DNA of 64,000 bases from assembly GCA_963827685.1 (NCBI GenBank), contig CAWHBU010000002.1, positions 128,001 to 192,000 of the forward strand, in the 5' to 3' direction. Below are positions 1 to 64,000 of this stretch, piece after piece. How positions within the stretch are numbered: position 1 is the first letter of the stretch; each line of letters begins with the position of its first letter. The DNA comes from an uncultured delta proteobacterium (GTDB taxonomy: Bacteria > Desulfobacterota > BSN033 > UBA1163). A program made the translations under genes and the position numbers. The notes below the pieces were generated by a model, which was not told the origin of the DNA, made no database searches, and worked only from the letters and a program-made list of their open reading frames with translations.

Positions 1-714
1 ATCATTTATTATCTCAGCCCCTGCTTCAATCGCTCTTTGTGCCACCGTCGATTTATAGGTATCTATCGAGATGGGTACATCTGTTTCCTTGACAATAGAT
101 TCGATGACAGGAATGACCCGGCGAAGTTCCTCTTCTAATTCAATAGGTTTTGAACCTGGCCTGGTTGACTCCCCTCCAATATCTATGATATCTGCCCCCT
201 CCTCAACCATCCTCAATCCATGAGAAATAGCCTTGTCCTTATCATAAAAGAGGCCGCCGTCAGAAAAAGAATCTGGGGTGACATTGAGAATTCCCATCAG
301 AAGAGTTCTTTTTCCCAGTGTCAATGTCCGCTTTCGGCAGTGTATGGAGTATTGGGTTTTAGAAACGTTCTTAAGCGTTTCTTTTATGGACTGACCAAGG
401 AAGTCGAGGTCCGGATATTGTTCCAATTTGGGAATCAGTTTTTCGAAATGTTTTTGGGTCCCCATGAGGAGGGCATCCGTCTGTCTGGTACTACAATCGA
501 GCCCCCTTCCATCCACAGCAACATCCCCGCCCAGGGAGAGCATTTCTTGTTTGAGGAGATTAGCCGTTCGAGGTTCGATTCCTTCTACCTTGAGATTGAA
601 ATGGAGAGTTTTCGCTTCCATCAACTTGACGCCGGTGGGGTCCACTCCCATCTTCTTCATTTGATGGATGGCTTCGTTCGCACTTGTAATGTGAAGGCAT
701 CGAATCAGATTCAT
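1..714 (-). CDS. folP: Dihydropteroate synthase with N-terminal extension (partial, runs off the window)
   Basis: Not in the ORF track. Manual translation from ATG 714 gives MNLIRCLHITS...LMGILNVTPDSFSDGG...GADIIDIGGESTRPG...ISIDTYK, which are DHPS motifs. Classic ftsH-folP order. Confidence 0.95.
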   Translation of the reverse strand, partial: MNLIRCLHITSANEAIHQMKKMGVDPTGVKLMEAKTLHFNLKVEGIEPRTANLLKQEMLSLGGDVAVDGRGLDCSTRQTDALLMGTQKHFEKLIPKLEQYPDLDFLGQSIKETLKNVSKTQYSIHCRKRTLTLGKRTLLMGILNVTPDSFSDGGLFYDKDKAISHGLRMVEEGADIIDIGGESTRPGSKPIELEEELRRVIPVIESIVKETDVPISIDTYKSTVAQRAIEAGAEIIND

Positions 715-719
715 CTCGC

Positions 720-2510
720 CTAAACATTCTCACCCTTTACAATGGCTTCGATCTGGTTTCCATCGAGGACCTCTTTTTCAAGAAGAGTATTTGCCAATTT
801 ATGAAGTATGGCCATATTCGTCTGGATAATCTCTCTGGCTCTTTCATGACCCTGGGTCACAATGTCCCTGATTTCATTATCGATCAACCGAGCCGTGTCT
901 TCACTATAATCTCGGTGCTTAGCAAACTCTCTTCCCAAGAAGATCTGTTCTTCTTTTTTACCGTAGGCCAAGGGCCCAAGATTATCGCTCATTCCCCATT
1001 CACAAACCATTTTTCTGGCAATCTCTGTAGAACGTTCGATGTCATTCCCTGCACCAGTGGTTTGACTGTTCAACACCAATTCTTCTGCTACCCTTCCTCC
1101 CATCATGACGGCAATATTGTTCAGCAAGTAGTCTTTTGGATAGGTATGCTTTTCATCTATCGGGAGCTGTTGAGTGATTCCAAGGGCGCGTCCTCTTGGG
1201 ATAATCGTTACTTTATGAATAGGGTCTGTTCCAGGAATCATTTTAGCCACCAAGGTATGGCCTGCCTCGTGAAAAGCGGTAATTCTTCGCTCTTCCAGAG
1301 GTATGATCATAGATTTTCGTTCCACACCCATGAGGACTTTATCTTTGGCCTGGTCCAAGTCAGCCATCTCGACCCGTTCTTTTCCCAATCGAGCGGCCAG
1401 CAAAGCGGCTTCGTTCACAAGGTTCTCCAGATCCGCTCCAGTAAATCCAGGAGTTCCTCTGGCCAGGAGTGCAAGATTGACGTCCTCCGCTAACGGTGTC
1501 TTGTTGGAGTGGACCTTCAGAATCTCCTCTCTTCCCTTTACATCGGGGACAGGCACAACCACTTGACGGTCAAAACGACCTGGCCTGAGAAGGGCTGGGT
1601 CTAAAACATCCGGGCGGTTGGTGGCCGCAATCAAGATGACCCCTTCGTTCGATTCAAAACCATCCATTTCAACAAGCAATTGATTTAGAGTCTGCTCTCG
1701 CTCATCATGTCCCCCACCCAAGCCTGCTCCTCGGTGTCTTCCAACGGCATCGATTTCGTCGATGAAGATGATACAAGGAGCATTGCGTTTTCCTTGAAGG
1801 AAGAGATCACGTACTCGGGAAGCCCCAACTCCCACAAACATCTCAACGAAGTCAGAACCACTGATGCTGAAGAAGGGAACGTCCGCTTCACCTGCAATCG
1901 CCCGAGCCAGAAGTGTTTTACCCGTTCCAGGGGCACCGATGAGAAGAACTCCTTTGGGGATCCTTCCCCCAAGCTTTGTAAATCTTTTGGGGTCCCTGAG
2001 AAAATCAATGATTTCCTCCAGTTCATTTTTTGCTTCTTCAATTCCTGCGACGCTCTCGAAGGTGATCTGATGGAGTTCCTTAGTCAGAATCTTGGCTTTG
2101 CTCTTTCCGAACGAGAGAGCCTTTCCACCACCGACCTGCATTTGCCTCATGAAAAAAAGCCAAACACCAATCAGGAGGAGAATTGGAGCCAAAGTGATGA
2201 TGATTTGCAGAAGCGAAGTGTCGCTTTCTTTCTTTGCATTGATGATCACTCCCTTTTCCCTGAGAATTTTAATCATTTCAGGGTCTTCAGGGGCGTAGGT
2301 CTTAAAACGTTTGCCATCTTTATCTTTCCAGACCAAGTTTCTGCCCAGGGCCTCTACCTCCTGAACCCGGTTGTTCTCCACAGCAGAGATGAATTCTGAA
2401 TAATTTTTTTCTGAGGCTGTTTGCCGGGGTTTACTGAAAAGGTTGAAAAGGAGGACCATTACAATGATAATAATTGTCCAGAAAAGAAGATTTTTATAAA
2501 GAGAACTCAA
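720..2510 (-). CDS. ftsH: ATP-dependent zinc metalloprotease FtsH
   Basis: Two TM segments, Walker A GAPGTGKT, Walker [36 protein letters not shown]. Probable TTG start at 2510 after GGAGG. Confidence 0.97.
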
Positions 2511-2732
2511 AAATTTTCCTCCGACACTGCTAAATTTCAAATCAGATTAACATAATGTTTCTTTTATTTCAATATCATGCATTTATGTGGCAGATAGTGA
2601 GGCAGAATAGATAGGCCATTCTATAATATTCTAACCTATTGAAATAATTTAAGAAATATTTTATGGAAAGAGGGAATCCCTTTTTTCTTGGAAAAAAGGT
2701 AGAAAGACTGCAGGGTTATGAGTAACTAGCTA

Positions 2733-3837
2733 TTGAGTTTCGCATAAATAATGGAACGCTACTCTCTAGTCCATGGGAGATCAGAAGCATAGATGCATGA
2801 CCGGAGGAGTTTCTGTGATTGCCTGAGTCTTCGTCTCGAGTTTCGAAGCATTTTCTTAAGATCATTTAGACTTTCCGGTACACTGTTGGACAAGGCACGG
2901 TCAGTCTGGTTCCAAACATACTCAGCCGGATTAAGCTCGGGAGCATAGGCCGGAAAGTATTCCATATGAATTCTAGGGTGCCGAAGAAGAAACTGTTTAA
3001 CTTCCTTTCGCCGGTGGATGGTGGCTCGATCCCACAACAGGAACATGGGTCCCCTGATATGTTGGAGCAGTTCTTTAAGAAAAGACCGAACATCCAGACC
3101 GGTGAGGTTCCATGCCCGAAATCGGAGATAAAGGGCCAACCGCTTTCGTTTCGGGGAGACCGACAAAGCACTGATAGAGGAAATCCTATCCTGTTTGTAC
3201 AGGTGGTAGAAGACAGGGGTTTTCCCTTTTGGAGCCCAGGTGCGGCGAATGTTTGGAATGAGTAAGAAGCCAGACTCATCAAGAAAGACCAGCTGGGCCC
3301 CAAGTCTTTTGGCGTTTTTTTATATGCGGCCACCGGTGAACCTTCCAATGTACGATCTCTTTGTCGTCCCTTTGTAACGCCCGACGCTCTGGTTTCTGAC
3401 AACTCCATCCCATGCCCTGAAGCAACCGCCACACATGATTGGGGTGATACCGGATACGAAAGTGTTTCAGAATGGTTTGAGCGATCCGCTTCAATGTCCA
3501 CAGATCGGTCCGATATCCTGCGGCCAGAGGACCCGCCAAAAGCAGTTCCGCTAACTTCTCTTTCTCGATTCGAGACAGCTTCGGAGGACGTCCTGGAATG
3601 GCCTTCGAGCGAAGGGCCTCCGATCCGCCTTCTTGGTACTGTTGAAACCATCGGAAGACTGAGCTTTTTGATGCCCCCACCGAACGCGCTATGGCCGAAA
3701 GACTGGCCTTGCCTTCTTTCAACAACGAAATGGCGCCTCGACGGCGCTTCTCCAGTTCCTCTTGGGATCCATGGGGTCTCATGCCCCATATTATAGCAGA
3801 AAAAGTTAAAACGTTCCATTATTTATGCGAAATTCAA
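2733..3837 (-). mobile_element. IS630-family insertion sequence (about 1.1 kb)
   Basis: 26-bp terminal inverted repeats (2733-2758 TTGAGTTTCGCATAAATAATGGAACG and 3812-3837, one mismatch), flanked by TA on both sides. Encodes a split HTH + DDE transposase. Confidence 0.93.
2759..3782 (-). CDS. IS630 transposase in two frames: OrfA (HTH, 3279-3782) and OrfB (DDE), joined at an A7 run near 3315-3321
   Basis: OrfA has GRPPKL, WTL and QKPERRALQRD. The +1 frame after ATA-AAA-AAA reads NAKRLGAQLVFLDESG...LLWDRATIH...PAYAPELNPAEYVW. Confidence 0.9.
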
Positions 3838-4020
3838 TAATATTAAATGCCAAAGCTCAGATTTTGAAACAAAAGCTGAGGCTGACGTTAGAGTTAATAA
3901 GATTAAATTCCAAACTCTAGCCTGAGTCTTGGCATTCATTTGACATTTGCCTGGCTGCCCTGCCTACCGCAGGACAGGCGCAGGCAGGAATTTTGGCATT
4001 TGAAATTTAAGGAATAGATT

Positions 4021-4250
4021 ATGTCGACTGAACTATTAAAGCAATGTCCTCTTTTTGCTGGGTTGAAAGAAGAAGACCTGAAAGAGATTAGGGGCATTGC
4101 TTTACTCAAGCAGGTTGGGAAAAAGAAAGTTCTCTTTTCCGATGTGGAAGAGGCAAAGGGATTCTATGTCATCCTTTCGGATAAGGTAAAGCTCTATAAG
4201 ATTTCACCGGAGGGCAAGGAACAGATTCTTCCTGTGGTCTCGCCACCGGC
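4021..4250 (+). pseudogene. Truncated Crp/Fnr-family regulator (N-terminal cNMP-binding fragment only)
   Basis: LKQCPLFAGL...GFYVILSDKVKLYKISPEGKEQIL is typical of Crp/Fnr N-termini. Similarity stops after about 75 aa, conserved Gly positions are substituted, and there is no HTH. Confidence 0.75.
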
Positions 4251-4350
4251 TGCCTTGGTGTCAGCGATGTCAGGCATCGGTAATAAGGTACCAACACAAA
4301 AGGATTTCTGTAAAAACCAAACCCTCTCGACCTTTTGTTACTGCAGGGAT

Positions 4351-6087
4351 TCAGAAGTTCCGATATTTGTTGGTGACCGGCAGTCTCCGATCTTTACCTA
4401 AGGCGCGGTGGGTGATTTTAACACCTGGTGGGCTTTGTCTTCGTTTATATTCGTTCCGGTCAACCATATTTATCACGTCTCTAATCAAACTCTCTTTAAA
4501 TCCCATCTTTGCAATATCTTCAAGCCCCTTGTCCTCCTCGACATAGGCTTGGAGAATTGGATCAAGGACAGGGTAGGGGGGAAGGGAGTCTTCATCTCTT
4601 TGATTCGGCCTCAATTCCGCTGAGGGGGGTTTCACGAAAACATTTTTGGGGATAATCGCCTTTTCTTCCTTTCTATTTCTGAACTTTGTTAATTCGTAAA
4701 CCAAAGTCTTGGGGACATCTTTCAGGACGGCATATCCTCCTGCCATGTCTCCGTAAAGTGTACAATATCCCACGCTCATCTCACTCTTGTTTCCAGTGGT
4801 CAGAACGAGCCACCCAAATTTATTGGAGAGGGCCATGAGGATGTTACCTCGAATGCGGGCTTGAATATTTTCTTCTGTCACATCAGGCTTCAAACCTTTA
4901 AAAGACGGGGAGAGGGTCTTTAAATAGGCCTGAAATATCTCCGTGATCGGAATCTTGATGAGACGGATGCCAAGGTTTTTTGCCAGAAGTTCGGAGTCCT
5001 CTATGGATCCTCTGGAAGAATACCGAGAGGGCATGGTTACCCCAACCACTCCTTTCTTCCCCAACGCATCCACAGCGATGGCTGCGGTCAAAGCCGAATC
5101 AATCCCTCCGCTCAGACCGATTAGAACCCTTTGGAATCCATTTTTCCGAATATAGTCTCCTGTTCCAAGAACCAAAGCAGTATAGATCTCAGCGAGACGA
5201 TCTAATGGTTTCGAATCCCTTTTGGGAATAGCAGGTCTTTTCCTATTTGAACGAATTTGATTTGGAAGCTCAATCTTCCTCAAACCTTTCTCCTCTTCCG
5301 ACAATCTCTCTCTCCGGATTCGGGGATCGTGAAGCCGCATTCGAAAAACCGCTTCCATATCGAGGTCTGCCAGAACCAAGTCCTCCTCAAATTGTTTCCC
5401 TCGAATGATCACCTCCCCTCTTTGATCGATGATCAGACTTCCGCCGTCGAAAACCAATTCGTCCTGGCCGCCTACCAGGTTGCAATACGCGACGGTTGCT
5501 AAATTGTCGGAGGCCCTGGTCGAGATCATCTTCTCTCGGAATACGGATTTTCCTGCATGGTAGGGTGAGGAAGAGATGTTGATGATCAGTTCCGCTCCTC
5601 CATATAAGGTTTGAGTACGGATGGGATCTCCAGGATACCAGAGGTCTTCACAGATACTCAGACCAATGGGAGTAGATTTGAGGGTAAAAATAAAATTTTC
5701 CTTTCCTGTTTGAAAATATCGGTCCTCGTCGAAGACCCCGTAATTCGGGAGATAGACTTTAGAGTAGACATCGATCAACTTCCCATCGTGAAGGAGAGCT
5801 GCAGAATTGAAGATATCCCCATCCCGATTCACAAAACCGACAACGGCGGTAATGGATGAGGCAGCTTTGGCGATTCTTTTAACAGCTTTCAAATTGGCAT
5901 CAATGAACTTCGGCATGAGCAAAAGGTCTTCGGGGGGATAGCCGGTGATCGCCATCTCAGGGAAAACCAGAAGATCTGCATCCATCTTCTTCCCTTTTGC
6001 TATGTAATCAAGGATCTTCTTTGCATTTCCTTCGATGTCACCTACCATCGTGTTGATCTGGCAGAGCCCAATTCTGAGTGTCCGCAT
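4351..6087 (-). CDS. nadE: Glutamine-dependent NAD+ synthetase
   Basis: Nitrilase-fold domain (FPEM, K..LPNYGVFDEDRYF, ICEDLW) plus synthetase domain (GLSGGIDS, ENIQARIR, GNKSE, PSAEL). Confidence 0.97.
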   Translation of the reverse strand: MRTLRIGLCQINTMVGDIEGNAKKILDYIAKGKKMDADLLVFPEMAITGYPPEDLLLMPKFIDANLKAVKRIAKAASSITAVVGFVNRDGDIFNSAALLHDGKLIDVYSKVYLPNYGVFDEDRYFQTGKENFIFTLKSTPIGLSICEDLWYPGDPIRTQTLYGGAELIINISSSPYHAGKSVFREKMISTRASDNLATVAYCNLVGGQDELVFDGGSLIIDQRGEVIIRGKQFEEDLVLADLDMEAVFRMRLHDPRIRRERLSEEEKGLRKIELPNQIRSNRKRPAIPKRDSKPLDRLAEIYTALVLGTGDYIRKNGFQRVLIGLSGGIDSALTAAIAVDALGKKGVVGVTMPSRYSSRGSIEDSELLAKNLGIRLIKIPITEIFQAYLKTLSPSFKGLKPDVTEENIQARIRGNILMALSNKFGWLVLTTGNKSEMSVGYCTLYGDMAGGYAVLKDVPKTLVYELTKFRNRKEEKAIIPKNVFVKPPSAELRPNQRDEDSLPPYPVLDPILQAYVEEDKGLEDIAKMGFKESLIRDVINMVDRNEYKRRQSPPGVKITHRALGKDRRLPVTNKYRNF

Positions 6088-6108
6088 CGTTCACCCCCCA
6101 ACTGAATA

Positions 6109-6220
6109 AGTTCGGCGTGTTTAGTTCGGAGTTCGGAGTCAAAAAGGAAGACGCCACCCAAGAATTAGAAGTCATGATTTTATGTGTTTGCTCCGAACCC
6201 TGAACTCCGAACTCATAACT
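6109..6220. repeat. Inverted heptamer tandem arrays (AGTTCGG)n...(ACTCCGA)n
   Basis: Read directly; lies between the response regulator and nadE. Confidence 0.8.
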
Positions 6221-6221
6221 T

Positions 6222-7661
6222 TTAACTCTCTTCTTCCGAGATCAGCACATCTTTTTTGATGTGATACCTCTCCATCTTGCTGCGCAGCGTACTCCGGTTG
6301 ATTCCAAGAAGCAGGGCGGCCTGGACCTGATTCCCCTTGGTTCTTTGAAGGGCGCGGAGGATCAAACCTCTTTCCAAGCTGGAAATCATGTCCATATCCT
6401 GTGAGGTCGTCGGGGCATTTGAGAACTCTTCGAAGAGGGCGTCGAGGAGATCCTCAACATTTTTTTTCTTCAATTCCTCCTCAGCTTCTCGCTTCTCCAA
6501 GCCTTTTTCAAAAAGGAGTTGGTCTTCAAGAATCCATTCTCCTTGGCAGAGCACCATCGCCCTTTTCAGGACATTCTCCAATTGTCGAACGTTCCCAGGC
6601 CATCCATAGGAAGTAATTTTTTCCATGGCCGAAGGAGTTATTCCAACAATCCCCCTCTTCAATTCCGTGTTAAACTTTTTTAGGAAGTAGGAAACCAGTT
6701 CAGGGATATCCTCTTTCCTCTCCCTGAGGGGTGGAATTGTAATAGAGACCACATTGAGTCGGTAATAGAGGTCTTCCCTAAACTTTCCATTTGAAATGGC
6801 TTCCTCTAATTCTTTATTCGTTGCGACGATGAGCCGGATGTCCACCTTGATCGTCTCCATTCCACCCAGCCTTTCAAAGCTTTTCTCTTGGAGGACTCTC
6901 AATAATTTGGCTTGAGTGGAGAGGGACATATCACCGATCTCATCCAGAAAGATCGTCCCACCTTGACACTGTTCCAGTTTTCCAATGCGGCGAGAAGCAG
7001 CTCCGGTAAAAGATCCTTTCTCATGACCGAAGAGTTCGCTCTCAAGAAGGGTATCGGGAATGGCCGCACAATTGACCGGAAGAAAAGGTTGACTCGAACG
7101 GAGGCTATGATGATAGATCGCCCGGGCAACCAGTTCTTTGCCTGTCCCACTTTCACCTCTGAGGAGCACCGTAATATCGCTCGGGGCGACCTGGCCAATC
7201 ATTTTATAGATCTCCTGCATCTTGAGAGAAGATCCGACGATCCGTTCCTCCTCTCCCTCTGTATCAGCCAGAGGAGCATAGACGACTTCCTCTTTCATCA
7301 GTTTTCGCAATGTGAGGGCCTTTTCAACCAGCGCTTTCATCTGCGGAATAGGAAAAGGTTTTAGGATATAGTCGAAAGCCCCGTACTTCATGGCTTCGAT
7401 AGCGGTCTCGGTGGTCCCATAGGCCGTCATGATGATGACCAGAGATTTAGGATCGATCGATTTAATCTCCTTCAGTACATCAATTCCGTTTCGACCCGGC
7501 ATCTTAATATCCATGATGATGAGGTCAGGAGAGCTTTCTTTCACCCGATCCAATGCTTCTTCCCCATTCTGGGCGGTGAGGATGGAATATTTTCCCTCCA
7601 TCATCCGTTTCAGAGAGTATCGGATCGATTTGTCATCATCGACGATCAGGATGGTTTGCAT
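6222..7661 (-). CDS. Sigma-54-dependent response regulator (NtrC/AtoC-like: REC, AAA+, Fis-type HTH)
   Basis: ILIVDDD, MDIKMPG, GESGTGKE, ESELFGHEKGSFTGA, FLDEIGD, WPGNVRQL, GNQVQAALLLGINRSTL. Confidence 0.95.
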   Translation of the reverse strand: MQTILIVDDDKSIRYSLKRMMEGKYSILTAQNGEEALDRVKESSPDLIIMDIKMPGRNGIDVLKEIKSIDPKSLVIIMTAYGTTETAIEAMKYGAFDYILKPFPIPQMKALVEKALTLRKLMKEEVVYAPLADTEGEEERIVGSSLKMQEIYKMIGQVAPSDITVLLRGESGTGKELVARAIYHHSLRSSQPFLPVNCAAIPDTLLESELFGHEKGSFTGAASRRIGKLEQCQGGTIFLDEIGDMSLSTQAKLLRVLQEKSFERLGGMETIKVDIRLIVATNKELEEAISNGKFREDLYYRLNVVSITIPPLRERKEDIPELVSYFLKKFNTELKRGIVGITPSAMEKITSYGWPGNVRQLENVLKRAMVLCQGEWILEDQLLFEKGLEKREAEEELKKKNVEDLLDALFEEFSNAPTTSQDMDMISSLERGLILRALQRTKGNQVQAALLLGINRSTLRSKMERYHIKKDVLISEEES

Positions 7662-7671
7662 CTTCTTCCTC

Positions 7672-9390
7672 TCATGAAATAGGGAGCCAAACCGTAAAGA
7701 GAGTTCCCTTCCCTGAGGCGCTTTCCACCTCAATTTTTCCATGGTGTTGATCAATGATTCGATGGGCGATGGAGAGGCCGAGGCCAATCCCGCCTTCCTT
7801 TGTAGAGAAGAAGGGGTCGAAGAGTTTATTCATATCTTCACTGGGAATACCGATTCCAGAGTCCTGAATGGAAAGTATTATCCAACGACTATTCTCTGAA
7901 ACCTGTCCCCTCAATGTCAAGTTGCCACCCTTTGGCATCGCTTGAACAGCATTTAATAAGAGGTTGAGAATGACCTGTTTCATCTGTTCACGGTCCACCA
8001 GAATAGGGGGCAAGATTTGGAATTCTTTTCGAACGTTGATTTGATGTTTCTCCATTTGAGGTCGAAGCAATTGAAGGGTCTCTTCAAAAAAGGAGAGGAC
8101 ATCCGCTTTTTCTAAAAGGGGAGGTGCCGGTTTGGCGAATCGAAGGAATTGGTCCACGATCTCATTGATCCGACGGATTTCCTCCTCGATGACTTTGAGA
8201 TCCTCACGATGGGCGCTTTCCGAAGGAAAATTCTCTGTCAAGGAATGAATGAGGATATTGATACTGGTGAGGGGATTTCGAATTTCATGAGCGATGCCTG
8301 CGGCCAATTGCCCTAAGGCAGCTAATTTCTCAGACCGAATCAATTGAGCCTCCGTCTTTCTGAGATCGGCGGTGGTCTTTTGAATCTTTTCTTCCATCTG
8401 CTGGCTGAAGGTCTTAAGTTCCTGATACATGAAGGCGTTGTAGATGGCCAAACCTGCTTGCTGCGCAAAAGCCATCACCGATTCGAGAGTCTCTTTGGTA
8501 ATGCTTTTATTGGGCTCGAGAAAGTCTGCGGCAATGGCTCCCAAAGCCTTTTCCTTCGCCAACAGGGGGACCACTAACAGAGAGTGAAGATTAAATTTTT
8601 CTCTTAAGAAGGGGTTGATCCTTGGATCTTGTCTTGCATCTGGGATGATGAAAGGTTTTCGCTCAAAAACCGATCTGGCCACAACACTGTCCTCTGGGTC
8701 TAAACGCAGCGCAATCCCTTTAATCTTGTCCTCGTCAATCCCTACAGCCATTTTGCATTCAAGAAAATTCCTCTTTTCGTTAATCAGATAGAGACGGGCG
8801 CGGTCAAACCCAATATTTTTTGTCACTCCTCCTAAAACCAGTCTGAGAATCTCTTCAACATCGAGGGTCCCCATCAAACCAGAATTATCAATACAGATAG
8901 CCGCCTGATTGGCAACCGTCGTGAGAATTTCCTCTTCGCTCTTCGAGAAGGAGTGGGGATAGGAGGTATAGCAATTGATCACGCCAATCACTCTGTCCTT
9001 AATGCACATGGGGACACTGAGCATGGAGACCAAGCCCTCCTTCTTGGCCAACTCTTTTTCTTTATAAAGAGGTTCTTTCAGAACATGAAGAATGGCCATG
9101 GGTTGATTTCGAAGGGCTACTTGGCCGACCACTCCTTCTCCTATAGCGAGACTTCGCTCCTTCAAATATTCTTCGCTGATGCTCTGGGTGGCCTTCAGCT
9201 TCAGCTTTTGATCTCTGTCATCGAAAATCCAAAGGGAACAGATCTTCGAGGCCATCAAATTGGCAGTGACCGTGACGATCAGTCGCAGGACATCTTCAAG
9301 GTAGAGACCGGAGGCAATGGCTTTGCTGATCTCCAGCAGGGCATTGATTTCTTTGGCATCGAGATTTCTTTTTCCTTTGGATAACTCCAT
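7672..9390 (-). CDS. Cytoplasmic GAF-GAF sensor histidine kinase
   Basis: Two GAF domains, coiled coil, H-box AHEIRNPL, N-box NLLLNA, DSGIGI, FDPFFSTK, GIGLGL. No TM segment. Start assigned from the GGAGAGG RBS. Confidence 0.93.
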   Translation of the reverse strand: MELSKGKRNLDAKEINALLEISKAIASGLYLEDVLRLIVTVTANLMASKICSLWIFDDRDQKLKLKATQSISEEYLKERSLAIGEGVVGQVALRNQPMAILHVLKEPLYKEKELAKKEGLVSMLSVPMCIKDRVIGVINCYTSYPHSFSKSEEEILTTVANQAAICIDNSGLMGTLDVEEILRLVLGGVTKNIGFDRARLYLINEKRNFLECKMAVGIDEDKIKGIALRLDPEDSVVARSVFERKPFIIPDARQDPRINPFLREKFNLHSLLVVPLLAKEKALGAIAADFLEPNKSITKETLESVMAFAQQAGLAIYNAFMYQELKTFSQQMEEKIQKTTADLRKTEAQLIRSEKLAALGQLAAGIAHEIRNPLTSINILIHSLTENFPSESAHREDLKVIEEEIRRINEIVDQFLRFAKPAPPLLEKADVLSFFEETLQLLRPQMEKHQINVRKEFQILPPILVDREQMKQVILNLLLNAVQAMPKGGNLTLRGQVSENSRWIILSIQDSGIGIPSEDMNKLFDPFFSTKEGGIGLGLSIAHRIIDQHHGKIEVESASGKGTLFTVWLPIS

Positions 9391-9498
9391 CTTCCTCTCC
9401 ATCATCCGCTCCCTTGAGGAACAGATAGGTGTGGGAATTTTATCTATCATAAACGAAAACCTATCTTTTGGAAAGTAAATTACCAAATCTTGGGGAAT

Positions 9499-9536
9499 AA
9501 AAAAGGGGATACCGGGTATCCCCGATATCCCCTTTT
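9499..9536 (-). terminator. Intrinsic terminator after the glutamate-synthase-family gene
   Basis: Minus strand AAAAGGGGATATCGGGGATACCCGGTATCCCCTTTTTT: a long GC stem followed by a U-tract. Confidence 0.85.
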
Positions 9537-9551
9537 GATCAACCATTCTGC

Positions 9552-11118
9552 TTAGCCAAGGATCTTATCCACTTCCTCTTGATCAGAATCCATCACATAG
9601 GGGATCCCGGAGATCTCAGCGGCCTTCCGGGTCAAGGCGCAGATGTCATTCCTCGAAATATATTTCAAGGCAAATTTTCTGGCTCCGGCCATCATCTGTT
9701 GAAGTCCTGCATTCAGACGATCAAAATAGGTGACCATTCCAATCGTCCCTGCAGGGATGCGTTCAAAGTCCTTCCCATATTTATCCTTCAGTTTAGCGGC
9801 CAAAATGAAGATGTGTTCCACATCGGTCCCAAATTTGGCTACATCCGCAGGGACTTTGCCTTTTTTGACCATCTCACCGATCGTATTTCCCACCATGGCA
9901 GCGGTCATCGAAGCTCGACCCAGGCAGATGGCTTTAATATAAGGAGCAGCCAGGGCGATGGCTTTGAAGATATGATCCTCTAGAGAACCCCCCTGCCATG
10001 GCACAAGCGGGGATGAACGCACCTTTTTGATCTAAGCGTTTCAGATATTGGTAGAGGAGACTTTCAAGGTACACCGTGGGGACTCCCCATTCGTTCATCA
10101 TCCGCCAGGGGCTCATCCCTGTTCCTCCTCCAGCACCATCCACAGTGAGAAGGTCGATCTTGGCATCCGAGGCATATTTGACGGCTCGGGCCAGATCCGC
10201 AGGCCGATAAGCTCCGGTTTTGAGTGAGACATATTTGGCTCCGATCTTTTTCAGACGCTCCACTTCCTTACGGAATCCCTCCTCATCCACCATACCCAGC
10301 CTGGAATGGCGTTCGAATTCTTTAAAATCTCCCTGTTTGAAAGCTTCCTGGATCACATGATCTTCAGGATCGGGGAGGACGATATAGCCCCGGCTCTTTA
10401 ATTGCAGCGCCCTCTCCAAGGTCGGGAGCTTGACTTCACCACCGATGTCTTTGGCCCCTTGTCCCCATTTCGGTTCGATAATCTGGACGCCCAACTTCTC
10501 TACGACATATTCCGGAACGCCGAGGCGTCCGTCTTCCACATTATATTGAACGACGATTCCCCCATACCCGTCATACCATTGCTGGAATGTCTTGACACGG
10601 CGTTCCATCTCTGGAGATCTGACCACGTGGCTATTCTTAAATTCAGACTTGGGATCCATACCACAGACATTTTCCCCTACGACAACCAGGGTTCCGGAGA
10701 TGGCTGCTGCAATCGCCATCGCTTCCCAATGAATCCGCGCGATATCGGTTGAACCTAAAGCGCCTGTAAAGTATGGGACCTTCAATTTAATCTTTTCTCT
10801 CGACCCAACTTCTGTTGACACGTCTACAGCCGGAAAGGTCGCACGGTCTGAATCGGCCGAGATACCGACCGCGCCCACACAAGTCCCCTGAATATTAAAA
10901 TGGGAATAATCGATGGGATAATCTTTCTCAGATCCTGCGGTCACCTTGGAAAACGGCTGGGGGTAGAGAATTTCCCTTCCTCTTAAGGCGGAACGACCCA
11001 CTTCACAAGGGCCTGGACACCCGTCCAGACAGGTCACACAAATCCCTGATATGGGAGCGGGTTCTACCCGATTTCGAGTAAAGGTCGCCGGACTACGATT
11101 TGGTTTGGTGAATGTCAT
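9552..11118 (-). pseudogene. Stand-alone FMN-binding glutamate synthase family protein (GltB2-like), frameshifted near 9981-9993
   Basis: N-terminal CxxCxxxCxxxC, KWGQGAKDIGGE, LKTGAYR, DGAGGGTGMSPWRMM. The frame changes between MAGGFS and LEDHIFKA. Could be a sequencing error rather than a real lesion. Confidence 0.8.
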
Positions 11119-11146
11119 ACTCCCCCTCCTTCTTAAGATGATTAAC

Positions 11147-11245
11147 AAAAAAAAGACGTCAAATCTCTTTGACGCCTTTGTCGTGTGAGATAAAATGGGC
11201 ACCGAACTTCTTCGACGCCCTTGTCTTCAATACATCTTCGTATTG
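11147..11245 (-). promoter_or_regulatory. ANTAR-binding RNA leader: hexaloop hairpins overlapping intrinsic terminators
   Basis: GAC-AAGGGC-GTC (11214-11225) and GAC-AAAGGC-GTC (11171-11182) have loops with A1/G4. CAATAC-GAAGAT-GTATTG lies at 11228-11245. Terminator AAAGGCGTCAAA-GAGA-TTTGACGTC-T8. The ANTAR gene is adjacent. Confidence 0.88.
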
Positions 11246-11300
11246 ATCGTTAACTATTTAATATAATAAAATATTTTTGTCAAGAATATTCTGAAATTGG

Positions 11301-12005
11301 TCATCCCCCCATTTTTTCTGTGAGGAGGATAGCTTCAGCGATCTCTCGCATGGTCTTTCGACTGTCCATGCTCGCCTTTCGAATCCTTTTAAAGGCCTCT
11401 TCTTCGCTCAAGTCATGGTGTTTCATCAAGGCTCCCTTGGCCCTTTCCACCAATTTTCGGGTCTCCAATTCCTCCTGGATCACCTTAGTCTTTACCATTA
11501 ATTCGGTATTCTCAATGCAGATGGCCGCCTGGTTGGCCACGGCTGTGAGGACAACTCTTTCTGTCTCATTAAATTCGTGGGGATAAGAGGTATAGCAATT
11601 GATCACCCCGATGACCTTATCTTTCAACGTCAAGGGGACACTGAGCATGGAGACCAAGCCCTCTTTTCTTGCCAATTCTTTCTCTTTGTAACGGGGTTCC
11701 TTCAAGACATTGAGGATGGCCAATGGTTTGTTTTCCTGTGCCACATAACCCACGACGCCCTCTCCTAATTTTAAAGTCCGTTCCTTGAGGTATTCCTCAC
11801 TCATGGTTTGAGTCGCCCTGATTCTGAGAACTTTCTCTTTTTCATCCAGTATCCAGAGAGAACAGATCGTTGAATCCATTACATTGGCTGTTACGGTTAC
11901 AATCAGCTTTAAGATGTCATCCAAATACCGGTCCGAAGAGATGGCTTGGCTGATTTCTGAAAGGGCTTGAATCTGTTTCTTGTAGGATGTCTTTCTATAG
12001 AGCAA
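11301..12005 (-). CDS. GAF-ANTAR RNA-binding antiterminator
   Basis: GAF domain followed by ANTAR motif LETRKLVERAKGALM...SEEEAFKRIRKASMDSRKTMREIAEAI. TTG start after AAGGAGG. Confidence 0.95.
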   Translation of the reverse strand: MLYRKTSYKKQIQALSEISQAISSDRYLDDILKLIVTVTANVMDSTICSLWILDEKEKVLRIRATQTMSEEYLKERTLKLGEGVVGYVAQENKPLAILNVLKEPRYKEKELARKEGLVSMLSVPLTLKDKVIGVINCYTSYPHEFNETERVVLTAVANQAAICIENTELMVKTKVIQEELETRKLVERAKGALMKHHDLSEEEAFKRIRKASMDSRKTMREIAEAILLTEKMGG

Positions 12006-12047
12006 TTAAGTACCTCCTTTCCTTACAATCCATTCAGCTACGCGGTA

Positions 12048-12076
12048 AATTTACACAAAAGATCGAAAGTTGTCAA
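12048..12076 (-). promoter_or_regulatory. Sigma-70-type promoter for the GAF-ANTAR gene
   Basis: TTGACA-17 nt-TAAATT on the minus strand. Confidence 0.65.
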
Positions 12077-12388
12077 CAAAGGTGGTTCCTTTTCCCGCCC
12101 CAGTTTTTGTGGTTCGCCAAGGGGACTAAAGGCATCCACCCAAGCCAGCGGATTCGAGATGAAGAAAAACTGGGGGTGGAGGACGGACGGTTTACTAAGA
12201 ACCTTCGGTAGTGTTGACCCGGGTAGGAGATTATGCTAAATCTGAACAGACAAACCGACACCGGGAGACCATGTGTGATACCCATCCGTCGAGAACAGGA
12301 AGACTGATTGAGAGAGTAACCCGGCAAGTGTGACCGTTAACGCGTTGGATCAGCATTTTTCAATCTCGTGAAGAAGGAAGGAGACAAA

Positions 12389-13030
12389 ATGGATCCGGTA
12401 AAACAGTGGTGGGTTGAAGAGAAGGCAAGGAAGGCCGTTGAAAAACTGGTGGCTCATGATTTTAAGGCGATTTATGTTGGGACGAAAGAAGAGGCGGCTC
12501 AGGAAGTTTTGAAACACATCACTCCGAAGCAGAGAATAGGGATAGGTGGCTCCATGACTATAAGAGAGTCAGGGATTTTGGAAAAATTGGAAGCACAGAA
12601 TTATACTATTTATAACCATTGGAAGCCAGGGCTTTCAAGAGAAAGCATGCTCGAGATCAGGAAGTCGCAAATGACTTCCGATCTCTTTCTGAGCAGCGCC
12701 AACGCTGTCACTCTGAACGGAGAGCTGGTTAGTATTGACGGGATCGGGAACCGTGTCAATTCAACCACTTTTGGTCCCGGAAAGGTAATCCTCGTCGCCG
12801 GTTATAATAAGATTGTTGAAGATGTTCAAGAAGGGATCAAGAGGATAAAGAATGTGGCTGCCCCCCTTAACGCAAGGCGACTCAATATTGATGTTCCCTG
12901 TGCCAAGGTGGGAAAGTGTGTCGATTGTAATTCTCCCAACCGGATCTGCAGGGTGCTTGTTATCCTCGAACGAAAACCATCCTTGACAGATATCTTCGTC
13001 ATTCTGGTCGGAGAAGAACTGGGATTCTGA
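12389..13030 (+). CDS. LUD-domain (LutC/YkgG-like) protein
   Basis: GIGGSMT, SSANAVTLNGELVSIDGIGNRV, AGYNKIV, PCAKVGKCVDCNSPNRIC. Confidence 0.85.
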   Translation: MDPVKQWWVEEKARKAVEKLVAHDFKAIYVGTKEEAAQEVLKHITPKQRIGIGGSMTIRESGILEKLEAQNYTIYNHWKPGLSRESMLEIRKSQMTSDLFLSSANAVTLNGELVSIDGIGNRVNSTTFGPGKVILVAGYNKIVEDVQEGIKRIKNVAAPLNARRLNIDVPCAKVGKCVDCNSPNRICRVLVILERKPSLTDIFVILVGEELGF

Positions 13031-13034
13031 TACA

Positions 13035-13127
13035 TTGCGGATTTCGCCTGCCTTCGCCGAAGCGGCTTCGCGCAGGCAGGGAATTCGGATTTCGGATTCT
13101 ATTCCGCAATCTGCATTCCGCATTCTA
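13035..13127. repeat. Inverted heptamer arrays (TTTCGGA)n...(ATTCCGC)n with an inserted palindrome
   Basis: Read directly; lies between the LUD gene and purH. Confidence 0.8.
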
Positions 13128-13151
13128 AAATCTTAGTAAGGGGGAGGAGCT

Positions 13152-14714
13152 ATGGGTAAGATCAGGAGGGCAATTGTCAGTGTTTCGGACAAGACTGGGG
13201 TGGTTCCATTTGCCAAGGGTTTAGCACAGATGGGTGTTGAGATCCTTTCAACCGGAGGGACGGCAAAAACATTGAGGGAGCAGGGCGTCTCTGTCACGGA
13301 TATCTCTGATTATACGGGATTCCCCGAGATGCTGGATGGGAGGGTAAAGACCCTCCACCCAAAAGTCCATGGAGGGCTTTTAGGACAGCGATCTAAAAAG
13401 GAGCATGTGAAGAAGATGGAGGAGCACGGGATTCTTCCTATCGATCTCGTAGCGGTCAACCTCTATCCTTTTGAGGCAACTGTGGCAAAGAAGGATTGCG
13501 TCCTGGAAGAGGCGATTGAGAATATCGATATCGGCGGTCCGACGATGCTCCGCTCATCAGCGAAAAATTACCCCGATGTGACCGTGGTGGTGGATCCCAG
13601 CGATTACGAACCGGTCCTCTCCGAATTGAAGGAGAAAGGGGAAATCTCTTTAGAGACCAATTTTCGCTTAGCCAAGAAGGTCTTCCAACACACGGCACGG
13701 TATGATGGGGCCATCTCAAATTATTTGGGCCAGATCGAGAAGGGCAAGAAAGTCCACGAATTTCCGGAGACCTTCACGTTCCAGGTAAAGAAAGCTCAGG
13801 AGTTGCGTTATGGAGAGAACCCCCACCAAAAGGCAGCCTTTTATCGTGAGTATTTGTTAAGCGAGCCTTCGGTTTCGAATGCGGTTCAACTCCAGGGCAA
13901 AGAATTGTCATACAATAATATACTCGATATTGACTCCGCCTATGAGACGGTTAAGGATTTTGAAGAAACGGCGACGGTCATCATTAAACATAACAATCCG
14001 TGCGGTGTGGCGGTTTCTTCTAAGAGTTTAGCGGACGCCTACAAGAAAGCGAGGGACTGTGATCCGGTCTCGGCATTCGGGGGCGTGGTGGGTTTCAATC
14101 GGGTAGTGGATAAAGAGACGGCAAAGGAGATGGCTGAAATCTTTCTCGAAGCCATCATTGCTCCAGGTATTGATCCAGATGCATTGGAGATTCTTAAGAA
14201 GAAGAAGGATCTCCGAATCCTCAAAACGCCACCTCTCACAGGCTCCCCCCTGCAAGGAGGATTTGATCTCAGAAAAGTGGTGGGCGGGCTCTTGGTCCAG
14301 GATCGAGACCTCGGCAAAGTGCCCATGGCTCAATGGAAAGTGGTGACCAAAAGGAAACCGACCGAGGAAGAGAAAAGGGCGATGGCTTTTGGTTGGAAAG
14401 TTGCCAAGCACGTGAAATCGAATGCCATCGTCCTCGTCAGGGAAGATCGGACCATTGGAATTGGCGCTGGCCAGATGAGCCGTGTTGATTCCACCCGCTT
14501 GGCGGTGATGAAGGCCCAATCATCAACCAAAGGAACGGTCTTGGCCTCGGATGCGATGTTTCCGTTCAGAGATGGTGTGGATACAGGCGCTGAAGCAGGT
14601 GCTTCAGCCATCATCCAACCCGGAGGTTCGATTCGAGACGATGAGGTGATCGCTGCCGCGGACGAATATAACATCGCCATGGTCTTTACAGGAATGAGGC
14701 ACTTCAGACATTAA
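13152..14714 (+). CDS. purH: Bifunctional AICAR transformylase / IMP cyclohydrolase
   Basis: [52 protein letters not shown]. Confidence 0.98.
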
Positions 14715-14715
14715 T

Positions 14716-14798
14716 TCGTGAATCGTGAATGGTGACTCGTGAACCGTAAATTAGACTATACGGCTCACGGATCACGAACCACGAATCACGAGTCACGA
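14716..14798. repeat. Inverted heptamer arrays (TCGTGAA)5...(CACGAAT)5-6, degenerate
   Basis: Read directly; fills the purH-purD spacer. Confidence 0.85.
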
Positions 14799-14805
14799 GG
14801 TATAT

Positions 14806-16080
14806 ATGAAGGTTCTGGTGGTGGGCAGTGGGGGCAGGGAGCACGCCTTAGTTTGGAAGATTACACAAAGTCCAAGAGTATCGAAGGTCTATTGTGCCCC
14901 AGGGAATGCAGGGATCTCCGAACAGGCAACGATTGTCCCGATCAAGGCCAATGACTTAAATGGTTTACTTGAGTTCGCCCTAAAAGAGAAGATGGATTTG
15001 ACTGTGGTTGGACCTGAGGATCCTTTGACCCGGGGCATTGTCGATCTTTTCGAATCAAAGGGCCTTTTCATTTTTGGAGCAAACAGGAAAGCGGCAGAGA
15101 TTGAAGGGAGTAAAGCCTTTGCCAAAGAGATGATGAAGAAGTATTACATTCCGACAGCTTTTTATGAGATCTTCGATAACCGGAATGACGCAGTGAAATA
15201 TATTCGCAAACAGGGGGCTCCCATCGTGGTCAAGGCAGATGGTTTGGCAGCGGGCAAGGGAGTGATCGTTTGCAATACCATAGAGGAGGCCACCCAGTCT
15301 GTGGATAAGATCATGGTGGAGAAGATATTCGGAGAGGCGGGAAATCGAGTGGTGATCGAAGAATACCTTGTAGGAGAAGAAGCGTCTTACATTGCTTTTA
15401 CGGATGGAAAGACCATCCTTCCTATGGCGTCTTCCCAAGATCATAAGTCTATCTTTGATGGAGACCAGGGTCCCAACACAGGCGGGATGGGAGCTTATTC
15501 ACCCGCACCTGTAGTGACGGATGAGGTCCATGAGAGGATTATCGAGAAGATTTTGAGGCCGATCATCTATGGCATGGGAGAGGAGGGCAGACCCTACAAA
15601 GGGGTTCTCTATGCGGGTCTGATGATTCATGATGGTCATCCTAAGGTATTGGAGTTTAACGCTCGATTCGGAGACCCAGAAACCCAGCCTGTTTTGATGC
15701 GGATGAAGGAAGATATCGTTCCCATTCTGGAGGCTTGCATGAAAGGGAATTTGTCCCAACACCACATCGAATGGGACAACCGTGCCTCTACGTGTGTGGT
15801 GATGGCTTCAAAGGGATATCCTGGAGATTACGAGAAGGGCAAAGTCATCGAGGGGCTAAAAGACGTTTCTCGAATGGAAGGAGTTTTTGTCTTTCATGCG
15901 GGGACAGCTCTCAAAGACGGGCAGGTCATCAGCAATGGCGGGAGAGTTTTAGGAGTGACAGGACTGGGAGAAGACATTCCGAGGGCGATCGAGAGAACTT
16001 ATCAGGCTGTTAAGAAGATCTCCTGGGATGGAGTTCAGTATCGAACCGACATCGGTCAAAAAGCGCTGTGCTGGCTATAG
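14806..16080 (+). CDS. purD: Phosphoribosylamine-glycine ligase
   Basis: GSGGREHAL, KADGLAAGKGV, GPNTGGMGAYSP, EFNARFGDPE. Confidence 0.98.
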   Translation: MKVLVVGSGGREHALVWKITQSPRVSKVYCAPGNAGISEQATIVPIKANDLNGLLEFALKEKMDLTVVGPEDPLTRGIVDLFESKGLFIFGANRKAAEIEGSKAFAKEMMKKYYIPTAFYEIFDNRNDAVKYIRKQGAPIVVKADGLAAGKGVIVCNTIEEATQSVDKIMVEKIFGEAGNRVVIEEYLVGEEASYIAFTDGKTILPMASSQDHKSIFDGDQGPNTGGMGAYSPAPVVTDEVHERIIEKILRPIIYGMGEEGRPYKGVLYAGLMIHDGHPKVLEFNARFGDPETQPVLMRMKEDIVPILEACMKGNLSQHHIEWDNRASTCVVMASKGYPGDYEKGKVIEGLKDVSRMEGVFVFHAGTALKDGQVISNGGRVLGVTGLGEDIPRAIERTYQAVKKISWDGVQYRTDIGQKALCWL

Positions 16081-16224
16081 GAAAAACGCATAGGGCATAG
16101 CGCATAGGACATAGCCTTTGTGGCGCCCTCATTTACTGGGGGCGAGGAAGATCATCGTCGGCAATCAATGCCGACGCTACAACTACTGGATGAGAGAAAA
16201 AGACGAAGCGGAGGATGATAGGGC

Positions 16225-17280
16225 ATGTATAAAATCGCCGTGATTCCTGGAGATGGGACCGGACCTGAAGTCGTGGCTGAGGGAGTGAAGGTTCTGAAAG
16301 CCGTCTCCGAAAAATTCAAGTTTAAATATCAGCTGGAGCATTACGACCTGGGTGGCGAACGTTATCTGAAAACCAAAGAGACATTGCCGGATTCTGTTCT
16401 CAATGAGTTGAAAGAGATGGATGCTATTTATCTGGGTGCGATCGGCCATCCGGACGTAAAGCCTGGGATTCTGGAACAGGGGATTTTACTAAAGATTCGA
16501 TTTCAACTGGACCAATATATCAATCTGAGACCTGTCAAACTTTATGTCGGTGTGGAAACCCCTTTGAAAGATAAGGGGCCTAAGGATATTGACTTCATTG
16601 TAGTCAGGGAGAATACAGAAGGTGCCTATACGGGTGTGGGTGGATTTGTCAGAAAAGGAACTCCGGACGAAGTTGCGATCCAGGAGGCGATCCATACTCG
16701 GAAAGGCGTAGAGCGTTGCATCCGTTTCGCCTTTGAATATTGTCGTAAAAGGAAGCAGAAAAATAAGGTGACTCTTTGCGGGAAGACAAATGTTCTCACC
16801 TATGCCTTCGACCTGTGGGAGAGGGCCTTTCGTGAAGTGGCTAAGGAATATAAAGGCATCGAGGCGGACTACGCCCATGTAGATGCGGTCTGCATGTGGA
16901 TGGTCAAGAATCCAGAGTGGTTCGATGTGATCGTCACCGACAATATGTTCGGAGATATCATCACCGACCTGGGTGCAATGATTCAGGGAGGATTAGGGAT
17001 CGCGGCTGGAGGAAATATCAATCCAAAAGGAGTTTCAATGTTTGAGCCTATTGGTGGCTCTGCTCCTAAATATACAGGAAAGGGAGTCGTGAGCCCCCTG
17101 GCAGCGATTTCTGCGTGTCAGATGATGCTTGAACATCTCGGCGAAGAAAAGGCCGGTCGAGGAATTGAAGAGGCCATCATGAAGGTAGTGAAGCAGGATG
17201 TGAAGAGCCTGAATGCTGGCAAGATGGGATATAGCACTTCTCAGGTCGGCGATCTGGTAGTGAAGTATATCAATAAATGA
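16225..17280 (+). CDS. leuB: 3-isopropylmalate dehydrogenase (beta-decarboxylating dehydrogenase family)
   Basis: [39 protein letters not shown]. Exact substrate not certain. Confidence 0.8.
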
Positions 17281-17369
17281 ATTTCGGATTGCGGATTGCA
17301 GATTGCGGAATTAAAGTTTAGGAGATTTTTTGTTTAAGATTCCGAAATCCGAATTCCGAAATCCGCATT
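17281..17369. repeat. Inverted heptamer arrays (ATTGCGG)4...(AWTCCGA)4
   Basis: Read directly; leuB-lsrF spacer. Confidence 0.85.
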
Positions 17370-17386
17370 TGAGAATGGAGGTTATC

Positions 17387-18187
17387 ATGGAATGGGGAAT
17401 GAAAAATCGTCTGGCGCAGGTGATCAGGTCGGATGGGCATTGCCTTTTTTTGCCCATTGATCATGGTTATTTTCAGGGGCCGACCCGAAAATTAGAAAAA
17501 CCCGGGGAAACAATTCGGCCGCTGCTTCGCTATTGCGATGCTCTCTTTGTAACGAGAGGCGTGTTGCGGGCGTCTATCGATCCTGAAAATACCAAGCCCA
17601 TCATTCTTCGTGTTTCAGGTGGCACGAGCATGGTTGGGAAGGATCTCTCGAACGAAGGGATCACCACATCGATGGAGGAGGCGATTCGTCTCAATGCCGC
17701 AGCCGTGGGTATTTCAATCTTTGTCGGGAGTGAATATGAGAGGGAATCATTGTTGAACCTCTCCAAGCTGGTGGATGAAGGGGAAAAATATGGCATCCCA
17801 GTCATGGCTGTCACAGCCGTCGGAAAGGAGTTGGAGAAAAGAGATGCTCGCTACCTTGCTTTAAGTTCACGGATTGCGGCTGAACTGGGAGCGCGAATTG
17901 TAAAAACCTACTGGTGTGAGAATTTTGATAAGGTGGTCGATGGCTGTCCTGTGCCTGTGGTAATGGCTGGAGGCCCGAAGGTCGATACAGAGTTACAAGT
18001 ATTCGAGTTTGTCCATGATGGAATGGAAAAAGGCGCCATTGGGGTGAACCTCGGGCGAAACATCTGGCAGAATGACTATCCTGTACCCATGATTAAAGCC
18101 TTGCGTGCGATCATCCACGAAAAAGCAGCAGTGAAGGAAGCGAATGATATATTTGAACAGGAGAAAACAAGAAAGACTAAAGGTTAA
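17387..18187 (+). CDS. lsrF: LsrF-like thiolase / class I aldolase (DhnA family)
   Basis: MEWGMKNRL, DHGYFQGP, AAELGARIVKTYW, AGGPK, GRNIWQ. Confidence 0.85.
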   Translation: MEWGMKNRLAQVIRSDGHCLFLPIDHGYFQGPTRKLEKPGETIRPLLRYCDALFVTRGVLRASIDPENTKPIILRVSGGTSMVGKDLSNEGITTSMEEAIRLNAAAVGISIFVGSEYERESLLNLSKLVDEGEKYGIPVMAVTAVGKELEKRDARYLALSSRIAAELGARIVKTYWCENFDKVVDGCPVPVVMAGGPKVDTELQVFEFVHDGMEKGAIGVNLGRNIWQNDYPVPMIKALRAIIHEKAAVKEANDIFEQEKTRKTKG

Positions 18188-18358
18188 TTCTGAGTGATGC
18201 GTTCGGAAAAAAATCCCGTCTCCTCTGGCGGAGAGGGCCAGGGTGAGGAGGCATCAGACGACATCCCCGTCAAGATAAATTATTTAATGTCGCTAACGGG
18301 CAGACCAGCGGCGACTTTTGGTTGGCCGATAGTGGGTTGTTATCTGAATCATTTCCTA

Positions 18359-18715
18359 TCAATAATTTATGCCAATCTTCTTAGTAAACTTGTCCAGGGT
18401 TTTATCGAAGGTCCAAAGGGGAACATCCGTTAGTGCAGCCGATGCAATCAGATGGACGTCTATATAGCCCAACCCCTTTCCCATAAGCTGGTTGTTCTCA
18501 ATGAATTCTAAGACTTCTTCATCTTCGGCTAAGATGGTCATAGGAAGGGATTGAAGATGTGTAAGGATTTCACGCCTATTTTTGAGATTCCCACAGGCAA
18601 GCTCACCAATAATGAATGGATGACATACGACTTCCCCATCATTTAATAATTTCTCAAGGCCCACATTCCCGGCACGTAGGTGAGACACCCATACGGAAGT
18701 ATCGACAAGAACCAT
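18359..18715 (-). CDS. vapC: VapC PIN-domain toxin
   Basis: VLVDTSVW, HPFIIGELACG, GLGYIDVHL, LWTFDK. Confidence 0.9.
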   Translation of the reverse strand: MVLVDTSVWVSHLRAGNVGLEKLLNDGEVVCHPFIIGELACGNLKNRREILTHLQSLPMTILAEDEEVLEFIENNQLMGKGLGYIDVHLIASAALTDVPLWTFDKTLDKFTKKIGINY

Positions 18716-18716
18716 T

Positions 18717-18914
18717 TTATTTCTCTGCTATCCTCCGGCGAGGTATCCTTTCCAGTTTCTTTTCGGTTCCGCCCAGTTTCGCAAGCCTCTTACTGCTTTC
18801 CATTGCAATGAGTGCCTCCAACCCCAGCTTGACCATGGTTGTTTTCTCTTTAATGCCTGTCAGCTTTGAAACCTTTTTAATTAGATTGTCTTCGATGTTT
18901 AAGGTCGTTCTCAT
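18717..18914 (-). CDS. vapB: VapB antitoxin (RHH type)
   Basis: MRTTLNIEDNL, directly upstream of the PIN toxin. Promoter has TTGACA and the operator palindrome ATATGCA-N7-TGCATAT. Confidence 0.88.
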   Translation of the reverse strand: MRTTLNIEDNLIKKVSKLTGIKEKTTMVKLGLEALIAMESSKRLAKLGGTEKKLERIPRRRIAEK

Positions 18915-19152
18915 ATAACCCTCCTGTCCGTATATGTATCAATATGCATGATTAGTGCATATGTTGTCAAGAAGGCTTTGGATAATCTTATTCGATAAAT
19001 TTTGCCACATTATAGCTAATGGAGATGGTTTGTCAACGGATAGTTCTCGAGGGAGGTTCTGAAGGTAAATTTCCTGTTGTCATATCAATTCAGGTAATGT
19101 ATAGTCTAAGTCATTTAATGCTTGGAGAAGAACCCCATTGGGAAAAACAGAA

Positions 19153-20178
19153 ATGCATGTGGCCATGTATTATAACAACAGGGATGTACGGCTGGAAGAA
19201 ATTCCAACTCCGAAGGTCGGATCGGGTGAGTTATTAGTCAAGGTGCTGGCAAGTGGCATCTGCGGCAGCGATGTCATGGAATGGTATCGGATTAAGAAAG
19301 CTCCCCGGGTTCTCGGTCACGAAATCGCGGGAGAGATTTTTGAGATCGGTAAAGAGATAAAAAATTATAAAGTCGGTGATCGGGTCTTCGTCTCCCACCA
19401 TGTTCCCTGTAATACCTGCCAATACTGCCTGAACGGTTTTCATACCCTTTGCGACACATTGCGAACCACCAATTTCGACCCAGGAGGTTTTGCCGAATAT
19501 CTCCGTGTTCCCAGGATCAATGTAGATCGTGGAGTATTCGTATTGCCCGATGAAATCTCCCTTGAAGACGGCGTTTTTATTGAGCCATTAGCCTGCGTCC
19601 TGCGGGGGCAGAGATTGGCAAGACTTAAACCTGGGCAGAGTGTTTTTGTCATCGGAAGTGGAATTTCCGGAGTTCTTCATATTGCACTGGCTCGTGCGTC
19701 AGGGGCAGGCTGGATCATGGCATCGGATATCAGTGAATATCGTCTCAAGGCAGCAAAGCAATTTGGGGCGGATGAAACGATCCTTGCAAAAGAAGTTAAT
19801 CCCGCGAAGATTCGAGAAATCAATCAGGGACGGCTTGCTGATCTGGTGATCGTCTGTGCAGGGACAATTTCTGCCTACATTCAGGCTTTGCAATCCGTCG
19901 AACGAGGAGGAACGGTCTTATGCTTTGCTCCTTTAGAGCCGGGTCTCAATTTTGTTTTTCCCTTTTTTGATTTTTGGAATGACGGCATCACCCTCTTGCC
20001 CACCTATGGGGGAAGTCCTTTTGACATTACAGCCGCCATTGAATTGATAAGGGCTCAACGCCTTCCCCTTCGGGAAATGATCACCCATCGGCTTCCTCTT
20101 AAGGAGACAGGTCTCGGATTTCAATTGGTGGCCGAGGCAAAAGATTCCATAAAAGTAATCATCGAACCCCACCGATAA
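19153..20178 (+). CDS. Zinc-dependent alcohol/sugar dehydrogenase (MDR family)
   Basis: GICGSD, GHE, CNTCQYC...C, EPLAC, GSGISG. Confidence 0.9.
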   Translation: MHVAMYYNNRDVRLEEIPTPKVGSGELLVKVLASGICGSDVMEWYRIKKAPRVLGHEIAGEIFEIGKEIKNYKVGDRVFVSHHVPCNTCQYCLNGFHTLCDTLRTTNFDPGGFAEYLRVPRINVDRGVFVLPDEISLEDGVFIEPLACVLRGQRLARLKPGQSVFVIGSGISGVLHIALARASGAGWIMASDISEYRLKAAKQFGADETILAKEVNPAKIREINQGRLADLVIVCAGTISAYIQALQSVERGGTVLCFAPLEPGLNFVFPFFDFWNDGITLLPTYGGSPFDITAAIELIRAQRLPLREMITHRLPLKETGLGFQLVAEAKDSIKVIIEPHR

Positions 20179-20295
20179 TCTATCAAAGCAGGTACTCTCC
20201 AATTGTCAGAAGCGTAGAACTCAATAATTTCTCTTGAAATAATAGAAGAATGTTATATTAAGTTTAAGGCCTCGGGCAAAAGGAGTTCGTTAAAA

Positions 20296-20967
20296 GTGGA
20301 GGAAGAAAAAAGCATAGTGAAAAAGGTTTTGAATGGCCAGCGTCAGCACTGGGAGAATATGTTTTCGAATAAGCCCGAAATGCTTGGCACGGAGCCCAGT
20401 GATCCCGCTCAGAAAGCTGCGGACCTTTTCAAAAAGGAAGGGAGAACCAAGATTCTTGAACTCGGAGGAGGGCAGGGGAGAGATAGTATCTTTTTCGCCC
20501 GGAATGGATTTCAAGTTCATGTGTTAGACTATTGTGAGAGCGGGGTTGAAACAATCGCTCTAAAAGCAAAGGAATTAGGCGTGTCGCAATCTGTCACCGC
20601 TATATGCCACGATATCAGAAAACCTCTGCCTTTTGACGATGAATCTTTCGATGCATGCTATTCCCATATGGTCTATTGCATGGCGCTCACAAGGGCCGAG
20701 CTCGAATTTCTTTCCGACGAAATCAGGCGAGTTCTGAAAGCGAAGGGGCTTAATATTTACACGGTTCGAAACACAAAGGATCCCCATTATGGGACAGGCA
20801 TCCACCACGGTGAGCAGATATACGAAGTCGGGGGTTTCGTGATACACTTTTTCAATAAGGAGATGGTGGAAGACCTGACAAAAGGATTTGAGATCGTGAG
20901 TGTCGATGAATTTGAAGAAAGCCGACTTCCGAGAAGACTTTTCCGAGTGACCCTGAGAAAGAAATGA
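20296..20967 (+). CDS. Class I SAM-dependent methyltransferase
   Basis: ILELGGGQGRD, LPFDDESFD, IRRVLK. Confidence 0.85.
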   Translation: MEEEKSIVKKVLNGQRQHWENMFSNKPEMLGTEPSDPAQKAADLFKKEGRTKILELGGGQGRDSIFFARNGFQVHVLDYCESGVETIALKAKELGVSQSVTAICHDIRKPLPFDDESFDACYSHMVYCMALTRAELEFLSDEIRRVLKAKGLNIYTVRNTKDPHYGTGIHHGEQIYEVGGFVIHFFNKEMVEDLTKGFEIVSVDEFEESRLPRRLFRVTLRKK

Positions 20968-20980
20968 AACACGAGAGACT

Positions 20981-21727
20981 ATGATGAAAAAGGTGAATAC
21001 ACGACCTGCTCTGCACACGGAAGTCATTGGATATAAACACGGCGACGCAGTGCTGGAAGGTCATCTGGCCTATAATGATGCTGTCAAGGGAAAACGCCCT
21101 GGCGTTATCGTTGTCCATGCGTGGACGGGGCTCGATGCTTACACCAAGAGGCGAACGGAGCAATTAGCGGAGCTTGGCTATATTGCCATTGCCATCGACA
21201 TGTATGGCAAAGGAGTCAAGGCTAAGGATGCTGAGGAGGCAGCCAGACTGGCTGGTATCTACAGGGCAGACCGAAGCCTCATGCGTAGCCGCGCGAATGC
21301 GGGATTGGAGGTTCTCAGGAAGCACGCCCTTACCGACGCTAAACGAATTGCTGCCATAGGCTACTGCTTTGGCGGCGGAGTGGCGCTGGAATTAGCCAGA
21401 AGCGGGGCCGATATAGCAGGGGTGGTGAGCTTTCACGGCAATCTCGATACCCCCAACCCTGAAGATGCCAAAAATATCAGAGGTAAGGTGTTGATTCTTC
21501 ACGGTGCTGCCGATCCGATAGTGCCAACTGACCAGGTAATTGCTTTTCAGGATGAGATGCGAAAGGCAAATGTTGACTGGCAGATGGCGATTTATGGGGG
21601 TGCGGTTCATGCCTTCACCAACCCTGAATCTGGTCATGATCCTTCCAGGGGTGCAGCTTATAATGAAAAGGCGGACCGACGTTCCTGGGAAGCAATGAAA
21701 ATGTTTTTCGCCGAGATATTTAAATAA
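20981..21727 (+). CDS. Dienelactone hydrolase family protein
   Basis: GYCFGG nucleophile motif, HGAADP, HAF. Confidence 0.9.
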   Translation: MMKKVNTRPALHTEVIGYKHGDAVLEGHLAYNDAVKGKRPGVIVVHAWTGLDAYTKRRTEQLAELGYIAIAIDMYGKGVKAKDAEEAARLAGIYRADRSLMRSRANAGLEVLRKHALTDAKRIAAIGYCFGGGVALELARSGADIAGVVSFHGNLDTPNPEDAKNIRGKVLILHGAADPIVPTDQVIAFQDEMRKANVDWQMAIYGGAVHAFTNPESGHDPSRGAAYNEKADRRSWEAMKMFFAEIFK

Positions 21728-22210
21728 AAAGAAGAACGGACTGGATTTGCCCGAGAAGAGGTCCGGAAAAAAATCACGGCTTATTGAGCCATGGGTCGCA
21801 GATTTAATCAATGGTCCGCATACCATAACAACATCAAAGACTTGTATGATTTTTTTGACTCTTAATTTTCATCGTAATAGTTATTTCCCAGCAGTATTCC
21901 CAACATAAGGCATAATTTTTCCAAGATCAACCGAATAAACCCGAGTCTTCTAAATAGATGGAATACCGCTCGCATTGAGACTGGTTTTTCCTTTCAAAAA
22001 TGGAATGAGGAAAACGACAGCCTCAACTGCTTCTCCTTCCCACTCCTCCCAGCCCTCCCACCAAAACTCATAGCATGAACGCCTCCTAACAACGCCGGTG
22101 GCTGGTGCCGAACATCAGTAAATGTCCTCAGGATGTTTTTCATTGAGTGAAGTGGGTGGGATCTCTAGGTGGGGACGCATTCCTCCACATAATTTGTATT
22201 TGAAAAGCGC

Positions 22211-22474
22211 ATGCTCAACCACGCAGTTCCAAACTACAAAAACTCCCATCCATTGGTAATTACCCTCCGACTATCCCTTTACCCTGACCGAATATTGGGA
22301 GAACAAATCAAGAAATGGCGATTGGAGCAAAGACTATTTCAAAGAGAACTGGCTAAAAAGATTGGGGTGGATGAGATGACGATAGTTAATTGGGAGAAGG
22401 GGAGGACGAAACCGACGAAGAAGAATTTAGAGAGAATAAAGGCAATTCTGGGATTTGAACCGCCAACCTGTTGA
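22211..22474 (+). CDS. XRE-family HTH protein
   Basis: GEQIKKWRLEQRLFQRELAKKIGVDEMTIVNWEKGRTKP. Start uncertain. Confidence 0.75.
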   Translation: MLNHAVPNYKNSHPLVITLRLSLYPDRILGEQIKKWRLEQRLFQRELAKKIGVDEMTIVNWEKGRTKPTKKNLERIKAILGFEPPTC

Positions 22475-22556
22475 TATATTTGGGAAAATTAAATGATTAA
22501 AAATTTTCTTGACAAAGGACTAACATTCATATATATAAACGATATTCCTAATCAAG

Positions 22557-23285
22557 GTGAGATCAATAATGTTTAGATCTGTACAAACTGACCGAATTTC
22601 AAAAATGATTTCGGATCAGATTAAGGAAGCAATCTTCCAAAAAAAAGTTGGAATAGGCGATAAGCTACCTCCGGAACGTCAATTGATGGAACAATTTGAA
22701 GCGAGCCGGGTATCCGTCCGTGAGGCTCTAAGAACCTTAGAGTACTCCGGTATTGTTGAAATCAAGAGGGGGGCTGAAGGAGGGGCTTTCATTAGAGATC
22801 CAAATACCAAGTTTATTAACAACTTCCTACAAGATATCTTTAGCATGGGTAAAGTTAAAGTTTCTGACTTAACTGAAGCCCGTTTAGCAGTGGAACCATT
22901 TTTAGCGAAAATGACAGCAGAACGCATTAATGAAAGTTCCCTTGAACAGCTCAAAGTGAATGTACAAGAGACGAAAGAGTGTTTGAATAAGGGTAACGAG
23001 AGTGATGCCAGGCTACTTAATCTTGAATTTCACCGAATAATTGCGCAGGCGTCTGAAAATCCGGTGATGTTCTTTATGATCGATTCCATCACGGATATTA
23101 TGGAGCGTAACATTTCTTCTATCCCGCTTTCAGTTGAATCCTTGAAACAAATACTTAAGGATCATGAGAAGATTTATTCTGCAACTAAAAACCGAAACCC
23201 TGGAAAAGCGCAGAGTGTAATGCTCAAGCATATCTTGGATATCCAAAGAGCTTTAGAGACATGTAGGAAAGAAACTCCTATTTGA
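22557..23285 (+). CDS. FadR/GntR-family transcriptional regulator
   Basis: GDKLPPERQL...SRVSVREAL plus FCD domain (FHRIIAQASEN). TTGACA about 50 nt upstream. Confidence 0.93.
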   Translation: MRSIMFRSVQTDRISKMISDQIKEAIFQKKVGIGDKLPPERQLMEQFEASRVSVREALRTLEYSGIVEIKRGAEGGAFIRDPNTKFINNFLQDIFSMGKVKVSDLTEARLAVEPFLAKMTAERINESSLEQLKVNVQETKECLNKGNESDARLLNLEFHRIIAQASENPVMFFMIDSITDIMERNISSIPLSVESLKQILKDHEKIYSATKNRNPGKAQSVMLKHILDIQRALETCRKETPI

Positions 23286-23386
23286 GGAAAGAAATGGATC
23301 ACTTATAACATTTATATTTGTTGCCCTTTGGCTGATTCAAACAATAACTCTTGATTTCACAATCTCCATGAAACAAGGATATAACT

Positions 23387-24931
23387 GTGATAATTAAAAT
23401 TCAAGTTCGAAAAAATAATTATTATGATTCAATGATTCTTTTAAGAATCAATACGGAAATTGCAAAGATGCCAGGTGTGCTTAAAGCAGGAATCATGATG
23501 GGAACTGATAGAAACAAAATTATTCTCCGAGATTATGGCTTCTGGAATCGAGCAATGAATGAATCTTGTGCTAGTGATTTGATCATTTGTTTGATGACAG
23601 AAAAGAGAAGAATGCTGGAAATGGCACTTGGAAAAATTGAGACAATGATTCATGAAAGGGTTATTTCACGTAAGAGCAGTTTTCGTTTCTCAAGTTTTGA
23701 TGCTGCTTTTAATGCATTACCAAGTGCCAATTTTTCAATTATATCTATCCCAGGAGATTTTGCAGCCAATGAAGTTCGTAAATCTTTGCGTAAAGGGATT
23801 AATGTCTTTCTCTTTAGCGACAATGTTTCAATTGAAGAAGAAATTGAAGTCAAAAATTTAGCCGTTCAGAAAGGGTTATTGGTGATGGGACCAGATTGTG
23901 GGACGGCCATTATTAATGGGATTAGGTTCGGATTTGCCAATGTAACTCAAAAAGGGCCAGTTGGCATTATAGGTGCTTCCGGGACAGGTATACAAGAGGT
24001 ATGTTGTCTGCTTGAGCAGTTTGGAAATGTGGGGATTTCGCATGCTCTGGGTATAGGGGGGAGGGACTTATCAGATCGAGTAGGAGGACTAATGTGTTTG
24101 ACAGCTATTGATCTGCTGGAAAATGATCGGGATACGCAGATTATTATTATTATTTCCAAACCCCCCGGTGAAAAAACAGGATACAAAATACTTGAAAGGG
24201 TATCAAAATGTAAAAAGCCAGTTATATTAAATTATATTGCTTCCTCTATTGAGAACTCTCTTGACAATAATACAATTTTTGCTTCCACATTCGAGGAGAG
24301 CGCTCAAAAAGCAATAGATAAATTGGGAGGAGCTATAAAAAGGAGGGACGGTTCAGCAAATTCTGATGTATTGAAAGATTGGATTAATGATCAAAGAACG
24401 AGTTTGAGTAAAGGGCAAAAGTATCTTAGGGGAATTTTTTCAGGGGGCTCATTATGTTTAGAAGCATTGGGATTGTTACGGAAGTCTTTGAAAGGAATTT
24501 ATTCAAATGTCCCTTTAGAGGAGAAATACAAACTGAAAGATGCAAAAGTTTCTTTTAAACATTCAATAGTTGATTTGGGGGATGATGAATTTACCTATGG
24601 AAGAGTTCACCCAATGATCGATCCTACCTTAGTTGCAGAAAGGATTCTCCAAGAAGGCAGAGATCCTGAGGTAGCAGTCATAATATTCGATGTAATCTTA
24701 GGTTCCGGGGCGCACCCTAACCCTGCAGCCATATTAGCCGAGGCGGTAAAAGCATTGAGGATGGAGAATGAGAAGAATAAAAGAAATATCATTATGGTTT
24801 CACATGTTTGTGGAACAGTTGGTGATCCGCAAAGGATTTCAATTCAAGAAAAAATGTTAAGAGATGCGAGGGTTTGTCTAGCGACCAGTAATCAGGAAGC
24901 AGTAGAAGCTGTTAAAAGAATTTTTTGTTGA
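23387..24931 (+). CDS. fdrA: FdrA-family protein (succinyl-CoA-synthetase-like; AllF/YahF homologue)
   Basis: NNYYDS, FLFSDNV, MGPDCGT, GASGTGIQE, GGRDLS, DLGDDEFTYGRVHPMIDP. Confidence 0.9.
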   Translation: MIIKIQVRKNNYYDSMILLRINTEIAKMPGVLKAGIMMGTDRNKIILRDYGFWNRAMNESCASDLIICLMTEKRRMLEMALGKIETMIHERVISRKSSFRFSSFDAAFNALPSANFSIISIPGDFAANEVRKSLRKGINVFLFSDNVSIEEEIEVKNLAVQKGLLVMGPDCGTAIINGIRFGFANVTQKGPVGIIGASGTGIQEVCCLLEQFGNVGISHALGIGGRDLSDRVGGLMCLTAIDLLENDRDTQIIIIISKPPGEKTGYKILERVSKCKKPVILNYIASSIENSLDNNTIFASTFEESAQKAIDKLGGAIKRRDGSANSDVLKDWINDQRTSLSKGQKYLRGIFSGGSLCLEALGLLRKSLKGIYSNVPLEEKYKLKDAKVSFKHSIVDLGDDEFTYGRVHPMIDPTLVAERILQEGRDPEVAVIIFDVILGSGAHPNPAAILAEAVKALRMENEKNKRNIIMVSHVCGTVGDPQRISIQEKMLRDARVCLATSNQEAVEAVKRIFC

Positions 24932-25023
24932 TCCTCGTTACGGATATTATGGAGCCAAAATCAGGATAGTAAGATAGTTTATTATTTTTCATTAAAATAC
25001 TTAATATTTGGTAGAGAATCACC

Positions 25024-25911
25024 ATGTTATTACAATTAATAATTAATGGCTTTTTAATTGGATGTGTATACGCATTGGCAGCCGTAGGACTCACCATCGT
25101 ATTTGGGGTTATGAAAATCATCAATTTTGCACATGGTTCTCTACTGATGATAGGCTTATATTTGAGCTATTGGGCGTGGAAGCTACTTGGTATTAATACT
25201 TATTTAACTGCCCTTCTTGTGATTCCAGTTAGTTTTGCTATTGGGTATTACCTGCAAAAATTTGTGATGGAGCCGCTTTTCTCACGTGAGCGTGCGGAAG
25301 TGGTTGAGCCTATTAGTCTTATATTGCTCACTATCGGCCTCTGGATCATGGCAGACAATTTGGCCTTGCTTTTCTTCCGCGCTGATGTACGGAATGTTAG
25401 CACTAGTTTTTCATATTCGTCGTTTATGATCGGAGATTTAATCATCAGCACACCAAAACTTATCGCTTGTTTAACTTCTCTTGTTTCGATAGGAGCATTG
25501 GATCTATTTTTCAAGAAGACCTACATGGGGAGGGCAATTTTAGCAATTTCTCAGGATCGGGAGGCAGCGATCTTACAGGGCATTAACTCATATTATGTTT
25601 TTCGCATTTCTTTCGGAATCGCTACCGCGGTAACCAGTCTATGCGCTGTCCTCATCATCCCATTTTATTATCTGTATCCCACTGTTGGCCTATTTTTTGG
25701 TATCAGAGCATTTGTGATAGTTGTATTGGGAGGAATGGGGAGCTTCACCGGGGCTTTACTTGGGGGAATTATGATAGGACTTATTGAAGGGATAGGCTGC
25801 AATTTTAGTACTTCAAGCGCAGTTGAAGGTTACGTCTTTTTGGGTTTCATTATGATGTTGCTATTCAGACCCTCTGGATTTTTTGGTAAAAAGTGGAGAG
25901 TCGGAGATTAG
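25024..25911 (+). CDS. LIV-type ABC transporter permease (LivH-like)
   Basis: GLTIVFGVMKIINFAHG, VVLGGMGS; hydrophobic. Confidence 0.92.
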   Translation: MLLQLIINGFLIGCVYALAAVGLTIVFGVMKIINFAHGSLLMIGLYLSYWAWKLLGINTYLTALLVIPVSFAIGYYLQKFVMEPLFSRERAEVVEPISLILLTIGLWIMADNLALLFFRADVRNVSTSFSYSSFMIGDLIISTPKLIACLTSLVSIGALDLFFKKTYMGRAILAISQDREAAILQGINSYYVFRISFGIATAVTSLCAVLIIPFYYLYPTVGLFFGIRAFVIVVLGGMGSFTGALLGGIMIGLIEGIGCNFSTSSAVEGYVFLGFIMMLLFRPSGFFGKKWRVGD

Positions 25912-26069
25912 GTTTTTGCATTAAAATTGTTTTTCCTTTCCGAAATTAAAGATTTACAGTGAAGTTTGAACCACTTGTAAAGAAGCTATAGATCCTTCGT
26001 GTAGAATTTTGAAAAATTTTCAACAATGCGAATTTCGTGATGGTGCAAGTGAATTAGGGAGGTGTATCA

Positions 26070-27347
26070 ATGGAGAACATTAAACAAAAGATTAAGGAGG
26101 CAAATGAGAGAGCGATCCGGAAAGTATTAGAAGCAGACCCTTACCTCGTCGATACCAAACCAGCCTCCGAAGTCATCCCAGGAATTAAGGACTATTTGCT
26201 TCTTCACGCAGCTCCTAATATCGAATGGGACCGTATGTGTAATCCTCAAAAGGGGGCAGCCATAGGTGCATGTCTTTTTGAAGGATGGGCCAAAACCCCT
26301 GAAGAGGCTATGAAACTCTGCGAGGATGGAAAGGTTACGTTTGATTCAGCCCACAATCACCAGTCTTTGTGTGCTGCGGGTCATATGCTTTCTCCCTCCC
26401 AGATGGTTTTTGTTATTGAAAATCGTAAACACGGGAATAAAGTTTATATTCATATTCAAGAATCCAGATACGTGGCGCTTCGTTACGGTGTATATACACA
26501 AGAGGTTATAGATAACCTCAAGAGAGCGCGTGACATTCTAATGCCAGCATTTGGAGTCGCTTTGAGAAAGGCCGATGGTATAGATCTAATAAAATTTATT
26601 GCCGAATCTCTTCATATGGGGGATGAGGGACACAATAGAAATGTAGCCTCGACTGGTTTGCTTCAGAGACAGTTGATGCCACATATGTTTAAGGGGCGTC
26701 TTGACTATAAATTAATTGAACTTATGGCAAATTTTTTTGAGCAAGAGGCTCAGTTTACAGTTACCATAAAAATGGCAGCGATGAAATGTCGAGTTGATGT
26801 CGCTCATAACATTAAATATAGCACGCTTGTCACAACAATGGGAAGAAATGGCACAACTTTTGGTATTCGAGTGAGCGGACTAGGAGACGAGTGGTTTGTT
26901 TCTCCGGCTCCTGAAGTTAAGGGTTTTTTCTTTCCGGGGTATACAAGAGAAGATGCTGCCTTAGATATGGGTGACAGTGTCGCAACTGAGGTTGGAGGGA
27001 TCGGCGCTTTTTCTTTGGCTGCCGCACCAGCATTGGCGAAGTATGGAGCTACGGTGGGCCTCGGCGGAACATTTGAAGACGCGATGAATACAACACTTAG
27101 GGCCTATGAAATAACTATGGCAGAAGATCCTCGTTTACAAATTCCAACACTAAATTTTCGGGGAGTTCCTGTGGGGATTGATGTGCTGAAGGTTTTAGAA
27201 AAAGGATTCTGTCCTGAAATAACCACGAGTATCGCTCACAATAAGATGAACGGTGCTGGGAAAATTGGTGCTGGGATTGCTATAGCTCCTATGGAATGCT
27301 TCAAGAAAGCGTTCTTGCGGATGGTTGAAAAGTGGGGACTTAAGTGA
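26070..27347 (+). CDS. DUF1116 protein (YlbE/AllG/YahG homologue)
   Basis: LLHAAP, FEGWA, LHMGDEGHNRN, RNGTTFGIRVSG, DMGDS. Confidence 0.88.
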   Translation: MENIKQKIKEANERAIRKVLEADPYLVDTKPASEVIPGIKDYLLLHAAPNIEWDRMCNPQKGAAIGACLFEGWAKTPEEAMKLCEDGKVTFDSAHNHQSLCAAGHMLSPSQMVFVIENRKHGNKVYIHIQESRYVALRYGVYTQEVIDNLKRARDILMPAFGVALRKADGIDLIKFIAESLHMGDEGHNRNVASTGLLQRQLMPHMFKGRLDYKLIELMANFFEQEAQFTVTIKMAAMKCRVDVAHNIKYSTLVTTMGRNGTTFGIRVSGLGDEWFVSPAPEVKGFFFPGYTREDAALDMGDSVATEVGGIGAFSLAAAPALAKYGATVGLGGTFEDAMNTTLRAYEITMAEDPRLQIPTLNFRGVPVGIDVLKVLEKGFCPEITTSIAHNKMNGAGKIGAGIAIAPMECFKKAFLRMVEKWGLK

Positions 27348-27413
27348 GAGGCTGTTCTTATGCTTTCTTAAGATTCTATCGGGCAATTACAGGCTCCTAA
27401 ACTTCGTTGGGAA

Positions 27414-28499
27414 TTGTGGAAAATGAGTTGTAACAATAAGCGAGGTTTAAAAATTCTTGCTAACGTCAAAATCGAGAAAGTTTTGAGAGGAAAGATAGCT
27501 AAGAAGCACTTTCTATCAGTTTTTTGGGCTCTCGTATTTATTTTGTTTTTCATATTCGTTATTCCGGTGATCGTAGCCGACAAGTATTACCGGCATATGA
27601 TAATAACAATGTTATTTTTCGGCTATATGGCTATGGCCTATAATATTATAAGTGGCTACGGTGGACAATTATCTCTCGGGCATTCGGTTTATGTCGGTAT
27701 AGGTGCTTACACCGCAGCGATTATGTATACTCAATTCGGTATAACCCCTTGGATTGGGATTCTCGCTGGTGGGATAACAGCTGTCCTTAGTAGCTTCGTA
27801 ATAGGCTATCCTTGTTTCCGCTTAGGTGTTCGCGGACCGTATTTTGCTCTTGCAACGCTTGGCTTTTCAGAATTAGTGAGAATTGTTTTCTCAAATACCC
27901 ATAGTTTACTAGGTCTCAAAATTCAAGGAAGTATGGGTATACTGATCCAATCAAAGGGTCAATCGATATTAAGCTTTCAATTTATGAATAAGCTTTATTA
28001 CTATTATATAATACTTGGCCTACTATTAATTGTGATATATGTCACATACGCGCTTGATAAATCGAAGCTGGGCTATTACCTTAAGGCAATTAAAGGTAGC
28101 CAAAGCGCAGCGGAATCATTAGGGGTTCCTCTTACTAAAGTAAAGATGGTGACTAATTGTATTAGCGCATTTTTTACTGGGGTGGGAGGTGTATTCTATG
28201 TCCAATGGATTTTATTTATCAATCCTGAAAGGGTAATGGGTCTTGAATTCAATATCGATTTTTTGGTTTTTTGCTTAGTTGGGGGATTTAGTACATTTTT
28301 AGGGCCTGTCTTAGGAGCTTTTTTATTAGTACCAATTGCAGAAATCACAAGAATCTATTTTGGAACCACTTATTTGGGAAGTCATTTGATAATTTATGGA
28401 GCTGTATTGATATTTAGTGTCTATTTTTTACCTAACGGTATTATAAAACCACTTAGCGATGGATATGATTGGATTTTGGCCAAAGTGCAAAAATGGTAA
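27414..28499 (+). CDS. LIV-type ABC transporter permease (LivM-like)
   Basis: GYGGQLSLGH, GPYFALATL, AAESLGV. Start uncertain. Confidence 0.9.
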   Translation: MWKMSCNNKRGLKILANVKIEKVLRGKIAKKHFLSVFWALVFILFFIFVIPVIVADKYYRHMIITMLFFGYMAMAYNIISGYGGQLSLGHSVYVGIGAYTAAIMYTQFGITPWIGILAGGITAVLSSFVIGYPCFRLGVRGPYFALATLGFSELVRIVFSNTHSLLGLKIQGSMGILIQSKGQSILSFQFMNKLYYYYIILGLLLIVIYVTYALDKSKLGYYLKAIKGSQSAAESLGVPLTKVKMVTNCISAFFTGVGGVFYVQWILFINPERVMGLEFNIDFLVFCLVGGFSTFLGPVLGAFLLVPIAEITRIYFGTTYLGSHLIIYGAVLIFSVYFLPNGIIKPLSDGYDWILAKVQKW

Positions 28500-28518
28500 A
28501 AATTCCTGGAAACGAACC

Positions 28519-29247
28519 ATGAATACAGTTATTGAACTTTGTGATGTAACAAAGAAATTTGGCGGATTGATAGCTCTCAATAAAATAAACATTTTACTGG
28601 AAAAGGGCGAAATATTGGGACTGATTGGCCCAAATGGTGCGGGTAAGTCAACTATATTCAACATGATTTGCAATGTTTATAAGCCTGATGAAGGAAAAAT
28701 TATGATTAGTGGGAAAAATTATCAAAATTATACTCCCGATAGGATCTGTCGCCTAGGTATCGGTAGAACGTTTCAAATAGTTAAACCTTTTGGTAACCTT
28801 ACCGTTCTAAAAAATGTTATGGTGGGAGGATTCTGTAACCTCAGTTCTGAAACAGAAGCAAAGGAACATGCCCTTGAGATACTAGAATTTGTTGGACTTT
28901 ATACAAAAAAAGACAATTTGGCTTATGAGTTACCTGTGGCTAGTCTTAAGAGATTAGAATTGGCGCGAACGCTCGCGACGAATCCTAACATCATCTTACT
29001 TGATGAAGTGATGGCAGGTTTAAATCCCGCGGAGATTGAGCAAATAATTATGCTGATTAAGAAGATGAACGATTCCGGTTGTACACTCTTGGTTATTGAA
29101 CACGTAATGAAGGCCATCATGTCGATATCAGACCGCATAATAGCTCTAAATTTTGGCACAAAAATATTCGAGGGTACCCCAAGGGAGGCTGCTTCGGACG
29201 AAAATGTTGTTAGAGCCTATTTGGGTGGGGAATATGCAATTAATTGA
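28519..29247 (+). CDS. ABC transporter ATP-binding protein (LivG-like)
   Basis: GPNGAGKST, GIGRTFQ, LLDEVMAGL, IEH. Confidence 0.93.
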   Translation: MNTVIELCDVTKKFGGLIALNKINILLEKGEILGLIGPNGAGKSTIFNMICNVYKPDEGKIMISGKNYQNYTPDRICRLGIGRTFQIVKPFGNLTVLKNVMVGGFCNLSSETEAKEHALEILEFVGLYTKKDNLAYELPVASLKRLELARTLATNPNIILLDEVMAGLNPAEIEQIIMLIKKMNDSGCTLLVIEHVMKAIMSISDRIIALNFGTKIFEGTPREAASDENVVRAYLGGEYAIN

Positions 29248-29947
29248 AATTGTAGAGATCAATGTTTTTTATGGCGATGTTCAAGTGATTTGGGACCTCT
29301 CCATGGCTATTTCTAAAGGCGAAATTATAAGTATCGTTGGCTCAAATGGTGCTGGGAAAACCACTATATTAAAAACCATATCGGGTCTGTTGCGTCCAAG
29401 ATCTGGTGAGATCAAATATAAAGGGCAAAACGTATTAAGCATTTTGCCCTCTGATCTAGTTGCGATAGGAGTTGCGCATATTCCGGAGAGACGGAGGCTT
29501 TTTCCAGACCTTACAACCCTTGACAATCTGGAACTCGGAGCTTACACGAGAAAGGCAAGAGTGAAGAAAAATAAAAATTTGGGAAAAGTACTCGATCTCT
29601 TTCCTATCTTAGAAAAGAGGAAAAAACAAGATGCTGGAACCTTGAGTGGCGGTGAACAACAAATGTTGGCTATCGCTCGAGGATTGATGGCCGAACCAGA
29701 GGTTCTCATGTTAGATGAACCTTCACTTGGACTGGCACCCTTGATTACAAAGGAAATTTTCGGAATCATTGAGCAGATAAACAAGAACGAGGGCGTGACA
29801 ATCATGGTAGTTGATCAGAATGTCACAAATGCTCTCCGTATTGCAGACCGAGGATATATCCTGGAGAACGGAAGAATTGCTAATGAGGGAGAATGTTCAG
29901 TTCTTTTGAAAAACGAACAGTTGAAAAAGGCTTATCTTGGCACTTGA
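29234..29947 (+). CDS. ABC transporter ATP-binding protein (LivF-like)
   Basis: GSNGAGKTT, LSGGEQQM, LDEPSLGLAP. Confidence 0.93.
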   Translation: MQLIEIVEINVFYGDVQVIWDLSMAISKGEIISIVGSNGAGKTTILKTISGLLRPRSGEIKYKGQNVLSILPSDLVAIGVAHIPERRRLFPDLTTLDNLELGAYTRKARVKKNKNLGKVLDLFPILEKRKKQDAGTLSGGEQQMLAIARGLMAEPEVLMLDEPSLGLAPLITKEIFGIIEQINKNEGVTIMVVDQNVTNALRIADRGYILENGRIANEGECSVLLKNEQLKKAYLGT

Positions 29948-30102
29948 TAGCTTTTCCTGTAAATGGTTCGATTATGGTTATCGGTAGATTGGGTTAATGG
30001 TGGAATTAAAGGTTTATGAGAAAATATTTTATAGAATGGGGGAGGAGGTGAGAAATAGGTGCAGTAGTAGGTGTACAAAGAAAAAGAGGATTTAAATTAT
30101 AC

Positions 30103-31371
30103 GTGGAGGCAAAACATATGAAAACAAGGCGATACACAAAACAGATTCGTTATGGCATTGCGTTCTTTGCACTCACATTTTTCCTGACTATGGGTATTCG
30201 TACAACGCCACCGAGTATTTGTGCCGAAGAAAAAGTCGTAAAAATTGGTGTCTTACTTCCTATGAGCGGGTTTCTTGCCACCACTGGGGAATGGACCCAT
30301 AATGGAATTAGTTTGGCAGTGGACGACATAAATGATGCGGGCGGTATCAAGTCAATGGGTGGGGCGAGGATAAAGATTATCGTCACAGATAGTAAAGGGA
30401 ATCCCGATGTTGCCATGGCTGAAGCAGAAAGGCTGATTTTGAGAGAAAAAGTTTGTACCATTATAGGAGCTTACCAGAGTTCAACTACTTTTACCTCCTC
30501 TAACATTTCAGAAAAGTACAAGGTACCTTATATGGTGGCCACTGCTGTGAAGAACGAGATCACCGGAAGGGAGGGATTTAAGTACGTTTTTCGTCACACT
30601 GGTAATATTACCTTTAATGCGGCGACTATGGCGAAGTCGTTTTATGAAGTTGCCACAGAGATAGGGTATAAGCTTCAGACTGCTGCAGTCATAGGAGAAA
30701 ACACTGACTTCGGGCAAGGGGCGGAACAAGTTCTGAAGAGGGTATTACCGGAGCTAGGTATAAGAATTGTAATGGTAGAAAGCTACCCATTGACTATCTC
30801 GGATGTTTCCCCAATCATAACTAAGCTGAAGAATGCAAACCCTGATGTTGTTTTCATAACTGGGTATGTGGCCGATACAATTCTTATAGTGAAAACAGCG
30901 GCTGCCTTGAAATTTAAGGTTCCATTTGTTTCATCAGGAGGTGAGAACAACCCAACTTTTCTCAAATCAGTTGGGAACTCAGCTGACTACAATTTTGTGC
31001 GAGGGACTTTTAATAGGGAATTGGCAAGAACAAGGCCTGAACTGAGGGCCATTGTGGATCGATATGAAAAAAAGTTTGGGCTGAAATTGACCACGGAAAC
31101 TGCAGACAACTATGTAACCACCTGGATATTGAAGGATGCTTTAGAAAGAGCCAAGAGCACTGATCCAGAAAAGTTGCGGGAGGCTTTAGCGAAAACAGAT
31201 ATTCCAGCTGGCCAACCGTGGATGATTCAGATGAACGATCGTATTACATTTGATGCTAATGGCCAAAATCCAAGGCCCCCATATATTTTAGTGCAATATC
31301 GAAATGCTGGAGAAAGTGTGGTTTGGCCAAAAAAATATAGACAACTTAAGCCTGTGTTGCCAAAACCGTAA
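30103..31371 (+). CDS. LIV-family substrate-binding protein
   Basis: Signal peptide, KIGVLLPMSG, INDAGGI, GAYQSS. Confidence 0.9.
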   Translation: MEAKHMKTRRYTKQIRYGIAFFALTFFLTMGIRTTPPSICAEEKVVKIGVLLPMSGFLATTGEWTHNGISLAVDDINDAGGIKSMGGARIKIIVTDSKGNPDVAMAEAERLILREKVCTIIGAYQSSTTFTSSNISEKYKVPYMVATAVKNEITGREGFKYVFRHTGNITFNAATMAKSFYEVATEIGYKLQTAAVIGENTDFGQGAEQVLKRVLPELGIRIVMVESYPLTISDVSPIITKLKNANPDVVFITGYVADTILIVKTAAALKFKVPFVSSGGENNPTFLKSVGNSADYNFVRGTFNRELARTRPELRAIVDRYEKKFGLKLTTETADNYVTTWILKDALERAKSTDPEKLREALAKTDIPAGQPWMIQMNDRITFDANGQNPRPPYILVQYRNAGESVVWPKKYRQLKPVLPKP

Positions 31372-31579
31372 CATTCTCAAAGTGAAAGGTACTTTCTTAT
31401 GAAGGTTAATCTTCTGCAGTATCGCTTAAGGAGAGCGAAGATCAGCGATATGTTATGTCGGACTTAAGGTTTACCAATTGTATAATTTCCGGCGAAGTCG
31501 GAATCTGCAGAAATAGGCAAGAGTGAGCTTAGGGATGACCGATTTCCCCCTTGCATAGAGAAGCACATAGGAGGAAAAG

Positions 31580-32944
31580 ATGAAGCTAGATTGCATAATA
31601 AAGAATGGGAATTTGGTCATTCCTAAGCAAGGAATTATGGAGGGATCGATAGGAATTAAAGACGAAAAAATTACAACGATAGCAACAAGCCTGGATTTCG
31701 CAGCTGCAAAGGAGGTGATTGATGCTAAGGGAAACTATGTGTTGCCCGGGCTCATTGAGCCTCATGCTCACTTTGGGATTGGGTCACAGCTGGACGAAGA
31801 TTTTTTAACAGAAACAAGGTCGGCTGCCACTGGTGGTATAACCACGATTCTTACCTACTATCGACAAAAAGAACCTTATGAAGATGTTTTTTATAAAATT
31901 ATAACTCTCGGAGAGGAAAGATCATATATCGATTTCTCAATACACCTAGGCGTTTCATCGGAGGAACATATAAAAAGTATACCAAAATATATAAATGACT
32001 TCGGAATTACCTCTCTTAAGTTTTTAATGGGGTATAAAGGAGAGGATGCAAGAAGAATGAATTCAGCCGAGATGACCGATGGTATTCTTTACGATGCTAT
32101 GTTGATCTTGAAAGAGTATAAAGGGGCCTTGCCGTGCATTCATGCTGAGAACATTGAGCTTATTTGGAGCATAAGGAAAAGACTAATAAATCAAGGAAGA
32201 TCAGATCCTACTGCTTGGTCGGACTCTCGACCGGACTTTACAGAGTCTGAATATGTCAGACGTGCACTTTTTCTGTCCGAACTAACGGGGTGCCCGATCT
32301 ATATTGTTCACTTGAGCTCTAAAAAGGGGTTAGAGGAGTTAAAGGCATCTCGACCACATTACTCAAGAGTATTCGTAGAAACATGCCCTCAGTATCTAAC
32401 ACACACGAAAGAACTAATGATTGATAATCTTTTGAAGGTAAATCCTCCGATTCGTTCGAAGGAGGATATTGATGCACTTTGGGACGGAATAAAAGATGGT
32501 TATATTCAGACCCTAGGCTCGGATCATATAGCTAGCAAAACGGAAAGTAAGAAGGGAAGTATTTGGGACGCTAGTTTGGGTTTTGCAGGAACAGCCACCT
32601 TGCTTCCTGTCCTATTGAGTGAGGGTGTTCACAAGAGGAAAATTTCTTTAGAAAAGGTTGCAGAGATAACATCTTATAACGTCGCAAAAATCTTTAATCT
32701 CTATCCAAAGAAGGGTAGTATTAAGATTGGGTCTGATGCAGACCTGACCATTATAGATTTGGAGAAAGAAAAAATAGTTAAACATGCTATGTTGAATTCT
32801 TCCTCGGATTTTTCGATTTATGAAAATTGGCATTTAAAAGGGTGGCCAATACTTACAATGGTAAGAGGAAATGTCGTGATGAGGGATGGTGAAGTAATTG
32901 GCAAAAGAGGATTCGGGAAGTTTATTAAAAGAAACCTTCTTTAG
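31580..32944 (+). CDS. Cyclic amidohydrolase (dihydropyrimidinase/allantoinase/dihydroorotase family)
   Basis: PGLIEPHAH, GGITT, SLKF, IHAEN, IVHLSS, ETCPQYL, NPPIR, GSDH. Confidence 0.92.
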   Translation: MKLDCIIKNGNLVIPKQGIMEGSIGIKDEKITTIATSLDFAAAKEVIDAKGNYVLPGLIEPHAHFGIGSQLDEDFLTETRSAATGGITTILTYYRQKEPYEDVFYKIITLGEERSYIDFSIHLGVSSEEHIKSIPKYINDFGITSLKFLMGYKGEDARRMNSAEMTDGILYDAMLILKEYKGALPCIHAENIELIWSIRKRLINQGRSDPTAWSDSRPDFTESEYVRRALFLSELTGCPIYIVHLSSKKGLEELKASRPHYSRVFVETCPQYLTHTKELMIDNLLKVNPPIRSKEDIDALWDGIKDGYIQTLGSDHIASKTESKKGSIWDASLGFAGTATLLPVLLSEGVHKRKISLEKVAEITSYNVAKIFNLYPKKGSIKIGSDADLTIIDLEKEKIVKHAMLNSSSDFSIYENWHLKGWPILTMVRGNVVMRDGEVIGKRGFGKFIKRNLL

Positions 32945-33211
32945 CTGTTTTTTACTTTTAGAATGATGGCAATCATTCTTTGTATGAAAGGGTAATTATT
33001 AAAGTGCATCTAGTGTAATGTCTCATAAATAGCTTTATTAAATATGAGTTCGATGATAGCAACAATTTACGTTAAGTTTTGCCAATTTAAAAGGACCACA
33101 ATGTCAAATGTGATATTGCCTCTTGCCTGAGGGAAAAGTCCCCTGTTTCAGCAACCCATCCCGAGGTGGAGGAAAGATCAAAGCCGATTTAACTATTGGG
33201 GAGGATTTACA

Positions 33212-34093
33212 GTGAAAGAATTTGATTATGCATGTCCAACTTCAGTTAAAGAGGCAGTCTCAATAATAGCGGACCACAGGGGAGAAGCTAAAATCCTAGC
33301 AGGTGGAACAGATTTGTTAAATCTCATGAGAGGCGGGAAACTTTCGCCAAAATTTATAGTTTCAATGAGAAATATATCGGAATTCCGAGATGCCAAAATG
33401 CAGGATGGATTTTTAAGTATTGGAGCTTTTAGCACTTTACATAATGTCGCGAGATCAGAGATTATCAAAAGCAAATATCAAATTCTGTGTGGTGCTATTG
33501 AGCAAATGGGATCATTTCAGATTAGAAACAGAGGTACAATTGGAGGTAACATCTGCAATGCCTCTCCGGCCGCGGATACAGTAGCTCCTCTTATGGTTCT
33601 CGATGCCGAGGCAATAATACAAGGGCCACACGGTAAACAGAGAAAATCAATAACAGATTTTTTTAAAGGACCAGGAGAGACAATTCTTGCAGACGATGAG
33701 ATCCTAACGAACATAATGCTTCCTGAAATCAAAGGTAACAGTAATGGATTATATATAAAACTAGGTAGGCGTAAAGCCTCCGAGATTGCTATCGTAGGAG
33801 TAGCCGTCTATATAAATTTGGATCCATCTAATGAACATATCAGCGATATAAGAATAGCAATTTCATCGGTAGCGCCAAAACCTTTGAGAGTATTCGATGC
33901 CGAATCAATTCTAAAAGGACGAGTTATAGACAGCCAATTGGTTGAAAAAACGGCGTCTGTTGTTAGTCAGGCTTCAGATCCGATCACCGATGTCAGAGCA
34001 TCGAGAGAATACCGAAAAGAGATGGTTCGGATTCTGACGATAAGGGCTATCACAGATATTGTTTCGGGACTCAAGGAGAACCCTAGGGAATGA
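33212..34093 (+). CDS. Xanthine-dehydrogenase-family FAD subunit (CoxM/XdhB-like)
   Basis: AGGTDL, QIRNRGTIGGNICNASPAAD, DVRASREYR. Confidence 0.93.
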   Translation: MKEFDYACPTSVKEAVSIIADHRGEAKILAGGTDLLNLMRGGKLSPKFIVSMRNISEFRDAKMQDGFLSIGAFSTLHNVARSEIIKSKYQILCGAIEQMGSFQIRNRGTIGGNICNASPAADTVAPLMVLDAEAIIQGPHGKQRKSITDFFKGPGETILADDEILTNIMLPEIKGNSNGLYIKLGRRKASEIAIVGVAVYINLDPSNEHISDIRIAISSVAPKPLRVFDAESILKGRVIDSQLVEKTASVVSQASDPITDVRASREYRKEMVRILTIRAITDIVSGLKENPRE

Positions 34094-34220
34094 AGGTTAT
34101 ATCAAGACAGGGTTTAGTTTGCCGGTATCGAATTACTGAAATCAGACCTTATAACGTTAGTCAAGGACCCTTAAGTAATTTGCGGAATCTAGAACTGACA
34201 CAACGGGAAAGGACAAAAAA

Positions 34221-34697
34221 ATGAAAAGGAGGATTGAACTCAAGGTAAATCAAGAAATATACGAGCTTGAAGTCGAGCCAAGGTCTACATTAGTGAAAGT
34301 CATTCGGGAAAATCTGGGGCTGATAGGAACTAAGTGCGGGTGTGAGAGAGGAGAATGTGGCTCTTGTACTATATTGCTGGACGGATTGCCTGTAAATTCT
34401 TGTCTCATTCTTGCAGTTGAAGCTGAAGGATCTGAGATCTTAACCATAGAGGGTCTAGCTCGAGATGAAAAGCTTCATGTCCTCCAGAAAAATTTTGTAG
34501 AACATGGTGCCATTCAATGTGGGTTTTGTACTCCAGGAATGATTATGACAGCTAAGGGTCTTTTGGATATGAACCCTAGGGCAACAGAGGAAGAGGTGCG
34601 CCAAGCTATAGCCGGTAATTTCTGTCGCTGTACAGGATACGCTCAGATAGTAAAAAGCATTCTATTATCTACCGTAGATTATAAACAAGCTTATTAG
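34221..34697 (+). CDS. Xanthine-dehydrogenase-family 2Fe-2S subunit (CoxS-like)
   Basis: GCERGECGSCT, QCGFCTPG, GNFCRCTGY. Confidence 0.95.
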   Translation: MKRRIELKVNQEIYELEVEPRSTLVKVIRENLGLIGTKCGCERGECGSCTILLDGLPVNSCLILAVEAEGSEILTIEGLARDEKLHVLQKNFVEHGAIQCGFCTPGMIMTAKGLLDMNPRATEEEVRQAIAGNFCRCTGYAQIVKSILLSTVDYKQAY

Positions 34698-34954
34698 TTT
34701 TGCTTTAAGGAGTTTTTATCAAGTATAAGATTTTAGTTTAAAGCTTGTTATACGCCAATAATCACTTTGTTAAGAAATGGATTCTTTAGAAATAAGATTT
34801 TTCCCTAAGTTGCACAAGATATAAGCAGGACTGCTGATAAATTAGGGGTAAAGCGAAAGATGATGTATATTGAGGAAAATTTTGGGAATGGAAGCAAATT
34901 TGTTTAAGATTGATGGGTACCATTATTTTTAGAACTGAAAATTAGAGGACGGCA

Positions 34955-37285
34955 ATGCAGAAAGACGATTATAATGTGATAGGGAAGAATTTTAGTAAAG
35001 TTGAGGCAATTCAAAAAGTTGTTGGAAATTTGAAATATGCTGGCGATATATTTTACCCCAACTGTCTACATGGAAAAGTACTTAGGAGTCCACATGCACA
35101 CGCAATAATAAAGAGAATAGATACTAATAAAGCGGAGAAGCTTAAAGGTGTGAAGGCGGTTATTACCTACAAGGATGTTCCAAAAATTCCAACTACACAT
35201 AATTCTATTTATCTTTTCCATGTACAATGCTTCGACAGTTTTATTTTGGAAGAAAAAGTGCGGCACGTGGGGGACAGAGTGGCTGCAGTTGCTGCAGTGA
35301 GCCCTGAGATTGCAGAAGAAGCCGCTGAATTAATAGAAGTTGAGTATGAGAAACTGCCAGCAGTTTTTAATCTTATTAAAAGTATGGAACCAAATGCTCC
35401 GGCAATTCATACCATCGTTAGAAGGGGCGCGAATCAAGTTGACATAAAGAATAACATCTTGGCGACCCGAAATATCGGAGATATCGAAACGGGAGATGTG
35501 GATAGAGGTTTTAAAGAATCGGATTTAATAGTTGAAAATGTATTTGAGACCTCTAGACCAAACAACGCTCCACTTGAAAGGACTGTTATTATTTGTTGTC
35601 CTGGGCCTGAAGGTACGCTCGAGGTTTATGCTACTACTCAAAGTATACATACGTTGCGGATGAGTCTGGCAGCTTCACTTGGGATCCCTCTTCATCTAAT
35701 AAATGTTCACCGCGTATATCTTGGTGGGGCTTTTGGTGCACATATTCATATGGGATTCGTTGAACCGATTTGTGCTTTTCTAGCCCTTAAAACAAAACGA
35801 CCCGTAAGAATGGAGAAGACAAGAAAAGAAATGTTTCTTTCGTGTGGACGTCATCCACAAATTATAAAGTTGAAGACCGGGGTTAAAAAAGATGGTACTC
35901 TTGTTGCTCAACACATGGATTTAACCGATGATACCGGCGCTTATGCTACAGGAGCAGAATCGAAGATGCTTCTCCCAGCAGGATTTTTTATGTCCATGTA
36001 TCGATGTCCTAATCAGCGATTTACTGGAAGAACCGTATATACGAACACGCCACCACTCTGTGCAATGCGCGGAGCAGGGAATCCGCAAGTCCACTTTGCC
36101 GTTGAATCACAGATGGATATGATCGCTGAGCAGTTGGGTATTGATCCGATAAAGATTAGATTAAAAAATCTCATCAAAGTGGGCGATACTGTTTATGGGT
36201 TCGGACATGAAAAATTGTACGTGATTCAAAGTGATGGTACTGAAGAGTTGCTGAGGGAAGGGGCTAAACTTATAAATTGGGAGAAGAGGAATAAAATTTG
36301 TTGTGATAAGTCGTGGCTAAGACGTGGTATGGGTGTTTCGAGAGGATTTCACATTTCAGGAATAGGGTCGGAAACCCCCTCCAAGTTTTATTTAGAATAC
36401 ACTGGTGCTATTGTGACAATTAATGGAAATGGAACCGCCAATCTTATCACAGCAAGTGTAGATGCAGGACCTGGGAGTAACACGGTTCATGCTGCTTTGG
36501 CGGCCGAAGAGTTAGGAGTCCGTTTTGAGGATGTTGTGGTTTGTGATAGCGATACAAATACAGCACCTTTTGATTGCCCTACCCATGCTAGTCGTAGTAC
36601 ATACGTCGTTGGATTGGCGGTTCAGAAAGCAGCAAAGCAGGCTAAAGAGATTTTGCTAAAATTGGCATCAGAGATTTTAGAGGCCCCAGCAGACATGCTC
36701 CAAGCAAAAGAAGGAAAAGTATACGTTGTTGGTAGACCCGAATGGTCAATAAGTATAGAAGAAGTTGTTCGCACAGCACAAAATAATAGTTGGGGAACCA
36801 TTATCGGATCTGCTTCCTTAAGGCCGACTACTCGCCCTCCTCAATTTACGGTTGCTTTTTGCGAAGTGGAGGTTGATACACAAACTGGTAATGTAAGGGT
36901 TGTACGCCATATTGCTGGACTTGATGCTGGAACAGTAATAAATAGGCATGCCATTGAGGGGCAGATAATAGGTGGAGTTCACATGGGTCTAGGATATGCT
37001 CTGCTTGAGGACACTATAATAGATGAAACCAATGGGAATGTTTTGACAACCGATTTTACTGACTATAAGACCTTTACAGCAGTTGACATGCCGTCAATAG
37101 TAACAATTATTGCAGATACGTTTGAACCAACGGGTCCATTTGGTGCAAAGGGATGTGGCGAGGGAGTGACCAATCCAGTTGCACCAGCAGTGTGTAACGC
37201 AATTTATAATGCAATAGGGGTTAGAATAAAAAAGTTACCCGTAACGCCTGAAAAAATATTGAGTGCATTAAGAGAAAATGGCTAG
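34955..37285 (+). CDS. Xanthine-dehydrogenase-family molybdopterin-binding subunit
   Basis: RSPHAHA, GGAFG, AMRGAG, ASRST, EGQIIGG, GAKGCGE. Confidence 0.93.
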   Translation: MQKDDYNVIGKNFSKVEAIQKVVGNLKYAGDIFYPNCLHGKVLRSPHAHAIIKRIDTNKAEKLKGVKAVITYKDVPKIPTTHNSIYLFHVQCFDSFILEEKVRHVGDRVAAVAAVSPEIAEEAAELIEVEYEKLPAVFNLIKSMEPNAPAIHTIVRRGANQVDIKNNILATRNIGDIETGDVDRGFKESDLIVENVFETSRPNNAPLERTVIICCPGPEGTLEVYATTQSIHTLRMSLAASLGIPLHLINVHRVYLGGAFGAHIHMGFVEPICAFLALKTKRPVRMEKTRKEMFLSCGRHPQIIKLKTGVKKDGTLVAQHMDLTDDTGAYATGAESKMLLPAGFFMSMYRCPNQRFTGRTVYTNTPPLCAMRGAGNPQVHFAVESQMDMIAEQLGIDPIKIRLKNLIKVGDTVYGFGHEKLYVIQSDGTEELLREGAKLINWEKRNKICCDKSWLRRGMGVSRGFHISGIGSETPSKFYLEYTGAIVTINGNGTANLITASVDAGPGSNTVHAALAAEELGVRFEDVVVCDSDTNTAPFDCPTHASRSTYVVGLAVQKAAKQAKEILLKLASEILEAPADMLQAKEGKVYVVGRPEWSISIEEVVRTAQNNSWGTIIGSASLRPTTRPPQFTVAFCEVEVDTQTGNVRVVRHIAGLDAGTVINRHAIEGQIIGGVHMGLGYALLEDTIIDETNGNVLTTDFTDYKTFTAVDMPSIVTIIADTFEPTGPFGAKGCGEGVTNPVAPAVCNAIYNAIGVRIKKLPVTPEKILSALRENG

Positions 37286-37404
37286 GCTGATATAAGGAAG
37301 TAGGGGGAGGATATAGGGTGAAAGCAGGTTAACTCTGAGAACGGAGGTACAGAAAAGATAAAGGGGAATGATAACGGGTAAAATAATCTAATAGGGTTAG
37401 CGAG

Positions 37405-38781
37405 ATGAGTAAAGAACACAATCTAGTAAGGTTTTGCCTTGATTTAAATTTTAATGATTTAAGTGGTGAATTAGTTGACCATACAAAAATAGTCGTTATG
37501 GATTCGATTGGGGTTATAGTCGCGGGATTTCATGCCAATCCTATTCATAAAAAATGGGCCCAAAGAACTAAAAACATTGCACCTGGTGATGCTACTATTC
37601 TGGGCGGAGATATCAAAGCTGAAGAAGCCTACACGGCGTTAGCTAATGGAATGGCTGGGACATCATTAGAATTGGATGAGGGTAATCGCTTTAGTGGAGG
37701 CCATCCTGCAATGCATGTTATTCCAGCAGCTTTAGCATTATCAGAAAAAAATAGTAGGAGCGGAAAAGAATTCATCACGGCGGTAGTAGCAGGTTATGAG
37801 ATTGCCTCAAGGGTTGGGAGAGCCCTAGCTCCTTTAAGAAAGGAGAGTCATCCGCACGGAATTTGGGGGGTGATGGGGGCTACGATTGCAAGTGCTAAAT
37901 TGCTGCGGTTAGATTTTAGTCAAACCTACCATGCCGCATCTATAGCTTCCAACTATTCCTTAAATACTTCTTTTGATACGGCACTAGAAGGGGCAACGGT
38001 CCGAGACTCTTATTGTGGTCTAGCAAATTGTTTAGGGATCTTATCAGTTCGATTAGCTCAAAATGGATTTACCGGGCTCAATGAAGGAATAGTTCGACAA
38101 TATACCCATCTCGGGCAAAATGGATTCCAGGAATCTTGCCTACTTGATTCCTTAGGAGAAGTATTTGAGATCTCTAGAAATTATTTTAAAGTTCACGCAG
38201 CCTGTCGGTATACACATGGAGCCTTAGATGCTCTAAATCAAATTATATTTTCCCATGGGCCTATCCCACCAGATGATATCGCTAAGATTGAAGTTTTTAC
38301 ATATAAAGCTGCTGCACGGCTCAGGGACCCTAATCCTAAGAATGCTCTTCAGGCTAAATTTAGTATTCCTTATGCGATGGCCGCTCGTCTCTTTTATGGA
38401 TCTAGCAGAATTGATTCGTTCAAAGATGAATCTATTACTGAGGAGGTCATCCAGTTAGCCCAGAAGGTGAAGGTCTCTGAGAATCCTGATTTTTCTTCTC
38501 AGCTTCCGAATAAGATACCAACAGAGGTAGTTGTGCATCTTTATAATGGTCAAAAATATTCTGCACTTATTGACATTCCTGAGGGCGATACTACAAAACC
38601 CTATTCTCCTCAAATTCTAAAAGAAAAATTTATAGCATTGATGTCTCCCCACGTAGGACCCGATAAAGTGGAAAAGATATTGAAAGTGATTGGAAAAATA
38701 GAAGATATAGAAAACTTACGAAGTTTCACACAACTTTTACATAATGGACCAGTTTCAAGTGATAAACGTATGAGGAGATAA
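37405..38781 (+). CDS. MmgE/PrpD-family protein
   Basis: DSIGV, LELDEG...GHP, AGYE, HPHG, FKVHAACRYTH, AKFSIPY. Confidence 0.9.
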   Translation: MSKEHNLVRFCLDLNFNDLSGELVDHTKIVVMDSIGVIVAGFHANPIHKKWAQRTKNIAPGDATILGGDIKAEEAYTALANGMAGTSLELDEGNRFSGGHPAMHVIPAALALSEKNSRSGKEFITAVVAGYEIASRVGRALAPLRKESHPHGIWGVMGATIASAKLLRLDFSQTYHAASIASNYSLNTSFDTALEGATVRDSYCGLANCLGILSVRLAQNGFTGLNEGIVRQYTHLGQNGFQESCLLDSLGEVFEISRNYFKVHAACRYTHGALDALNQIIFSHGPIPPDDIAKIEVFTYKAAARLRDPNPKNALQAKFSIPYAMAARLFYGSSRIDSFKDESITEEVIQLAQKVKVSENPDFSSQLPNKIPTEVVVHLYNGQKYSALIDIPEGDTTKPYSPQILKEKFIALMSPHVGPDKVEKILKVIGKIEDIENLRSFTQLLHNGPVSSDKRMRR

Positions 38782-38951
38782 AGATTCATTGAAAATATAG
38801 TTTATCGGTTAAGAATATTTAGACTAGAGTGCATGGTTTATGCGCAGGAATCATCTGTTTCAACACTTAGAAATACCAGTTACAGATTTTAAGAGGAAGA
38901 TAACCATAAGCAACCGTATTGTCTTAGTTAACGGGGTTACGGGGAAGTGTT

Positions 38952-39134
38952 ATGGAAAAAAGAGAAAAAGAAACTAATAGTATTTTGGGAGAAAAACTTA
39001 AAGTTATCAACATTGGGTTGGAGCTATTTTGCGATGAGTTAAAAAGCCAAGACGTAGAGGTGTTACAGGTAGATTGGGCTCCACCGGCGGGTGGGGACAA
39101 AGAAATAGCCAAAATTTTAGAAAGTTTAATCTGA
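38952..39134 (+). CDS. Small FdrA-associated domain protein (stand-alone FdrA C-terminal / YahG N-terminal module)
   Basis: VINIGLELFCDELKSQDVEVLQVDWAPPAGGD matches the INxG..F...L........W.P.AGG module. Confidence 0.8.
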   Translation: MEKREKETNSILGEKLKVINIGLELFCDELKSQDVEVLQVDWAPPAGGDKEIAKILESLI

Positions 39135-39310
39135 ATTCTTGGGCGGTAGGACTTTTTACATTGAAATGTGGGTTGGTTTGAACAAATGTGATTATATATT
39201 ATGACGTTGGTTTCCATATTTGCATGGATTTCAATTGGCATGATTTAAGTTGTCTATGCAAATCGTAAGGCAAATTTAGAGGTATCGAAAACTTACGAGA
39301 GTCCTTTATA

Positions 39311-40237
39311 ATGGAAATACTTAAAGCTATATCCTCAACTCCTGAAGTGTTAACCAAGATTTCCCAATCAAAAACATTGGGTAAAATCATTGGGGTTTAT
39401 GACCGAGCTTTGAATTTTCGACTGACTGATGGAAGCATTATAGGTGTTATAGAGATGACAGCAGGTAATTGTCCAGGCAATATTGTGATATCATGCTTTT
39501 CTAGTATTAATTCTGAAATCGAGGCTGGAACTAATGTATACCTATATCCGTCTTTTTTGCGGATAGGGGGTGTGCTAATTATTTCTCTTGAAAATATGAA
39601 ACTATGGAACCCAAAAGTGGGGCTTCAATCCAATTTATCTCACCAATCAATTATAGAAAACAAGGTGATTAAAATAATAGTAAAAACGAGAGGATCTGCA
39701 AAAGGGTCTGGACCACTTATCCCTTATGCCTTCCAAATCAGCCGCGGGTTTAACTTTTCTTCTCCAAATTCTGTATGGGGAAAACTTTTTGCGCCTCACT
39801 TAGTTGGTATTTGTCAGGGCATTATTGAGGGAGATCGCAAAAAAATAGAAGAAAACTTTTCGCAGATTATCGGAATGGGTCCTGGCCTAACTCCCTCAGG
39901 GGACGATATCATGGTCGGATTATTTGGTTCTCTTTATCCAATTCTTTGCTCCTTTGGGCAAGATCCTCTTTCTCTTCCCATATGGCCCTCTGTTGATTGG
40001 ATTAGAGGAACGACCTGGTTTGGGGATTCCCTTGTCTACCATAGCCTTAGGGGAGAACTCGCACAGCTGGTTCAGAGCGTTATTTTGGGAATTTTAACTG
40101 AAAAGGTAGATTTGGAGATCTCTTTACTTAAACTTCTAAGCATGGGGGCAAGCTCAGGACATGATACACTCCTCGGAATACTATTGGGAGTATTGGTAGG
40201 GTTGGAAATTAAGAAACAGAAAAATCTAAGTAACTAA
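39311..40237 (+). CDS. DUF2877 protein (YlbF/AllH/YahE homologue)
   Basis: IGMGPGLTPSGDD and GASSGHD motifs. Confidence 0.88.
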   Translation: MEILKAISSTPEVLTKISQSKTLGKIIGVYDRALNFRLTDGSIIGVIEMTAGNCPGNIVISCFSSINSEIEAGTNVYLYPSFLRIGGVLIISLENMKLWNPKVGLQSNLSHQSIIENKVIKIIVKTRGSAKGSGPLIPYAFQISRGFNFSSPNSVWGKLFAPHLVGICQGIIEGDRKKIEENFSQIIGMGPGLTPSGDDIMVGLFGSLYPILCSFGQDPLSLPIWPSVDWIRGTTWFGDSLVYHSLRGELAQLVQSVILGILTEKVDLEISLLKLLSMGASSGHDTLLGILLGVLVGLEIKKQKNLSN

Positions 40238-40306
40238 GCTAATAGGCTTTTCAGGATGATGTTTAATGCGGTATCAAAAAAAATGAAGTTTTTGCTGCTA
40301 ATTTTC

Positions 40307-40692
40307 TTGATGAATTGACAGTCAAGATAAATGTGAATTTAAAGGTGTTTCAAGCCGCCATGGATGAATATAATCAAACCTGTGATAGCAGGTATGATTA
40401 CCTATTTGCTAAGGAAGCAAAGTATTTGTAGCCCGGAAAACACCGAAGTTTTATGCCATAAAGTGTTACCCTCACTTTTTGGGTACCTTAGGGAGAATTA
40501 AGATCAACCATAAGACAGAGGTTCTGAGGAAAAAGGGTGAGGTAATCCCAGGAATTTATGCCATCGAGAACGATGGCGGAGGGGATGTACGGAGATAGTT
40601 TTGATCTATGGTCAACAGGTGGGGCATGGGGCTTTGCCGCTAATTCTGGGCGCATTGCTGGAGAGAATGTTCTGAGGCACATCGGCAAATAA
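40307..40692 (+). pseudogene. Remnant C-terminus of an FAD-binding (fumarate-reductase-like) flavoprotein
   Basis: Manual translation across one stop and frameshifts: LDEL...DEYNQTCDSRYDYLFAKEAKYL*...PKFYAIK...GTLGRIKINHKTEVL...VIPGIYA...GGMYGDS...GFAANSGRIAGEN. Confidence 0.75.
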
Positions 40693-40749
40693 TAGACCTT
40701 GACCAACTGGTAGCGAAACGAGCCTGCATCAAGAAATCATAGAGGTTGA

Positions 40750-41697
40750 ATGATGGATCCAAGGTTTGCTGTTCTGGCAATCGGGGGGAATTCTTTAATA
40801 AAAGATAAAAACAGCGTATCTTTATCCTCACAGTACGAAGCGGTCAAGGAGACAGCGAAATATATAGCCGATCTCATTGCAGAGGGCTTGAGCATCGTGA
40901 TCACCCATGGCAATGGCCCTCAGGTAGGTTTTATCTATAGAAGAGGGGAACTTGCCCGTCACGAGCTTCCTCTTATTCCCTTAGACATCTGTGGAGCTGA
41001 CACACAAGGGGCAATCGGGTACATGATTCAAAAAGCGCTTCTGAACGAGTTCCGCAAGAGGGGAATTAAGAAGAAGGTGACCGCAGTGGTGACGCAGACA
41101 ATTGTGAGCAGAGACGACCCGTCCTTTCAGTATCCAACAAAACCAATCGGTTCCTTTATGTCGGAGGAAGATGCCCTCGTCAGTAAGAAGGAATTCGGTT
41201 GGCAGGTTGTAGAAGATGCAGGTCGGGGTTACAGGCGTGTCGCTCCCTCCCCCGCATCGAGAGAGATCATTGAATTGGATGTTATCAAGTTATTGGTGGA
41301 AAGTGGTTACATTGTGATTGCTGCAGGTGGAGGCGGAATTCCTGTTATAAAGAATGAACAGGGTGATCTGGAGGGAGTTGAAGCCGTTATTGATAAAGAC
41401 CTAGGGTCTTCTCTTTTAGCCAGAAATCTTGGGGCAGATACTTTCATTATTTCGACGGCCGTTGATGCTGTCTATTTAAACTTTGGTAAGAAGCGTCAGA
41501 GACCTATTCGCCATGCCACTTTGCTCGAAATAAAACGACATTTGGCGGAAGGGCATTTCAAACCAGGATCGATGAAACCAAAAATCGAGGCCATTATTGG
41601 GTTCCTTGAAGGCGGCGGGAAAAAGGGGATAATAACCTCGCCGGAGAATCTCCTTGAATCGATTAGGGGGGGATGTGGGACGACGATCGTGAAATAA
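40750..41697 (+). CDS. arcC: Carbamate kinase
   Basis: AIGGNSL, THGNGPQVG, TQGAIGY, PTKPIG, EDAGRGYRRV, EAVIDKD, GSMKPK. Confidence 0.95.
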   Translation: MMDPRFAVLAIGGNSLIKDKNSVSLSSQYEAVKETAKYIADLIAEGLSIVITHGNGPQVGFIYRRGELARHELPLIPLDICGADTQGAIGYMIQKALLNEFRKRGIKKKVTAVVTQTIVSRDDPSFQYPTKPIGSFMSEEDALVSKKEFGWQVVEDAGRGYRRVAPSPASREIIELDVIKLLVESGYIVIAAGGGGIPVIKNEQGDLEGVEAVIDKDLGSSLLARNLGADTFIISTAVDAVYLNFGKKRQRPIRHATLLEIKRHLAEGHFKPGSMKPKIEAIIGFLEGGGKKGIITSPENLLESIRGGCGTTIVK

Positions 41698-42022
41698 GCA
41701 TTTCGGAGGTAGTGCTGCTTTATTTTCGACATTCTTGGCGGGATGGCAAACTGCGTAAAAGGATTGATCGTCTTCATTGGAGAGGTCTACCCTAACCGTA
41801 CTATTGGATCCCTCCGTTGATTAACAGAGATATTCGACCGTTAGTATAAGCGTTTATTATTTTATATCTCTTATATCTTATGTGATCTGGTCATAATTGG
41901 CTCGTATGTTCTGCAATAGATAGAAATAACCTTCCACAAAACAGGAATGGAAGCTATATATAGGTTGAATTGATTATAGACTGTTAAAAACTGGATATTC
42001 GGCCTTCAAAGGAGTAGGGTCA

Positions 42023-43450
42023 ATGAAAAGTTTAAATCAAGCTGAACTTACTAAGATGATCGAAATATTAGAGGGGATTGTATCTAAAGGATATGTTGCT
42101 ACAAATATCTTTGAACGTATCAAAAACACCCTTGATGTGTTCCCATATGAAGTTGAAAAAGGACAAATTTGCCACGTCGTGGTTATGGCCGGATCAAGAA
42201 GCGAGGTCAGTGAAGTTATGAAATACTCTAATAGTGTAAAGATGCCTGTATTTATCAGAGGATCTGGAACACACTTAGGAGGCGCCTATAGGCCCCATAT
42301 GCCTGGTATCGTTATCAATACGCATAGGCTTAGTAAGATAGAGTTGTACGAAGATTATGGCTTTTTTGAATGCGAGCCAGGATGTATAGTTGGTAAAGTT
42401 GGTGATAAGTTAGCTGAATTAGGATATTTCCTTCCCATGGCACCGGGTAGCCGTGATACTGCAACTATGGGGGGATTAATTGTCAACAACACAAGTGGAC
42501 ACATTGTGGATTCCTCTATTGGAAAACCTGGAGATTACGTTCTGGGACTAGAGGTGGTCCTCCCCAATGGTGATATCATTGAGACTGGGACCAAAGGCTT
42601 GAGAAGGCCTGCCGGCACTGACCTAACCAAATTGTTTCTCGGGAGTGACGGACTTTTAGGGGTGATAACGAAAATCAGGATGAGGCTGGTTCCGGCAGTA
42701 AAACAAGCATATGGACTTGCAGTTTATAATGATCTCCTTTCTTTAGCACGGGGTGTGCAAAGAATGTACATGGAGAGATGCCCAGCTCCTTTGTTTATGG
42801 AATTCCTAGATGCTGGAAGCGCCAAGATCGGGTTCGAACTTAGGGGATTAGAACCCCCGAGGGGAGCTGTAAACATTTTTGTAAGTATTGGTCATTCAGA
42901 AGAAGAAGCATCTGAAAAAGCAGATACGGTTTTAAAGTCACTCAAAGCAGAAGGCCCACTCGATGCATATCAGGTGAAAGATGTGACTATTTGGAATAAA
43001 ATCTGGTCTTCCAGAGAGGTTATTGGTTCTAATCTGATGCAGCAACGTGGAGAACAACTCAAAACTGCAGAAATAGTTTCTAACCTGAAGGAGTTGGTTT
43101 ACTGTATGGAGGATTGTGTAGATTTTAATAGAGGGTTGCCATTATTGAGTCAGCTGGAGCTTTATCTCTTTGGCCATATTGGTGCTTTGACATTTCATCC
43201 TGCATGTTTAATTCCCCGACATTGGGATAATGATAAAAAGAAAATGGCTATTAATGAGCTATTTCAAAAAGATGCGGAGCTAAACGTTAAATATAGCACG
43301 TGTGGTGGTGAATGGGGACAGTTTGCGAAGAGAAAGGATTTCTTTATAAAAAGATATGGTGAAAAGAGCTATCAAATCGTAAAGGATTTGAAAAAAATGT
43401 TCGACCCTAATAATATTTTAAACCCTGGCATTTTGGAAGGTTATCGATGA
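42023..43450 (+). CDS. FAD-linked oxidase/dehydrogenase (GlcD/LctD-like)
   Basis: RGSGTHLGG, ATMGG, GLEVVLPNG, LFLGSDGLLGVIT, FDPNNILNPG. Confidence 0.9.
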   Translation: MKSLNQAELTKMIEILEGIVSKGYVATNIFERIKNTLDVFPYEVEKGQICHVVVMAGSRSEVSEVMKYSNSVKMPVFIRGSGTHLGGAYRPHMPGIVINTHRLSKIELYEDYGFFECEPGCIVGKVGDKLAELGYFLPMAPGSRDTATMGGLIVNNTSGHIVDSSIGKPGDYVLGLEVVLPNGDIIETGTKGLRRPAGTDLTKLFLGSDGLLGVITKIRMRLVPAVKQAYGLAVYNDLLSLARGVQRMYMERCPAPLFMEFLDAGSAKIGFELRGLEPPRGAVNIFVSIGHSEEEASEKADTVLKSLKAEGPLDAYQVKDVTIWNKIWSSREVIGSNLMQQRGEQLKTAEIVSNLKELVYCMEDCVDFNRGLPLLSQLELYLFGHIGALTFHPACLIPRHWDNDKKKMAINELFQKDAELNVKYSTCGGEWGQFAKRKDFFIKRYGEKSYQIVKDLKKMFDPNNILNPGILEGYR

Positions 43451-43496
43451 AAAAGTTGACATACTATTTAAGTTCCGTAGCAAGGGGGAGAAGCCA

Positions 43497-44699
43497 GTGA
43501 ATGAAGAAAATATTATTGACAAATTGAAAGAGACCATCGTGGACATTGCCCAAAGATGCAGGAACTGCAACAATTGTTATTCAGTTTGTCCACTATTTGA
43601 ATCCACAAGAGGATTTCAGGTCCAAGGTCCATCGGGTATACTACAAGCCATTTCCTATGGGATTAAATGGGACGAACTAGAGGGAGATGAAAGAGAAATC
43701 TTGAGAAATATACTATATGCTTGTACTACCTGTTACAGTTGTGTTTTGAAGTGTAAGAGTAGAGCATCTGGTGTTCCCATTTTAGATGCTATACAGGGAG
43801 GTCGAAAGCTGTTAGTTGAGTTGATGATAGGGCCAATGCCTAAACAGATCAAGGTATTAGAATCTTTAGAGCAGGAAGGAAATCCATATGATGAACTCGC
43901 ATTAAAGCGATTGGATTGGTTGAAAGATTTGGGGAAAGAGAGATCGCTTAATAGCAAGCTTTTACCAAGAGATAAGGCTGAAATTTTGCTATTTGCGGGT
44001 TGCACGGCTTCCTATAATGTTGATCTGAAGAATGTAGCATCCTCCGTAGTAAGATTGTTAGAGGCTGTCGGAGCCGATTACGGAGTACTGGAACAGGAGA
44101 AATGTTGTGGTTACCCGGCGAAGAGAATGGGAGAAGAGGGTTTATTCGGAGACCTTGCCCAAGATAATTTAGAAAAATTTAATGGAAGCGGTGTTCAAAC
44201 CATCCTCACCATTTCACCTCACTGTTCCAATATCTTTGTCAATGAATATCCTGATGGTATAAAGAAATTCAAAATTCAACACTACACAGAGTTTTTCGCA
44301 GACATGATCGGGAGCAAGAAACTCAATCCCAAGTTCATGGGGGAGAGGGTTGTAACCTACCAAGATCCCTGTGATTTGGGAAAGAGACAAGGCGTTTACG
44401 ATCCCCCGAGGGAGGTTCTAAAGAGTCTCCCCGGTGTCTCCCTCGTTGAGATGAAAAGAAATAGGGAGAACAGTCTATGTTGTGGCGGAGGTGGCGGAAG
44501 AATGTGGATTGAAACTGAGGAGACCCAAAGACTGTCGGAGACAAGGGTGAAAGAAGCTTTGGCCGCGGGGGCTGAAACCATTGCGACCGCTTGCCCTTGG
44601 TGCCATATTCAGCTGGAAGATGCCGTTAAGACAATTGGTAATGGGAGAAAAATAAAGGTTAAAGACGTTGCCGAACTCTTGGCGGAATCTATCAAATAA
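43497..44699 (+). CDS. GlcF/HdrD-like Fe-S protein with CCG domains
   Basis: CRNCNNCYSVCP, CTTCYSCVLKC, CCG, YQDPCDLG, CCGGGGG, TACPWC. Confidence 0.9.
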   Translation: MNEENIIDKLKETIVDIAQRCRNCNNCYSVCPLFESTRGFQVQGPSGILQAISYGIKWDELEGDEREILRNILYACTTCYSCVLKCKSRASGVPILDAIQGGRKLLVELMIGPMPKQIKVLESLEQEGNPYDELALKRLDWLKDLGKERSLNSKLLPRDKAEILLFAGCTASYNVDLKNVASSVVRLLEAVGADYGVLEQEKCCGYPAKRMGEEGLFGDLAQDNLEKFNGSGVQTILTISPHCSNIFVNEYPDGIKKFKIQHYTEFFADMIGSKKLNPKFMGERVVTYQDPCDLGKRQGVYDPPREVLKSLPGVSLVEMKRNRENSLCCGGGGGRMWIETEETQRLSETRVKEALAAGAETIATACPWCHIQLEDAVKTIGNGRKIKVKDVAELLAESIK

Positions 44700-44717
44700 A
44701 GTCAGAGGACTGCTGTG

Positions 44718-45503
44718 ATGGAGATTTTTGTTTGTTTACGACAGACGCCCATTATCAAAGGAGAACCCAAAATCCGGACGGACAGGAAATCGTTGGATCT
44801 TTCTGGGATTAACCGACACACAAATGAATGGGATACGTATGCCTTGGAGGAAGCCCTTGAGATAGTACAGAAATATGGCGGGAATGTGACAATTGTTTCA
44901 TTAGGCCCAAAAGAGGTGGAAGATGTGCTTTTCCATGGTTTGGCAGCCGGAGCAGGAAAAGCAATACATATTGTGACGCCGGACCAACAAGAAATTGATA
45001 ATTGGATGATCAGTAATGTGCTCAATCATTTCATTAACAAACAACCCTTCGATCTGATCTTGACGGGAGTCCAGGCAGAAGACGATGGGTGTGCTGAGAT
45101 CGGGCCAGCCCTTGCTTATCTTTTGAAAATCCCCCATGCAACCATGGTGATAAAGACTGAATATGAGAAGGATCAGAAAGAAATGAAGGTGATCAGGGAA
45201 TTGGAAAGCGGATACAAGGAGTCTCTCTGTCTAAGGCTGCCAGCTCTATTGACCATCCAGACGGGAATTAACCAGCCTCGATATGTATCCACAATGAGGT
45301 TAAGAAGATTCAAAAAGGAAGAAGCGATTACAAAGCTTTCTTTTTTGGATATCGCCTCAGAATTGAAGATCATACCGAGAATGGAGATTTTGGAAGTTTG
45401 CTCGTACAAACCGGAGGCTTCCCAAGTAGAGTGGTTGGAGGGAGGAACCCCAGCGATCGTTGATCAATTGTTTGAACGGTTGCGTGCGAAAGGGGTTTTA
45501 TAA
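44718..45503 (+). CDS. etfB: Electron transfer flavoprotein beta subunit
   Basis: IFVCLRQTP, NEWDTYALEEA, DLILTGVQAED, NQPRY. Confidence 0.92.
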   Translation: MEIFVCLRQTPIIKGEPKIRTDRKSLDLSGINRHTNEWDTYALEEALEIVQKYGGNVTIVSLGPKEVEDVLFHGLAAGAGKAIHIVTPDQQEIDNWMISNVLNHFINKQPFDLILTGVQAEDDGCAEIGPALAYLLKIPHATMVIKTEYEKDQKEMKVIRELESGYKESLCLRLPALLTIQTGINQPRYVSTMRLRRFKKEEAITKLSFLDIASELKIIPRMEILEVCSYKPEASQVEWLEGGTPAIVDQLFERLRAKGVL

Positions 45504-45504
45504 A

Positions 45505-46482
45505 ATGAGTGGTAAGATTCTACTGATCGTTGAGCATAGAGAAAATGAGATTAGAGAAGTTGTCTGGGAGCTCCTTTCGGGGATCGGAAAATGGGCTGAA
45601 GATCATAAGATGAAACTGGAAGGGGTGCTATTAGGACAGAGCCAAGAGGAGTTCGTCAATGAATTGGCAGGATCCTTAAGTAGACTATATTATGTCGAGG
45701 ATAAAAACTTAGTGTATTACACATGGGAACATTATCTGAGTGCCCTGATACCGCTTATTCAAAAAGTGAGACCTAGTTTGGTCATCCTCGGGCATACCAG
45801 TATGGGTATGGATCTGGGGCCGAGACTTGCTGCATCAATGTGCAGCCCCTATCTTCCCGATTGTCTTGGCTTGGAATTCCGTGAGGTAGGTCTCGTTGTA
45901 ACACGGGAACTTTTCGGAGGCAAACTTAATGCTAAAGTTAAAGCGATTCCGAGTGAGCATTATTTTTTAACAGTAAGACCTGGAATATTCAATCCCAGTG
46001 CAGCGAGGAAAGGGAAAAAGCAGGTCGAGAAAATCCCTTACACAATCGATGCGAAAGGGTTCATGACAAAGTGGTTGGAATTAATGAAGCCATCTCACGA
46101 GGCAGTCGATATAAGCAAGTCAGATATTGTCATTGGAGTGGGTAGAGGAATCGGAGATAAAGATAAATTGAAAGTGGTAGAGGATTTGGCAAGAGCAACG
46201 GGAGGTGCTTTGGCGGCCACCCGGCCTGTCATCGATAACGGATGGCTGCCTGGAGAGAGACAGGTCGGGCAGTCGGGAAAGACCGTTAGACCCAAACTAT
46301 ACATCGCCTGTGGTATCAGTGGAGCATCCCAGCACAATATCGGAGTGAAGAAATCAGAGACGATTGTAGCCATTAATGTGGATCCGAGAGCGCCCATTTT
46401 CAGAATTGCTCATTATGGGATCGTCGGAGATTTATTTGAAATTGTCCCAGCGATCACGGAAAAGATTCGGTCGATGAAATAA
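45505..46482 (+). CDS. etfA: Electron transfer flavoprotein alpha subunit
   Basis: GVGRG, ATRP, RQVGQSGKTVRPKLYIACGISGASQH, AINVDPRAPIF. Confidence 0.95.
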   Translation: MSGKILLIVEHRENEIREVVWELLSGIGKWAEDHKMKLEGVLLGQSQEEFVNELAGSLSRLYYVEDKNLVYYTWEHYLSALIPLIQKVRPSLVILGHTSMGMDLGPRLAASMCSPYLPDCLGLEFREVGLVVTRELFGGKLNAKVKAIPSEHYFLTVRPGIFNPSAARKGKKQVEKIPYTIDAKGFMTKWLELMKPSHEAVDISKSDIVIGVGRGIGDKDKLKVVEDLARATGGALAATRPVIDNGWLPGERQVGQSGKTVRPKLYIACGISGASQHNIGVKKSETIVAINVDPRAPIFRIAHYGIVGDLFEIVPAITEKIRSMK

Positions 46483-46500
46483 ATTTCGTGAAATAGAGTC

Positions 46501-48588
46501 ATGAGCTTAGAGTTGATTGCAACGAGAGAAGTTTTCTTAGGATTCTCTTCCGGTTTAAAAGTGGCTTTTTATGCCGTCGCATTTTTCTTCCTAGGTCTTT
46601 TCATTTGGGGTCTAATTCAAAGATATAAGAAGTATCGCTGCGGGAGGGAACATGAAGGGATTACGGACATTGGTGAAAGAATAGTGATGTCCCTGAAAAC
46701 TTCTCTCAGTAATGTAACGCTCATCAGGGATGATCCTTATTCTGGGATCTCCCACCTTTTCATGATGTGGGGTTTCGTTATTCTCCTGATAGGAACAATG
46801 ATCATTGCCTTCAACTTCGATATCCTTTCTTTGATCAATAAGAATTGGAACTTCTGGCATGGATCGTTTTATTTGTGGTTCTCTTTCCTTTTAGATTTGT
46901 TTGGTCTCTTGCTCCTCATTGGAATTCTCATGATGGTTTTTAGGAGAACAGTTTGGAGATCCCCACGCTTGGATTATCACAGAGTAGATAGGGGAGTTGG
47001 GAATTATGATCGAAAAAGGTATGTGCTTGGTGATTGGATTTTCCTGGGAAGCTTATTGGTGATCTGTGTGAGTGGGTTCTTGCTGGAAGGAATACGGATA
47101 GCTATCACCCATCCCCTTGATAGTGCTTGGTCGTTCGTAGGAAAGATCGTTGGAGAAGTGCTCTCAGATGAAATGGGGATCGGGGGAGGGTTAACCACCT
47201 ATAAGGTGGTTTGGTGGTTTCATGGGCTTCTGAGCCTCATGTTTATTGCTTATCTTCCATTTTCCAAAGGAGTTCATGTCATTGTCGATTTCGTCAACGT
47301 ATTTTTTAAAACGGATCAGAGAGGGAGGGTCCCTCCTTTCTTTAAGGAGGAAATGAATTTCGATAGACCTGGCTACATTGAATTGAAAAATTTCACTTGG
47401 AAAGAGTTGTTGGATATGGATGCCTGTACAAAATGTGGGAGATGCCACATCTCATGTCCTGCCGTAATTTCAGGCCTGCCATTATCACCTAGGGATTTCA
47501 TATTAGATCTTCGCGATTTCCTCTCCGCAAAAGCAAAAATGGTCGCGTTTTGGGATAGCGAGGCCAGAGCAAATCAATGCGAGAAGGTAGTCGGTGGTCT
47601 TATAAGGGAAAAAACCCTTTGGTCATGCACCACCTGTTTGTCTTGTACAGAACACTGTCCCGTGTTCATCCAGCATCTGCCTCTCATCATTAAAATGAGA
47701 AGGCATATGATAGAGGAGGGGGGCGTTGACGGAGGTATCCAAAATGCCTTTGTCAATGTTTCAGAGTGTGGAAATTCATTTGGTGAGGAAGGTGCGAATC
47801 GGGGGAAATGGGGGAAAGCCCTTCATTTTAAGGTGAAGGATATTAGAAAAGAATCTGCAGAAGTTTTATGGTTTGTTGGGGATTTCGCCTCCTTCGATAA
47901 CAGGGCTGTAGAGGCAACAAAGGCCTTCGCCCGTGTGTTAGGCATCTTCGGCGTTGATTTTGGTATTTTATATGATGGTGAGAGAAATGCCGGAAATGAT
48001 ATTCGACGAATAGGAGAAGAGGGGCTGTTTGAAGAGCTTTGCGAGCACAATAGTAAGATGTTAAAAGGATGCCAATTTGATAGGGTCGTGACCGCAGACC
48101 CCCATTCGATGAACAGTTTGAAGTATGATTATCCAGACCTCGGGCACCCGATCCTCCATCACACGGAATTGCTTAATGAACTCATCCGGAGGGGGAAAAT
48201 TCAACCGAAAAAAAGACTGAGCTACAGAGTTACCTATCATGATCCCTGCTATCTGGGGCGTTATTCAGGGATATATGAATCTCCCAGAAATCTATTGAAA
48301 CATTTAGGAGTGGATTTGGTGGAAATGTCCCACTCAGGTCGAAATAGTCTGTGCTGTGGAGCGGGTGGAGGAAGGGTGTGGATATCGGAGAGGGAGAACT
48401 TCGAGGTGCGTTTGAGCCATATGAGAATTAAGGAAGCCCAAGATGCACAAGCCAATTGTATCGCGGTCTCATGTCCCAAGTGTCTTGTGATGTTTGAAGA
48501 TGCCCTTAAAGCAATGGGGCTTAACAAAGAGCTTGTTGTGAAGGACGTTAGCGAATTGCTGTTAGAATCTCTGGACGCGGCTCCTTAA
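46501..48588 (+). CDS. Membrane-anchored FeS oxidoreductase (NarI/HdrE-like TM domain, 4Fe-4S and CCG; DUF224/EMO-like)
   Basis: About 5-6 TM helices with His residues (SHLFMMWGF, WWFHG, KGVH), CTKCGRCHISCP, CTTCLSCTEHCP, YHDPCYLGR, CCGAGGG. Confidence 0.88.
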   Translation: MSLELIATREVFLGFSSGLKVAFYAVAFFFLGLFIWGLIQRYKKYRCGREHEGITDIGERIVMSLKTSLSNVTLIRDDPYSGISHLFMMWGFVILLIGTMIIAFNFDILSLINKNWNFWHGSFYLWFSFLLDLFGLLLLIGILMMVFRRTVWRSPRLDYHRVDRGVGNYDRKRYVLGDWIFLGSLLVICVSGFLLEGIRIAITHPLDSAWSFVGKIVGEVLSDEMGIGGGLTTYKVVWWFHGLLSLMFIAYLPFSKGVHVIVDFVNVFFKTDQRGRVPPFFKEEMNFDRPGYIELKNFTWKELLDMDACTKCGRCHISCPAVISGLPLSPRDFILDLRDFLSAKAKMVAFWDSEARANQCEKVVGGLIREKTLWSCTTCLSCTEHCPVFIQHLPLIIKMRRHMIEEGGVDGGIQNAFVNVSECGNSFGEEGANRGKWGKALHFKVKDIRKESAEVLWFVGDFASFDNRAVEATKAFARVLGIFGVDFGILYDGERNAGNDIRRIGEEGLFEELCEHNSKMLKGCQFDRVVTADPHSMNSLKYDYPDLGHPILHHTELLNELIRRGKIQPKKRLSYRVTYHDPCYLGRYSGIYESPRNLLKHLGVDLVEMSHSGRNSLCCGAGGGRVWISERENFEVRLSHMRIKEAQDAQANCIAVSCPKCLVMFEDALKAMGLNKELVVKDVSELLLESLDAAP

Positions 48589-48665
48589 AGTTACAAAACA
48601 CCACCAATTTCATTTGATAATAGCTGATATTTCAATCTTAGCAACTTCTATGGATAAGGTAAATA

Positions 48666-49016
48666 ATGAACGAAACCTGTCCTAACACAAATTTTAAAAT
48701 TGCAGACCAAGATGAGAAGAAAAGAGATAAACCACAAATAGACATCTTTAGGGCTTGGTGTAAGGCTTGCGGAATTTGTGTGGCTTTTTGTCCAACGGGT
48801 GCTTTGACCAAAGACGAAGCAGGCAATCCCTATGTGAAGGACATTGAGAAATGTATTAACTGCGGATGGTGTGAGATCCGGTGTCCGGATTTTGCCATCA
48901 CAGTTGAAACTAAAACCAAGGGGAAAAAGAGGGTTGAAGTAAAAGATGGAGAAGAAGAGACAAAGCCAAAGGGAGAAGAAGTCTCACCCGAAAGAATTGT
49001 TGCTTCAGGGCAATGA
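48666..49016 (+). CDS. korD: 2-oxoacid:ferredoxin oxidoreductase delta (ferredoxin) subunit
   Basis: CKACGICVAFCP and CINCGWCEIRCPDFAI; first gene of the kor operon. Confidence 0.88.
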   Translation: MNETCPNTNFKIADQDEKKRDKPQIDIFRAWCKACGICVAFCPTGALTKDEAGNPYVKDIEKCINCGWCEIRCPDFAITVETKTKGKKRVEVKDGEEETKPKGEEVSPERIVASGQ

Positions 49017-50115
49017 AGCTGTGGTGGAGGGAGCCCTCCGAGCAGGCTGCCGTTTCTTTGCAGGCTATCCGATTACTCCCGCTACTGAAATTTCCGAAAT
49101 CCTGTCGGTTAAGCTTCCTCAAGTGGACGGGACCTTCATCCAGATGGAGGATGAGATTGCAAGCCTGGGTGCAGTGATTGGAGCCTCTCTGGCGGGGGTG
49201 AAGTCCATGACAGCGACCAGCGGTCCGGGATTCTCCTTGATGCAGGAAAACCTTGGCTTCGCGATCATTGCGGAGGTTCCTTGTGTGATCGTCGATGTCA
49301 TGCGAGGGGGGCCGAGCACCGGGCTTCCGACCTTTCCCTCTCAAAGCGATGTGATGCAGGCACGATGGGGAACCCACGGGGATCATCCGATCATTGTCCT
49401 TTCCGCTTCAACCGTCCGTGAATGTTATGAGATGACCATGAAGTCCTTCAACTTTTCGGAAAGATTTCGAACACCCGTGATCCTTCTGATCGATGAGGTT
49501 GTCGCTCACATGCGTGAGAAGATGGTGCTTACGGACGGAGGGGAGGTTGAAATTTTCAATCGGGTCAAGCCCACGGTTCCACCGGAATGGTATATTCCTT
49601 TTCAGGATACGCCCAGTGGCATTCCAGCCATGGCTAATTTTGGGGAAGGCTACCGATATCACGTCACAGGTCTCACCCATGACATTCGGGGCTTTCCTAC
49701 ATTGAGACCGGACGAGATCGGTCCCTTTATCGCGAGGCTCCATCGGAAGGTCAGTCAGCATTTCTCGGAGATTCAGATGGCTGAGTTTTTCCAGACAGAG
49801 GATGCTGACATCATCATTGTTGCATATGGATGTGTGGCTCGATCCGCTAAAAGGGCGGTGATTGAGGCGAGAGAGAAGGGCTTGAAAGTGGGGCTTCTCA
49901 AGCTGGTGACGATCTGGCCCTTCGTGAGGTCGGCCGTAGAAAAAGTCCTTCAGGTCTCGAAAATCCTTATTGTACCCGAGATGAATATGGGCCAGATCTC
50001 TCGTGAAGTGAAACGTGTCAACCGAGGGGTTGCGAAGGTCTTCGCTTTGAACAAAGTGGACGGAACCATCATCACTCCGGAGGAAATAATGAATCGAATT
50101 GTGGAGGTTTCGTGA
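48946..50115 (+). CDS. korA: 2-oxoacid:ferredoxin oxidoreductase alpha subunit
   Basis: GYPITP, QMEDE, TSGPG, RGGPSTG. Confidence 0.93.
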   Translation: MEKKRQSQREKKSHPKELLLQGNEAVVEGALRAGCRFFAGYPITPATEISEILSVKLPQVDGTFIQMEDEIASLGAVIGASLAGVKSMTATSGPGFSLMQENLGFAIIAEVPCVIVDVMRGGPSTGLPTFPSQSDVMQARWGTHGDHPIIVLSASTVRECYEMTMKSFNFSERFRTPVILLIDEVVAHMREKMVLTDGGEVEIFNRVKPTVPPEWYIPFQDTPSGIPAMANFGEGYRYHVTGLTHDIRGFPTLRPDEIGPFIARLHRKVSQHFSEIQMAEFFQTEDADIIIVAYGCVARSAKRAVIEAREKGLKVGLLKLVTIWPFVRSAVEKVLQVSKILIVPEMNMGQISREVKRVNRGVAKVFALNKVDGTIITPEEIMNRIVEVS

Positions 50116-50951
50116 TGGCAGAGGTCACCAAACTCATTCACAAATATCTTCGACATGACAAAAAATTTCCCCATGTCTGGTGCCCGGGCTGCGGAATCGG
50201 GATCATGCTGGGTGCTCTCATCCGGGCCATCGACCGGGTTGGCTATGAAAAGGATGAGATCGTTTTGGTCTCTGGAATCGGGTGTTCGGGAAGACTTCCG
50301 GTCTACGTGGACTTTAATACGCTTCATACAACCCATGGTCGAGCCCTCACCTTCGCGACCGGAGTGAAGCTGGCAAAGCCGAGCCTGAAAGTGATCGTCA
50401 TCATGGGCGACGGCGATGCGGTGGCGATCGGGGGGAATCATTTTATTCATGCGGCCAGAAGAAATATTGACGTCACATCCATCATTCTCAACAACAGTGT
50501 CTACGGAATGACGGGTGGACAGTATTCTCCGACTACTCCCTATGGGATGAGGTCCTCGACGACGGTCTACTCTAATATTGAACAATCCTTCAAGATCTCA
50601 GAATTAGCGGTCACAGCAGGAGCGGTCTTTGTAGGGAGGGGGACGGTTTATCATGCTAAACTTTTGGATAGCCTGATGGAGAAAGCTATTTTAAAAGAGG
50701 GTTTTTCGGTGGTGGAGGTCATTGCCCACTGCCACACGCAATATGGAAGGCAGAATCGTCTTGGCACGGCCGTGGAGATGATAGAATGGCAGCGGGATCA
50801 TGCGGTTATTGTGGAGAAGGCAGCCACGATGAAACCCGAGGAGTTGCAGGATAAGATCGTCATTGGAGTGTTGGCGGATAAGGAGCTTCCGGTTTATCAG
50901 GATGAGTATGAGAAGATTCGGGAGAGGTCGAAGGGGGCCATCGGGAGATAG
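50112..50951 (+). CDS. korB: 2-oxoacid:ferredoxin oxidoreductase beta subunit
   Basis: WCPGCG, GIGCS, GDGD, YGMTGGQYSPT. Confidence 0.93.
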   Translation: MMAEVTKLIHKYLRHDKKFPHVWCPGCGIGIMLGALIRAIDRVGYEKDEIVLVSGIGCSGRLPVYVDFNTLHTTHGRALTFATGVKLAKPSLKVIVIMGDGDAVAIGGNHFIHAARRNIDVTSIILNNSVYGMTGGQYSPTTPYGMRSSTTVYSNIEQSFKISELAVTAGAVFVGRGTVYHAKLLDSLMEKAILKEGFSVVEVIAHCHTQYGRQNRLGTAVEMIEWQRDHAVIVEKAATMKPEELQDKIVIGVLADKELPVYQDEYEKIRERSKGAIGR

Positions 50952-50952
50952 G

Positions 50953-51555
50953 ATGGGTTCTCGGTATGAAATACGTCTGAGCGGTTCGGGAGGTCAGGGG
51001 TTGATTCTGATGGGAATCATCTTAGCGGAAGCGATTGGAATTTATGATGGAAAATATGTCGCCCAGACCCAGAGTTACGGGCCAGAGGCCAGAGGGGGGT
51101 CCAGCAAGTCGGAGGTGATCGTCAGCGACAAAGAGATTGACTATCCGAAAGCGATGAAGCTCGACCTTCTCCTTGCGATGAACCAAAAATCTTGTGATGA
51201 GTTTTTTCCAGATTTAAAACCCGAGGGGACCCTGATCGTCGATTCCACCTTTGTCACTCAGCTTCCCACGCCGAAAGCCTTCCAGATTCCCTTTACCCGC
51301 ATTGCGCGGGAGAAGTTCAAAAGGGAGGTTGTGGCGAATATCATCGCTCTGGGAGCTCTGTCTCAATTGACTCCCATCGTCTCGGCAAAAGCAGTTGAAT
51401 CGGCTGTCCTGGCAAGGGTGCCCAGAGGCACAGAGAAATTGAACCGGGATGCCTTGAGGGCGGGGATGAATGCTGCCAAACGGGCGAAGAAAGCGTGGAT
51501 GAAATCGGAAGTGGTTCCAGAGGTTCTCAAAGAAGACCTTTTAGATTCATATTGA
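50953..51555 (+). CDS. korC: 2-oxoacid:ferredoxin oxidoreductase gamma subunit
   Basis: GSGGQG, SYGPEARGG. Confidence 0.93.
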   Translation: MGSRYEIRLSGSGGQGLILMGIILAEAIGIYDGKYVAQTQSYGPEARGGSSKSEVIVSDKEIDYPKAMKLDLLLAMNQKSCDEFFPDLKPEGTLIVDSTFVTQLPTPKAFQIPFTRIAREKFKREVVANIIALGALSQLTPIVSAKAVESAVLARVPRGTEKLNRDALRAGMNAAKRAKKAWMKSEVVPEVLKEDLLDSY

Positions 51556-51982
51556 TATACTTAAAGGATCGCTCTCGCCGCTAAGCAAAAGAAATATATC
51601 GATTGTTTTTTCACGAATAAAATTCAACCTTATGGCTATTAGATTGGGTAGGTGAGTAGCTACCGAATTTGAATAACCAGCCACCCTTCCATTACTCATT
51701 GACACCCTGTTCCTAATTTTGTAAATTTCGATTGAAACCAAACCTAAATACAAGCAGCTCGGCGACAGAACTCAAAAACGAATTCTCATGGAAGGAAGAA
51801 GAAATTCCACCCTGACTTGAGAGAAGGAATTCAAGGCGCAGCTTGCACAATCTGACAGATTATTTCTTTTCATAAATAGCCTCCCTCGAAAATGGGATGT
51901 TTCCACATTAAAAGACCTTTCGTTATAAAACCTCGTTGGAATTTTGAAAAGACAGTAACATCTTCGAAAAAAGACTGTTTCC

Positions 51983-53110
51983 CTAAATCAACGCAAGGCT
52001 ATCGGCGACGGCGAGGCCGGTTTGCGTAGGATAGAGGCGGCCATCCTGGATAGAGATAAGGCCTTCTTCCCGAAGCTTGTCTATAATTTCCTTTTTTTCA
52101 GCGAAGAGATCGTAGTCATACCGGTTCTTAAAATCATGAAGGGAGACTCCTTTTTTCGTCCGGAGACCAAGGTAGAGCGCCTCCAATCTCAGCTGCTCCA
52201 TCGTCAGGATTTCTATCTCTTCAACAGGAAGATTCCCCGCGTTAATTGCAGCGAGGTATTGATCAAGGGAACGATGGTTCCACCAGCGCCGATTGGGCTG
52301 GAAGGAGTGGGCCGAAGGACCAAGACCAAGGTAAGGGGAGTGGTCCCAATATTTTTGATTGTGTCGGGAGGAATATTTTGTTCCCCTTGCAAAGTTCGAT
52401 ACTTCATAATGGATATACCCGGCATCTTCCAGAAACTCAGACGTCTTTATAAAAAAATCATACTGCAATTCTTCTCCGGGCATGAGGAACTCTCCGGCCT
52501 GGTACCTTATCCCCAAAGGGGTTTTCGCCCCGAGCGTTAATTGATAACAGGAGAGATGCTCCGGTGAAAAGGCGACGGCCTGTCTCAAGGTATTCAGCCA
52601 TGAGTTCATGTCTTGTCCAGGAACGCCGTAGATCAGATCGAGTCCCATATTTTGAAACCCAGCCTTTCTTGAGGTCTCAATGGCTGAAATCGCCTGCTTT
52701 GCAGAATGCCTTCTACTCAAGAAGTCCAACACTTTATCATCAAAAGATTGGATTCCGATGTTGATTCGATTGATTCCCATCTCACGCATCGATTCAAGCA
52801 AAGATTGATGGAGGTCAGCCGGGTTCGTCTCGACAGTTATTTCCGTGTCCGCCATGAGATCGAAGTTTTTCTGCACACCCGTCACGATGTCTTTTAGCTG
52901 TTGGGGGCTGAGAAGGGAAGGGGTTCCGCCTCCAATGTAGAGCGTATCAAAAATATCGAACCTGTTACGGTACACCTCCATCTCTTTGAAAAGGGCTTTT
53001 AGAAAATCAGGGATAGCAGAGATAGATGTTAACGAATAAAAATCACAGTAGTGACATTTGCTAAAGCAAAAGGGAATGTGAATGTAGAGACCGGGAGTTT
53101 TTGAGAGCAT
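51983..53110 (-). CDS. hemW: Radical SAM heme chaperone HemW (HemN-like)
   Basis: YIHIPFCxxKCxYCDF, GGGTPS, YEVSN, HNQKYW; downstream of lepA. Confidence 0.9.
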   Translation of the reverse strand: MLSKTPGLYIHIPFCFSKCHYCDFYSLTSISAIPDFLKALFKEMEVYRNRFDIFDTLYIGGGTPSLLSPQQLKDIVTGVQKNFDLMADTEITVETNPADLHQSLLESMREMGINRINIGIQSFDDKVLDFLSRRHSAKQAISAIETSRKAGFQNMGLDLIYGVPGQDMNSWLNTLRQAVAFSPEHLSCYQLTLGAKTPLGIRYQAGEFLMPGEELQYDFFIKTSEFLEDAGYIHYEVSNFARGTKYSSRHNQKYWDHSPYLGLGPSAHSFQPNRRWWNHRSLDQYLAAINAGNLPVEEIEILTMEQLRLEALYLGLRTKKGVSLHDFKNRYDYDLFAEKKEIIDKLREEGLISIQDGRLYPTQTGLAVADSLALI

Positions 53111-53119
53111 ATTAAACCA

Positions 53120-53211
53120 GAGGTTAAGGTTCAGGTTGAGGTTGAGATAAGAGAACCAAGGTCAAGGTTGAAGGTTAAGGTTTTCTTAACCTTAGCCTTA
53201 ATCTCAACCTG
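53120..53211. repeat. Inverted hexamer arrays (NAGGTT)n...(AACCTN)n
   Basis: Read directly; fills the lepA-hemW spacer. Confidence 0.85.
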
Positions 53212-53215
53212 CTTT

Positions 53216-55015
53216 TTAGTTGTCCGTGTTCGTTTTCAAAACAGCTAAGAAGGCACTCTGAGGGATGGACACCGACCCGATTGTCTTCATCCTCTTTTTA
53301 CCTTTCTTCTGCTTCTCTAAGAGCTTTCGCTTACGGGTAATGTCGCCTCCGTAGCACTTTGCCGTCACATCCTTACGAAAGGGAGAAATTGTCGTACGGG
53401 CTATGATCTCTCCTCCGATGGCTCCTTGAATCGCTATTTTAAACATCTGTCGAGGAATTTCTTCCTTTAATCTTTCGCAGGCTCGCAGGGCACGGGCACG
53501 GGCTTGATCACGATGGACAATTTGCGACAGGGCATCGACTTTCTCGCCGTTGACCAGGATGTCCACCAGGACCAGGGTACTCTCTCTGTAGTCGAGGACC
53601 TCGTAATCAAAGGACCCGTATCCCTGGGTGACGGATTTGAAACGATCATAAAAATCATAAATCACGTCGGCCAGAGGCATCTCATAAGTCAACTCTACGC
53701 GGCCCGGGCCCAGGTAGTTGAGCTTCGAGTTTTCACCTCGCTTCTCCATGCAGAGTTTCATCACAACGCCGAGATATCTTTCCGGCATGAGCAGGGTGGC
53801 ACGAATATAGGGCTCTTCTCCTTTATCAATGGAGACAGGATCCGGGTAGTGAGCGGGATTGTCAACGAACTCGACGCTTCCGTCTTTCAATGTAAACCGA
53901 TAACGGACGCTCGGGACGGAAAGAATGATGGAAAGATCATATTCCCGTTCCACCCTTTCCTGGACGATTTCGAGATGAAGGAGACCGAGAAATCCGCACC
54001 GGAAGCCCTGTCCCAAGGCAATTGAGGAATCTTTCTGATAGACAAAGGCCGAATCATTCAACTTATATTTTTCAAGGGCAACGGCAAGGTCTTCATAGTC
54101 CTCAGGAGCAATGGGATAGATGGAAGAGAAGACCACCGGCTTGAATTCCTTAAAGCCGGGGAGGGATTTGTCACAAGGTTGGTCATCGAGGGTAATCGTA
54201 TCGCCGATGTGCACGTCCGACACGGTCTTGACACTTGCAAAAATATAACCCACCTCTCCGGCGGAGATCTTGTCACGTTTTTCTCTGGCGAGCAGGAATC
54301 GCCCCACTTCCTCGACCTTGTAAGTCGCCTGATTGGACATCAAGCGAATGATATCTCCATTCTTCACGGTTCCATTAAAGACGCGGCAGTGGATCACCGT
54401 TCCACGAAAAGAATCATACTGGGCATCGAAGATCAGGGCAGCCAGCGGTCCTTTCGGGTCCCCTTTCGGAGGAGGGATTCTTTTAACAATGGCCTCCAGA
54501 ATTTCTTCGATACCTATTCCTTCTTTGGCCGAGCATTTTAGATAACTAAAAGGATCCAATCCCAACTCCGAGTCGATCTGTTCAACCACCCGTTCCACAT
54601 CTGCCGTGGGAAGATCGATCTTGTTGATGACCGGGATGATTTCTAGGTTATTTTCCATGGCTAAATAAAGATTGGCAATCGTCTGAGCCTGCACGCCCTG
54701 AGCCGCATCAATCAGAAGAAGGACGCCTTCGCAAGATGCCAGGGAGCGAGAAACCTCATAAGAAAAGTCCACATGACCCGGTGTGTCGATTAAATTGAGA
54801 ACATACTCCTCTCCATCTCTAGCATGATAGGGAAGGGCAATGGCCTGACTCTTGATGGTGATCCCTCGCTCGCGCTCGATGTCCATATTATCCAGAATCT
54901 GATCCTTGAAGTTTCGTTCATCGACCATGCCGGTGTATTGAATGAAGCGGTCCGCAAGGGTCGATTTTCCGTGATCAATGTGTGCGATGATGCTAAAGTT
55001 TCGGATGTTTTTCAT
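53216..55015 (-). CDS. lepA: Elongation factor 4
   Basis: IRNFSIIAHIDHGKST, ERERGITIK, DTPGH, KCYGGDITRK. Confidence 0.98.
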   Translation of the reverse strand: MKNIRNFSIIAHIDHGKSTLADRFIQYTGMVDERNFKDQILDNMDIERERGITIKSQAIALPYHARDGEEYVLNLIDTPGHVDFSYEVSRSLASCEGVLLLIDAAQGVQAQTIANLYLAMENNLEIIPVINKIDLPTADVERVVEQIDSELGLDPFSYLKCSAKEGIGIEEILEAIVKRIPPPKGDPKGPLAALIFDAQYDSFRGTVIHCRVFNGTVKNGDIIRLMSNQATYKVEEVGRFLLAREKRDKISAGEVGYIFASVKTVSDVHIGDTITLDDQPCDKSLPGFKEFKPVVFSSIYPIAPEDYEDLAVALEKYKLNDSAFVYQKDSSIALGQGFRCGFLGLLHLEIVQERVEREYDLSIILSVPSVRYRFTLKDGSVEFVDNPAHYPDPVSIDKGEEPYIRATLLMPERYLGVVMKLCMEKRGENSKLNYLGPGRVELTYEMPLADVIYDFYDRFKSVTQGYGSFDYEVLDYRESTLVLVDILVNGEKVDALSQIVHRDQARARALRACERLKEEIPRQMFKIAIQGAIGGEIIARTTISPFRKDVTAKCYGGDITRKRKLLEKQKKGKKRMKTIGSVSIPQSAFLAVLKTNTDN

Positions 55016-55137
55016 GGATCTATTTTAGAAATCCGGGTTATTTCTCAGAGTTGTCTTAAAGGATTTACGGAATCTCTCGGAGAAATTAAATAGTTATAAC
55101 CTAAATTGAGCGATTCTACGATTGAATCGTTCAAGAT

Positions 55138-55199
55138 TGTCATTCCCGCGGAGGCGGGAATTCAGAAAATGCTGGATTCCCATTTTCACGGGAATGACA
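55138..55199. repeat. Palindromic REP-like element (dRS3/RPE-like GTCATTCCCGC...CGGGAATGAC)
   Basis: TGTCATTCCCGCGGAGGCGGGAAT...ATTCCCATTTTCACGGGAATGACA. Confidence 0.75.
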
Positions 55200-55458
55200 C
55201 CTTAAGTGTTTGGATGCAATTATCGGTCAAATTCTTAATTTGGACAAAAGTGATATGTAGTGAAAAGTGCAGCCTGACGCCCTTCTGTCATTATGAGAAG
55301 TTGAAAGAAGATTTATTTTTTTCCCTTTGCTGTAGAACAAGGAAGGTTGACTTAGAAACTGCATGTCAATTTTAAGTCAACTTTACTTGACTTATATGAG
55401 AAAATATAATATAAGTCAAAATAAGTTGTCTTAGATGAAAGCATAGAGGGAATGTCGT

Positions 55459-56616
55459 ATGGATGGAAGAGCAGGGACATTTGTAATGCAGCCAGGTGGT
55501 TATAAGGCGTTTATTCCTAACCCTTTACCTCCTTCCCCACCTATTCGGTACGATGAGAAATTGCAGTTATTGCTTTCGAAAGCAGATAGGGCCCTTGCAA
55601 GATTAGACGGGATTACAACTGTTTTGCCTAATCCAGATCTTTTTATTGCTATGTATGTGAAAAAAGAGGCTCTTCTGAGTTCTCAGATTGAAGGAACCCA
55701 AGCATCCCTTGAAGGAGTTCTAGAATTTGAGGCGGATTTAATTCCCAAAGAAAATGTAAATGAGATACAGGAGGTGATTAATTACGTAAGAGCGCTGACT
55801 TATGGAATTGAAAGGCTTAAAGAGCTTCCCATGTCTTTGAGACTCATTAAAGAAATTCACAGAATCCTACTTGAAGAAACAAGAGGCGCCCATAGAAATC
55901 CTGGAGAATTTAGAAAATCTCAAAATTGGATTGGCCCTCCCGGTGCCTCTTTAACCGAGGCCATATATGTTCCTCCACCACCTGAAGCGGTGTTACCTAC
56001 AATGGGGGACCTCGAAATATTTTTTCATCGTAAAAACAATAATATTCCTCCTCTGGTTAAAATCGCTTTAATCCATTCTCAATTTGAAACAATCCATCCC
56101 TTTTTAGATGGAAATGGAAGAATTGGAAGGCTTCTCATCACGTTTTATCTTTTTTGGCAGGAAATCCTGTCCAAACCACTTTTGTATTTGAGCTTTTATC
56201 TAAAAAAGAACAGAGCTGAATATTATGATTTGCTGATGAAAGTACGATTAAAAGGAGGATGGGAAGATTGGATAACATTTTTTCTTAAAGGTATTAGTGA
56301 AACCTCAGAAGAAGCAGCGAAGACTGCCAGAGAGGTCATCCAATTAAAGGAAGATTTGTTAACAAGACTTCATAAAAATTCTATCTCAAGTGTTTATAGC
56401 GTTAAACTCATAGACCTGCTTTTTCAAACCCCATTAGTAAATGTTAAAGATGTCTCTGGAAAATTGAATATTTCAAAAGAGGCGGCAAATGAACTGGTTA
56501 AGAAATTTGAGAAGGTAGGTGTCTTAAAAGAAATAACGGGCAAACAAAGATATAAGAAATATAGCTTTAAGGAATATATCGAGATTATAGCAAGGGGGAC
56601 AAAGGATAAATCATAA
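55459..56616 (+). CDS. Fic-family protein with N-terminal inhibitory motif and C-terminal HTH
   Basis: HPFLDGNGRIGR; SSQIEG. Confidence 0.93.
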   Translation: MDGRAGTFVMQPGGYKAFIPNPLPPSPPIRYDEKLQLLLSKADRALARLDGITTVLPNPDLFIAMYVKKEALLSSQIEGTQASLEGVLEFEADLIPKENVNEIQEVINYVRALTYGIERLKELPMSLRLIKEIHRILLEETRGAHRNPGEFRKSQNWIGPPGASLTEAIYVPPPPEAVLPTMGDLEIFFHRKNNNIPPLVKIALIHSQFETIHPFLDGNGRIGRLLITFYLFWQEILSKPLLYLSFYLKKNRAEYYDLLMKVRLKGGWEDWITFFLKGISETSEEAAKTAREVIQLKEDLLTRLHKNSISSVYSVKLIDLLFQTPLVNVKDVSGKLNISKEAANELVKKFEKVGVLKEITGKQRYKKYSFKEYIEIIARGTKDKS

Positions 56617-57322
56617 AGAGAGGTTGAAAGAAGACTCGACTGTTAGATATGCTTTAAGTAACATAGAAAAACCCCCATTTTGCAATATACAACATTATGC
56701 CACATAATACCACATTCAATTTATTGCATTCAATTTATTGCAATTCAGACACTAAAAGGTCTGAGGTTAGGGTGGAGAGGCGGTTTAGGGTGTAAAGAGC
56801 TTCTGCTGCCCTGGGCGGGGGCGTTGGTTAAAATTCTATGATTGTGTTGTGGAGAGATGCTCCTGTAAGAGGAGAGGGATTTTTGTTGCCCTCAGGGACG
56901 TAGGTTCTAAAACAACTTGGCGATTGAAGCAAAATAACTGTCAGGCCTTGAAAGATGAATCAAGGTCAAAGACGGTTTCAAATAATTTCTTCTCGTGAAC
57001 CACGAGAAAGAGTGCGAGCAAGTCTATTTTATTAGCATTCTCTCAAGTCTTATCACAAGACGTTCGTATCTAAGTGGTGCCTCTGTCCGTTCATCACGTC
57101 TTAAGCCCCTGCTTCTTTCTCACAAAATCCATCCAACCGCTACTTTCGCAATTGCGGACTTCATGCAAAAGCTTATGTCTCCCCGTAACTGGAGTCAAGA
57201 ATCAAGTTTTGTTAGGGAGAAGTCACTTCCAAATCTGACGGTGTTTGTTAATCCAAGTGGAAGTGTGCCTGTGCTTGAAATGAGAATTGAAAGGGTTAGA
57301 TTTGCTAATCTATTGTCAAACG

Positions 57323-57730
57323 TTATGAACCCGGCGTGATTATTTTAAGCTTTGGGAAATAGGTTCGATAGCGAGCGATATCCCTGGTTAGCAGAGGGAT
57401 TCCAACAACAGCGGCATGGGCTCCGATAAAAAAATCAGGGAGGGGAGAGCTTTTCTTTCCTCTTCTCCGGCGATATGCTAAAAAGCATTTGGCCGCGAGG
57501 AAGGCCGCCTCCCATGGAATGGGGTCCCGTCGGAAAAAAGCCGAAGGCAATACTTCCTCTACATCCTCAATTCGATCAAATCCTACTGATACCTCTGCAT
57601 AAATAATCGGATTGATGACCAGGGTATGGTTCTCAGCATACTTTGCAAGTGCTTGGGAGGACCAAGGAAACCATTTCTTATCTTCTGTTACGATATCCAG
57701 AATGACATTGCTATCCACAAGGATGTCCAT
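57323..57730 (-). CDS. vapC: VapC PIN-domain toxin
   Basis: ILVDSNVILD, YAEVS, PLPDFFIGAHA, LLTRD. Confidence 0.9.
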   Translation of the reverse strand: MDILVDSNVILDIVTEDKKWFPWSSQALAKYAENHTLVINPIIYAEVSVGFDRIEDVEEVLPSAFFRRDPIPWEAAFLAAKCFLAYRRRRGKKSSPLPDFFIGAHAAVVGIPLLTRDIARYRTYFPKLKIITPGS

Positions 57731-57733
57731 GGG

Positions 57734-57958
57734 TTACCCTCGGGTCAGCGCTAAAATCTCATCCGTCGTCATCTTGACTGTTGCTTTCCGACGCATTTGG
57801 TTGATCAGATGACGACTCCGTTTCGATGAAAATTCTACTCTCTCCAAGAAAACGGTATTTCCTGTTATCTTGAACTTCACTTCTGTATCTGGGAGGAATC
57901 CCATCTTCTCCCGAATTTCAATGGGGATCGTGACCTGACCTTTTGATGTGATACGCAT
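57734..57958 (-). CDS. AbrB/MazE-type antitoxin
   Basis: MRITSKGQVTIP, upstream of the PIN toxin. Confidence 0.9.
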   Translation of the reverse strand: MRITSKGQVTIPIEIREKMGFLPDTEVKFKITGNTVFLERVEFSSKRSRHLINQMRRKATVKMTTDEILALTRG

Positions 57959-58071
57959 CGCCGACCTCCTTTCTGATTCTTACTTGTATTATTCTTACAT
58001 AAGGTATTGAAAAAATCAACCCTTATTAGATTTCTCTTGGTTCAATTAAACAAATTCCCGTCTAATTCGCT

Positions 58072-59607
58072 TCACGTGGGATGGGGTATATGGAATCCAT
58101 CACAAAAGAACGGGGCGTGGTTGGAGGTGAATACAGGTGGATCTCTTCTCAAAATCGACGCAACGGCAGGATGTCTCTTGAATTCCTTGTCCAGGAATTG
58201 CCTGATCAATTGCCTGCTCCATCCCTTCGGATGATCGAAGCTCGTATAAAGGGAAAGGTCCCCTTCATAAAAGGTTTTTGTCTCCATCTGTTGGACTTCC
58301 GGCCCATAGATCGGCATATTGAAAATGGCAAGATTCAAGAACCCAATGCAGTCCTGATGTTTAACAACAAACTCAAGGGTTCTTCGGGCTTCTATCAGTC
58401 CTTCGGGAGGAGTTCCAAAAAGAAGATAGACATAGGTGGAAATTCCTACCTTTTTCAGATTTTTTAAAGCGGATGAAGCTTCCTCAAGATTGATTCCCTT
58501 TTGCATGGAGTCGAGCACAGTTTGGTCTCCTGATTCCAGACCGAGTTTCAACATCACACATCCTGATTGCTTCAGGGCCAGACAGAAATCCGGATCAATC
58601 AAATGGCGGGTAATCCTGGCAAAGCCGTACCATGGCGCACCCGGAGGATGTTCGGAAATTGCCTTCATCAGTGACGGACTGATCGCGTTATCCAGAAAAT
58701 GGATAAGAACCGGCTTATTTTTATCGACCAGGTGGAGAAGATCATCGATCGCCTCCTCAACAGGAATGGCATGATAAGAATTTCCCTCGGCCCTTTCCGG
58801 ACAAAATGAGCACTTATTCCAATAACATCCGCTTGAGGAACCGTAGGGGAGAATTGGCCCGGGGGCAAAGTAGTCTCTTACAGGGAAAGAATCATAGTTG
58901 GGCCTGAAATGATTATCTCCAAACTGTAATACTCCCATGAGCGAAAGCAAAGAGGCTTCTCCCGGTCCGGCCACAAGATGATCCACGAGCCCCTTAAAGG
59001 GGTTTTGCCAGTGAGGGTTTCTCATCCATGAAGTCACAAGCCCTCCGCCCAAAACCAATTTTACTCTGGGGTACGCTCGCCAGAGAAAACCAATCATTGC
59101 GAACGTGCACAGGGCCTGGGTTAAATAATTAAGCGAAACTCCGATGATCGAAGGTTGCTCACTCTTCAAATAATCAGTGAGCCGTTTTTTAAAATAGGGA
59201 TAGAAGGGATTGTTTTCCGGATTTTCTGCGGCTCTGATAAGATCTGCGCTCCTTGCGGGAGAGAGTTCTTCATGCTGATAATTCGCCAAACCGAGACGGA
59301 CACGACTGGAACGTGCCGCCATCTCGAGAAGCCGGTTCAGATCCTTAATGGCCCGGCGATAACGGCCGTTATCCTGGTAGGCGTCCCAACAGTTCAACGA
59401 AGTGAGATGTCTGGAAAGATGACGCGCTGCCCGGGAAGTCCAGGTATCCGATGACGCAGGTAGAGTGTTCAGGAGGCTGAGAAGACCCTCTAAATTCGCA
59501 TCCAAAACCCTGTATCTTACTTGGTGGTGATTCAGGGCACCGCAGAGTTTAGCTATACCCGCTGGAGGCTCACATGGTTTGGCAACAGGAGGGTAGATGA
59601 GAATCAT
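58072..59607 (-). CDS. Radical SAM protein with N-terminal B12-binding-like domain
   Basis: CYWNKCSFC, LVLGGG, GLESG. Function unknown. Confidence 0.85.
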   Translation of the reverse strand: MILIYPPVAKPCEPPAGIAKLCGALNHHQVRYRVLDANLEGLLSLLNTLPASSDTWTSRAARHLSRHLTSLNCWDAYQDNGRYRRAIKDLNRLLEMAARSSRVRLGLANYQHEELSPARSADLIRAAENPENNPFYPYFKKRLTDYLKSEQPSIIGVSLNYLTQALCTFAMIGFLWRAYPRVKLVLGGGLVTSWMRNPHWQNPFKGLVDHLVAGPGEASLLSLMGVLQFGDNHFRPNYDSFPVRDYFAPGPILPYGSSSGCYWNKCSFCPERAEGNSYHAIPVEEAIDDLLHLVDKNKPVLIHFLDNAISPSLMKAISEHPPGAPWYGFARITRHLIDPDFCLALKQSGCVMLKLGLESGDQTVLDSMQKGINLEEASSALKNLKKVGISTYVYLLFGTPPEGLIEARRTLEFVVKHQDCIGFLNLAIFNMPIYGPEVQQMETKTFYEGDLSLYTSFDHPKGWSRQLIRQFLDKEFKRHPAVASILRRDPPVFTSNHAPFFCDGFHIPHPT

Positions 59608-59689
59608 GTGCTTGATGATCGTATCATTGGATACTTACTTATTGAAATTTGAGAATTTATCTCTAACATTTAAACCAATTTCCCTAAGA

Positions 59690-59787
59690 GCCTCCCCTCC
59701 CCACCGTGGGAGGGGATGAAGGGGAGGGGGAGCCAATCGATTTTGTCCACCCCCACCCTGACCCTCCCCCATCGAAGGGGGAGGGAA
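59690..59787. repeat. GC-rich double-hairpin intergenic repeat (CCCCTCCC...GGGAGGGG family; fragment also near 18215-18250)
   Basis: CCCCTCCC-CACCGT-GGGAGGGG...CCCTCCCCC-ATCGAA-GGGGGAGGG. Confidence 0.75.
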
Positions 59788-59931
59788 TATACAGGGAAGA
59801 TTTCAAATATCTTTGGTTGGAATTTACCTCATTAGAAATAATGCCCCGCTCGGTTTTGAGCCGTTCGACTGTGCTCACGGCGACTGCAATTTCTAAGGGG
59901 GTTTACTTGGACCCGGCAAGACGGTTTTTTA

Positions 59932-61716
59932 CTAAAATGGATATTTTCCCACTTTGATCACGGCATCCGCAATCTCCCTTCTGAGCATCACTGTGTTGAC
60001 GGGAGCAAAACGAGTCAGTTTCTTGAGAGCGGACAACTGGGTCCTGAGTGTATCCCGCTCGGCGATCGCTGACAGGCTCTGCTTTGCACATCCTTCCACC
60101 CGCTCGAAGGCATCATTCACATAGACCTTTGTCATGGCCCTCTGAAGTTGGAAACTCTCATCTCCTGCTTTTTCCATTGTCTTCAACGTTCGCAGCAGGC
60201 CGCTTTCCATTGCGAAGACCTCAATCGCCATATCGCTGATCAAACCCACGATCTCCTGTTCCTCTGCCAGCTGCATCCTATACTTCTGAATCGCTGCTCC
60301 TGTGACCAGAAGGGCAATCTTCTTTGACATCTCCACCATTTCCTTCTGCATGCTCAACTTCTCATCATCCATTTCCACTTTCAGCTGGAGGGTAGGGAGT
60401 TCATTTGCGACCTTCTGCTCTGCATCGAGCATGGGGAGGCGATTCTTCATGGCGCGCTTTACCAGCATATCCATGATGAGGAGACGATTAATCTCATTTG
60501 TCCCCTCCACAATTCGACTGATGCGTGAATCTCGATACCCCCGCTCAACAGGATACTCATGGATATATCCGTACCCTCCGTGGATCTGGACAGCTTCGTC
60601 GGCAACATATCCCGCCGTCTCCGAACAAAAGATCTTATTGATCGAATCTTCAATGTTATACTCCTCAATCCCCTTCGCCATCTGAATCCCAACATCTTCA
60701 GCATGCCGGTCAATACGCCGGAGAATAAGATCGGTCAGGCCTGCGGTGCGGTAAATCATGCTCTCCATGACAAAACATCGAATCGCCATCTCTCCAATCT
60801 TCTGTTTGATCAGACCGAATTCGGCAATCGGCCGACCGAACTGAACCCTCTGTTTTGCGTACATTACCGCTTCCTGCAGGGCTTTCTTCGATCCCCCCAG
60901 ACAACCTGCACCCAAGGTGAAACGAGCAATATTCAGGACGTTTAAAGCCACGATATGGCCCCTACCAATCTCGCCGAGAAGATTCTCCACCGGGACCTTC
61001 ACATTGGTGAAGATTACGCTTCGGGTCGAGGAGCCTTTCATCCCCATCTTATTCTCTTCTTCATCCAGCGAAACCCCTTCGAAAATCCGCTCGACAATGA
61101 AGGCGGTGAATTTTTCTCCATTCACCTTGGCATAGGTGACGAAGGTATCGGCAATGCCTGCATTAGTGATGAACTGCTTCTGGCCATTCAGAATGTAAAA
61201 TTTTCCATCAGGGCTGAGAGTAGCCGTCGTCTTGGCGTTCAGGGCATCCGAACCGGCTTCGGGCTCTGTCAGGGCATATGCGCCAATGAACTCTCCTGTG
61301 GCCAACTTGGGTAGATAACGGATCTTCTGGCCCTGATTGCCAAAGAGGACGATGGGAAGAGAACCAGGGCCGGTATGGACGGAATAGGCAGCCATAAAGG
61401 ATCCTCCTCCGCGAGACAGGTTCTCCATCAACAGGATGACACTGACCTTATCCAAATCCTGCCCTCCATACTCCTCGGCAATGTCTCCAGATAGGAACCC
61501 TAATTCTCCTGCTTTCCTGAGCAGGCTTGGGACGAGCCCCTCTTTCTTCTCTTCAATATCGTCGGCTACCGGTAGAACCTCACCTACTACAAATTCCGTA
61601 GCCGCCTTTGCAATCAGCCGATGCTCTTCAGTAAAATCCTCAGGCGTAAAGATTTCCTGAGGCGAAATCGATTTGATCAAAAATTCTCCCCCTTTAATAT
61701 ACTTCGATTGTTCCAT
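59932..61716 (-). CDS. Acyl-CoA dehydrogenase, long form with C-terminal extension
   Basis: ALTEPEAGSDA, NGQKQFITN, RVQFG, QIHGGYGY, IVEGTNEI. Confidence 0.93.
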   Translation of the reverse strand: MEQSKYIKGGEFLIKSISPQEIFTPEDFTEEHRLIAKAATEFVVGEVLPVADDIEEKKEGLVPSLLRKAGELGFLSGDIAEEYGGQDLDKVSVILLMENLSRGGGSFMAAYSVHTGPGSLPIVLFGNQGQKIRYLPKLATGEFIGAYALTEPEAGSDALNAKTTATLSPDGKFYILNGQKQFITNAGIADTFVTYAKVNGEKFTAFIVERIFEGVSLDEEENKMGMKGSSTRSVIFTNVKVPVENLLGEIGRGHIVALNVLNIARFTLGAGCLGGSKKALQEAVMYAKQRVQFGRPIAEFGLIKQKIGEMAIRCFVMESMIYRTAGLTDLILRRIDRHAEDVGIQMAKGIEEYNIEDSINKIFCSETAGYVADEAVQIHGGYGYIHEYPVERGYRDSRISRIVEGTNEINRLLIMDMLVKRAMKNRLPMLDAEQKVANELPTLQLKVEMDDEKLSMQKEMVEMSKKIALLVTGAAIQKYRMQLAEEQEIVGLISDMAIEVFAMESGLLRTLKTMEKAGDESFQLQRAMTKVYVNDAFERVEGCAKQSLSAIAERDTLRTQLSALKKLTRFAPVNTVMLRREIADAVIKVGKYPF

Positions 61717-61961
61717 GACATCCTCCAACTATCTCAGGCGGGAAGCGGTAATCGACCCAGCCAAGATGATGGCAGAGGGATGTTACTCCTCAGCCACGAC
61801 TTTCGTTCAGGGGTTACGTAAGCATGAATGGAGTGGGAGCGGACTTCGCGTCAGTTGTCATATGCTGCGGCACATGATTTTGAATATCGTCACCTTGGCC
61901 GTCGCCGCCATATTGAAAGCCCCTTGTATTTTTCTCTCAGCCAAAACTGGTCTTCTGGCAA

Positions 61962-63197
61962 TCAAACCGCCTCCACCACGGTGGCGATACCAACTCCTCC
62001 GCCACCACAGACCATCTGGACGCCGGCCTTCCCGCCTGTGCGCTTGAGGTGGTGAACCATCTCCCCGAAGTACAGGACCCCGGAGGCACCAATGGGATGG
62101 CCCAGCGCAATGGCGCCACCTGTCGGATTCACCCTGGGATCGAGGCGGTCGTAGCCCAGCTCGTCTGCAAACTGGAGCAATGGGGAGGCGAATGCCTCGT
62201 TGGGCTCGATGATGTCCATGTTGTCGATGGTCTTGCCAGCCCGCTTGAGGGCCTTTCTCACAGCCGGGATAGGCGCCAGGAGCATGGGCACGGGCTCGCC
62301 TCCTGCCACGGCACAGGCCGCGATTCTGCAGAGGGGCTCAAGTCCCAATGCCTCGGCCTTGGCCCCGCTCATGAGCAGGACCGCGGCAGCCCCATCCACG
62401 ATCTGTGAGGAGTTGCCCGCGCTGACGAGTCCGTTTTCCTTGAACGGAGTGGGAAGCGCCATGAGATCTTGAAGGTATGCTTCCGGGTCCGCCACCGCCT
62501 TTGCCCGAAAGACCTCATCCCTTTCCACGCTCCGGGTCACACCCTCCCAGGTGAACTCGAATGGAACGATATGCTCCGCGTACCAGCCTTTCCGTTCGGC
62601 CTCGACAGCCTTCTGCATGCTCCACATGCCAAAGCGCTCCAAGTCCTCTCGGGTGTGTCTCTGATCTGCGGAGATCATCTCGGCGCAAACCCCCTGGGGC
62701 ACCAAGATGCCGATCTCAGTAAGGCGAGAGGACAAACGCACCGGATATTTGGCATCCATAGCTACCTGAATGTCGGACATCATGCCGAAGTGGGACATGA
62801 TCTCCACACCCCCGCAGATCATGATGTCTCCTTCCCCCACCATGATCTCGTGCGCAGCGATATTGATCGCCTTGAGGCCGGCATTGCAGTACTGGTTCAC
62901 TGTGCAGCCCGCCGCCTCCTTGGGGATGCCCGCAAGGAGCGATGCGATGCGCGCAATATTGGCGCCCTGCTCCCCGATCTGGCTCAGGCATCCAATGATT
63001 ACGTTTTCGATCTCCGTTTCATCGAACTTGGGGCACCGAGAGCGGACCCTTTCCAGCAATCCCCGGAGGGTGTTGGCCATGAGATCCTGAGCTGATGCCT
63101 GGCAGAGCTGGCCGCCTTTCTCCATTCCCTTCCGCCCCGACTTGCCAATTGCGGATCGAACCGCATCAATGACCACCACTTCATTCAACCTTGCCAT
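61962..63197 (-). CDS. Thiolase (acetyl-CoA C-acyltransferase)
   Basis: VNQYC, NEAFA, GHPIGASG, CGGGG. Confidence 0.93.
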   Translation of the reverse strand: MARLNEVVVIDAVRSAIGKSGRKGMEKGGQLCQASAQDLMANTLRGLLERVRSRCPKFDETEIENVIIGCLSQIGEQGANIARIASLLAGIPKEAAGCTVNQYCNAGLKAINIAAHEIMVGEGDIMICGGVEIMSHFGMMSDIQVAMDAKYPVRLSSRLTEIGILVPQGVCAEMISADQRHTREDLERFGMWSMQKAVEAERKGWYAEHIVPFEFTWEGVTRSVERDEVFRAKAVADPEAYLQDLMALPTPFKENGLVSAGNSSQIVDGAAAVLLMSGAKAEALGLEPLCRIAACAVAGGEPVPMLLAPIPAVRKALKRAGKTIDNMDIIEPNEAFASPLLQFADELGYDRLDPRVNPTGGAIALGHPIGASGVLYFGEMVHHLKRTGGKAGVQMVCGGGGVGIATVVEAV

Positions 63198-63351
63198 GTT
63201 CGCGCCTCCTTTTCTTTAACTGTCTTCGCCGCCGCCCCTCCAGGGGAGACCCATTATGACTCACGGTCATCATCCCTTGCAACCGCGCCTGTCTCATGCC
63301 TCACCCGAACTTTTCACTGATACTGATAAGAACTCGCTTGATGGTGATTTG

Positions 63352-63380
63352 AACATAAGAAAAACGGAGTTGGATGTCAA
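63352..63380 (-). promoter_or_regulatory. Sigma-70-type promoter for thiolase / acyl-CoA dehydrogenase
   Basis: TTGACA-17 nt-TATGTT on the minus strand. Confidence 0.65.
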
Positions 63381-63554
63381 GAAAGAAAACCACCGTTGAT
63401 TACCAATTGCAAGCATGTATTACCAAAAAGTCCTGTCGCGGATCTCAGGAAGTAGTCTTGAGAAAAGGGAGGCGAGGGCTTCATCTACCACTCTTCAGTT
63501 TCGTACCAGAAACTCCGGGGGCGAATCTTTATCCTTGATTGATCTGCCTCCCCC

Positions 63555-64000
63555 TTATTCCAAAACCCTTATTTTCTGCTCCGGACTTTGACTTGGAGTG
63601 ATGAATCGAAGGCGATAGTAATTCCCTTCTATTCTTCCGATGTATGTCCCCGGGGAATCGCCGACTGGGGTTCCTGTGATCTCGTAGGCGTCCCTGCGCC
63701 CGACGGATACGAGGATTTTCCCGCCGGATTCCACAATGGCTATGCCCTCCTGGCCACTGGATAGTTCGCCTGCAAAAACGCGGCCCTTATACCGAAGAAT
63801 CCGGGAAACCTTGTGCTCTTTCATATCGACAAGGTATTCTCCTTCTTGATGCTGAAGGCGAACCCAGGGGCCTCCTTGTTGATTTGCCGGGTACCAGTAA
63901 GTGTTGACCAGGGTGAGACTTCTGCTGTCGGAGGGCAGGGATCGTTCGAGCACGGTCGATCCTTTGGTAAATTTCAGTTTGTATTGGTATGCAGTTAGGG
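63555..64000 (-). CDS. Hypothetical protein, C-terminal part (start outside the window)
   Basis: Frame open to the window edge; no recognisable motif. Confidence 0.55.
   Translation of the reverse strand, partial: LTAYQYKLKFTKGSTVLERSLPSDSRSLTLVNTYWYPANQQGGPWVRLQHQEGEYLVDMKEHKVSRILRYKGRVFAGELSSGQEGIAIVESGGKILVSVGRRDAYEITGTPVGDSPGTYIGRIEGNYYRLRFITPSQSPEQKIRVLE

Follow-up and report, generated by a model that had tools for sequence, protein, structure and literature searches.

What does an ANTAR-type leader do with two terminator hairpins and only three hexaloop hairpins, one short of the two pairs that would give each terminator a complete site of its own? The question is raised by a 137-nt stretch in the window (the whole 64,000-nucleotide stretch of DNA from an uncultured delta proteobacterium that was analysed here), which appears to serve a glutamate-synthase-family gene as promoter and leader and to act as a protein-dependent transcription attenuator. 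A sequence-only reading had placed a TTGACA box, three hexaloop hairpins (H0, H1, and H2) and two terminators (T1 and T2) on the minus strand and had taken the arrangement for a design in which the middle hairpin is shared by both terminators. Its elements, coordinates, and distances agree base for base with the minus strand, including linkers of 2 nt between H0 and H1 and of 31 nt between H1 and H2 (Table 1).

Anatomy of the leader

The leader is preceded by a sigma-70-like promoter, from which transcription would start near position 11248. TTGACA is the same in all five aligned leaders, each of which also keeps 17 nt between it and a TAnnnA box; a consensus scan missed this promoter because its -10 box lacks a T at position 6. 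The 5' arm of T1 is overlapped by H1 and that of T2 by H2, and the proposed mutual exclusion of H1 with T1 and of H2 with T2 is borne out by these overlaps. The final three base pairs of T2 draw on the start of the U8 run (11154-11147).

Table 1. Positions of the leader elements, the adjoining genes, and the further ANTAR units of the genome
Feature	Position	Strand	Sequence or description
-35 box	11283-11278	-	TTGACA
Spacer, -35 to -10	11277-11261	-	17 nt
-10 box	11260-11255	-	TAAATA
Sigma-70-like promoter	11255..11283	-	TTGACA, 17-nt spacer, TAAATA
H0, P1 recruitment hairpin	11245-11228	-	6-bp stem; CAAUAC (11245-11240), loop GAAGAU, GUAUUG (11233-11228)
Linker, H0-H1	11227-11226	-	AA, 2 nt
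H1, P2 of unit 1	11225-11214	-	3-bp stem; GAC (11225-11223), loop AAGGGC, GUC (11216-11214)
T1 hairpin	11220-11197	-	10-bp stem, loop GAAG, then AUUUUAUCUC
T1 weak tail	11196-11190	-	AUUUUAU = AUUUUAUC; T1 with tail, 11190..11220
H2, P2' of unit 2	11182-11171	-	3-bp stem; GAC (11182-11180), loop AAAGGC, GUC (11173-11171); no P1' of its own
T2 hairpin	11179-11152	-	12-bp stem; T2 with U-run, 11147..11179
Ribosome-binding site	11130-11125	-	AGGAGG
Start codon of regulated gene	11118-11116	-	ATG
Regulated gene, glutamate-synthase-family (FMN-domain-like)	9552..11118	-	Pfam Glu_synthase, 6.2e-14
GAF-ANTAR regulator gene	11301..12005	-	234 aa as listed, presumed TTG start; Pfam ANTAR 4e-22, GAF_2 7.6e-21
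Single ANTAR unit outside window	G000:C2:1173955-1173993	+	glutamine synthetase
Single ANTAR unit outside window	G000:C2:1166292-1166325	+	glutamine synthetase
Single ANTAR unit outside window	G000:C9:45014-45052	-	asd
Single ANTAR unit outside window	G000:C3:1111192-1111232	+	small unknown membrane-like ORF

H0 and H1 as the dual hexaloop of the family

A dual-hexaloop ANTAR site has been defined as two hairpins with stems of at least 3 bp, six-nucleotide loops carrying A in the first and G in the fourth position, and a short linker between them, the second hairpin (P2) overlapping the 5' arm of an intrinsic terminator; such sites have been found at glutamate synthase genes (PMC3369931). The leader has stems of 6 bp (H0) and 3 bp (H1), a P2-terminator overlap at H1/T1 and at H2/T2, and an ANTAR gene in the same genome. 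The loops of H1 and H2 both have A1 and G4, while that of H0 has G4 but a G at position 1. The 2-nt linker between H0 and H1 is outside the 5 to 12 nt that are natural in eut leaders, where linkers of 3 or 14 nt impair function (PMC3369931). The sequence-only reading had listed both the G in the H0 loop and the short linker as caveats.

Leaders were collected behind 30 ANTAR orthologues and in front of the genes orthologous to the regulated one. A recurring element of the family consists of CAAUAC-N6-GUAUUG, two bases, GAC-N6-GUC, and a terminator with a 5' arm that starts in the second loop. We aligned 38 dual hairpins, selected with a pattern that constrained part of the stem sequence and left the loops free; both loops have G at position 4 in all 38 rows. 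Position 1 of the P1 loop is A in 29 rows and G in 9, and that of the P2 loop is A in 27 and G in 11; the P1-P2 spacing of the window is shared by 35 of the 38 rows. Within this clade, both caveats lose their force: a G at loop position 1 is normal in P1, and the 2-nt linker is the family norm.

We built a covariance model of the family P1-P2 dual hairpin (R1), with the window row in its seed. H0 and H1 together scored 57.4 bits, the best match in the 5.2-Mb genome, while H2 scored 18.5 bits over 28 nt, a match to the P2 half alone. Judged from these alignments, H0 is a genuine P1, and H0 with H1 is the canonical dual hexaloop of this bacterial family. An initial rule-based annotation of P1 hairpins and terminators was too crude, giving spurious P1 and missing 3-bp P1' hairpins, and was superseded by R1 and by a second model (R2, below).

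A search of the window against Rfam gave no match at the gathering score, chance-level matches at E values up to 10, and no match to an ANTAR-target family. Outside the family, in other Thermodesulfobacteriota, inspection by eye of leaders of the same gene revealed P1 stems of different sequence around an AC-hexaloop-GU top, such as GCCGUAC-GAAGGU-GUGCGGC and UUCUGAAC-AAUGGC-GUUCGGAA. R1 gave only 6 weak matches at 77 more distant loci, because the model is too family-specific.

T2 as a strong and T1 as a doubtful terminator

The 115-nt leader is predicted to fold into H0, T1, and T2 at -39 kcal/mol (z = -5.89), and none of 200 shuffled sequences folded as well. In context, the predicted energies (in kcal/mol) are -5.2 for H0, -2.1 for H1, -2.2 for H2, -14.3 for T1, and -14.5 for T2. 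The OFF state (H0, T1, and T2) totals -34.0 kcal/mol versus -9.5 for the ON state (H0, H1, and H2), so that the ON state needs a protein to hold it. A consensus scan found both T1 and T2 to be terminator-like; the region total of 5 compares with 3.0 ± 1.6 in shuffles and is, as a count alone, not significant.

The quality of the U-tracts was assessed with a tail score covering 15 nt past the last G/C pair, with a formula modelled on the d'Aubenton-Carafa/TransTermHP scheme. The comparison set comprised 51 family hairpins with a dG of -8 or below, three weak first-unit remnants being left out. T1 scored 3.31 in the window, 2.59 in G009, and 2.71 in G012, and the first terminator of G021 scored 3.64; the remaining 47 hairpins fell between 5.18 and 6.32. 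The T1 U-tract, listed as weak in the sequence-only reading, is degraded in the window and in its two closest relatives, G009 and G012; the T1 of G007 has a U7 run. T2, by comparison, has a tail score of 6.14, combines its 12-bp stem with the U8 run as an intrinsic terminator does, and scored 56.3 bits with R2. The degraded tail of T1 makes T2 the main gate and leaves T1 doubtful as a terminator. The proposal of two terminators in series stands as far as the two hairpins and the strength of T2 are concerned; its other half, T1 as a working terminator, is doubtful.

Covariation among orthologous leaders, which had been suggested as a check, gave a divided answer. In the five closest leaders, 97.9% of the cells of the T1 stem are paired and 2 of 10 pairs are altered on both sides; substitutions including C-G to U-A and G-U to A-U have left the stem intact. 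The signal in these five leaders is too weak to be significant: the OFF-state score was reached by 51 of 500 shuffles, the ON-state score by 91 of 500. The terminator helix compared over 29 units did covary strongly: 6 of its 12 pairs are altered on both sides and none of 500 shuffles scored as high, while the 99.4% of cells that are paired is an inflated figure, the 29 rows having been picked for a 12-bp hairpin. In G009, the third pair of H1 shows a double compensatory change (GAC/GUC to GAU/AUC) with the 5' change outside T1; this single event speaks for selection on H1 itself, as far as can be judged from the alignment.

A tandem duplication that lost P1'

At least two R1 matches were found in 29 of the 30 orthologous leaders, the exception being G004 with a single match. 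Eleven leaders contain two complete P1-P2-terminator units, both of at least 30 bits, and one of these (G070) contains three; seven of the second units in the 11 leaders were in the R1 seed alignment and four were not. These 11 relatives thus provide each terminator with its own complete dual hairpin, which the window does not. P1' is absent from the window, G009, G012, G007, and G022, in which the second R1 match covers 21 to 28 nt and scores 18.0 to 24.4 bits. Other variants, identified partly by eye, include a P1-P2 without a terminator, followed by a spacer hairpin and P2'/T2 (G017); the P1 of a decayed first unit followed by a complete second unit (G023, G076, and G035); and, in three genomes of genus g5, a complete unit with a terminator-less dual hairpin behind it.

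Two places in which a missing hairpin might hide in the window were considered and rejected. The 14-nt spacer between T1 and H2, AUUUUAUCUCACAC, contains no G that could serve as G4 of a loop, and R1 aligns to 28 nt only, leaving no cryptic P1'. The loop of T1 is GAAG, which is not a hexaloop.

Read against the orthologues, the three-hairpin layout is a tandem duplication (P1-P2/T1 followed by P1'-P2'/T2) minus P1'. The earlier view of a purpose-built design gives way to this one: the orthologous leaders show tandem duplication as the family norm, from which P1' was lost. The gene tree (supports of 82 to 91; G009, with 51 aa in the locus, omitted, and G066 without a leader) does not resolve the number of P1' losses.

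Three ANTAR units in series in one leader were seen in two genomes, at L138 (G070) and L153 (G019:C34, 100-360, minus strand). The terminator-less dual hairpin of genus g5 (L133, L134, and L136) lies about 55 nt before the start codon and reads UAC-AACGGG-GUA followed by GAC-AAGGAG-GUC or GAC-AAGGGG-GUC. Its second loop resembles a Shine-Dalgarno sequence, and the element could be a translational ANTAR site.

Proposed dependence of H2 on the upstream unit

We ran R1 and R2, a covariance model of P2 with its terminator, on 55 family genomes and paired the matches by hand. R2 gave 62 matches of at least 39.5 bits. A P1, taken as an R1 match of at least 30 bits in register, accompanies 32 of the 33 first-or-only units, and the lone exception (G065) has a P1 with a mutated 3' half. 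Among the 29 downstream units, such a P1 was found in 14, and was weak or lacking in 15. The comparison of 15/29 with 1/33 carries no P value, since the genomes are kin and not independent, and its 30-bit cut pools divergent real P1' (for example that of G011, 26.7 bits) with absent ones. Immediately upstream of each of the 15 P1-poor downstream units is an R1 match of at least 27.7 bits; the terminators of these units are among the strongest (50 to 64 bits), and the genes behind them are open. A relaxed scan of the window's own genome for a 3-bp hexaloop hairpin with a terminator, which was noisy (56 of 2,615 candidates passed), revealed no convincing stand-alone unit lacking P1 beyond the known ANTAR sites; the one candidate examined closely, C3:180183, lies inside a coding region.

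This pattern of P1 loss matches what would be expected if protein recruited upstream serves the second terminator. Across these genomes, a unit seems able to do without P1 only when a complete one closely precedes it, and the idea that the upstream hairpins serve the second terminator receives indirect support. This idea is in keeping with the general sense of the successive-binding model, where P1 recruits the protein and the dimer moves to P2 (PMC8934654). The 31-nt gap between H1 and H2, however, is well outside the natural 5- to 12-nt range of eut leaders and conflicts with the finding that 14-nt or +20-nt linkers abolish EutV antitermination (PMC3369931, PMC8934654).

The same data bear on other readings of the leader. 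H2/T2 could be an autonomous single-hexaloop attenuator, to which a dimer binds from solution while H0 and H1 govern T1 only, in which case the two gates would multiply. In isolation, a P1 and a P2 hexaloop are bound by EutV with comparable affinity, and the redefined minimal motif consists of one hexaloop (PMC8934654), as this reading would have it; yet antitermination by EutV in vivo requires both hairpins (PMC3369931), and the near-universal P1 of first-or-only units, the confinement of P1-poor units almost entirely to places behind a complete unit, and the outcome of the relaxed scan all argue against autonomy, which we hold to be rather unlikely. The exact model of the sequence-only reading, in which H0 and H1 relieve T1 and H1 then pairs with H2 to relieve T2, draws on the same pattern of P1 loss as the dependence on the upstream unit does. 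The compensatory change that kept H1 in G009 despite the very poor T1 tail of that genome, and the terminator-less P2 that G017 keeps 34 nt upstream of P2'/T2, also speak for a shared H1. Nothing favors H1 over H0 as the partner of H2, however, the 31-nt linker exceeds what EutV tolerates, and once RNA polymerase is past T1, the T1 hairpin should displace the much weaker H1 unless protein stays bound; we consider this model improbable.

A relay within the RNA would dispense with binding at H2: ANTAR protein on H0 and H1 would free the 3' arm of T1, which would then pair with GGCGUC of the T2 5' arm as an antiterminator. Since the units are repeats, the 3' arm of T1 does match the 5' arm of T2 by base complementarity, and in G007 (-9.1) and G022 (-8.3) the intermediate is predicted to fold in this way. 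The intermediate of the window folds differently (-5.2), the pairing is interrupted in G012, and once the 3' arm of T2 is present, T2 wins in all six leaders, so that a relay is barely credible. That the second unit or the whole leader is a decaying, unregulated remnant, with T2 a constitutive terminator or the gene dead, could be suspected from the frameshift that splits the gene in the window (see below), the loss of P1', and the degraded T1 tail. Against this, the same layout is present in four other genomes, and in the three whose loci cover enough of the gene the frame is open (535 to 567 aa in G012 and G007, 543 aa in G022); the stem of H0 and the 12-mer of H2 are identical in all five close leaders, while the spacer before H2 varies; and the frameshift may be an assembly error. 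Decay is thus a highly improbable account.

Regulator, regulated gene, and regulon

The presence of a GAF-ANTAR gene, encoding the putative cognate regulator, was upheld. The stop codon of this gene (11303-11301) is 55 nt before H0, the distance given in the sequence-only reading, and a search for the ANTAR domain (PF03861) gave one match, of 81 bits, in the 5.2-Mb, 94.5%-complete genome: the gene adjoining the leader. Among NCBIfam models, the GAF domain of the regulator is nearest to the GAF domains of PtsP and NifA, with scores far below the whole-protein cutoffs.

The glutamate-synthase-family gene is split in the window into overlapping frames of 394 and 156 aa, which match residues 1 to 383 and 377 to 522 of the orthologue, a single 522-aa protein in G012. 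The frame breaks near residue 378, in the region of 9975-9995. A G6 run and a short TC repeat adjoin the break, which may reflect either faulty assembly or a true frameshift; in the latter case, the window copy may be under relaxed selection. A similar split, at residue 187, was noted in the G011 orthologue. The start MTFTKPNRSP is common to the window gene and its orthologues, and the nearest named relatives of the gene are in metagenome-assembled genomes labelled Thermodesulfobacteriota, Deltaproteobacteria, or Syntrophaceae.

The next genes downstream of the regulated gene encode a GAF histidine kinase (7672-9546, minus strand), a sigma-54 response regulator (6222-7787), and a NAD synthetase of the glutamine-dependent type. 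One GAF domain of this kinase, three genes downstream, shares 68% identity with that of the GAF-ANTAR protein. The kinase is paired with the sigma-54 response regulator, and the pairing recurs in many relatives. One signal may feed both the RNA switch and the sigma-54 activator.

Elsewhere in the same genome, R1 detected further single units with terminators before two glutamine synthetase genes, before asd, where the unit sits in a long leader, and before one unknown gene (Table 1). These single units are likely to constitute, together with the leader studied here, the regulon of the one GAF-ANTAR protein, to judge by their genes a regulon of nitrogen assimilation. In relatives, glutamate dehydrogenase (gdh) leaders come with a TTGACA promoter of their own and contain one or two ANTAR units (L129, 3557-3650; L138, 3343-3440; L139, 3333-3430; and L005); tandem units are therefore not limited to one gene. 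In the gdh leader of L014 (G001), a run of N directly follows the dual hairpin, over the position of the terminator.

A model for the three-hairpin leader

We put the probability at about 80% that, as a whole, the following explanation holds: the leader is an ANTAR-type attenuator read by the GAF-ANTAR protein, it is derived from a tandem, and H2 is served from the upstream unit. In its ancestry, a tandem duplication would have been followed by loss of P1' from the second unit and, in this lineage, by decay of the U-tract of the first terminator. H0 and H1 would form the dual hexaloop that recruits an ANTAR dimer and thereby block the T1 hairpin, itself a weak terminator at best. H2, with its 3-bp stem, would have to be held by protein so that the strong T2 cannot form, and it most likely relies on protein recruited at the upstream unit, which could be handed over or be present at high local concentration. 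When no active regulator is available, H0, T1, and T2 would form and transcription would end at the U8 run, near 11147. The signal is probably nitrogen status, presumably sensed by the GAF domain. Binding, hand-over, ligand, and direction of regulation are all deduced here from the arrangement of the locus. A narrower version, in which the ANTAR protein is passed along the chain of hexaloops, so that H0 (with H1) serves two terminators over about 30 nt and T1 is now a nonterminating hairpin, is offered only as a tentative possibility.

Relation to known systems and significance

Tandem riboswitches and tandem T-box attenuators also place two sensor-terminator units in series, an arrangement that should tighten the off state and make the response steeper. 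In those systems, the RNA senses ligand or tRNA directly and each unit is complete; the leader described here differs in having a protein sensor and an incomplete second unit.

A close parallel is found in the eut leaders of Enterococcus faecalis controlled by EutV/EutW (PMC3369931, PMC8934654), which likewise contain two G4 hexaloops with conserved closing pairs and a P2 lying over the 5' arm of an intrinsic terminator. The output domain is ANTAR in both cases, and the idea that P1 recruits and P2 antiterminates fits both. The sensor differs, a GAF domain here compared to a phosphorylated receiver in EutV, as do the 2-nt P1-P2 linker (5 to 12 nt in eut), the two serial terminators, the second unit without a P1, and the G1 of the H0 loop. 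In Geobacter sulfurreducens, of a related phylum, GnfK/GnfR antitermination controls nitrogen genes (PMC2995071), as the ANTAR regulator studied here probably does. The GnfR site, CAGGCAANGGCGCC (GGC-AANGGC-GCC), has a 3-bp stem overlapping a terminator and the same AANGGC loop as H1 and H2 (PMC2995071). In contrast to the regulator studied here, GnfR is a response regulator and its targets are nif, glnK, and amtB; the available portions of that paper make no mention of tandem units or of an upstream P1 (PMC2995071).

Our literature search found no paper on tandem ANTAR units or on a unit without its own P1; the supplementary match lists of PMC3369931, outside this search, could contain tandems. 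In the available text of PMC3369931, "tandem" is used of the two hairpins or of other systems, and neither "tandem" nor "two terminators" occurs in a 2025 review (PMC12591593). ANTAR antitermination is known, including that of nitrogen genes; what sets this leader apart is that the sensor is a GAF domain, that the units stand in tandem, that P1' is missing, and that the first U-tract has decayed.

Why both hairpins are required, and how the protein gets from P1 to P2, is a matter of continuing debate (PMC8934654). The variants of this family differ exactly there: they have one, two, or three units, have kept or lost P1', and carry a T1 with or without a U-tract. They precede the same gene and answer to the same single regulator, which makes the question of hand-over testable with a few leader constructs, and of all our findings this series of variants across the family is the most useful. 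GAF-ANTAR proteins were called uncharacterised in 2012 (PMC3369931), and the present locus points to them as nitrogen regulators in Syntrophales-like bacteria. If the ANTAR protein is indeed passed along the chain of hexaloops, the series that runs from a full tandem through loss of P1' and loss of the T1 U-tract to the terminator-less P2 of G017 would document how two switches merged during evolution into a single one with three hairpins, and would offer the successive-binding model a test already laid out by nature.

Follow-up and report, generated by a model that had tools for sequence, protein, structure and literature searches.

According to PMC11326118 and PMC9843812, the sole characterised member of the FdrA/DUF1116/DUF2877 family converts oxalurate to carbamoyl phosphate and is partnered with a carbamate kinase; oxalurate, an acylurea, is the one FdrA-type substrate recorded in PMC11326118. 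When urate is broken down anaerobically, YgeW and YqeA capture ATP in the same manner, as demonstrated in bioRxiv 10.1101/2025.04.24.650524, and in the anaerobic urate pathway as presented in PMC12507026, XdhD acts reductively, reducing urate. In the nitrifier genomes covered by PMC12625717, stand-alone allFGH-allK genes occur with ABC importers, and the upstream allantoin genes are absent.

Here, we describe a locus from an anaerobic sediment bacterium (genome 5.2 Mb, 94.5% complete) in which genes of this family lie among those for an importer, a Mo hydroxylase, and a cyclic amidohydrolase. The window is the whole stretch of 64,000 nucleotides that was analysed.

Gene organization of the locus

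Profile searches and the map of open reading frames recovered, between positions 22557 and 41697, every gene class named in a preliminary description of this DNA, all on the + strand. The content of that earlier list stands but its order does not, because the transporter genes are actually interleaved with fdrA and allG (the livH-like permease gene sits between these two); the list had also overlooked a 60-aa open reading frame and a flavoprotein relic. The features are as follows.

22557..23285, +, GntR/FCD-family transcriptional regulator (PF00392, PF07729)
23387..24931, +, FdrA/AllF/YahF-type subunit, body only, 514 aa (NF004760, 450 bits)
25024..25911, +, LIV-type ABC permease, LivH-like (PF02653)
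26070..27347, +, DUF1116/AllG/YahG-type subunit (PF06545, 233 bits)
27414..28499, +, LIV-type ABC permease, LivM-like (PF02653)
28459..29247, +, ABC ATPase, LivG-like (PF00005, PF12399)
29153..29947, +, ABC ATPase, LivF-like (PF00005; start as listed TTG)
30103..31371, +, periplasmic binding protein of the LIV/amide/urea class (PF13458, 210 bits)
31580..32944, +, cyclic amidohydrolase of the hydantoinase/dihydropyrimidinase class (TIGR02033, 337 bits, cut-off 393)
33212..34093, +, Mo-hydroxylase FAD subunit (PF00941, PF03450)
34221..34697, +, Mo-hydroxylase [2Fe-2S] subunit (PF01799, PF00111)
34955..37285, +, Mo-hydroxylase molybdopterin subunit (PF02738, PF20256, PF01315)
37405..38781, +, MmgE/PrpD-family protein (PF03972, PF19305)
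38952..39134, +, 60-aa open reading frame, detached FdrA tail (similarity to the FdrA C-terminus and YahG N-terminus)
39311..40237, +, DUF2877/AllH/YahE-type subunit (PF11392, 59 bits, cut-off 25)
40413..40692, +, relic of an FAD_binding_2 flavoprotein gene, last ~95 codons with one frameshift (blastx)
40750..41697, +, carbamate kinase (TIGR00746, 372.7 bits, cut-off 358.25)
42023..44699, +, FAD-linked oxidase (GlcD-like) and CCG/4Fe-4S protein (PF01565/PF02913, PF02754)

Leaving the relic aside, each of the other 15 genes has an intact reading frame. The listed TTG start of the livF-like gene overlaps livG, so that the real start is probably farther downstream. In NCBIfam, no equivalog passed for the regulator and the binding protein fell below every cut-off; the top PDB match of the latter is 8wch (163 bits). 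The oxidase and 4Fe-4S pair beyond the kinase (GC3 0.36 and 0.42) is a possible downstream extension. Its GlcD equivalog score is 182 bits against a cut-off of 568, and its homologues in four relatives are at most 31% identical. Genes of an anaerobic type (Etf, 2-oxoacid:ferredoxin oxidoreductase, and radical SAM) also lie near the locus.

An acquired island and a resident kinase

The stretch from the GntR regulator (GC3 0.38) to AllH (GC3 0.34), the last gene of this composition ahead of the kinase, is a low-GC3 island. It is a horizontally acquired mosaic, and it is absent from the nearest sampled genome of the genus. Wetland metagenomes from a different study yielded an assembled variant that diverges by ~3%, with the LivH-to-AllH order unchanged and the kinase past a variable spacer. 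Among the strains, this spacer shows a skip in contig X2 and 1361 extra letters in X4, and the X2 and X3 contigs carry a 1-nt deletion within allH. In a mosaic of this kind, lying side by side may exaggerate how far the genes act as one functional unit.

The carbamate kinase (GC3 0.475) directly follows the island and is the sole copy in the genome. Copies 77-81% identical occur in three genomes (G124, G011, and G327), all of which lack AllG, and in relatives the orthologous gene adjoins argF/pyrB/pyrE. The kinase reported earlier is present, intact, and adjacent, but it is a resident gene of the bacterial family and was not imported with the island. Since the genome encodes CarB, the kinase is dispensable for biosynthesis.

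A split FdrA-type enzyme

The FdrA protein passes NF004760 (cut-off 433) over profile positions 3-489 of 555, and shares 36% identity with the E. coli FdrA and 39% with YahF. It lacks the C-terminal tail that E. coli FdrA has, whereas the 60-aa open reading frame is 45% identical to E. coli FdrA residues 501-554 and 40% identical to E. coli YahG residues 2-53. In other words, the segment that stands free at this locus is a C-terminal tail in E. coli FdrA and an N-terminal extension in E. coli YahG, and in Enterococcus gilvus it is contained within fdrA. Its tblastn matches adjoin fdrA/allG in nine of the ten loci L016-L025, and also in L103. Judged by these alignments, FdrA is split here, with the 60-aa open reading frame as its detached tail and the encoded protein a likely fourth subunit of the enzyme.

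The DUF1116 protein, which like AllH clears its Pfam cut-off, matches the uncharacterised protein 3clq in the PDB (344 bits) and is 39% identical to YlbE and 41% identical to YahG; AllG and AllH are each single-copy in the genome. In the AllG tree, E. coli YlbE and the Enterococcus allantoin-cluster protein form a clade (100/99 support), and the protein of this locus falls outside it on a long, unresolved branch. Because identity to either E. coli system is a mere 36-41% for the AllFGH-like proteins, which are as near to the uncharacterised YahEFG as to AllFGH, and because AllG lies outside the allantoin clade, phosphorolytic formation of carbamoyl phosphate would here be an extrapolated reaction type. 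For the same reasons, the name “oxamate transcarbamylase” is premature for this enzyme.

The Mo hydroxylase and its company elsewhere

The molybdopterin subunit scores 568 bits with XdhA NF043082 (cut-off 780) and 549 bits with 4-hydroxybenzoyl-CoA reductase alpha TIGR03194 (cut-off 995), passing no xanthine dehydrogenase cut-off in NCBIfam. Its top PDB match is 1rm6_A, a 4-hydroxybenzoyl-CoA reductase (366 bits, versus ~200 bits for xanthine oxidoreductases). One of its glutamates, within a G-A-K-G-x-G-E stretch, lines up with this motif in the CO dehydrogenases; the Cys loop of those enzymes is missing. The FAD subunit stays under all NCBIfam equivalog cut-offs and matches the 4-hydroxybenzoyl-CoA reductase beta profile in two pieces (140 bits, cut-off 405). 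Among the large subunits compared, the nearest is that of G124 (44% identity), which is encoded beside a dihydropyrimidinase-like gene, classical OTC/ATC-fold transcarbamylases, and the orthologous kinase.

FdrA/DUF1116 genes adjoin a three-subunit Mo hydroxylase and a nucleobase-type importer in locus L016 and in Embleya, and an Azospirillum plasmid has a LIV ABC system, a Mo hydroxylase, and a DUF1116 gene with genes annotated as HpxZ (oxalurate catabolism protein), amidase, and gamma-glutamyltransferase. In the phylum sample, one of ten AllG loci has a Mo hydroxylase. At the other FdrA/DUF1116 loci, the Mo subunits share only 27-33% identity with the one described here, so that what recurs is enzyme classes, not orthologues.

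A PrpD-like module with an exchangeable position

The MmgE/PrpD-family protein scores 42 bits with the PrpD equivalog (cut-off 950). Among PDB structures, it comes closest to cis-aconitate decarboxylase (97 bits), followed by IDS epimerase (82 bits). The gene belongs to a widespread module with a LIV ABC transporter, whose genes are present in 59-64 of 80 genome PrpD-like loci, often together with a cyclic amidohydrolase, a flavoprotein, or an isochorismatase/CN-hydrolase. An amidohydrolase of this kind occurs in 10 of 15 metagenome and 14 of 80 genome PrpD-like loci, the FAD_binding_2 flavoprotein family in 46 of 80, and isochorismatase clusters in 12 and 8 loci. AllG (1/80) and a Mo hydroxylase (3/80) are rare there. 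The relic between AllH and the kinase is what is left of the module flavoprotein: blastx aligns it at 46% identity over 57 residues with positions 387-439 of 481 of flavoproteins adjoining PrpD-like genes in L062 and L104, with a weak continuation in the next frame (E 1.7-3.7). The pathway may therefore be rewired or partly decayed.

The amidohydrolase belongs to a clade found in the company of PrpD-like genes. It aligns over its full length with the D-hydantoinase 1k1d, with histidines at the His58/His60 positions and a lysine at that of Lys150. Its loop SGL1 is 3 residues shorter and its SGL3 carries a 7-residue basic insert, similar to one in the PrpD-linked homologues L030, L064, and L031-L040. 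The closest homologues (51% identity) lie immediately upstream of PrpD-like genes, accompanied in L029 by a tricarboxylate-type transporter and in L030 by a CN-hydrolase. In relatives of this amidohydrolase and PrpD-like pair, the decarbamoylating slot is held by that CN-hydrolase or by an isochorismatase-type hydrolase; with the FdrA type, three types of carbamoyl- or amide-removing enzymes occupy one module position. This comparative context fits a ureide intermediate.

Proposed pathway and alternatives

A transporter, a Mo hydroxylase, a ring-opening hydrolase, and a carbamoyl-phosphate-forming enzyme beside a kinase probably serve the breakdown of a nitrogen-ring compound with a gain of ATP. 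In the reading that we favour, with about even confidence, the locus is a mosaic operon gained by horizontal transfer and used for catabolism. The compound taken up would be a cyclic ureide, probably one that bears carboxyl groups, with a pyrimidine-, hydantoin-, or imidazolone-type ring, and its phosphorolytic decarbamoylation would be coupled to ATP capture. The LIV-type ABC system would bring in the ureide, the three-subunit Mo hydroxylase would oxidise a ring carbon adjacent to nitrogen, and the amidohydrolase would open the ring to an N-carbamoyl compound, which would be an acylurea if the oxidised carbon is the one bearing the ureido nitrogen. The four-part enzyme (FdrA, 60-aa tail, DUF1116, DUF2877) would then use phosphate to form carbamoyl phosphate, from which the adjacent kinase would make ATP, NH3, and CO2, and the PrpD-family protein would dehydrate, decarboxylate, or epimerise the polycarboxylate skeleton. 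We infer the substrate class, the acylurea intermediate, and the PrpD reaction, and purely so the order of hydroxylation before ring opening. The substrates proposed earlier (uracil/barbiturate or hydantoin/parabanate) leave the PrpD-family enzyme unexplained, since polycarboxylates are the substrates of its known relatives. Acylurea phosphorolysis would leave an amide, for which there is no amidase.

An ordinary anaerobic allantoin pathway in an unusual layout is hardly credible and largely refuted. AllFGH and the kinase are present and the amidohydrolase shares 30% identity with E. coli AllB, but the absence of allC, allE, and allD that had been noted for the window extends genome-wide: the AllC family has 0 matches in the whole genome, tblastn with E. 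coli AllA, AllC, and AllE finds nothing at E<=1e-5, and the AllD family gives a single weak match, which is of the Ldh_2 type and lies on a different contig (194 bits, cut-off 496). The amidohydrolase reaches neither an allantoinase nor a dihydropyrimidinase cut-off in NCBIfam. It is under both allantoinase cut-offs (TIGR03178, 268 bits, cut-off 358), scoring below the hydantoinase profiles, and its substrate loop is unlike those of E. coli and Enterococcus AllB. By contrast, Enterococcus gilvus has the canonical cluster. The earlier view that this is not a canonical allantoin system is thus borne out. An allantoicase-family search was also without a match, but its controls matched nowhere either and it is uninformative.

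It is possible, though unlikely, that the enzyme is a true oxamate carbamoyltransferase scavenging oxalurate that is imported or derived from parabanate, with the Mo hydroxylase, amidohydrolase, and PrpD-like protein separate or upstream. Oxalurate is the family's only known substrate in PMC11326118, PMC5703782 gives oxaluric acid as the hydrolysis product of parabanic acid at neutral pH, stand-alone modules with ABC importers and without upstream allantoin genes are found in family f39 loci as in the nitrifiers, and the Azospirillum plasmid ties a LIV ABC system and a Mo hydroxylase to oxalurate-catabolism annotations. However, AllG stands outside the allantoin-linked clade, the proteins are equally near the Yah system, the importer interleaved with allF/allG is of the type that accompanies PrpD, and the island shows no evident enzyme that would use oxamate. 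We regard as improbable a reductive or non-acylurea route, in which the Mo enzyme would be a reductase or dehydroxylase (like XdhD or 4-hydroxybenzoyl-CoA reductase) or act after ring opening, and the FdrA-type enzyme would phosphorolyse an alkyl-ureido acid. Such acids are the usual products of hydantoinase-class enzymes. The solved structure nearest to the Mo subunit, the anaerobe-type genes close by, the reductive action of XdhD, and the G124 neighbourhood speak for this route, but the FAD subunit matches the reductase poorly, an acylurea is the sole known FdrA-type substrate, and the pathways treated in bioRxiv 10.1101/2025.04.24.650524 handle alkyl-ureido compounds by classical transcarbamylases, not by FdrA-type enzymes.

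Distinctly improbable, in our judgement, is that juxtaposed or decaying modules (PrpD/ABC/amidohydrolase with its flavoprotein lost, AllFGH, and Mo hydroxylase) form no single working pathway. The frameshifted relic, the strain-variable spacer, the allH deletion, the rarity of AllG and Mo hydroxylase in PrpD-like loci, and the absence of the island from the closest genome would suit it. Against this, the other genes are intact, the LivH-to-AllH order is preserved in the wetland strain, adjacency of the Mo large subunit and PrpD is retained in L037 at 63-67% identity, and the tight interleaving of the importer genes with allF/allG would be hard to maintain without co-selection. In the favoured operon, a little-studied type of carbamoyl-phosphate-forming enzyme would be joined with a Mo hydroxylase, a hydrolase, an importer, and a kinase.

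Gene Order of the Cluster

The preliminary description had read a co-oriented gene set between 22557 and 41697, and both the ORF listing and the Pfam/NCBIfam scans bear this out: the genes form a single run on one strand, in which those for FdrA and DUF1116/AllG are interleaved with transporter genes.

Features of the window referred to in the text
22557-41697, + strand, the cluster, first half: GntR/FCD regulator, FdrA, LivH-type permease, DUF1116/AllG, LivM-type permease, two ABC ATPases, LIV-type binding protein
The same run, second half: cyclic amidohydrolase, Mo-hydroxylase FAD, 2Fe-2S and Mo subunits, MmgE/PrpD protein (PrpD-like), DUF2877/AllH, carbamate kinase
33005-33150, intergenic region between the amidohydrolase and FAD-subunit genes
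38952-39134, free 60-aa ORF between the PrpD-like gene and allH
40220-40750, spacer between allH and the kinase gene
42023-51555, + strand, GlcD-like FAD oxidase, CCG Fe-S protein, EtfB, EtfA, 695-aa Fe-S/CCG protein, four-subunit 2-oxoacid:ferredoxin oxidoreductase

No Rfam family was found in 21000-52000, and promoter-like and terminator-like sites were no better than in shuffled sequences (55 versus 49 and 16 versus 15.6, respectively). A literature search, with subscription journals outside its coverage, found no paper on this gene combination.

The FdrA/DUF1116/DUF2877 Enzyme and Its Short Segment

All three proteins belong to their families by curated cut-offs: FdrA scores 450 bits with NF004760 (cut-off 433), AllG 233 bits with PF06545 (cut-off 27), and AllH 59 bits with PF11392 (cut-off 25). 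In E. coli, according to the available text of two papers (PMC11326118; PMC9843812), AllFGH reacts oxalurate with phosphate, giving oxamate and carbamoyl phosphate, and AllK then makes ATP. The window has the same three families and a carbamate kinase, and phosphorolysis of a carbamoyl group with recovery of ATP would be expected here also. The G-H-x-G motif, the phosphohistidine motif of the succinyl-CoA-synthetase type, was found once in E. coli FdrA and not in the FdrA of the window; we draw no conclusion from this.

The FdrA of the window has 514 aa and covers only positions 3-489 of the 555-position FdrA profile. The tail segment of this enzyme family, of about 55 residues, is present as the free 60-aa ORF, 14 kb from the gene for the FdrA body; it shares 45% identity with residues 501-554 of E. 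coli FdrA and 40% with residues 2-53 of YahG. By tblastn, a match to this ORF lies beside fdrA or allG in 9 of 10 AllG loci of the same phylum (in the tenth, the contig stops just past allG), and also in locus L103, while in Enterococcus gilvus the segment is inside fdrA. Since the same short segment is found fused to FdrA, fused to DUF1116, or free, it probably links these subunits. The split-gene homology supports the tail segment as a subunit, and we infer that the window's enzyme may consist of four polypeptides.

In a maximum-likelihood tree of 15 AllG rows, E. coli YlbE and the E. gilvus protein form a clade (support 100/99), from which the window's AllG is excluded and lies on a long unresolved branch; it thus does not group with the proteins of allantoin clusters. 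The E. gilvus DUF1116 gene stands in a textbook allD-allC-allE-allD-fdrA-DUF1116-DUF2877-arcC...allB cluster. The window's proteins thus belong to the enzyme family, and are at most candidates for its oxalurate-specific group.

The paralogous Yah system of E. coli (YahE-YahF-YahG-YahI-YahJ) is slightly nearer to the window than the All system.

Identity of the window's proteins to the two E. coli systems
FdrA: All system (FdrA) 36%; Yah system (YahF) 39%
AllG: All system (YlbE) 39%; Yah system (YahG) 41%
Carbamate kinase: All system (YbcF) 39%; Yah system (YahI) 52%

YahF, like the window's FdrA, is without the tail, and Yah too is linked to an amidohydrolase-family gene; in Yah, however, YahG carries the tail as an N-terminal fusion, whereas the window has it as a separate ORF. 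The window's cyclic amidohydrolase was not matched by YahJ at E<=1e-3, and, unlike the window, Yah has no Mo hydroxylase, PrpD, or ABC importer. Our literature search, which again did not extend to subscription journals, found no functional paper on the Yah cluster.

The Cyclic Amidohydrolase and the Allantoin Question

The window had been described as free of genes for allantoate amidohydrolase, ureidoglycine hydrolase, and ureidoglycolate dehydrogenase (AllC, AllE, and AllD). Across the whole genome (5.2 Mb in 14 contigs, 94.5% complete, 8% contamination) this stands for AllC, which has no match by profile or tblastn, and for AllE, which has none by tblastn; of AllD there is only a weak Ldh_2 relative, on another contig. 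E. coli AllA likewise has no tblastn match, and the allantoicase family was matched neither in this genome nor in any control genome searched.

A true allantoinase would have spoken against the earlier proposal, and the profiles point away from one. The best family of the amidohydrolase is dihydropyrimidinase/D-hydantoinase (TIGR02033), at 337 bits and below the cut-off of 393.25, while its scores with the allantoinase profiles TIGR03178 (268 bits, cut-off 358), NF004839 (283.5, cut-off 631), and NF005960 (219, cut-off 688) are both lower and below the cut-offs. Its best solved relatives are D- and L-hydantoinases. Its His-x-His aligns with His58/His60 of the D-hydantoinase 1k1d and its Lys with Lys150, metal-centre residues whose roles are taken from PMC7175128; the putative later ligands, two His and an Asp, were picked out in the alignment by eye, with no residue numbers assigned. 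With the loop definitions of PMC7175128, SGL1 is three residues shorter than in 1k1d, and SGL3 carries a seven-residue insert with two arginines, with Ala at the position of Phe159. A similar basic insert is found in homologues adjacent to PrpD-like genes (L030, L064, and L031-L040) and is missing from E. coli AllB, Enterococcus AllB, and the dihydropyrimidinase-like protein of the related genomes G124 and G011. We take this insert as a hint, and no more, that the substrate may carry an anionic substituent. A plain allantoin pathway is highly improbable, because the genome is without AllC, AllA, and AllE and the amidohydrolase scores higher as a hydantoinase than as an allantoinase.

The Molybdenum Hydroxylase

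The three subunits have the Pfam domains of the Mo hydroxylase (xanthine oxidase) superfamily and a conserved Glu near the C-terminus, and all three fall below every NCBIfam equivalog cut-off. This holds for xanthine dehydrogenase (XdhA 568 bits against 780, XdhB 244 against 310, XdhC 185 against 217) and for 4-hydroxybenzoyl-CoA reductase (alpha 549 against 995, beta 140 against 405 with the profile matched in two pieces, gamma 171.5 against 258). The best solved relative of the Mo subunit is 4-hydroxybenzoyl-CoA reductase at 366 bits, with xanthine oxidoreductases at about 200. In alignment with CO dehydrogenases, its C-terminal Glu, which we take to be the catalytic residue, falls on their G-A-K-G-x-G-E motif; the Cys loop of those enzymes is missing from the subunit. 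At the position that presumably corresponds to the xanthine-binding Glu of bovine xanthine oxidase, the window's subunit does not have Glu.

At least eight further full-length large-subunit genes were found in the same genome by tblastn (C2:58947-62613, C2:1255552-1259178, C4:677891-680512, C5:122875-126549, C6:194746-198388, and three places on C7), most with matches to FAD and 2Fe-2S subunits alongside. It should also be mentioned that wetland metagenome contigs from three runs (X2, X3, and X4) show "opposite strands" and "goes back" joints at 33005-33150, which suggests a small inverted or rearranged segment in a related strain.

The PrpD-Like Protein and Its LIV ABC Module

The PrpD-like protein has superfamily Pfam domains only, scoring 42 bits with the 2-methylcitrate dehydratase equivalog NF042438 (cut-off 950), and the protein-atlas result is likewise "MmgE/PrpD family" only. 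Relatives at 70-95% identity come only from metagenomes, and the next nearest, from Methylobacterium, haloarchaea, and others, are at most 44% identical.

Genes at 80 loci with a PrpD-like relative of about 40% identity
Five LIV ABC genes: 59-64 loci, mostly directly adjacent
Amidohydrolase homologue: 14 loci
Mo hydroxylase: 3 loci
AllG: 1 locus
Neighbour families, clustered and scanned by one representative per cluster:
FAD_binding_2 flavoprotein: 46 loci
HyuA: 30 loci; HyuB: 28 loci
PEP-mutase/isocitrate-lyase-type lyase: 24 loci
Aconitase large subunit: 20 loci; small subunit: 18 loci
Isochorismatase-family hydrolases: 12 and 8 loci
Asp/Glu racemases: 10 loci

The amidohydrolase is present in 10 of 15 metagenome loci with a PrpD-like gene; the 70-95% identical relatives (P0001-P0006) did not come up in the scan that gave these loci. 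In L029 and L030, the gene immediately before the PrpD-like one encodes a 51% identical amidohydrolase; in L030 the amidohydrolase gene is preceded by a GntR regulator, a CN-hydrolase, and an octopine-dehydrogenase-like protein, and in L029 it is followed by TctBA/TctC tricarboxylate-type transporter genes. In L037, the Mo-hydroxylase large subunit (67% identical) is followed by PrpD (63%), as in the window. We infer from these contexts that the PrpD-like and LIV ABC genes form a conserved module that would handle carboxylated cyclic amides or ureides after their import, and whose group-removing step would be taken by an isochorismatase-type enzyme, a CN-hydrolase, or, in the window, the FdrA-type enzyme. 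As stated in the available text of PMC12625717, the isochorismatase family takes in biuret, triuret, and ureidoacrylate hydrolases.

A large unstudied cluster is common to the Alphaproteobacteria Methylobacterium, Microvirga, Neorhizobium, and Phreatobacter (L042-L119; for example, L074 at 2248-17477). It comprises aconitase-like large and small subunits, a GntR/UTRA regulator, a LIV ABC system, the PrpD-like protein, a PEP-mutase/ICL-type lyase, HyuB, HyuA, an isochorismatase, Asp/Glu racemases, and a FAD_binding_2 flavoprotein.

Origin of the Island and of the Kinase

From the GntR gene to allH, GC3 is 0.29-0.40, lower than in the genes flanking it upstream (0.46-0.58) and in the oxidoreductase genes downstream (0.58-0.60), and this low GC3 marks the stretch as foreign. 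AllG is found in 12 of 401 sampled genomes of the phylum, this genome included, with the best match 44% identical; the sampled relative from the same genus is without it. The carbamate kinase gene has a GC3 of 0.475, and its product passes the equivalogs TIGR00746 (372.7 bits, cut-off 358.25) and NF009007 (400 bits, cut-off 266). Copies 77-81% identical are present in three genomes of the same family that are without AllG, where the kinase is preceded by argF, a dihydropyrimidinase-like gene, and pyrB and followed by pyrE; in G124, Mo-hydroxylase genes stand among the kinase/argF/pyrB set, and their large subunit shares 44% identity with that of the window. The same-genus relative has no more than a fragment of the kinase gene, with stop codons in it. 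The window's own genome has CarB, and its argF, pyrC-like gene, and pyrB are about 420 kb distant and have no kinase gene beside them; the single kinase copy is the one after allH. In other words, a resident kinase stands at the end of an imported island, a position that fits, but does not prove, selection for coupling.

At G124 L128 (1-13900) and G011 L129, the orthologous kinase gene closes a run of Mo-hydroxylase subunits, an argF-like OTCase, a 2Fe-2S subunit, a dihydropyrimidinase-like gene (TIGR02033 392.4 bits, cut-off 393.25), and a pyrB-like ATCase, after which pyrE follows. The run could represent a second pathway of the type Mo-hydroxylase/ring-opening/transcarbamylase/kinase, or its genes could simply be biosynthetic.

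Between allH and the kinase gene, a gap of 512 bp contains the last ~95 codons of a flavoprotein gene of the type found in PrpD modules. Over 57 residues, the beginning of this relic shares 46% identity with flavoprotein positions 387-439 of 481, with a weak continuation in the next frame, and no close copy was found elsewhere in the genome. Wetland metagenome contigs carry a variant about 3% divergent, in which the order from LivH to AllH is unchanged and the spacer at 40220-40750 is polymorphic: one form skips 40220-40735, and another, on an X4 contig, has 1361 extra letters at 40262/40268, ahead of the kinase, a length that would fit an intact flavoprotein gene. In X2 and X3 contigs, one base is missing inside allH at 39699, which would shift the frame unless compensated, and there are eight further indels.

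Related Gene Sets and Known Systems

Compared with E. coli AllFGH, the window's proteins are only 36-39% identical, the FdrA is split, and there is no allB/C/D/E context, the allB/allC/allD/allE genes being absent or weak in the genome; instead, LIV ABC importer genes lie interspersed with them, and the same set includes a Mo hydroxylase, a hydantoinase-class enzyme, and a PrpD-family protein. Stand-alone allFGH-allK modules of nitrifiers likewise have an importer alongside and no upstream allantoin genes; in the available text of PMC12625717, however, they have a different (BmpA-type) ABC class and no Mo hydroxylase, cyclic amidohydrolase, or PrpD gene. These modules are resembled by L023, the one scanned of seven loci of family f39 in the phylum sample, which has a Bmp-type ABC importer, AllH, AllG, FdrA, a small ORF, the kinase, and an OTC/ATC-fold protein. 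All seven lack a Mo hydroxylase, amidohydrolase, and PrpD-like gene by tblastn, and four have a kinase.

Mo hydroxylases are found near these proteins at other loci. In L016, the subunits lie directly upstream of FdrA, a small ORF, and AllG, followed by a cyclase-family protein, an Amidohydro_3 protein, and a Bmp importer; in Embleya, a CN-hydrolase, Mo hydroxylase, xanthine/uracil permease, and PucR adjoin AllH-FdrA-AllG. On plasmid p4 of Azospirillum brasilense (NZ_CP032343.1, 478651-492877; L150 and L151), a distant DUF1116 shares one operon with a gamma-glutamyltransferase, LIV ABC importer, three-subunit Mo hydroxylase, SRPBCC protein, amidase, and "oxalurate catabolism protein HpxZ". Because the Mo subunits of these loci are 27-33% identical to those of the window, only the pairing of enzyme classes recurs. 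On Rhodococcus opacus pR1CP1 (NZ_CP009112.1, 212860-221081; L135), a DUF1116 gene without FdrA or DUF2877 stands behind an FCD regulator with SDR oxidoreductases and two glutamine-synthetase-family genes, which is another unexplained use of this domain.

We considered whether the genes at 42023-51555 belong to the pathway and could, for instance, supply a ureido-hydroxyacid dehydrogenase that forms the acylurea. The GlcD-like and CCG genes have island-like GC3; the set is at most a possible extension, since GC3 is host-like from EtfB onward and a comparative link is missing with two exceptions, namely an EtfAB and FAD oxidase set divergent to the Azospirillum operon and 74% identical oxidoreductase genes near AllH/AllG in L022.

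The reductive pathway of anaerobes for uric acid and 2,8-dioxopurine uses XdhD or XdhAC, YgfK, SsnA, HyuA, YgeW, YqeA, YgeY, and YgeX, and ATP capture by YgeW and YqeA has been demonstrated in anaerobic urate degradation, as given in the available text of PMC12507026 and bioRxiv 10.1101/2025.04.24.650524. It has in common with the window a xanthine-dehydrogenase-family Mo enzyme, cyclic amidohydrolases, a carbamoyl-transferring enzyme, and an ATP-giving carbamate kinase, all in an anaerobe. YgeW with YqeA is the nearest working analogue, and the principle of ATP capture is already known. The window differs in that its carbamoyl step belongs to the FdrA/DUF1116/DUF2877 family, not to an OTC-fold enzyme, and in its PrpD-family protein; YgfK-, SsnA-, YgeW-, YgeX-, and YgeY-type families were absent from the cluster's 15 named genes by Pfam and from the 11 of them also scanned with NCBIfam.

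The oxidative pyrimidine pathway proceeds by uracil dehydrogenase, barbiturase, and ureidomalonase, with the acylurea hydrolysed to urea rather than phosphorolysed, and nothing in it needs a PrpD-family enzyme. Its logic, ring hydroxylation and then hydrolysis to an acylurea, is that of the earlier proposal. The barbiturase/AtzD family was matched neither in this genome nor in any control genome searched.

Proposed Pathway and Alternatives

We see about an even chance that these genes serve one pathway, in which a compound would be imported, oxidized by the Mo hydroxylase, and opened by ring hydrolysis, the four-part FdrA-type enzyme would decarbamoylate the product by phosphorolysis, the carbamate kinase would form ATP, and the polycarboxylate skeleton would be processed by the PrpD-type protein. 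The acylurea intermediate is the weakest link, since it is deduced from the single known substrate of the family and from chemical logic: if the carbon bound to the ureido nitrogen is oxidized, the product of the hydantoinase becomes an acylurea. A fuller version is rather less likely. The cluster could encode an oxidative, ATP-yielding pathway for a carboxylated cyclic ureide, in which the flavoprotein would have belonged to an older reductive or hydrolytic PrpD-type module and left only its relic, and the Mo hydroxylase would have replaced it, turning the ring-opened product into an acylurea. A non-oxalurate enzyme of four polypeptides, with the free 60-aa linker subunit among them, would phosphorolyse this acylurea, and the host kinase would have been recruited.

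Among the alternatives, it is unlikely that the cluster scavenges oxalurate, a reading to be set beside the stand-alone nitrifier modules on the one hand and the position of the window's AllG outside the allantoin-type clade on the other. A reductive or alkyl-ureido route is quite unlikely; here the best solved relative of the Mo subunit, a reductase, has to be weighed against the low, two-piece match of the FAD subunit to the 4-hydroxybenzoyl-CoA reductase beta profile. That the genes are merely juxtaposed or decaying modules is very doubtful, considering together the flavoprotein remnant and the LivH-AllH order kept in the wetland variant.

The genes of the FdrA/DUF1116/DUF2877 enzyme were identified only in 2024, and oxalurate is the one substrate recorded for the family in the available text of PMC11326118. 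The cluster puts this enzyme in a different chemical setting, with a Mo hydroxylase, a hydantoinase-class ring opener, and a PrpD-family protein. If the fuller version is true, it would give the family a second substrate and provide a first clue to the Yah system of E. coli. The LIV ABC transporter and PrpD-like module is itself widespread and unstudied, in haloarchaea, Methylobacterium, rhizobia, and Desulfobacterales. This setting is a concrete place to seek a second substrate and a new route of substrate-level phosphorylation in anoxic sediments.
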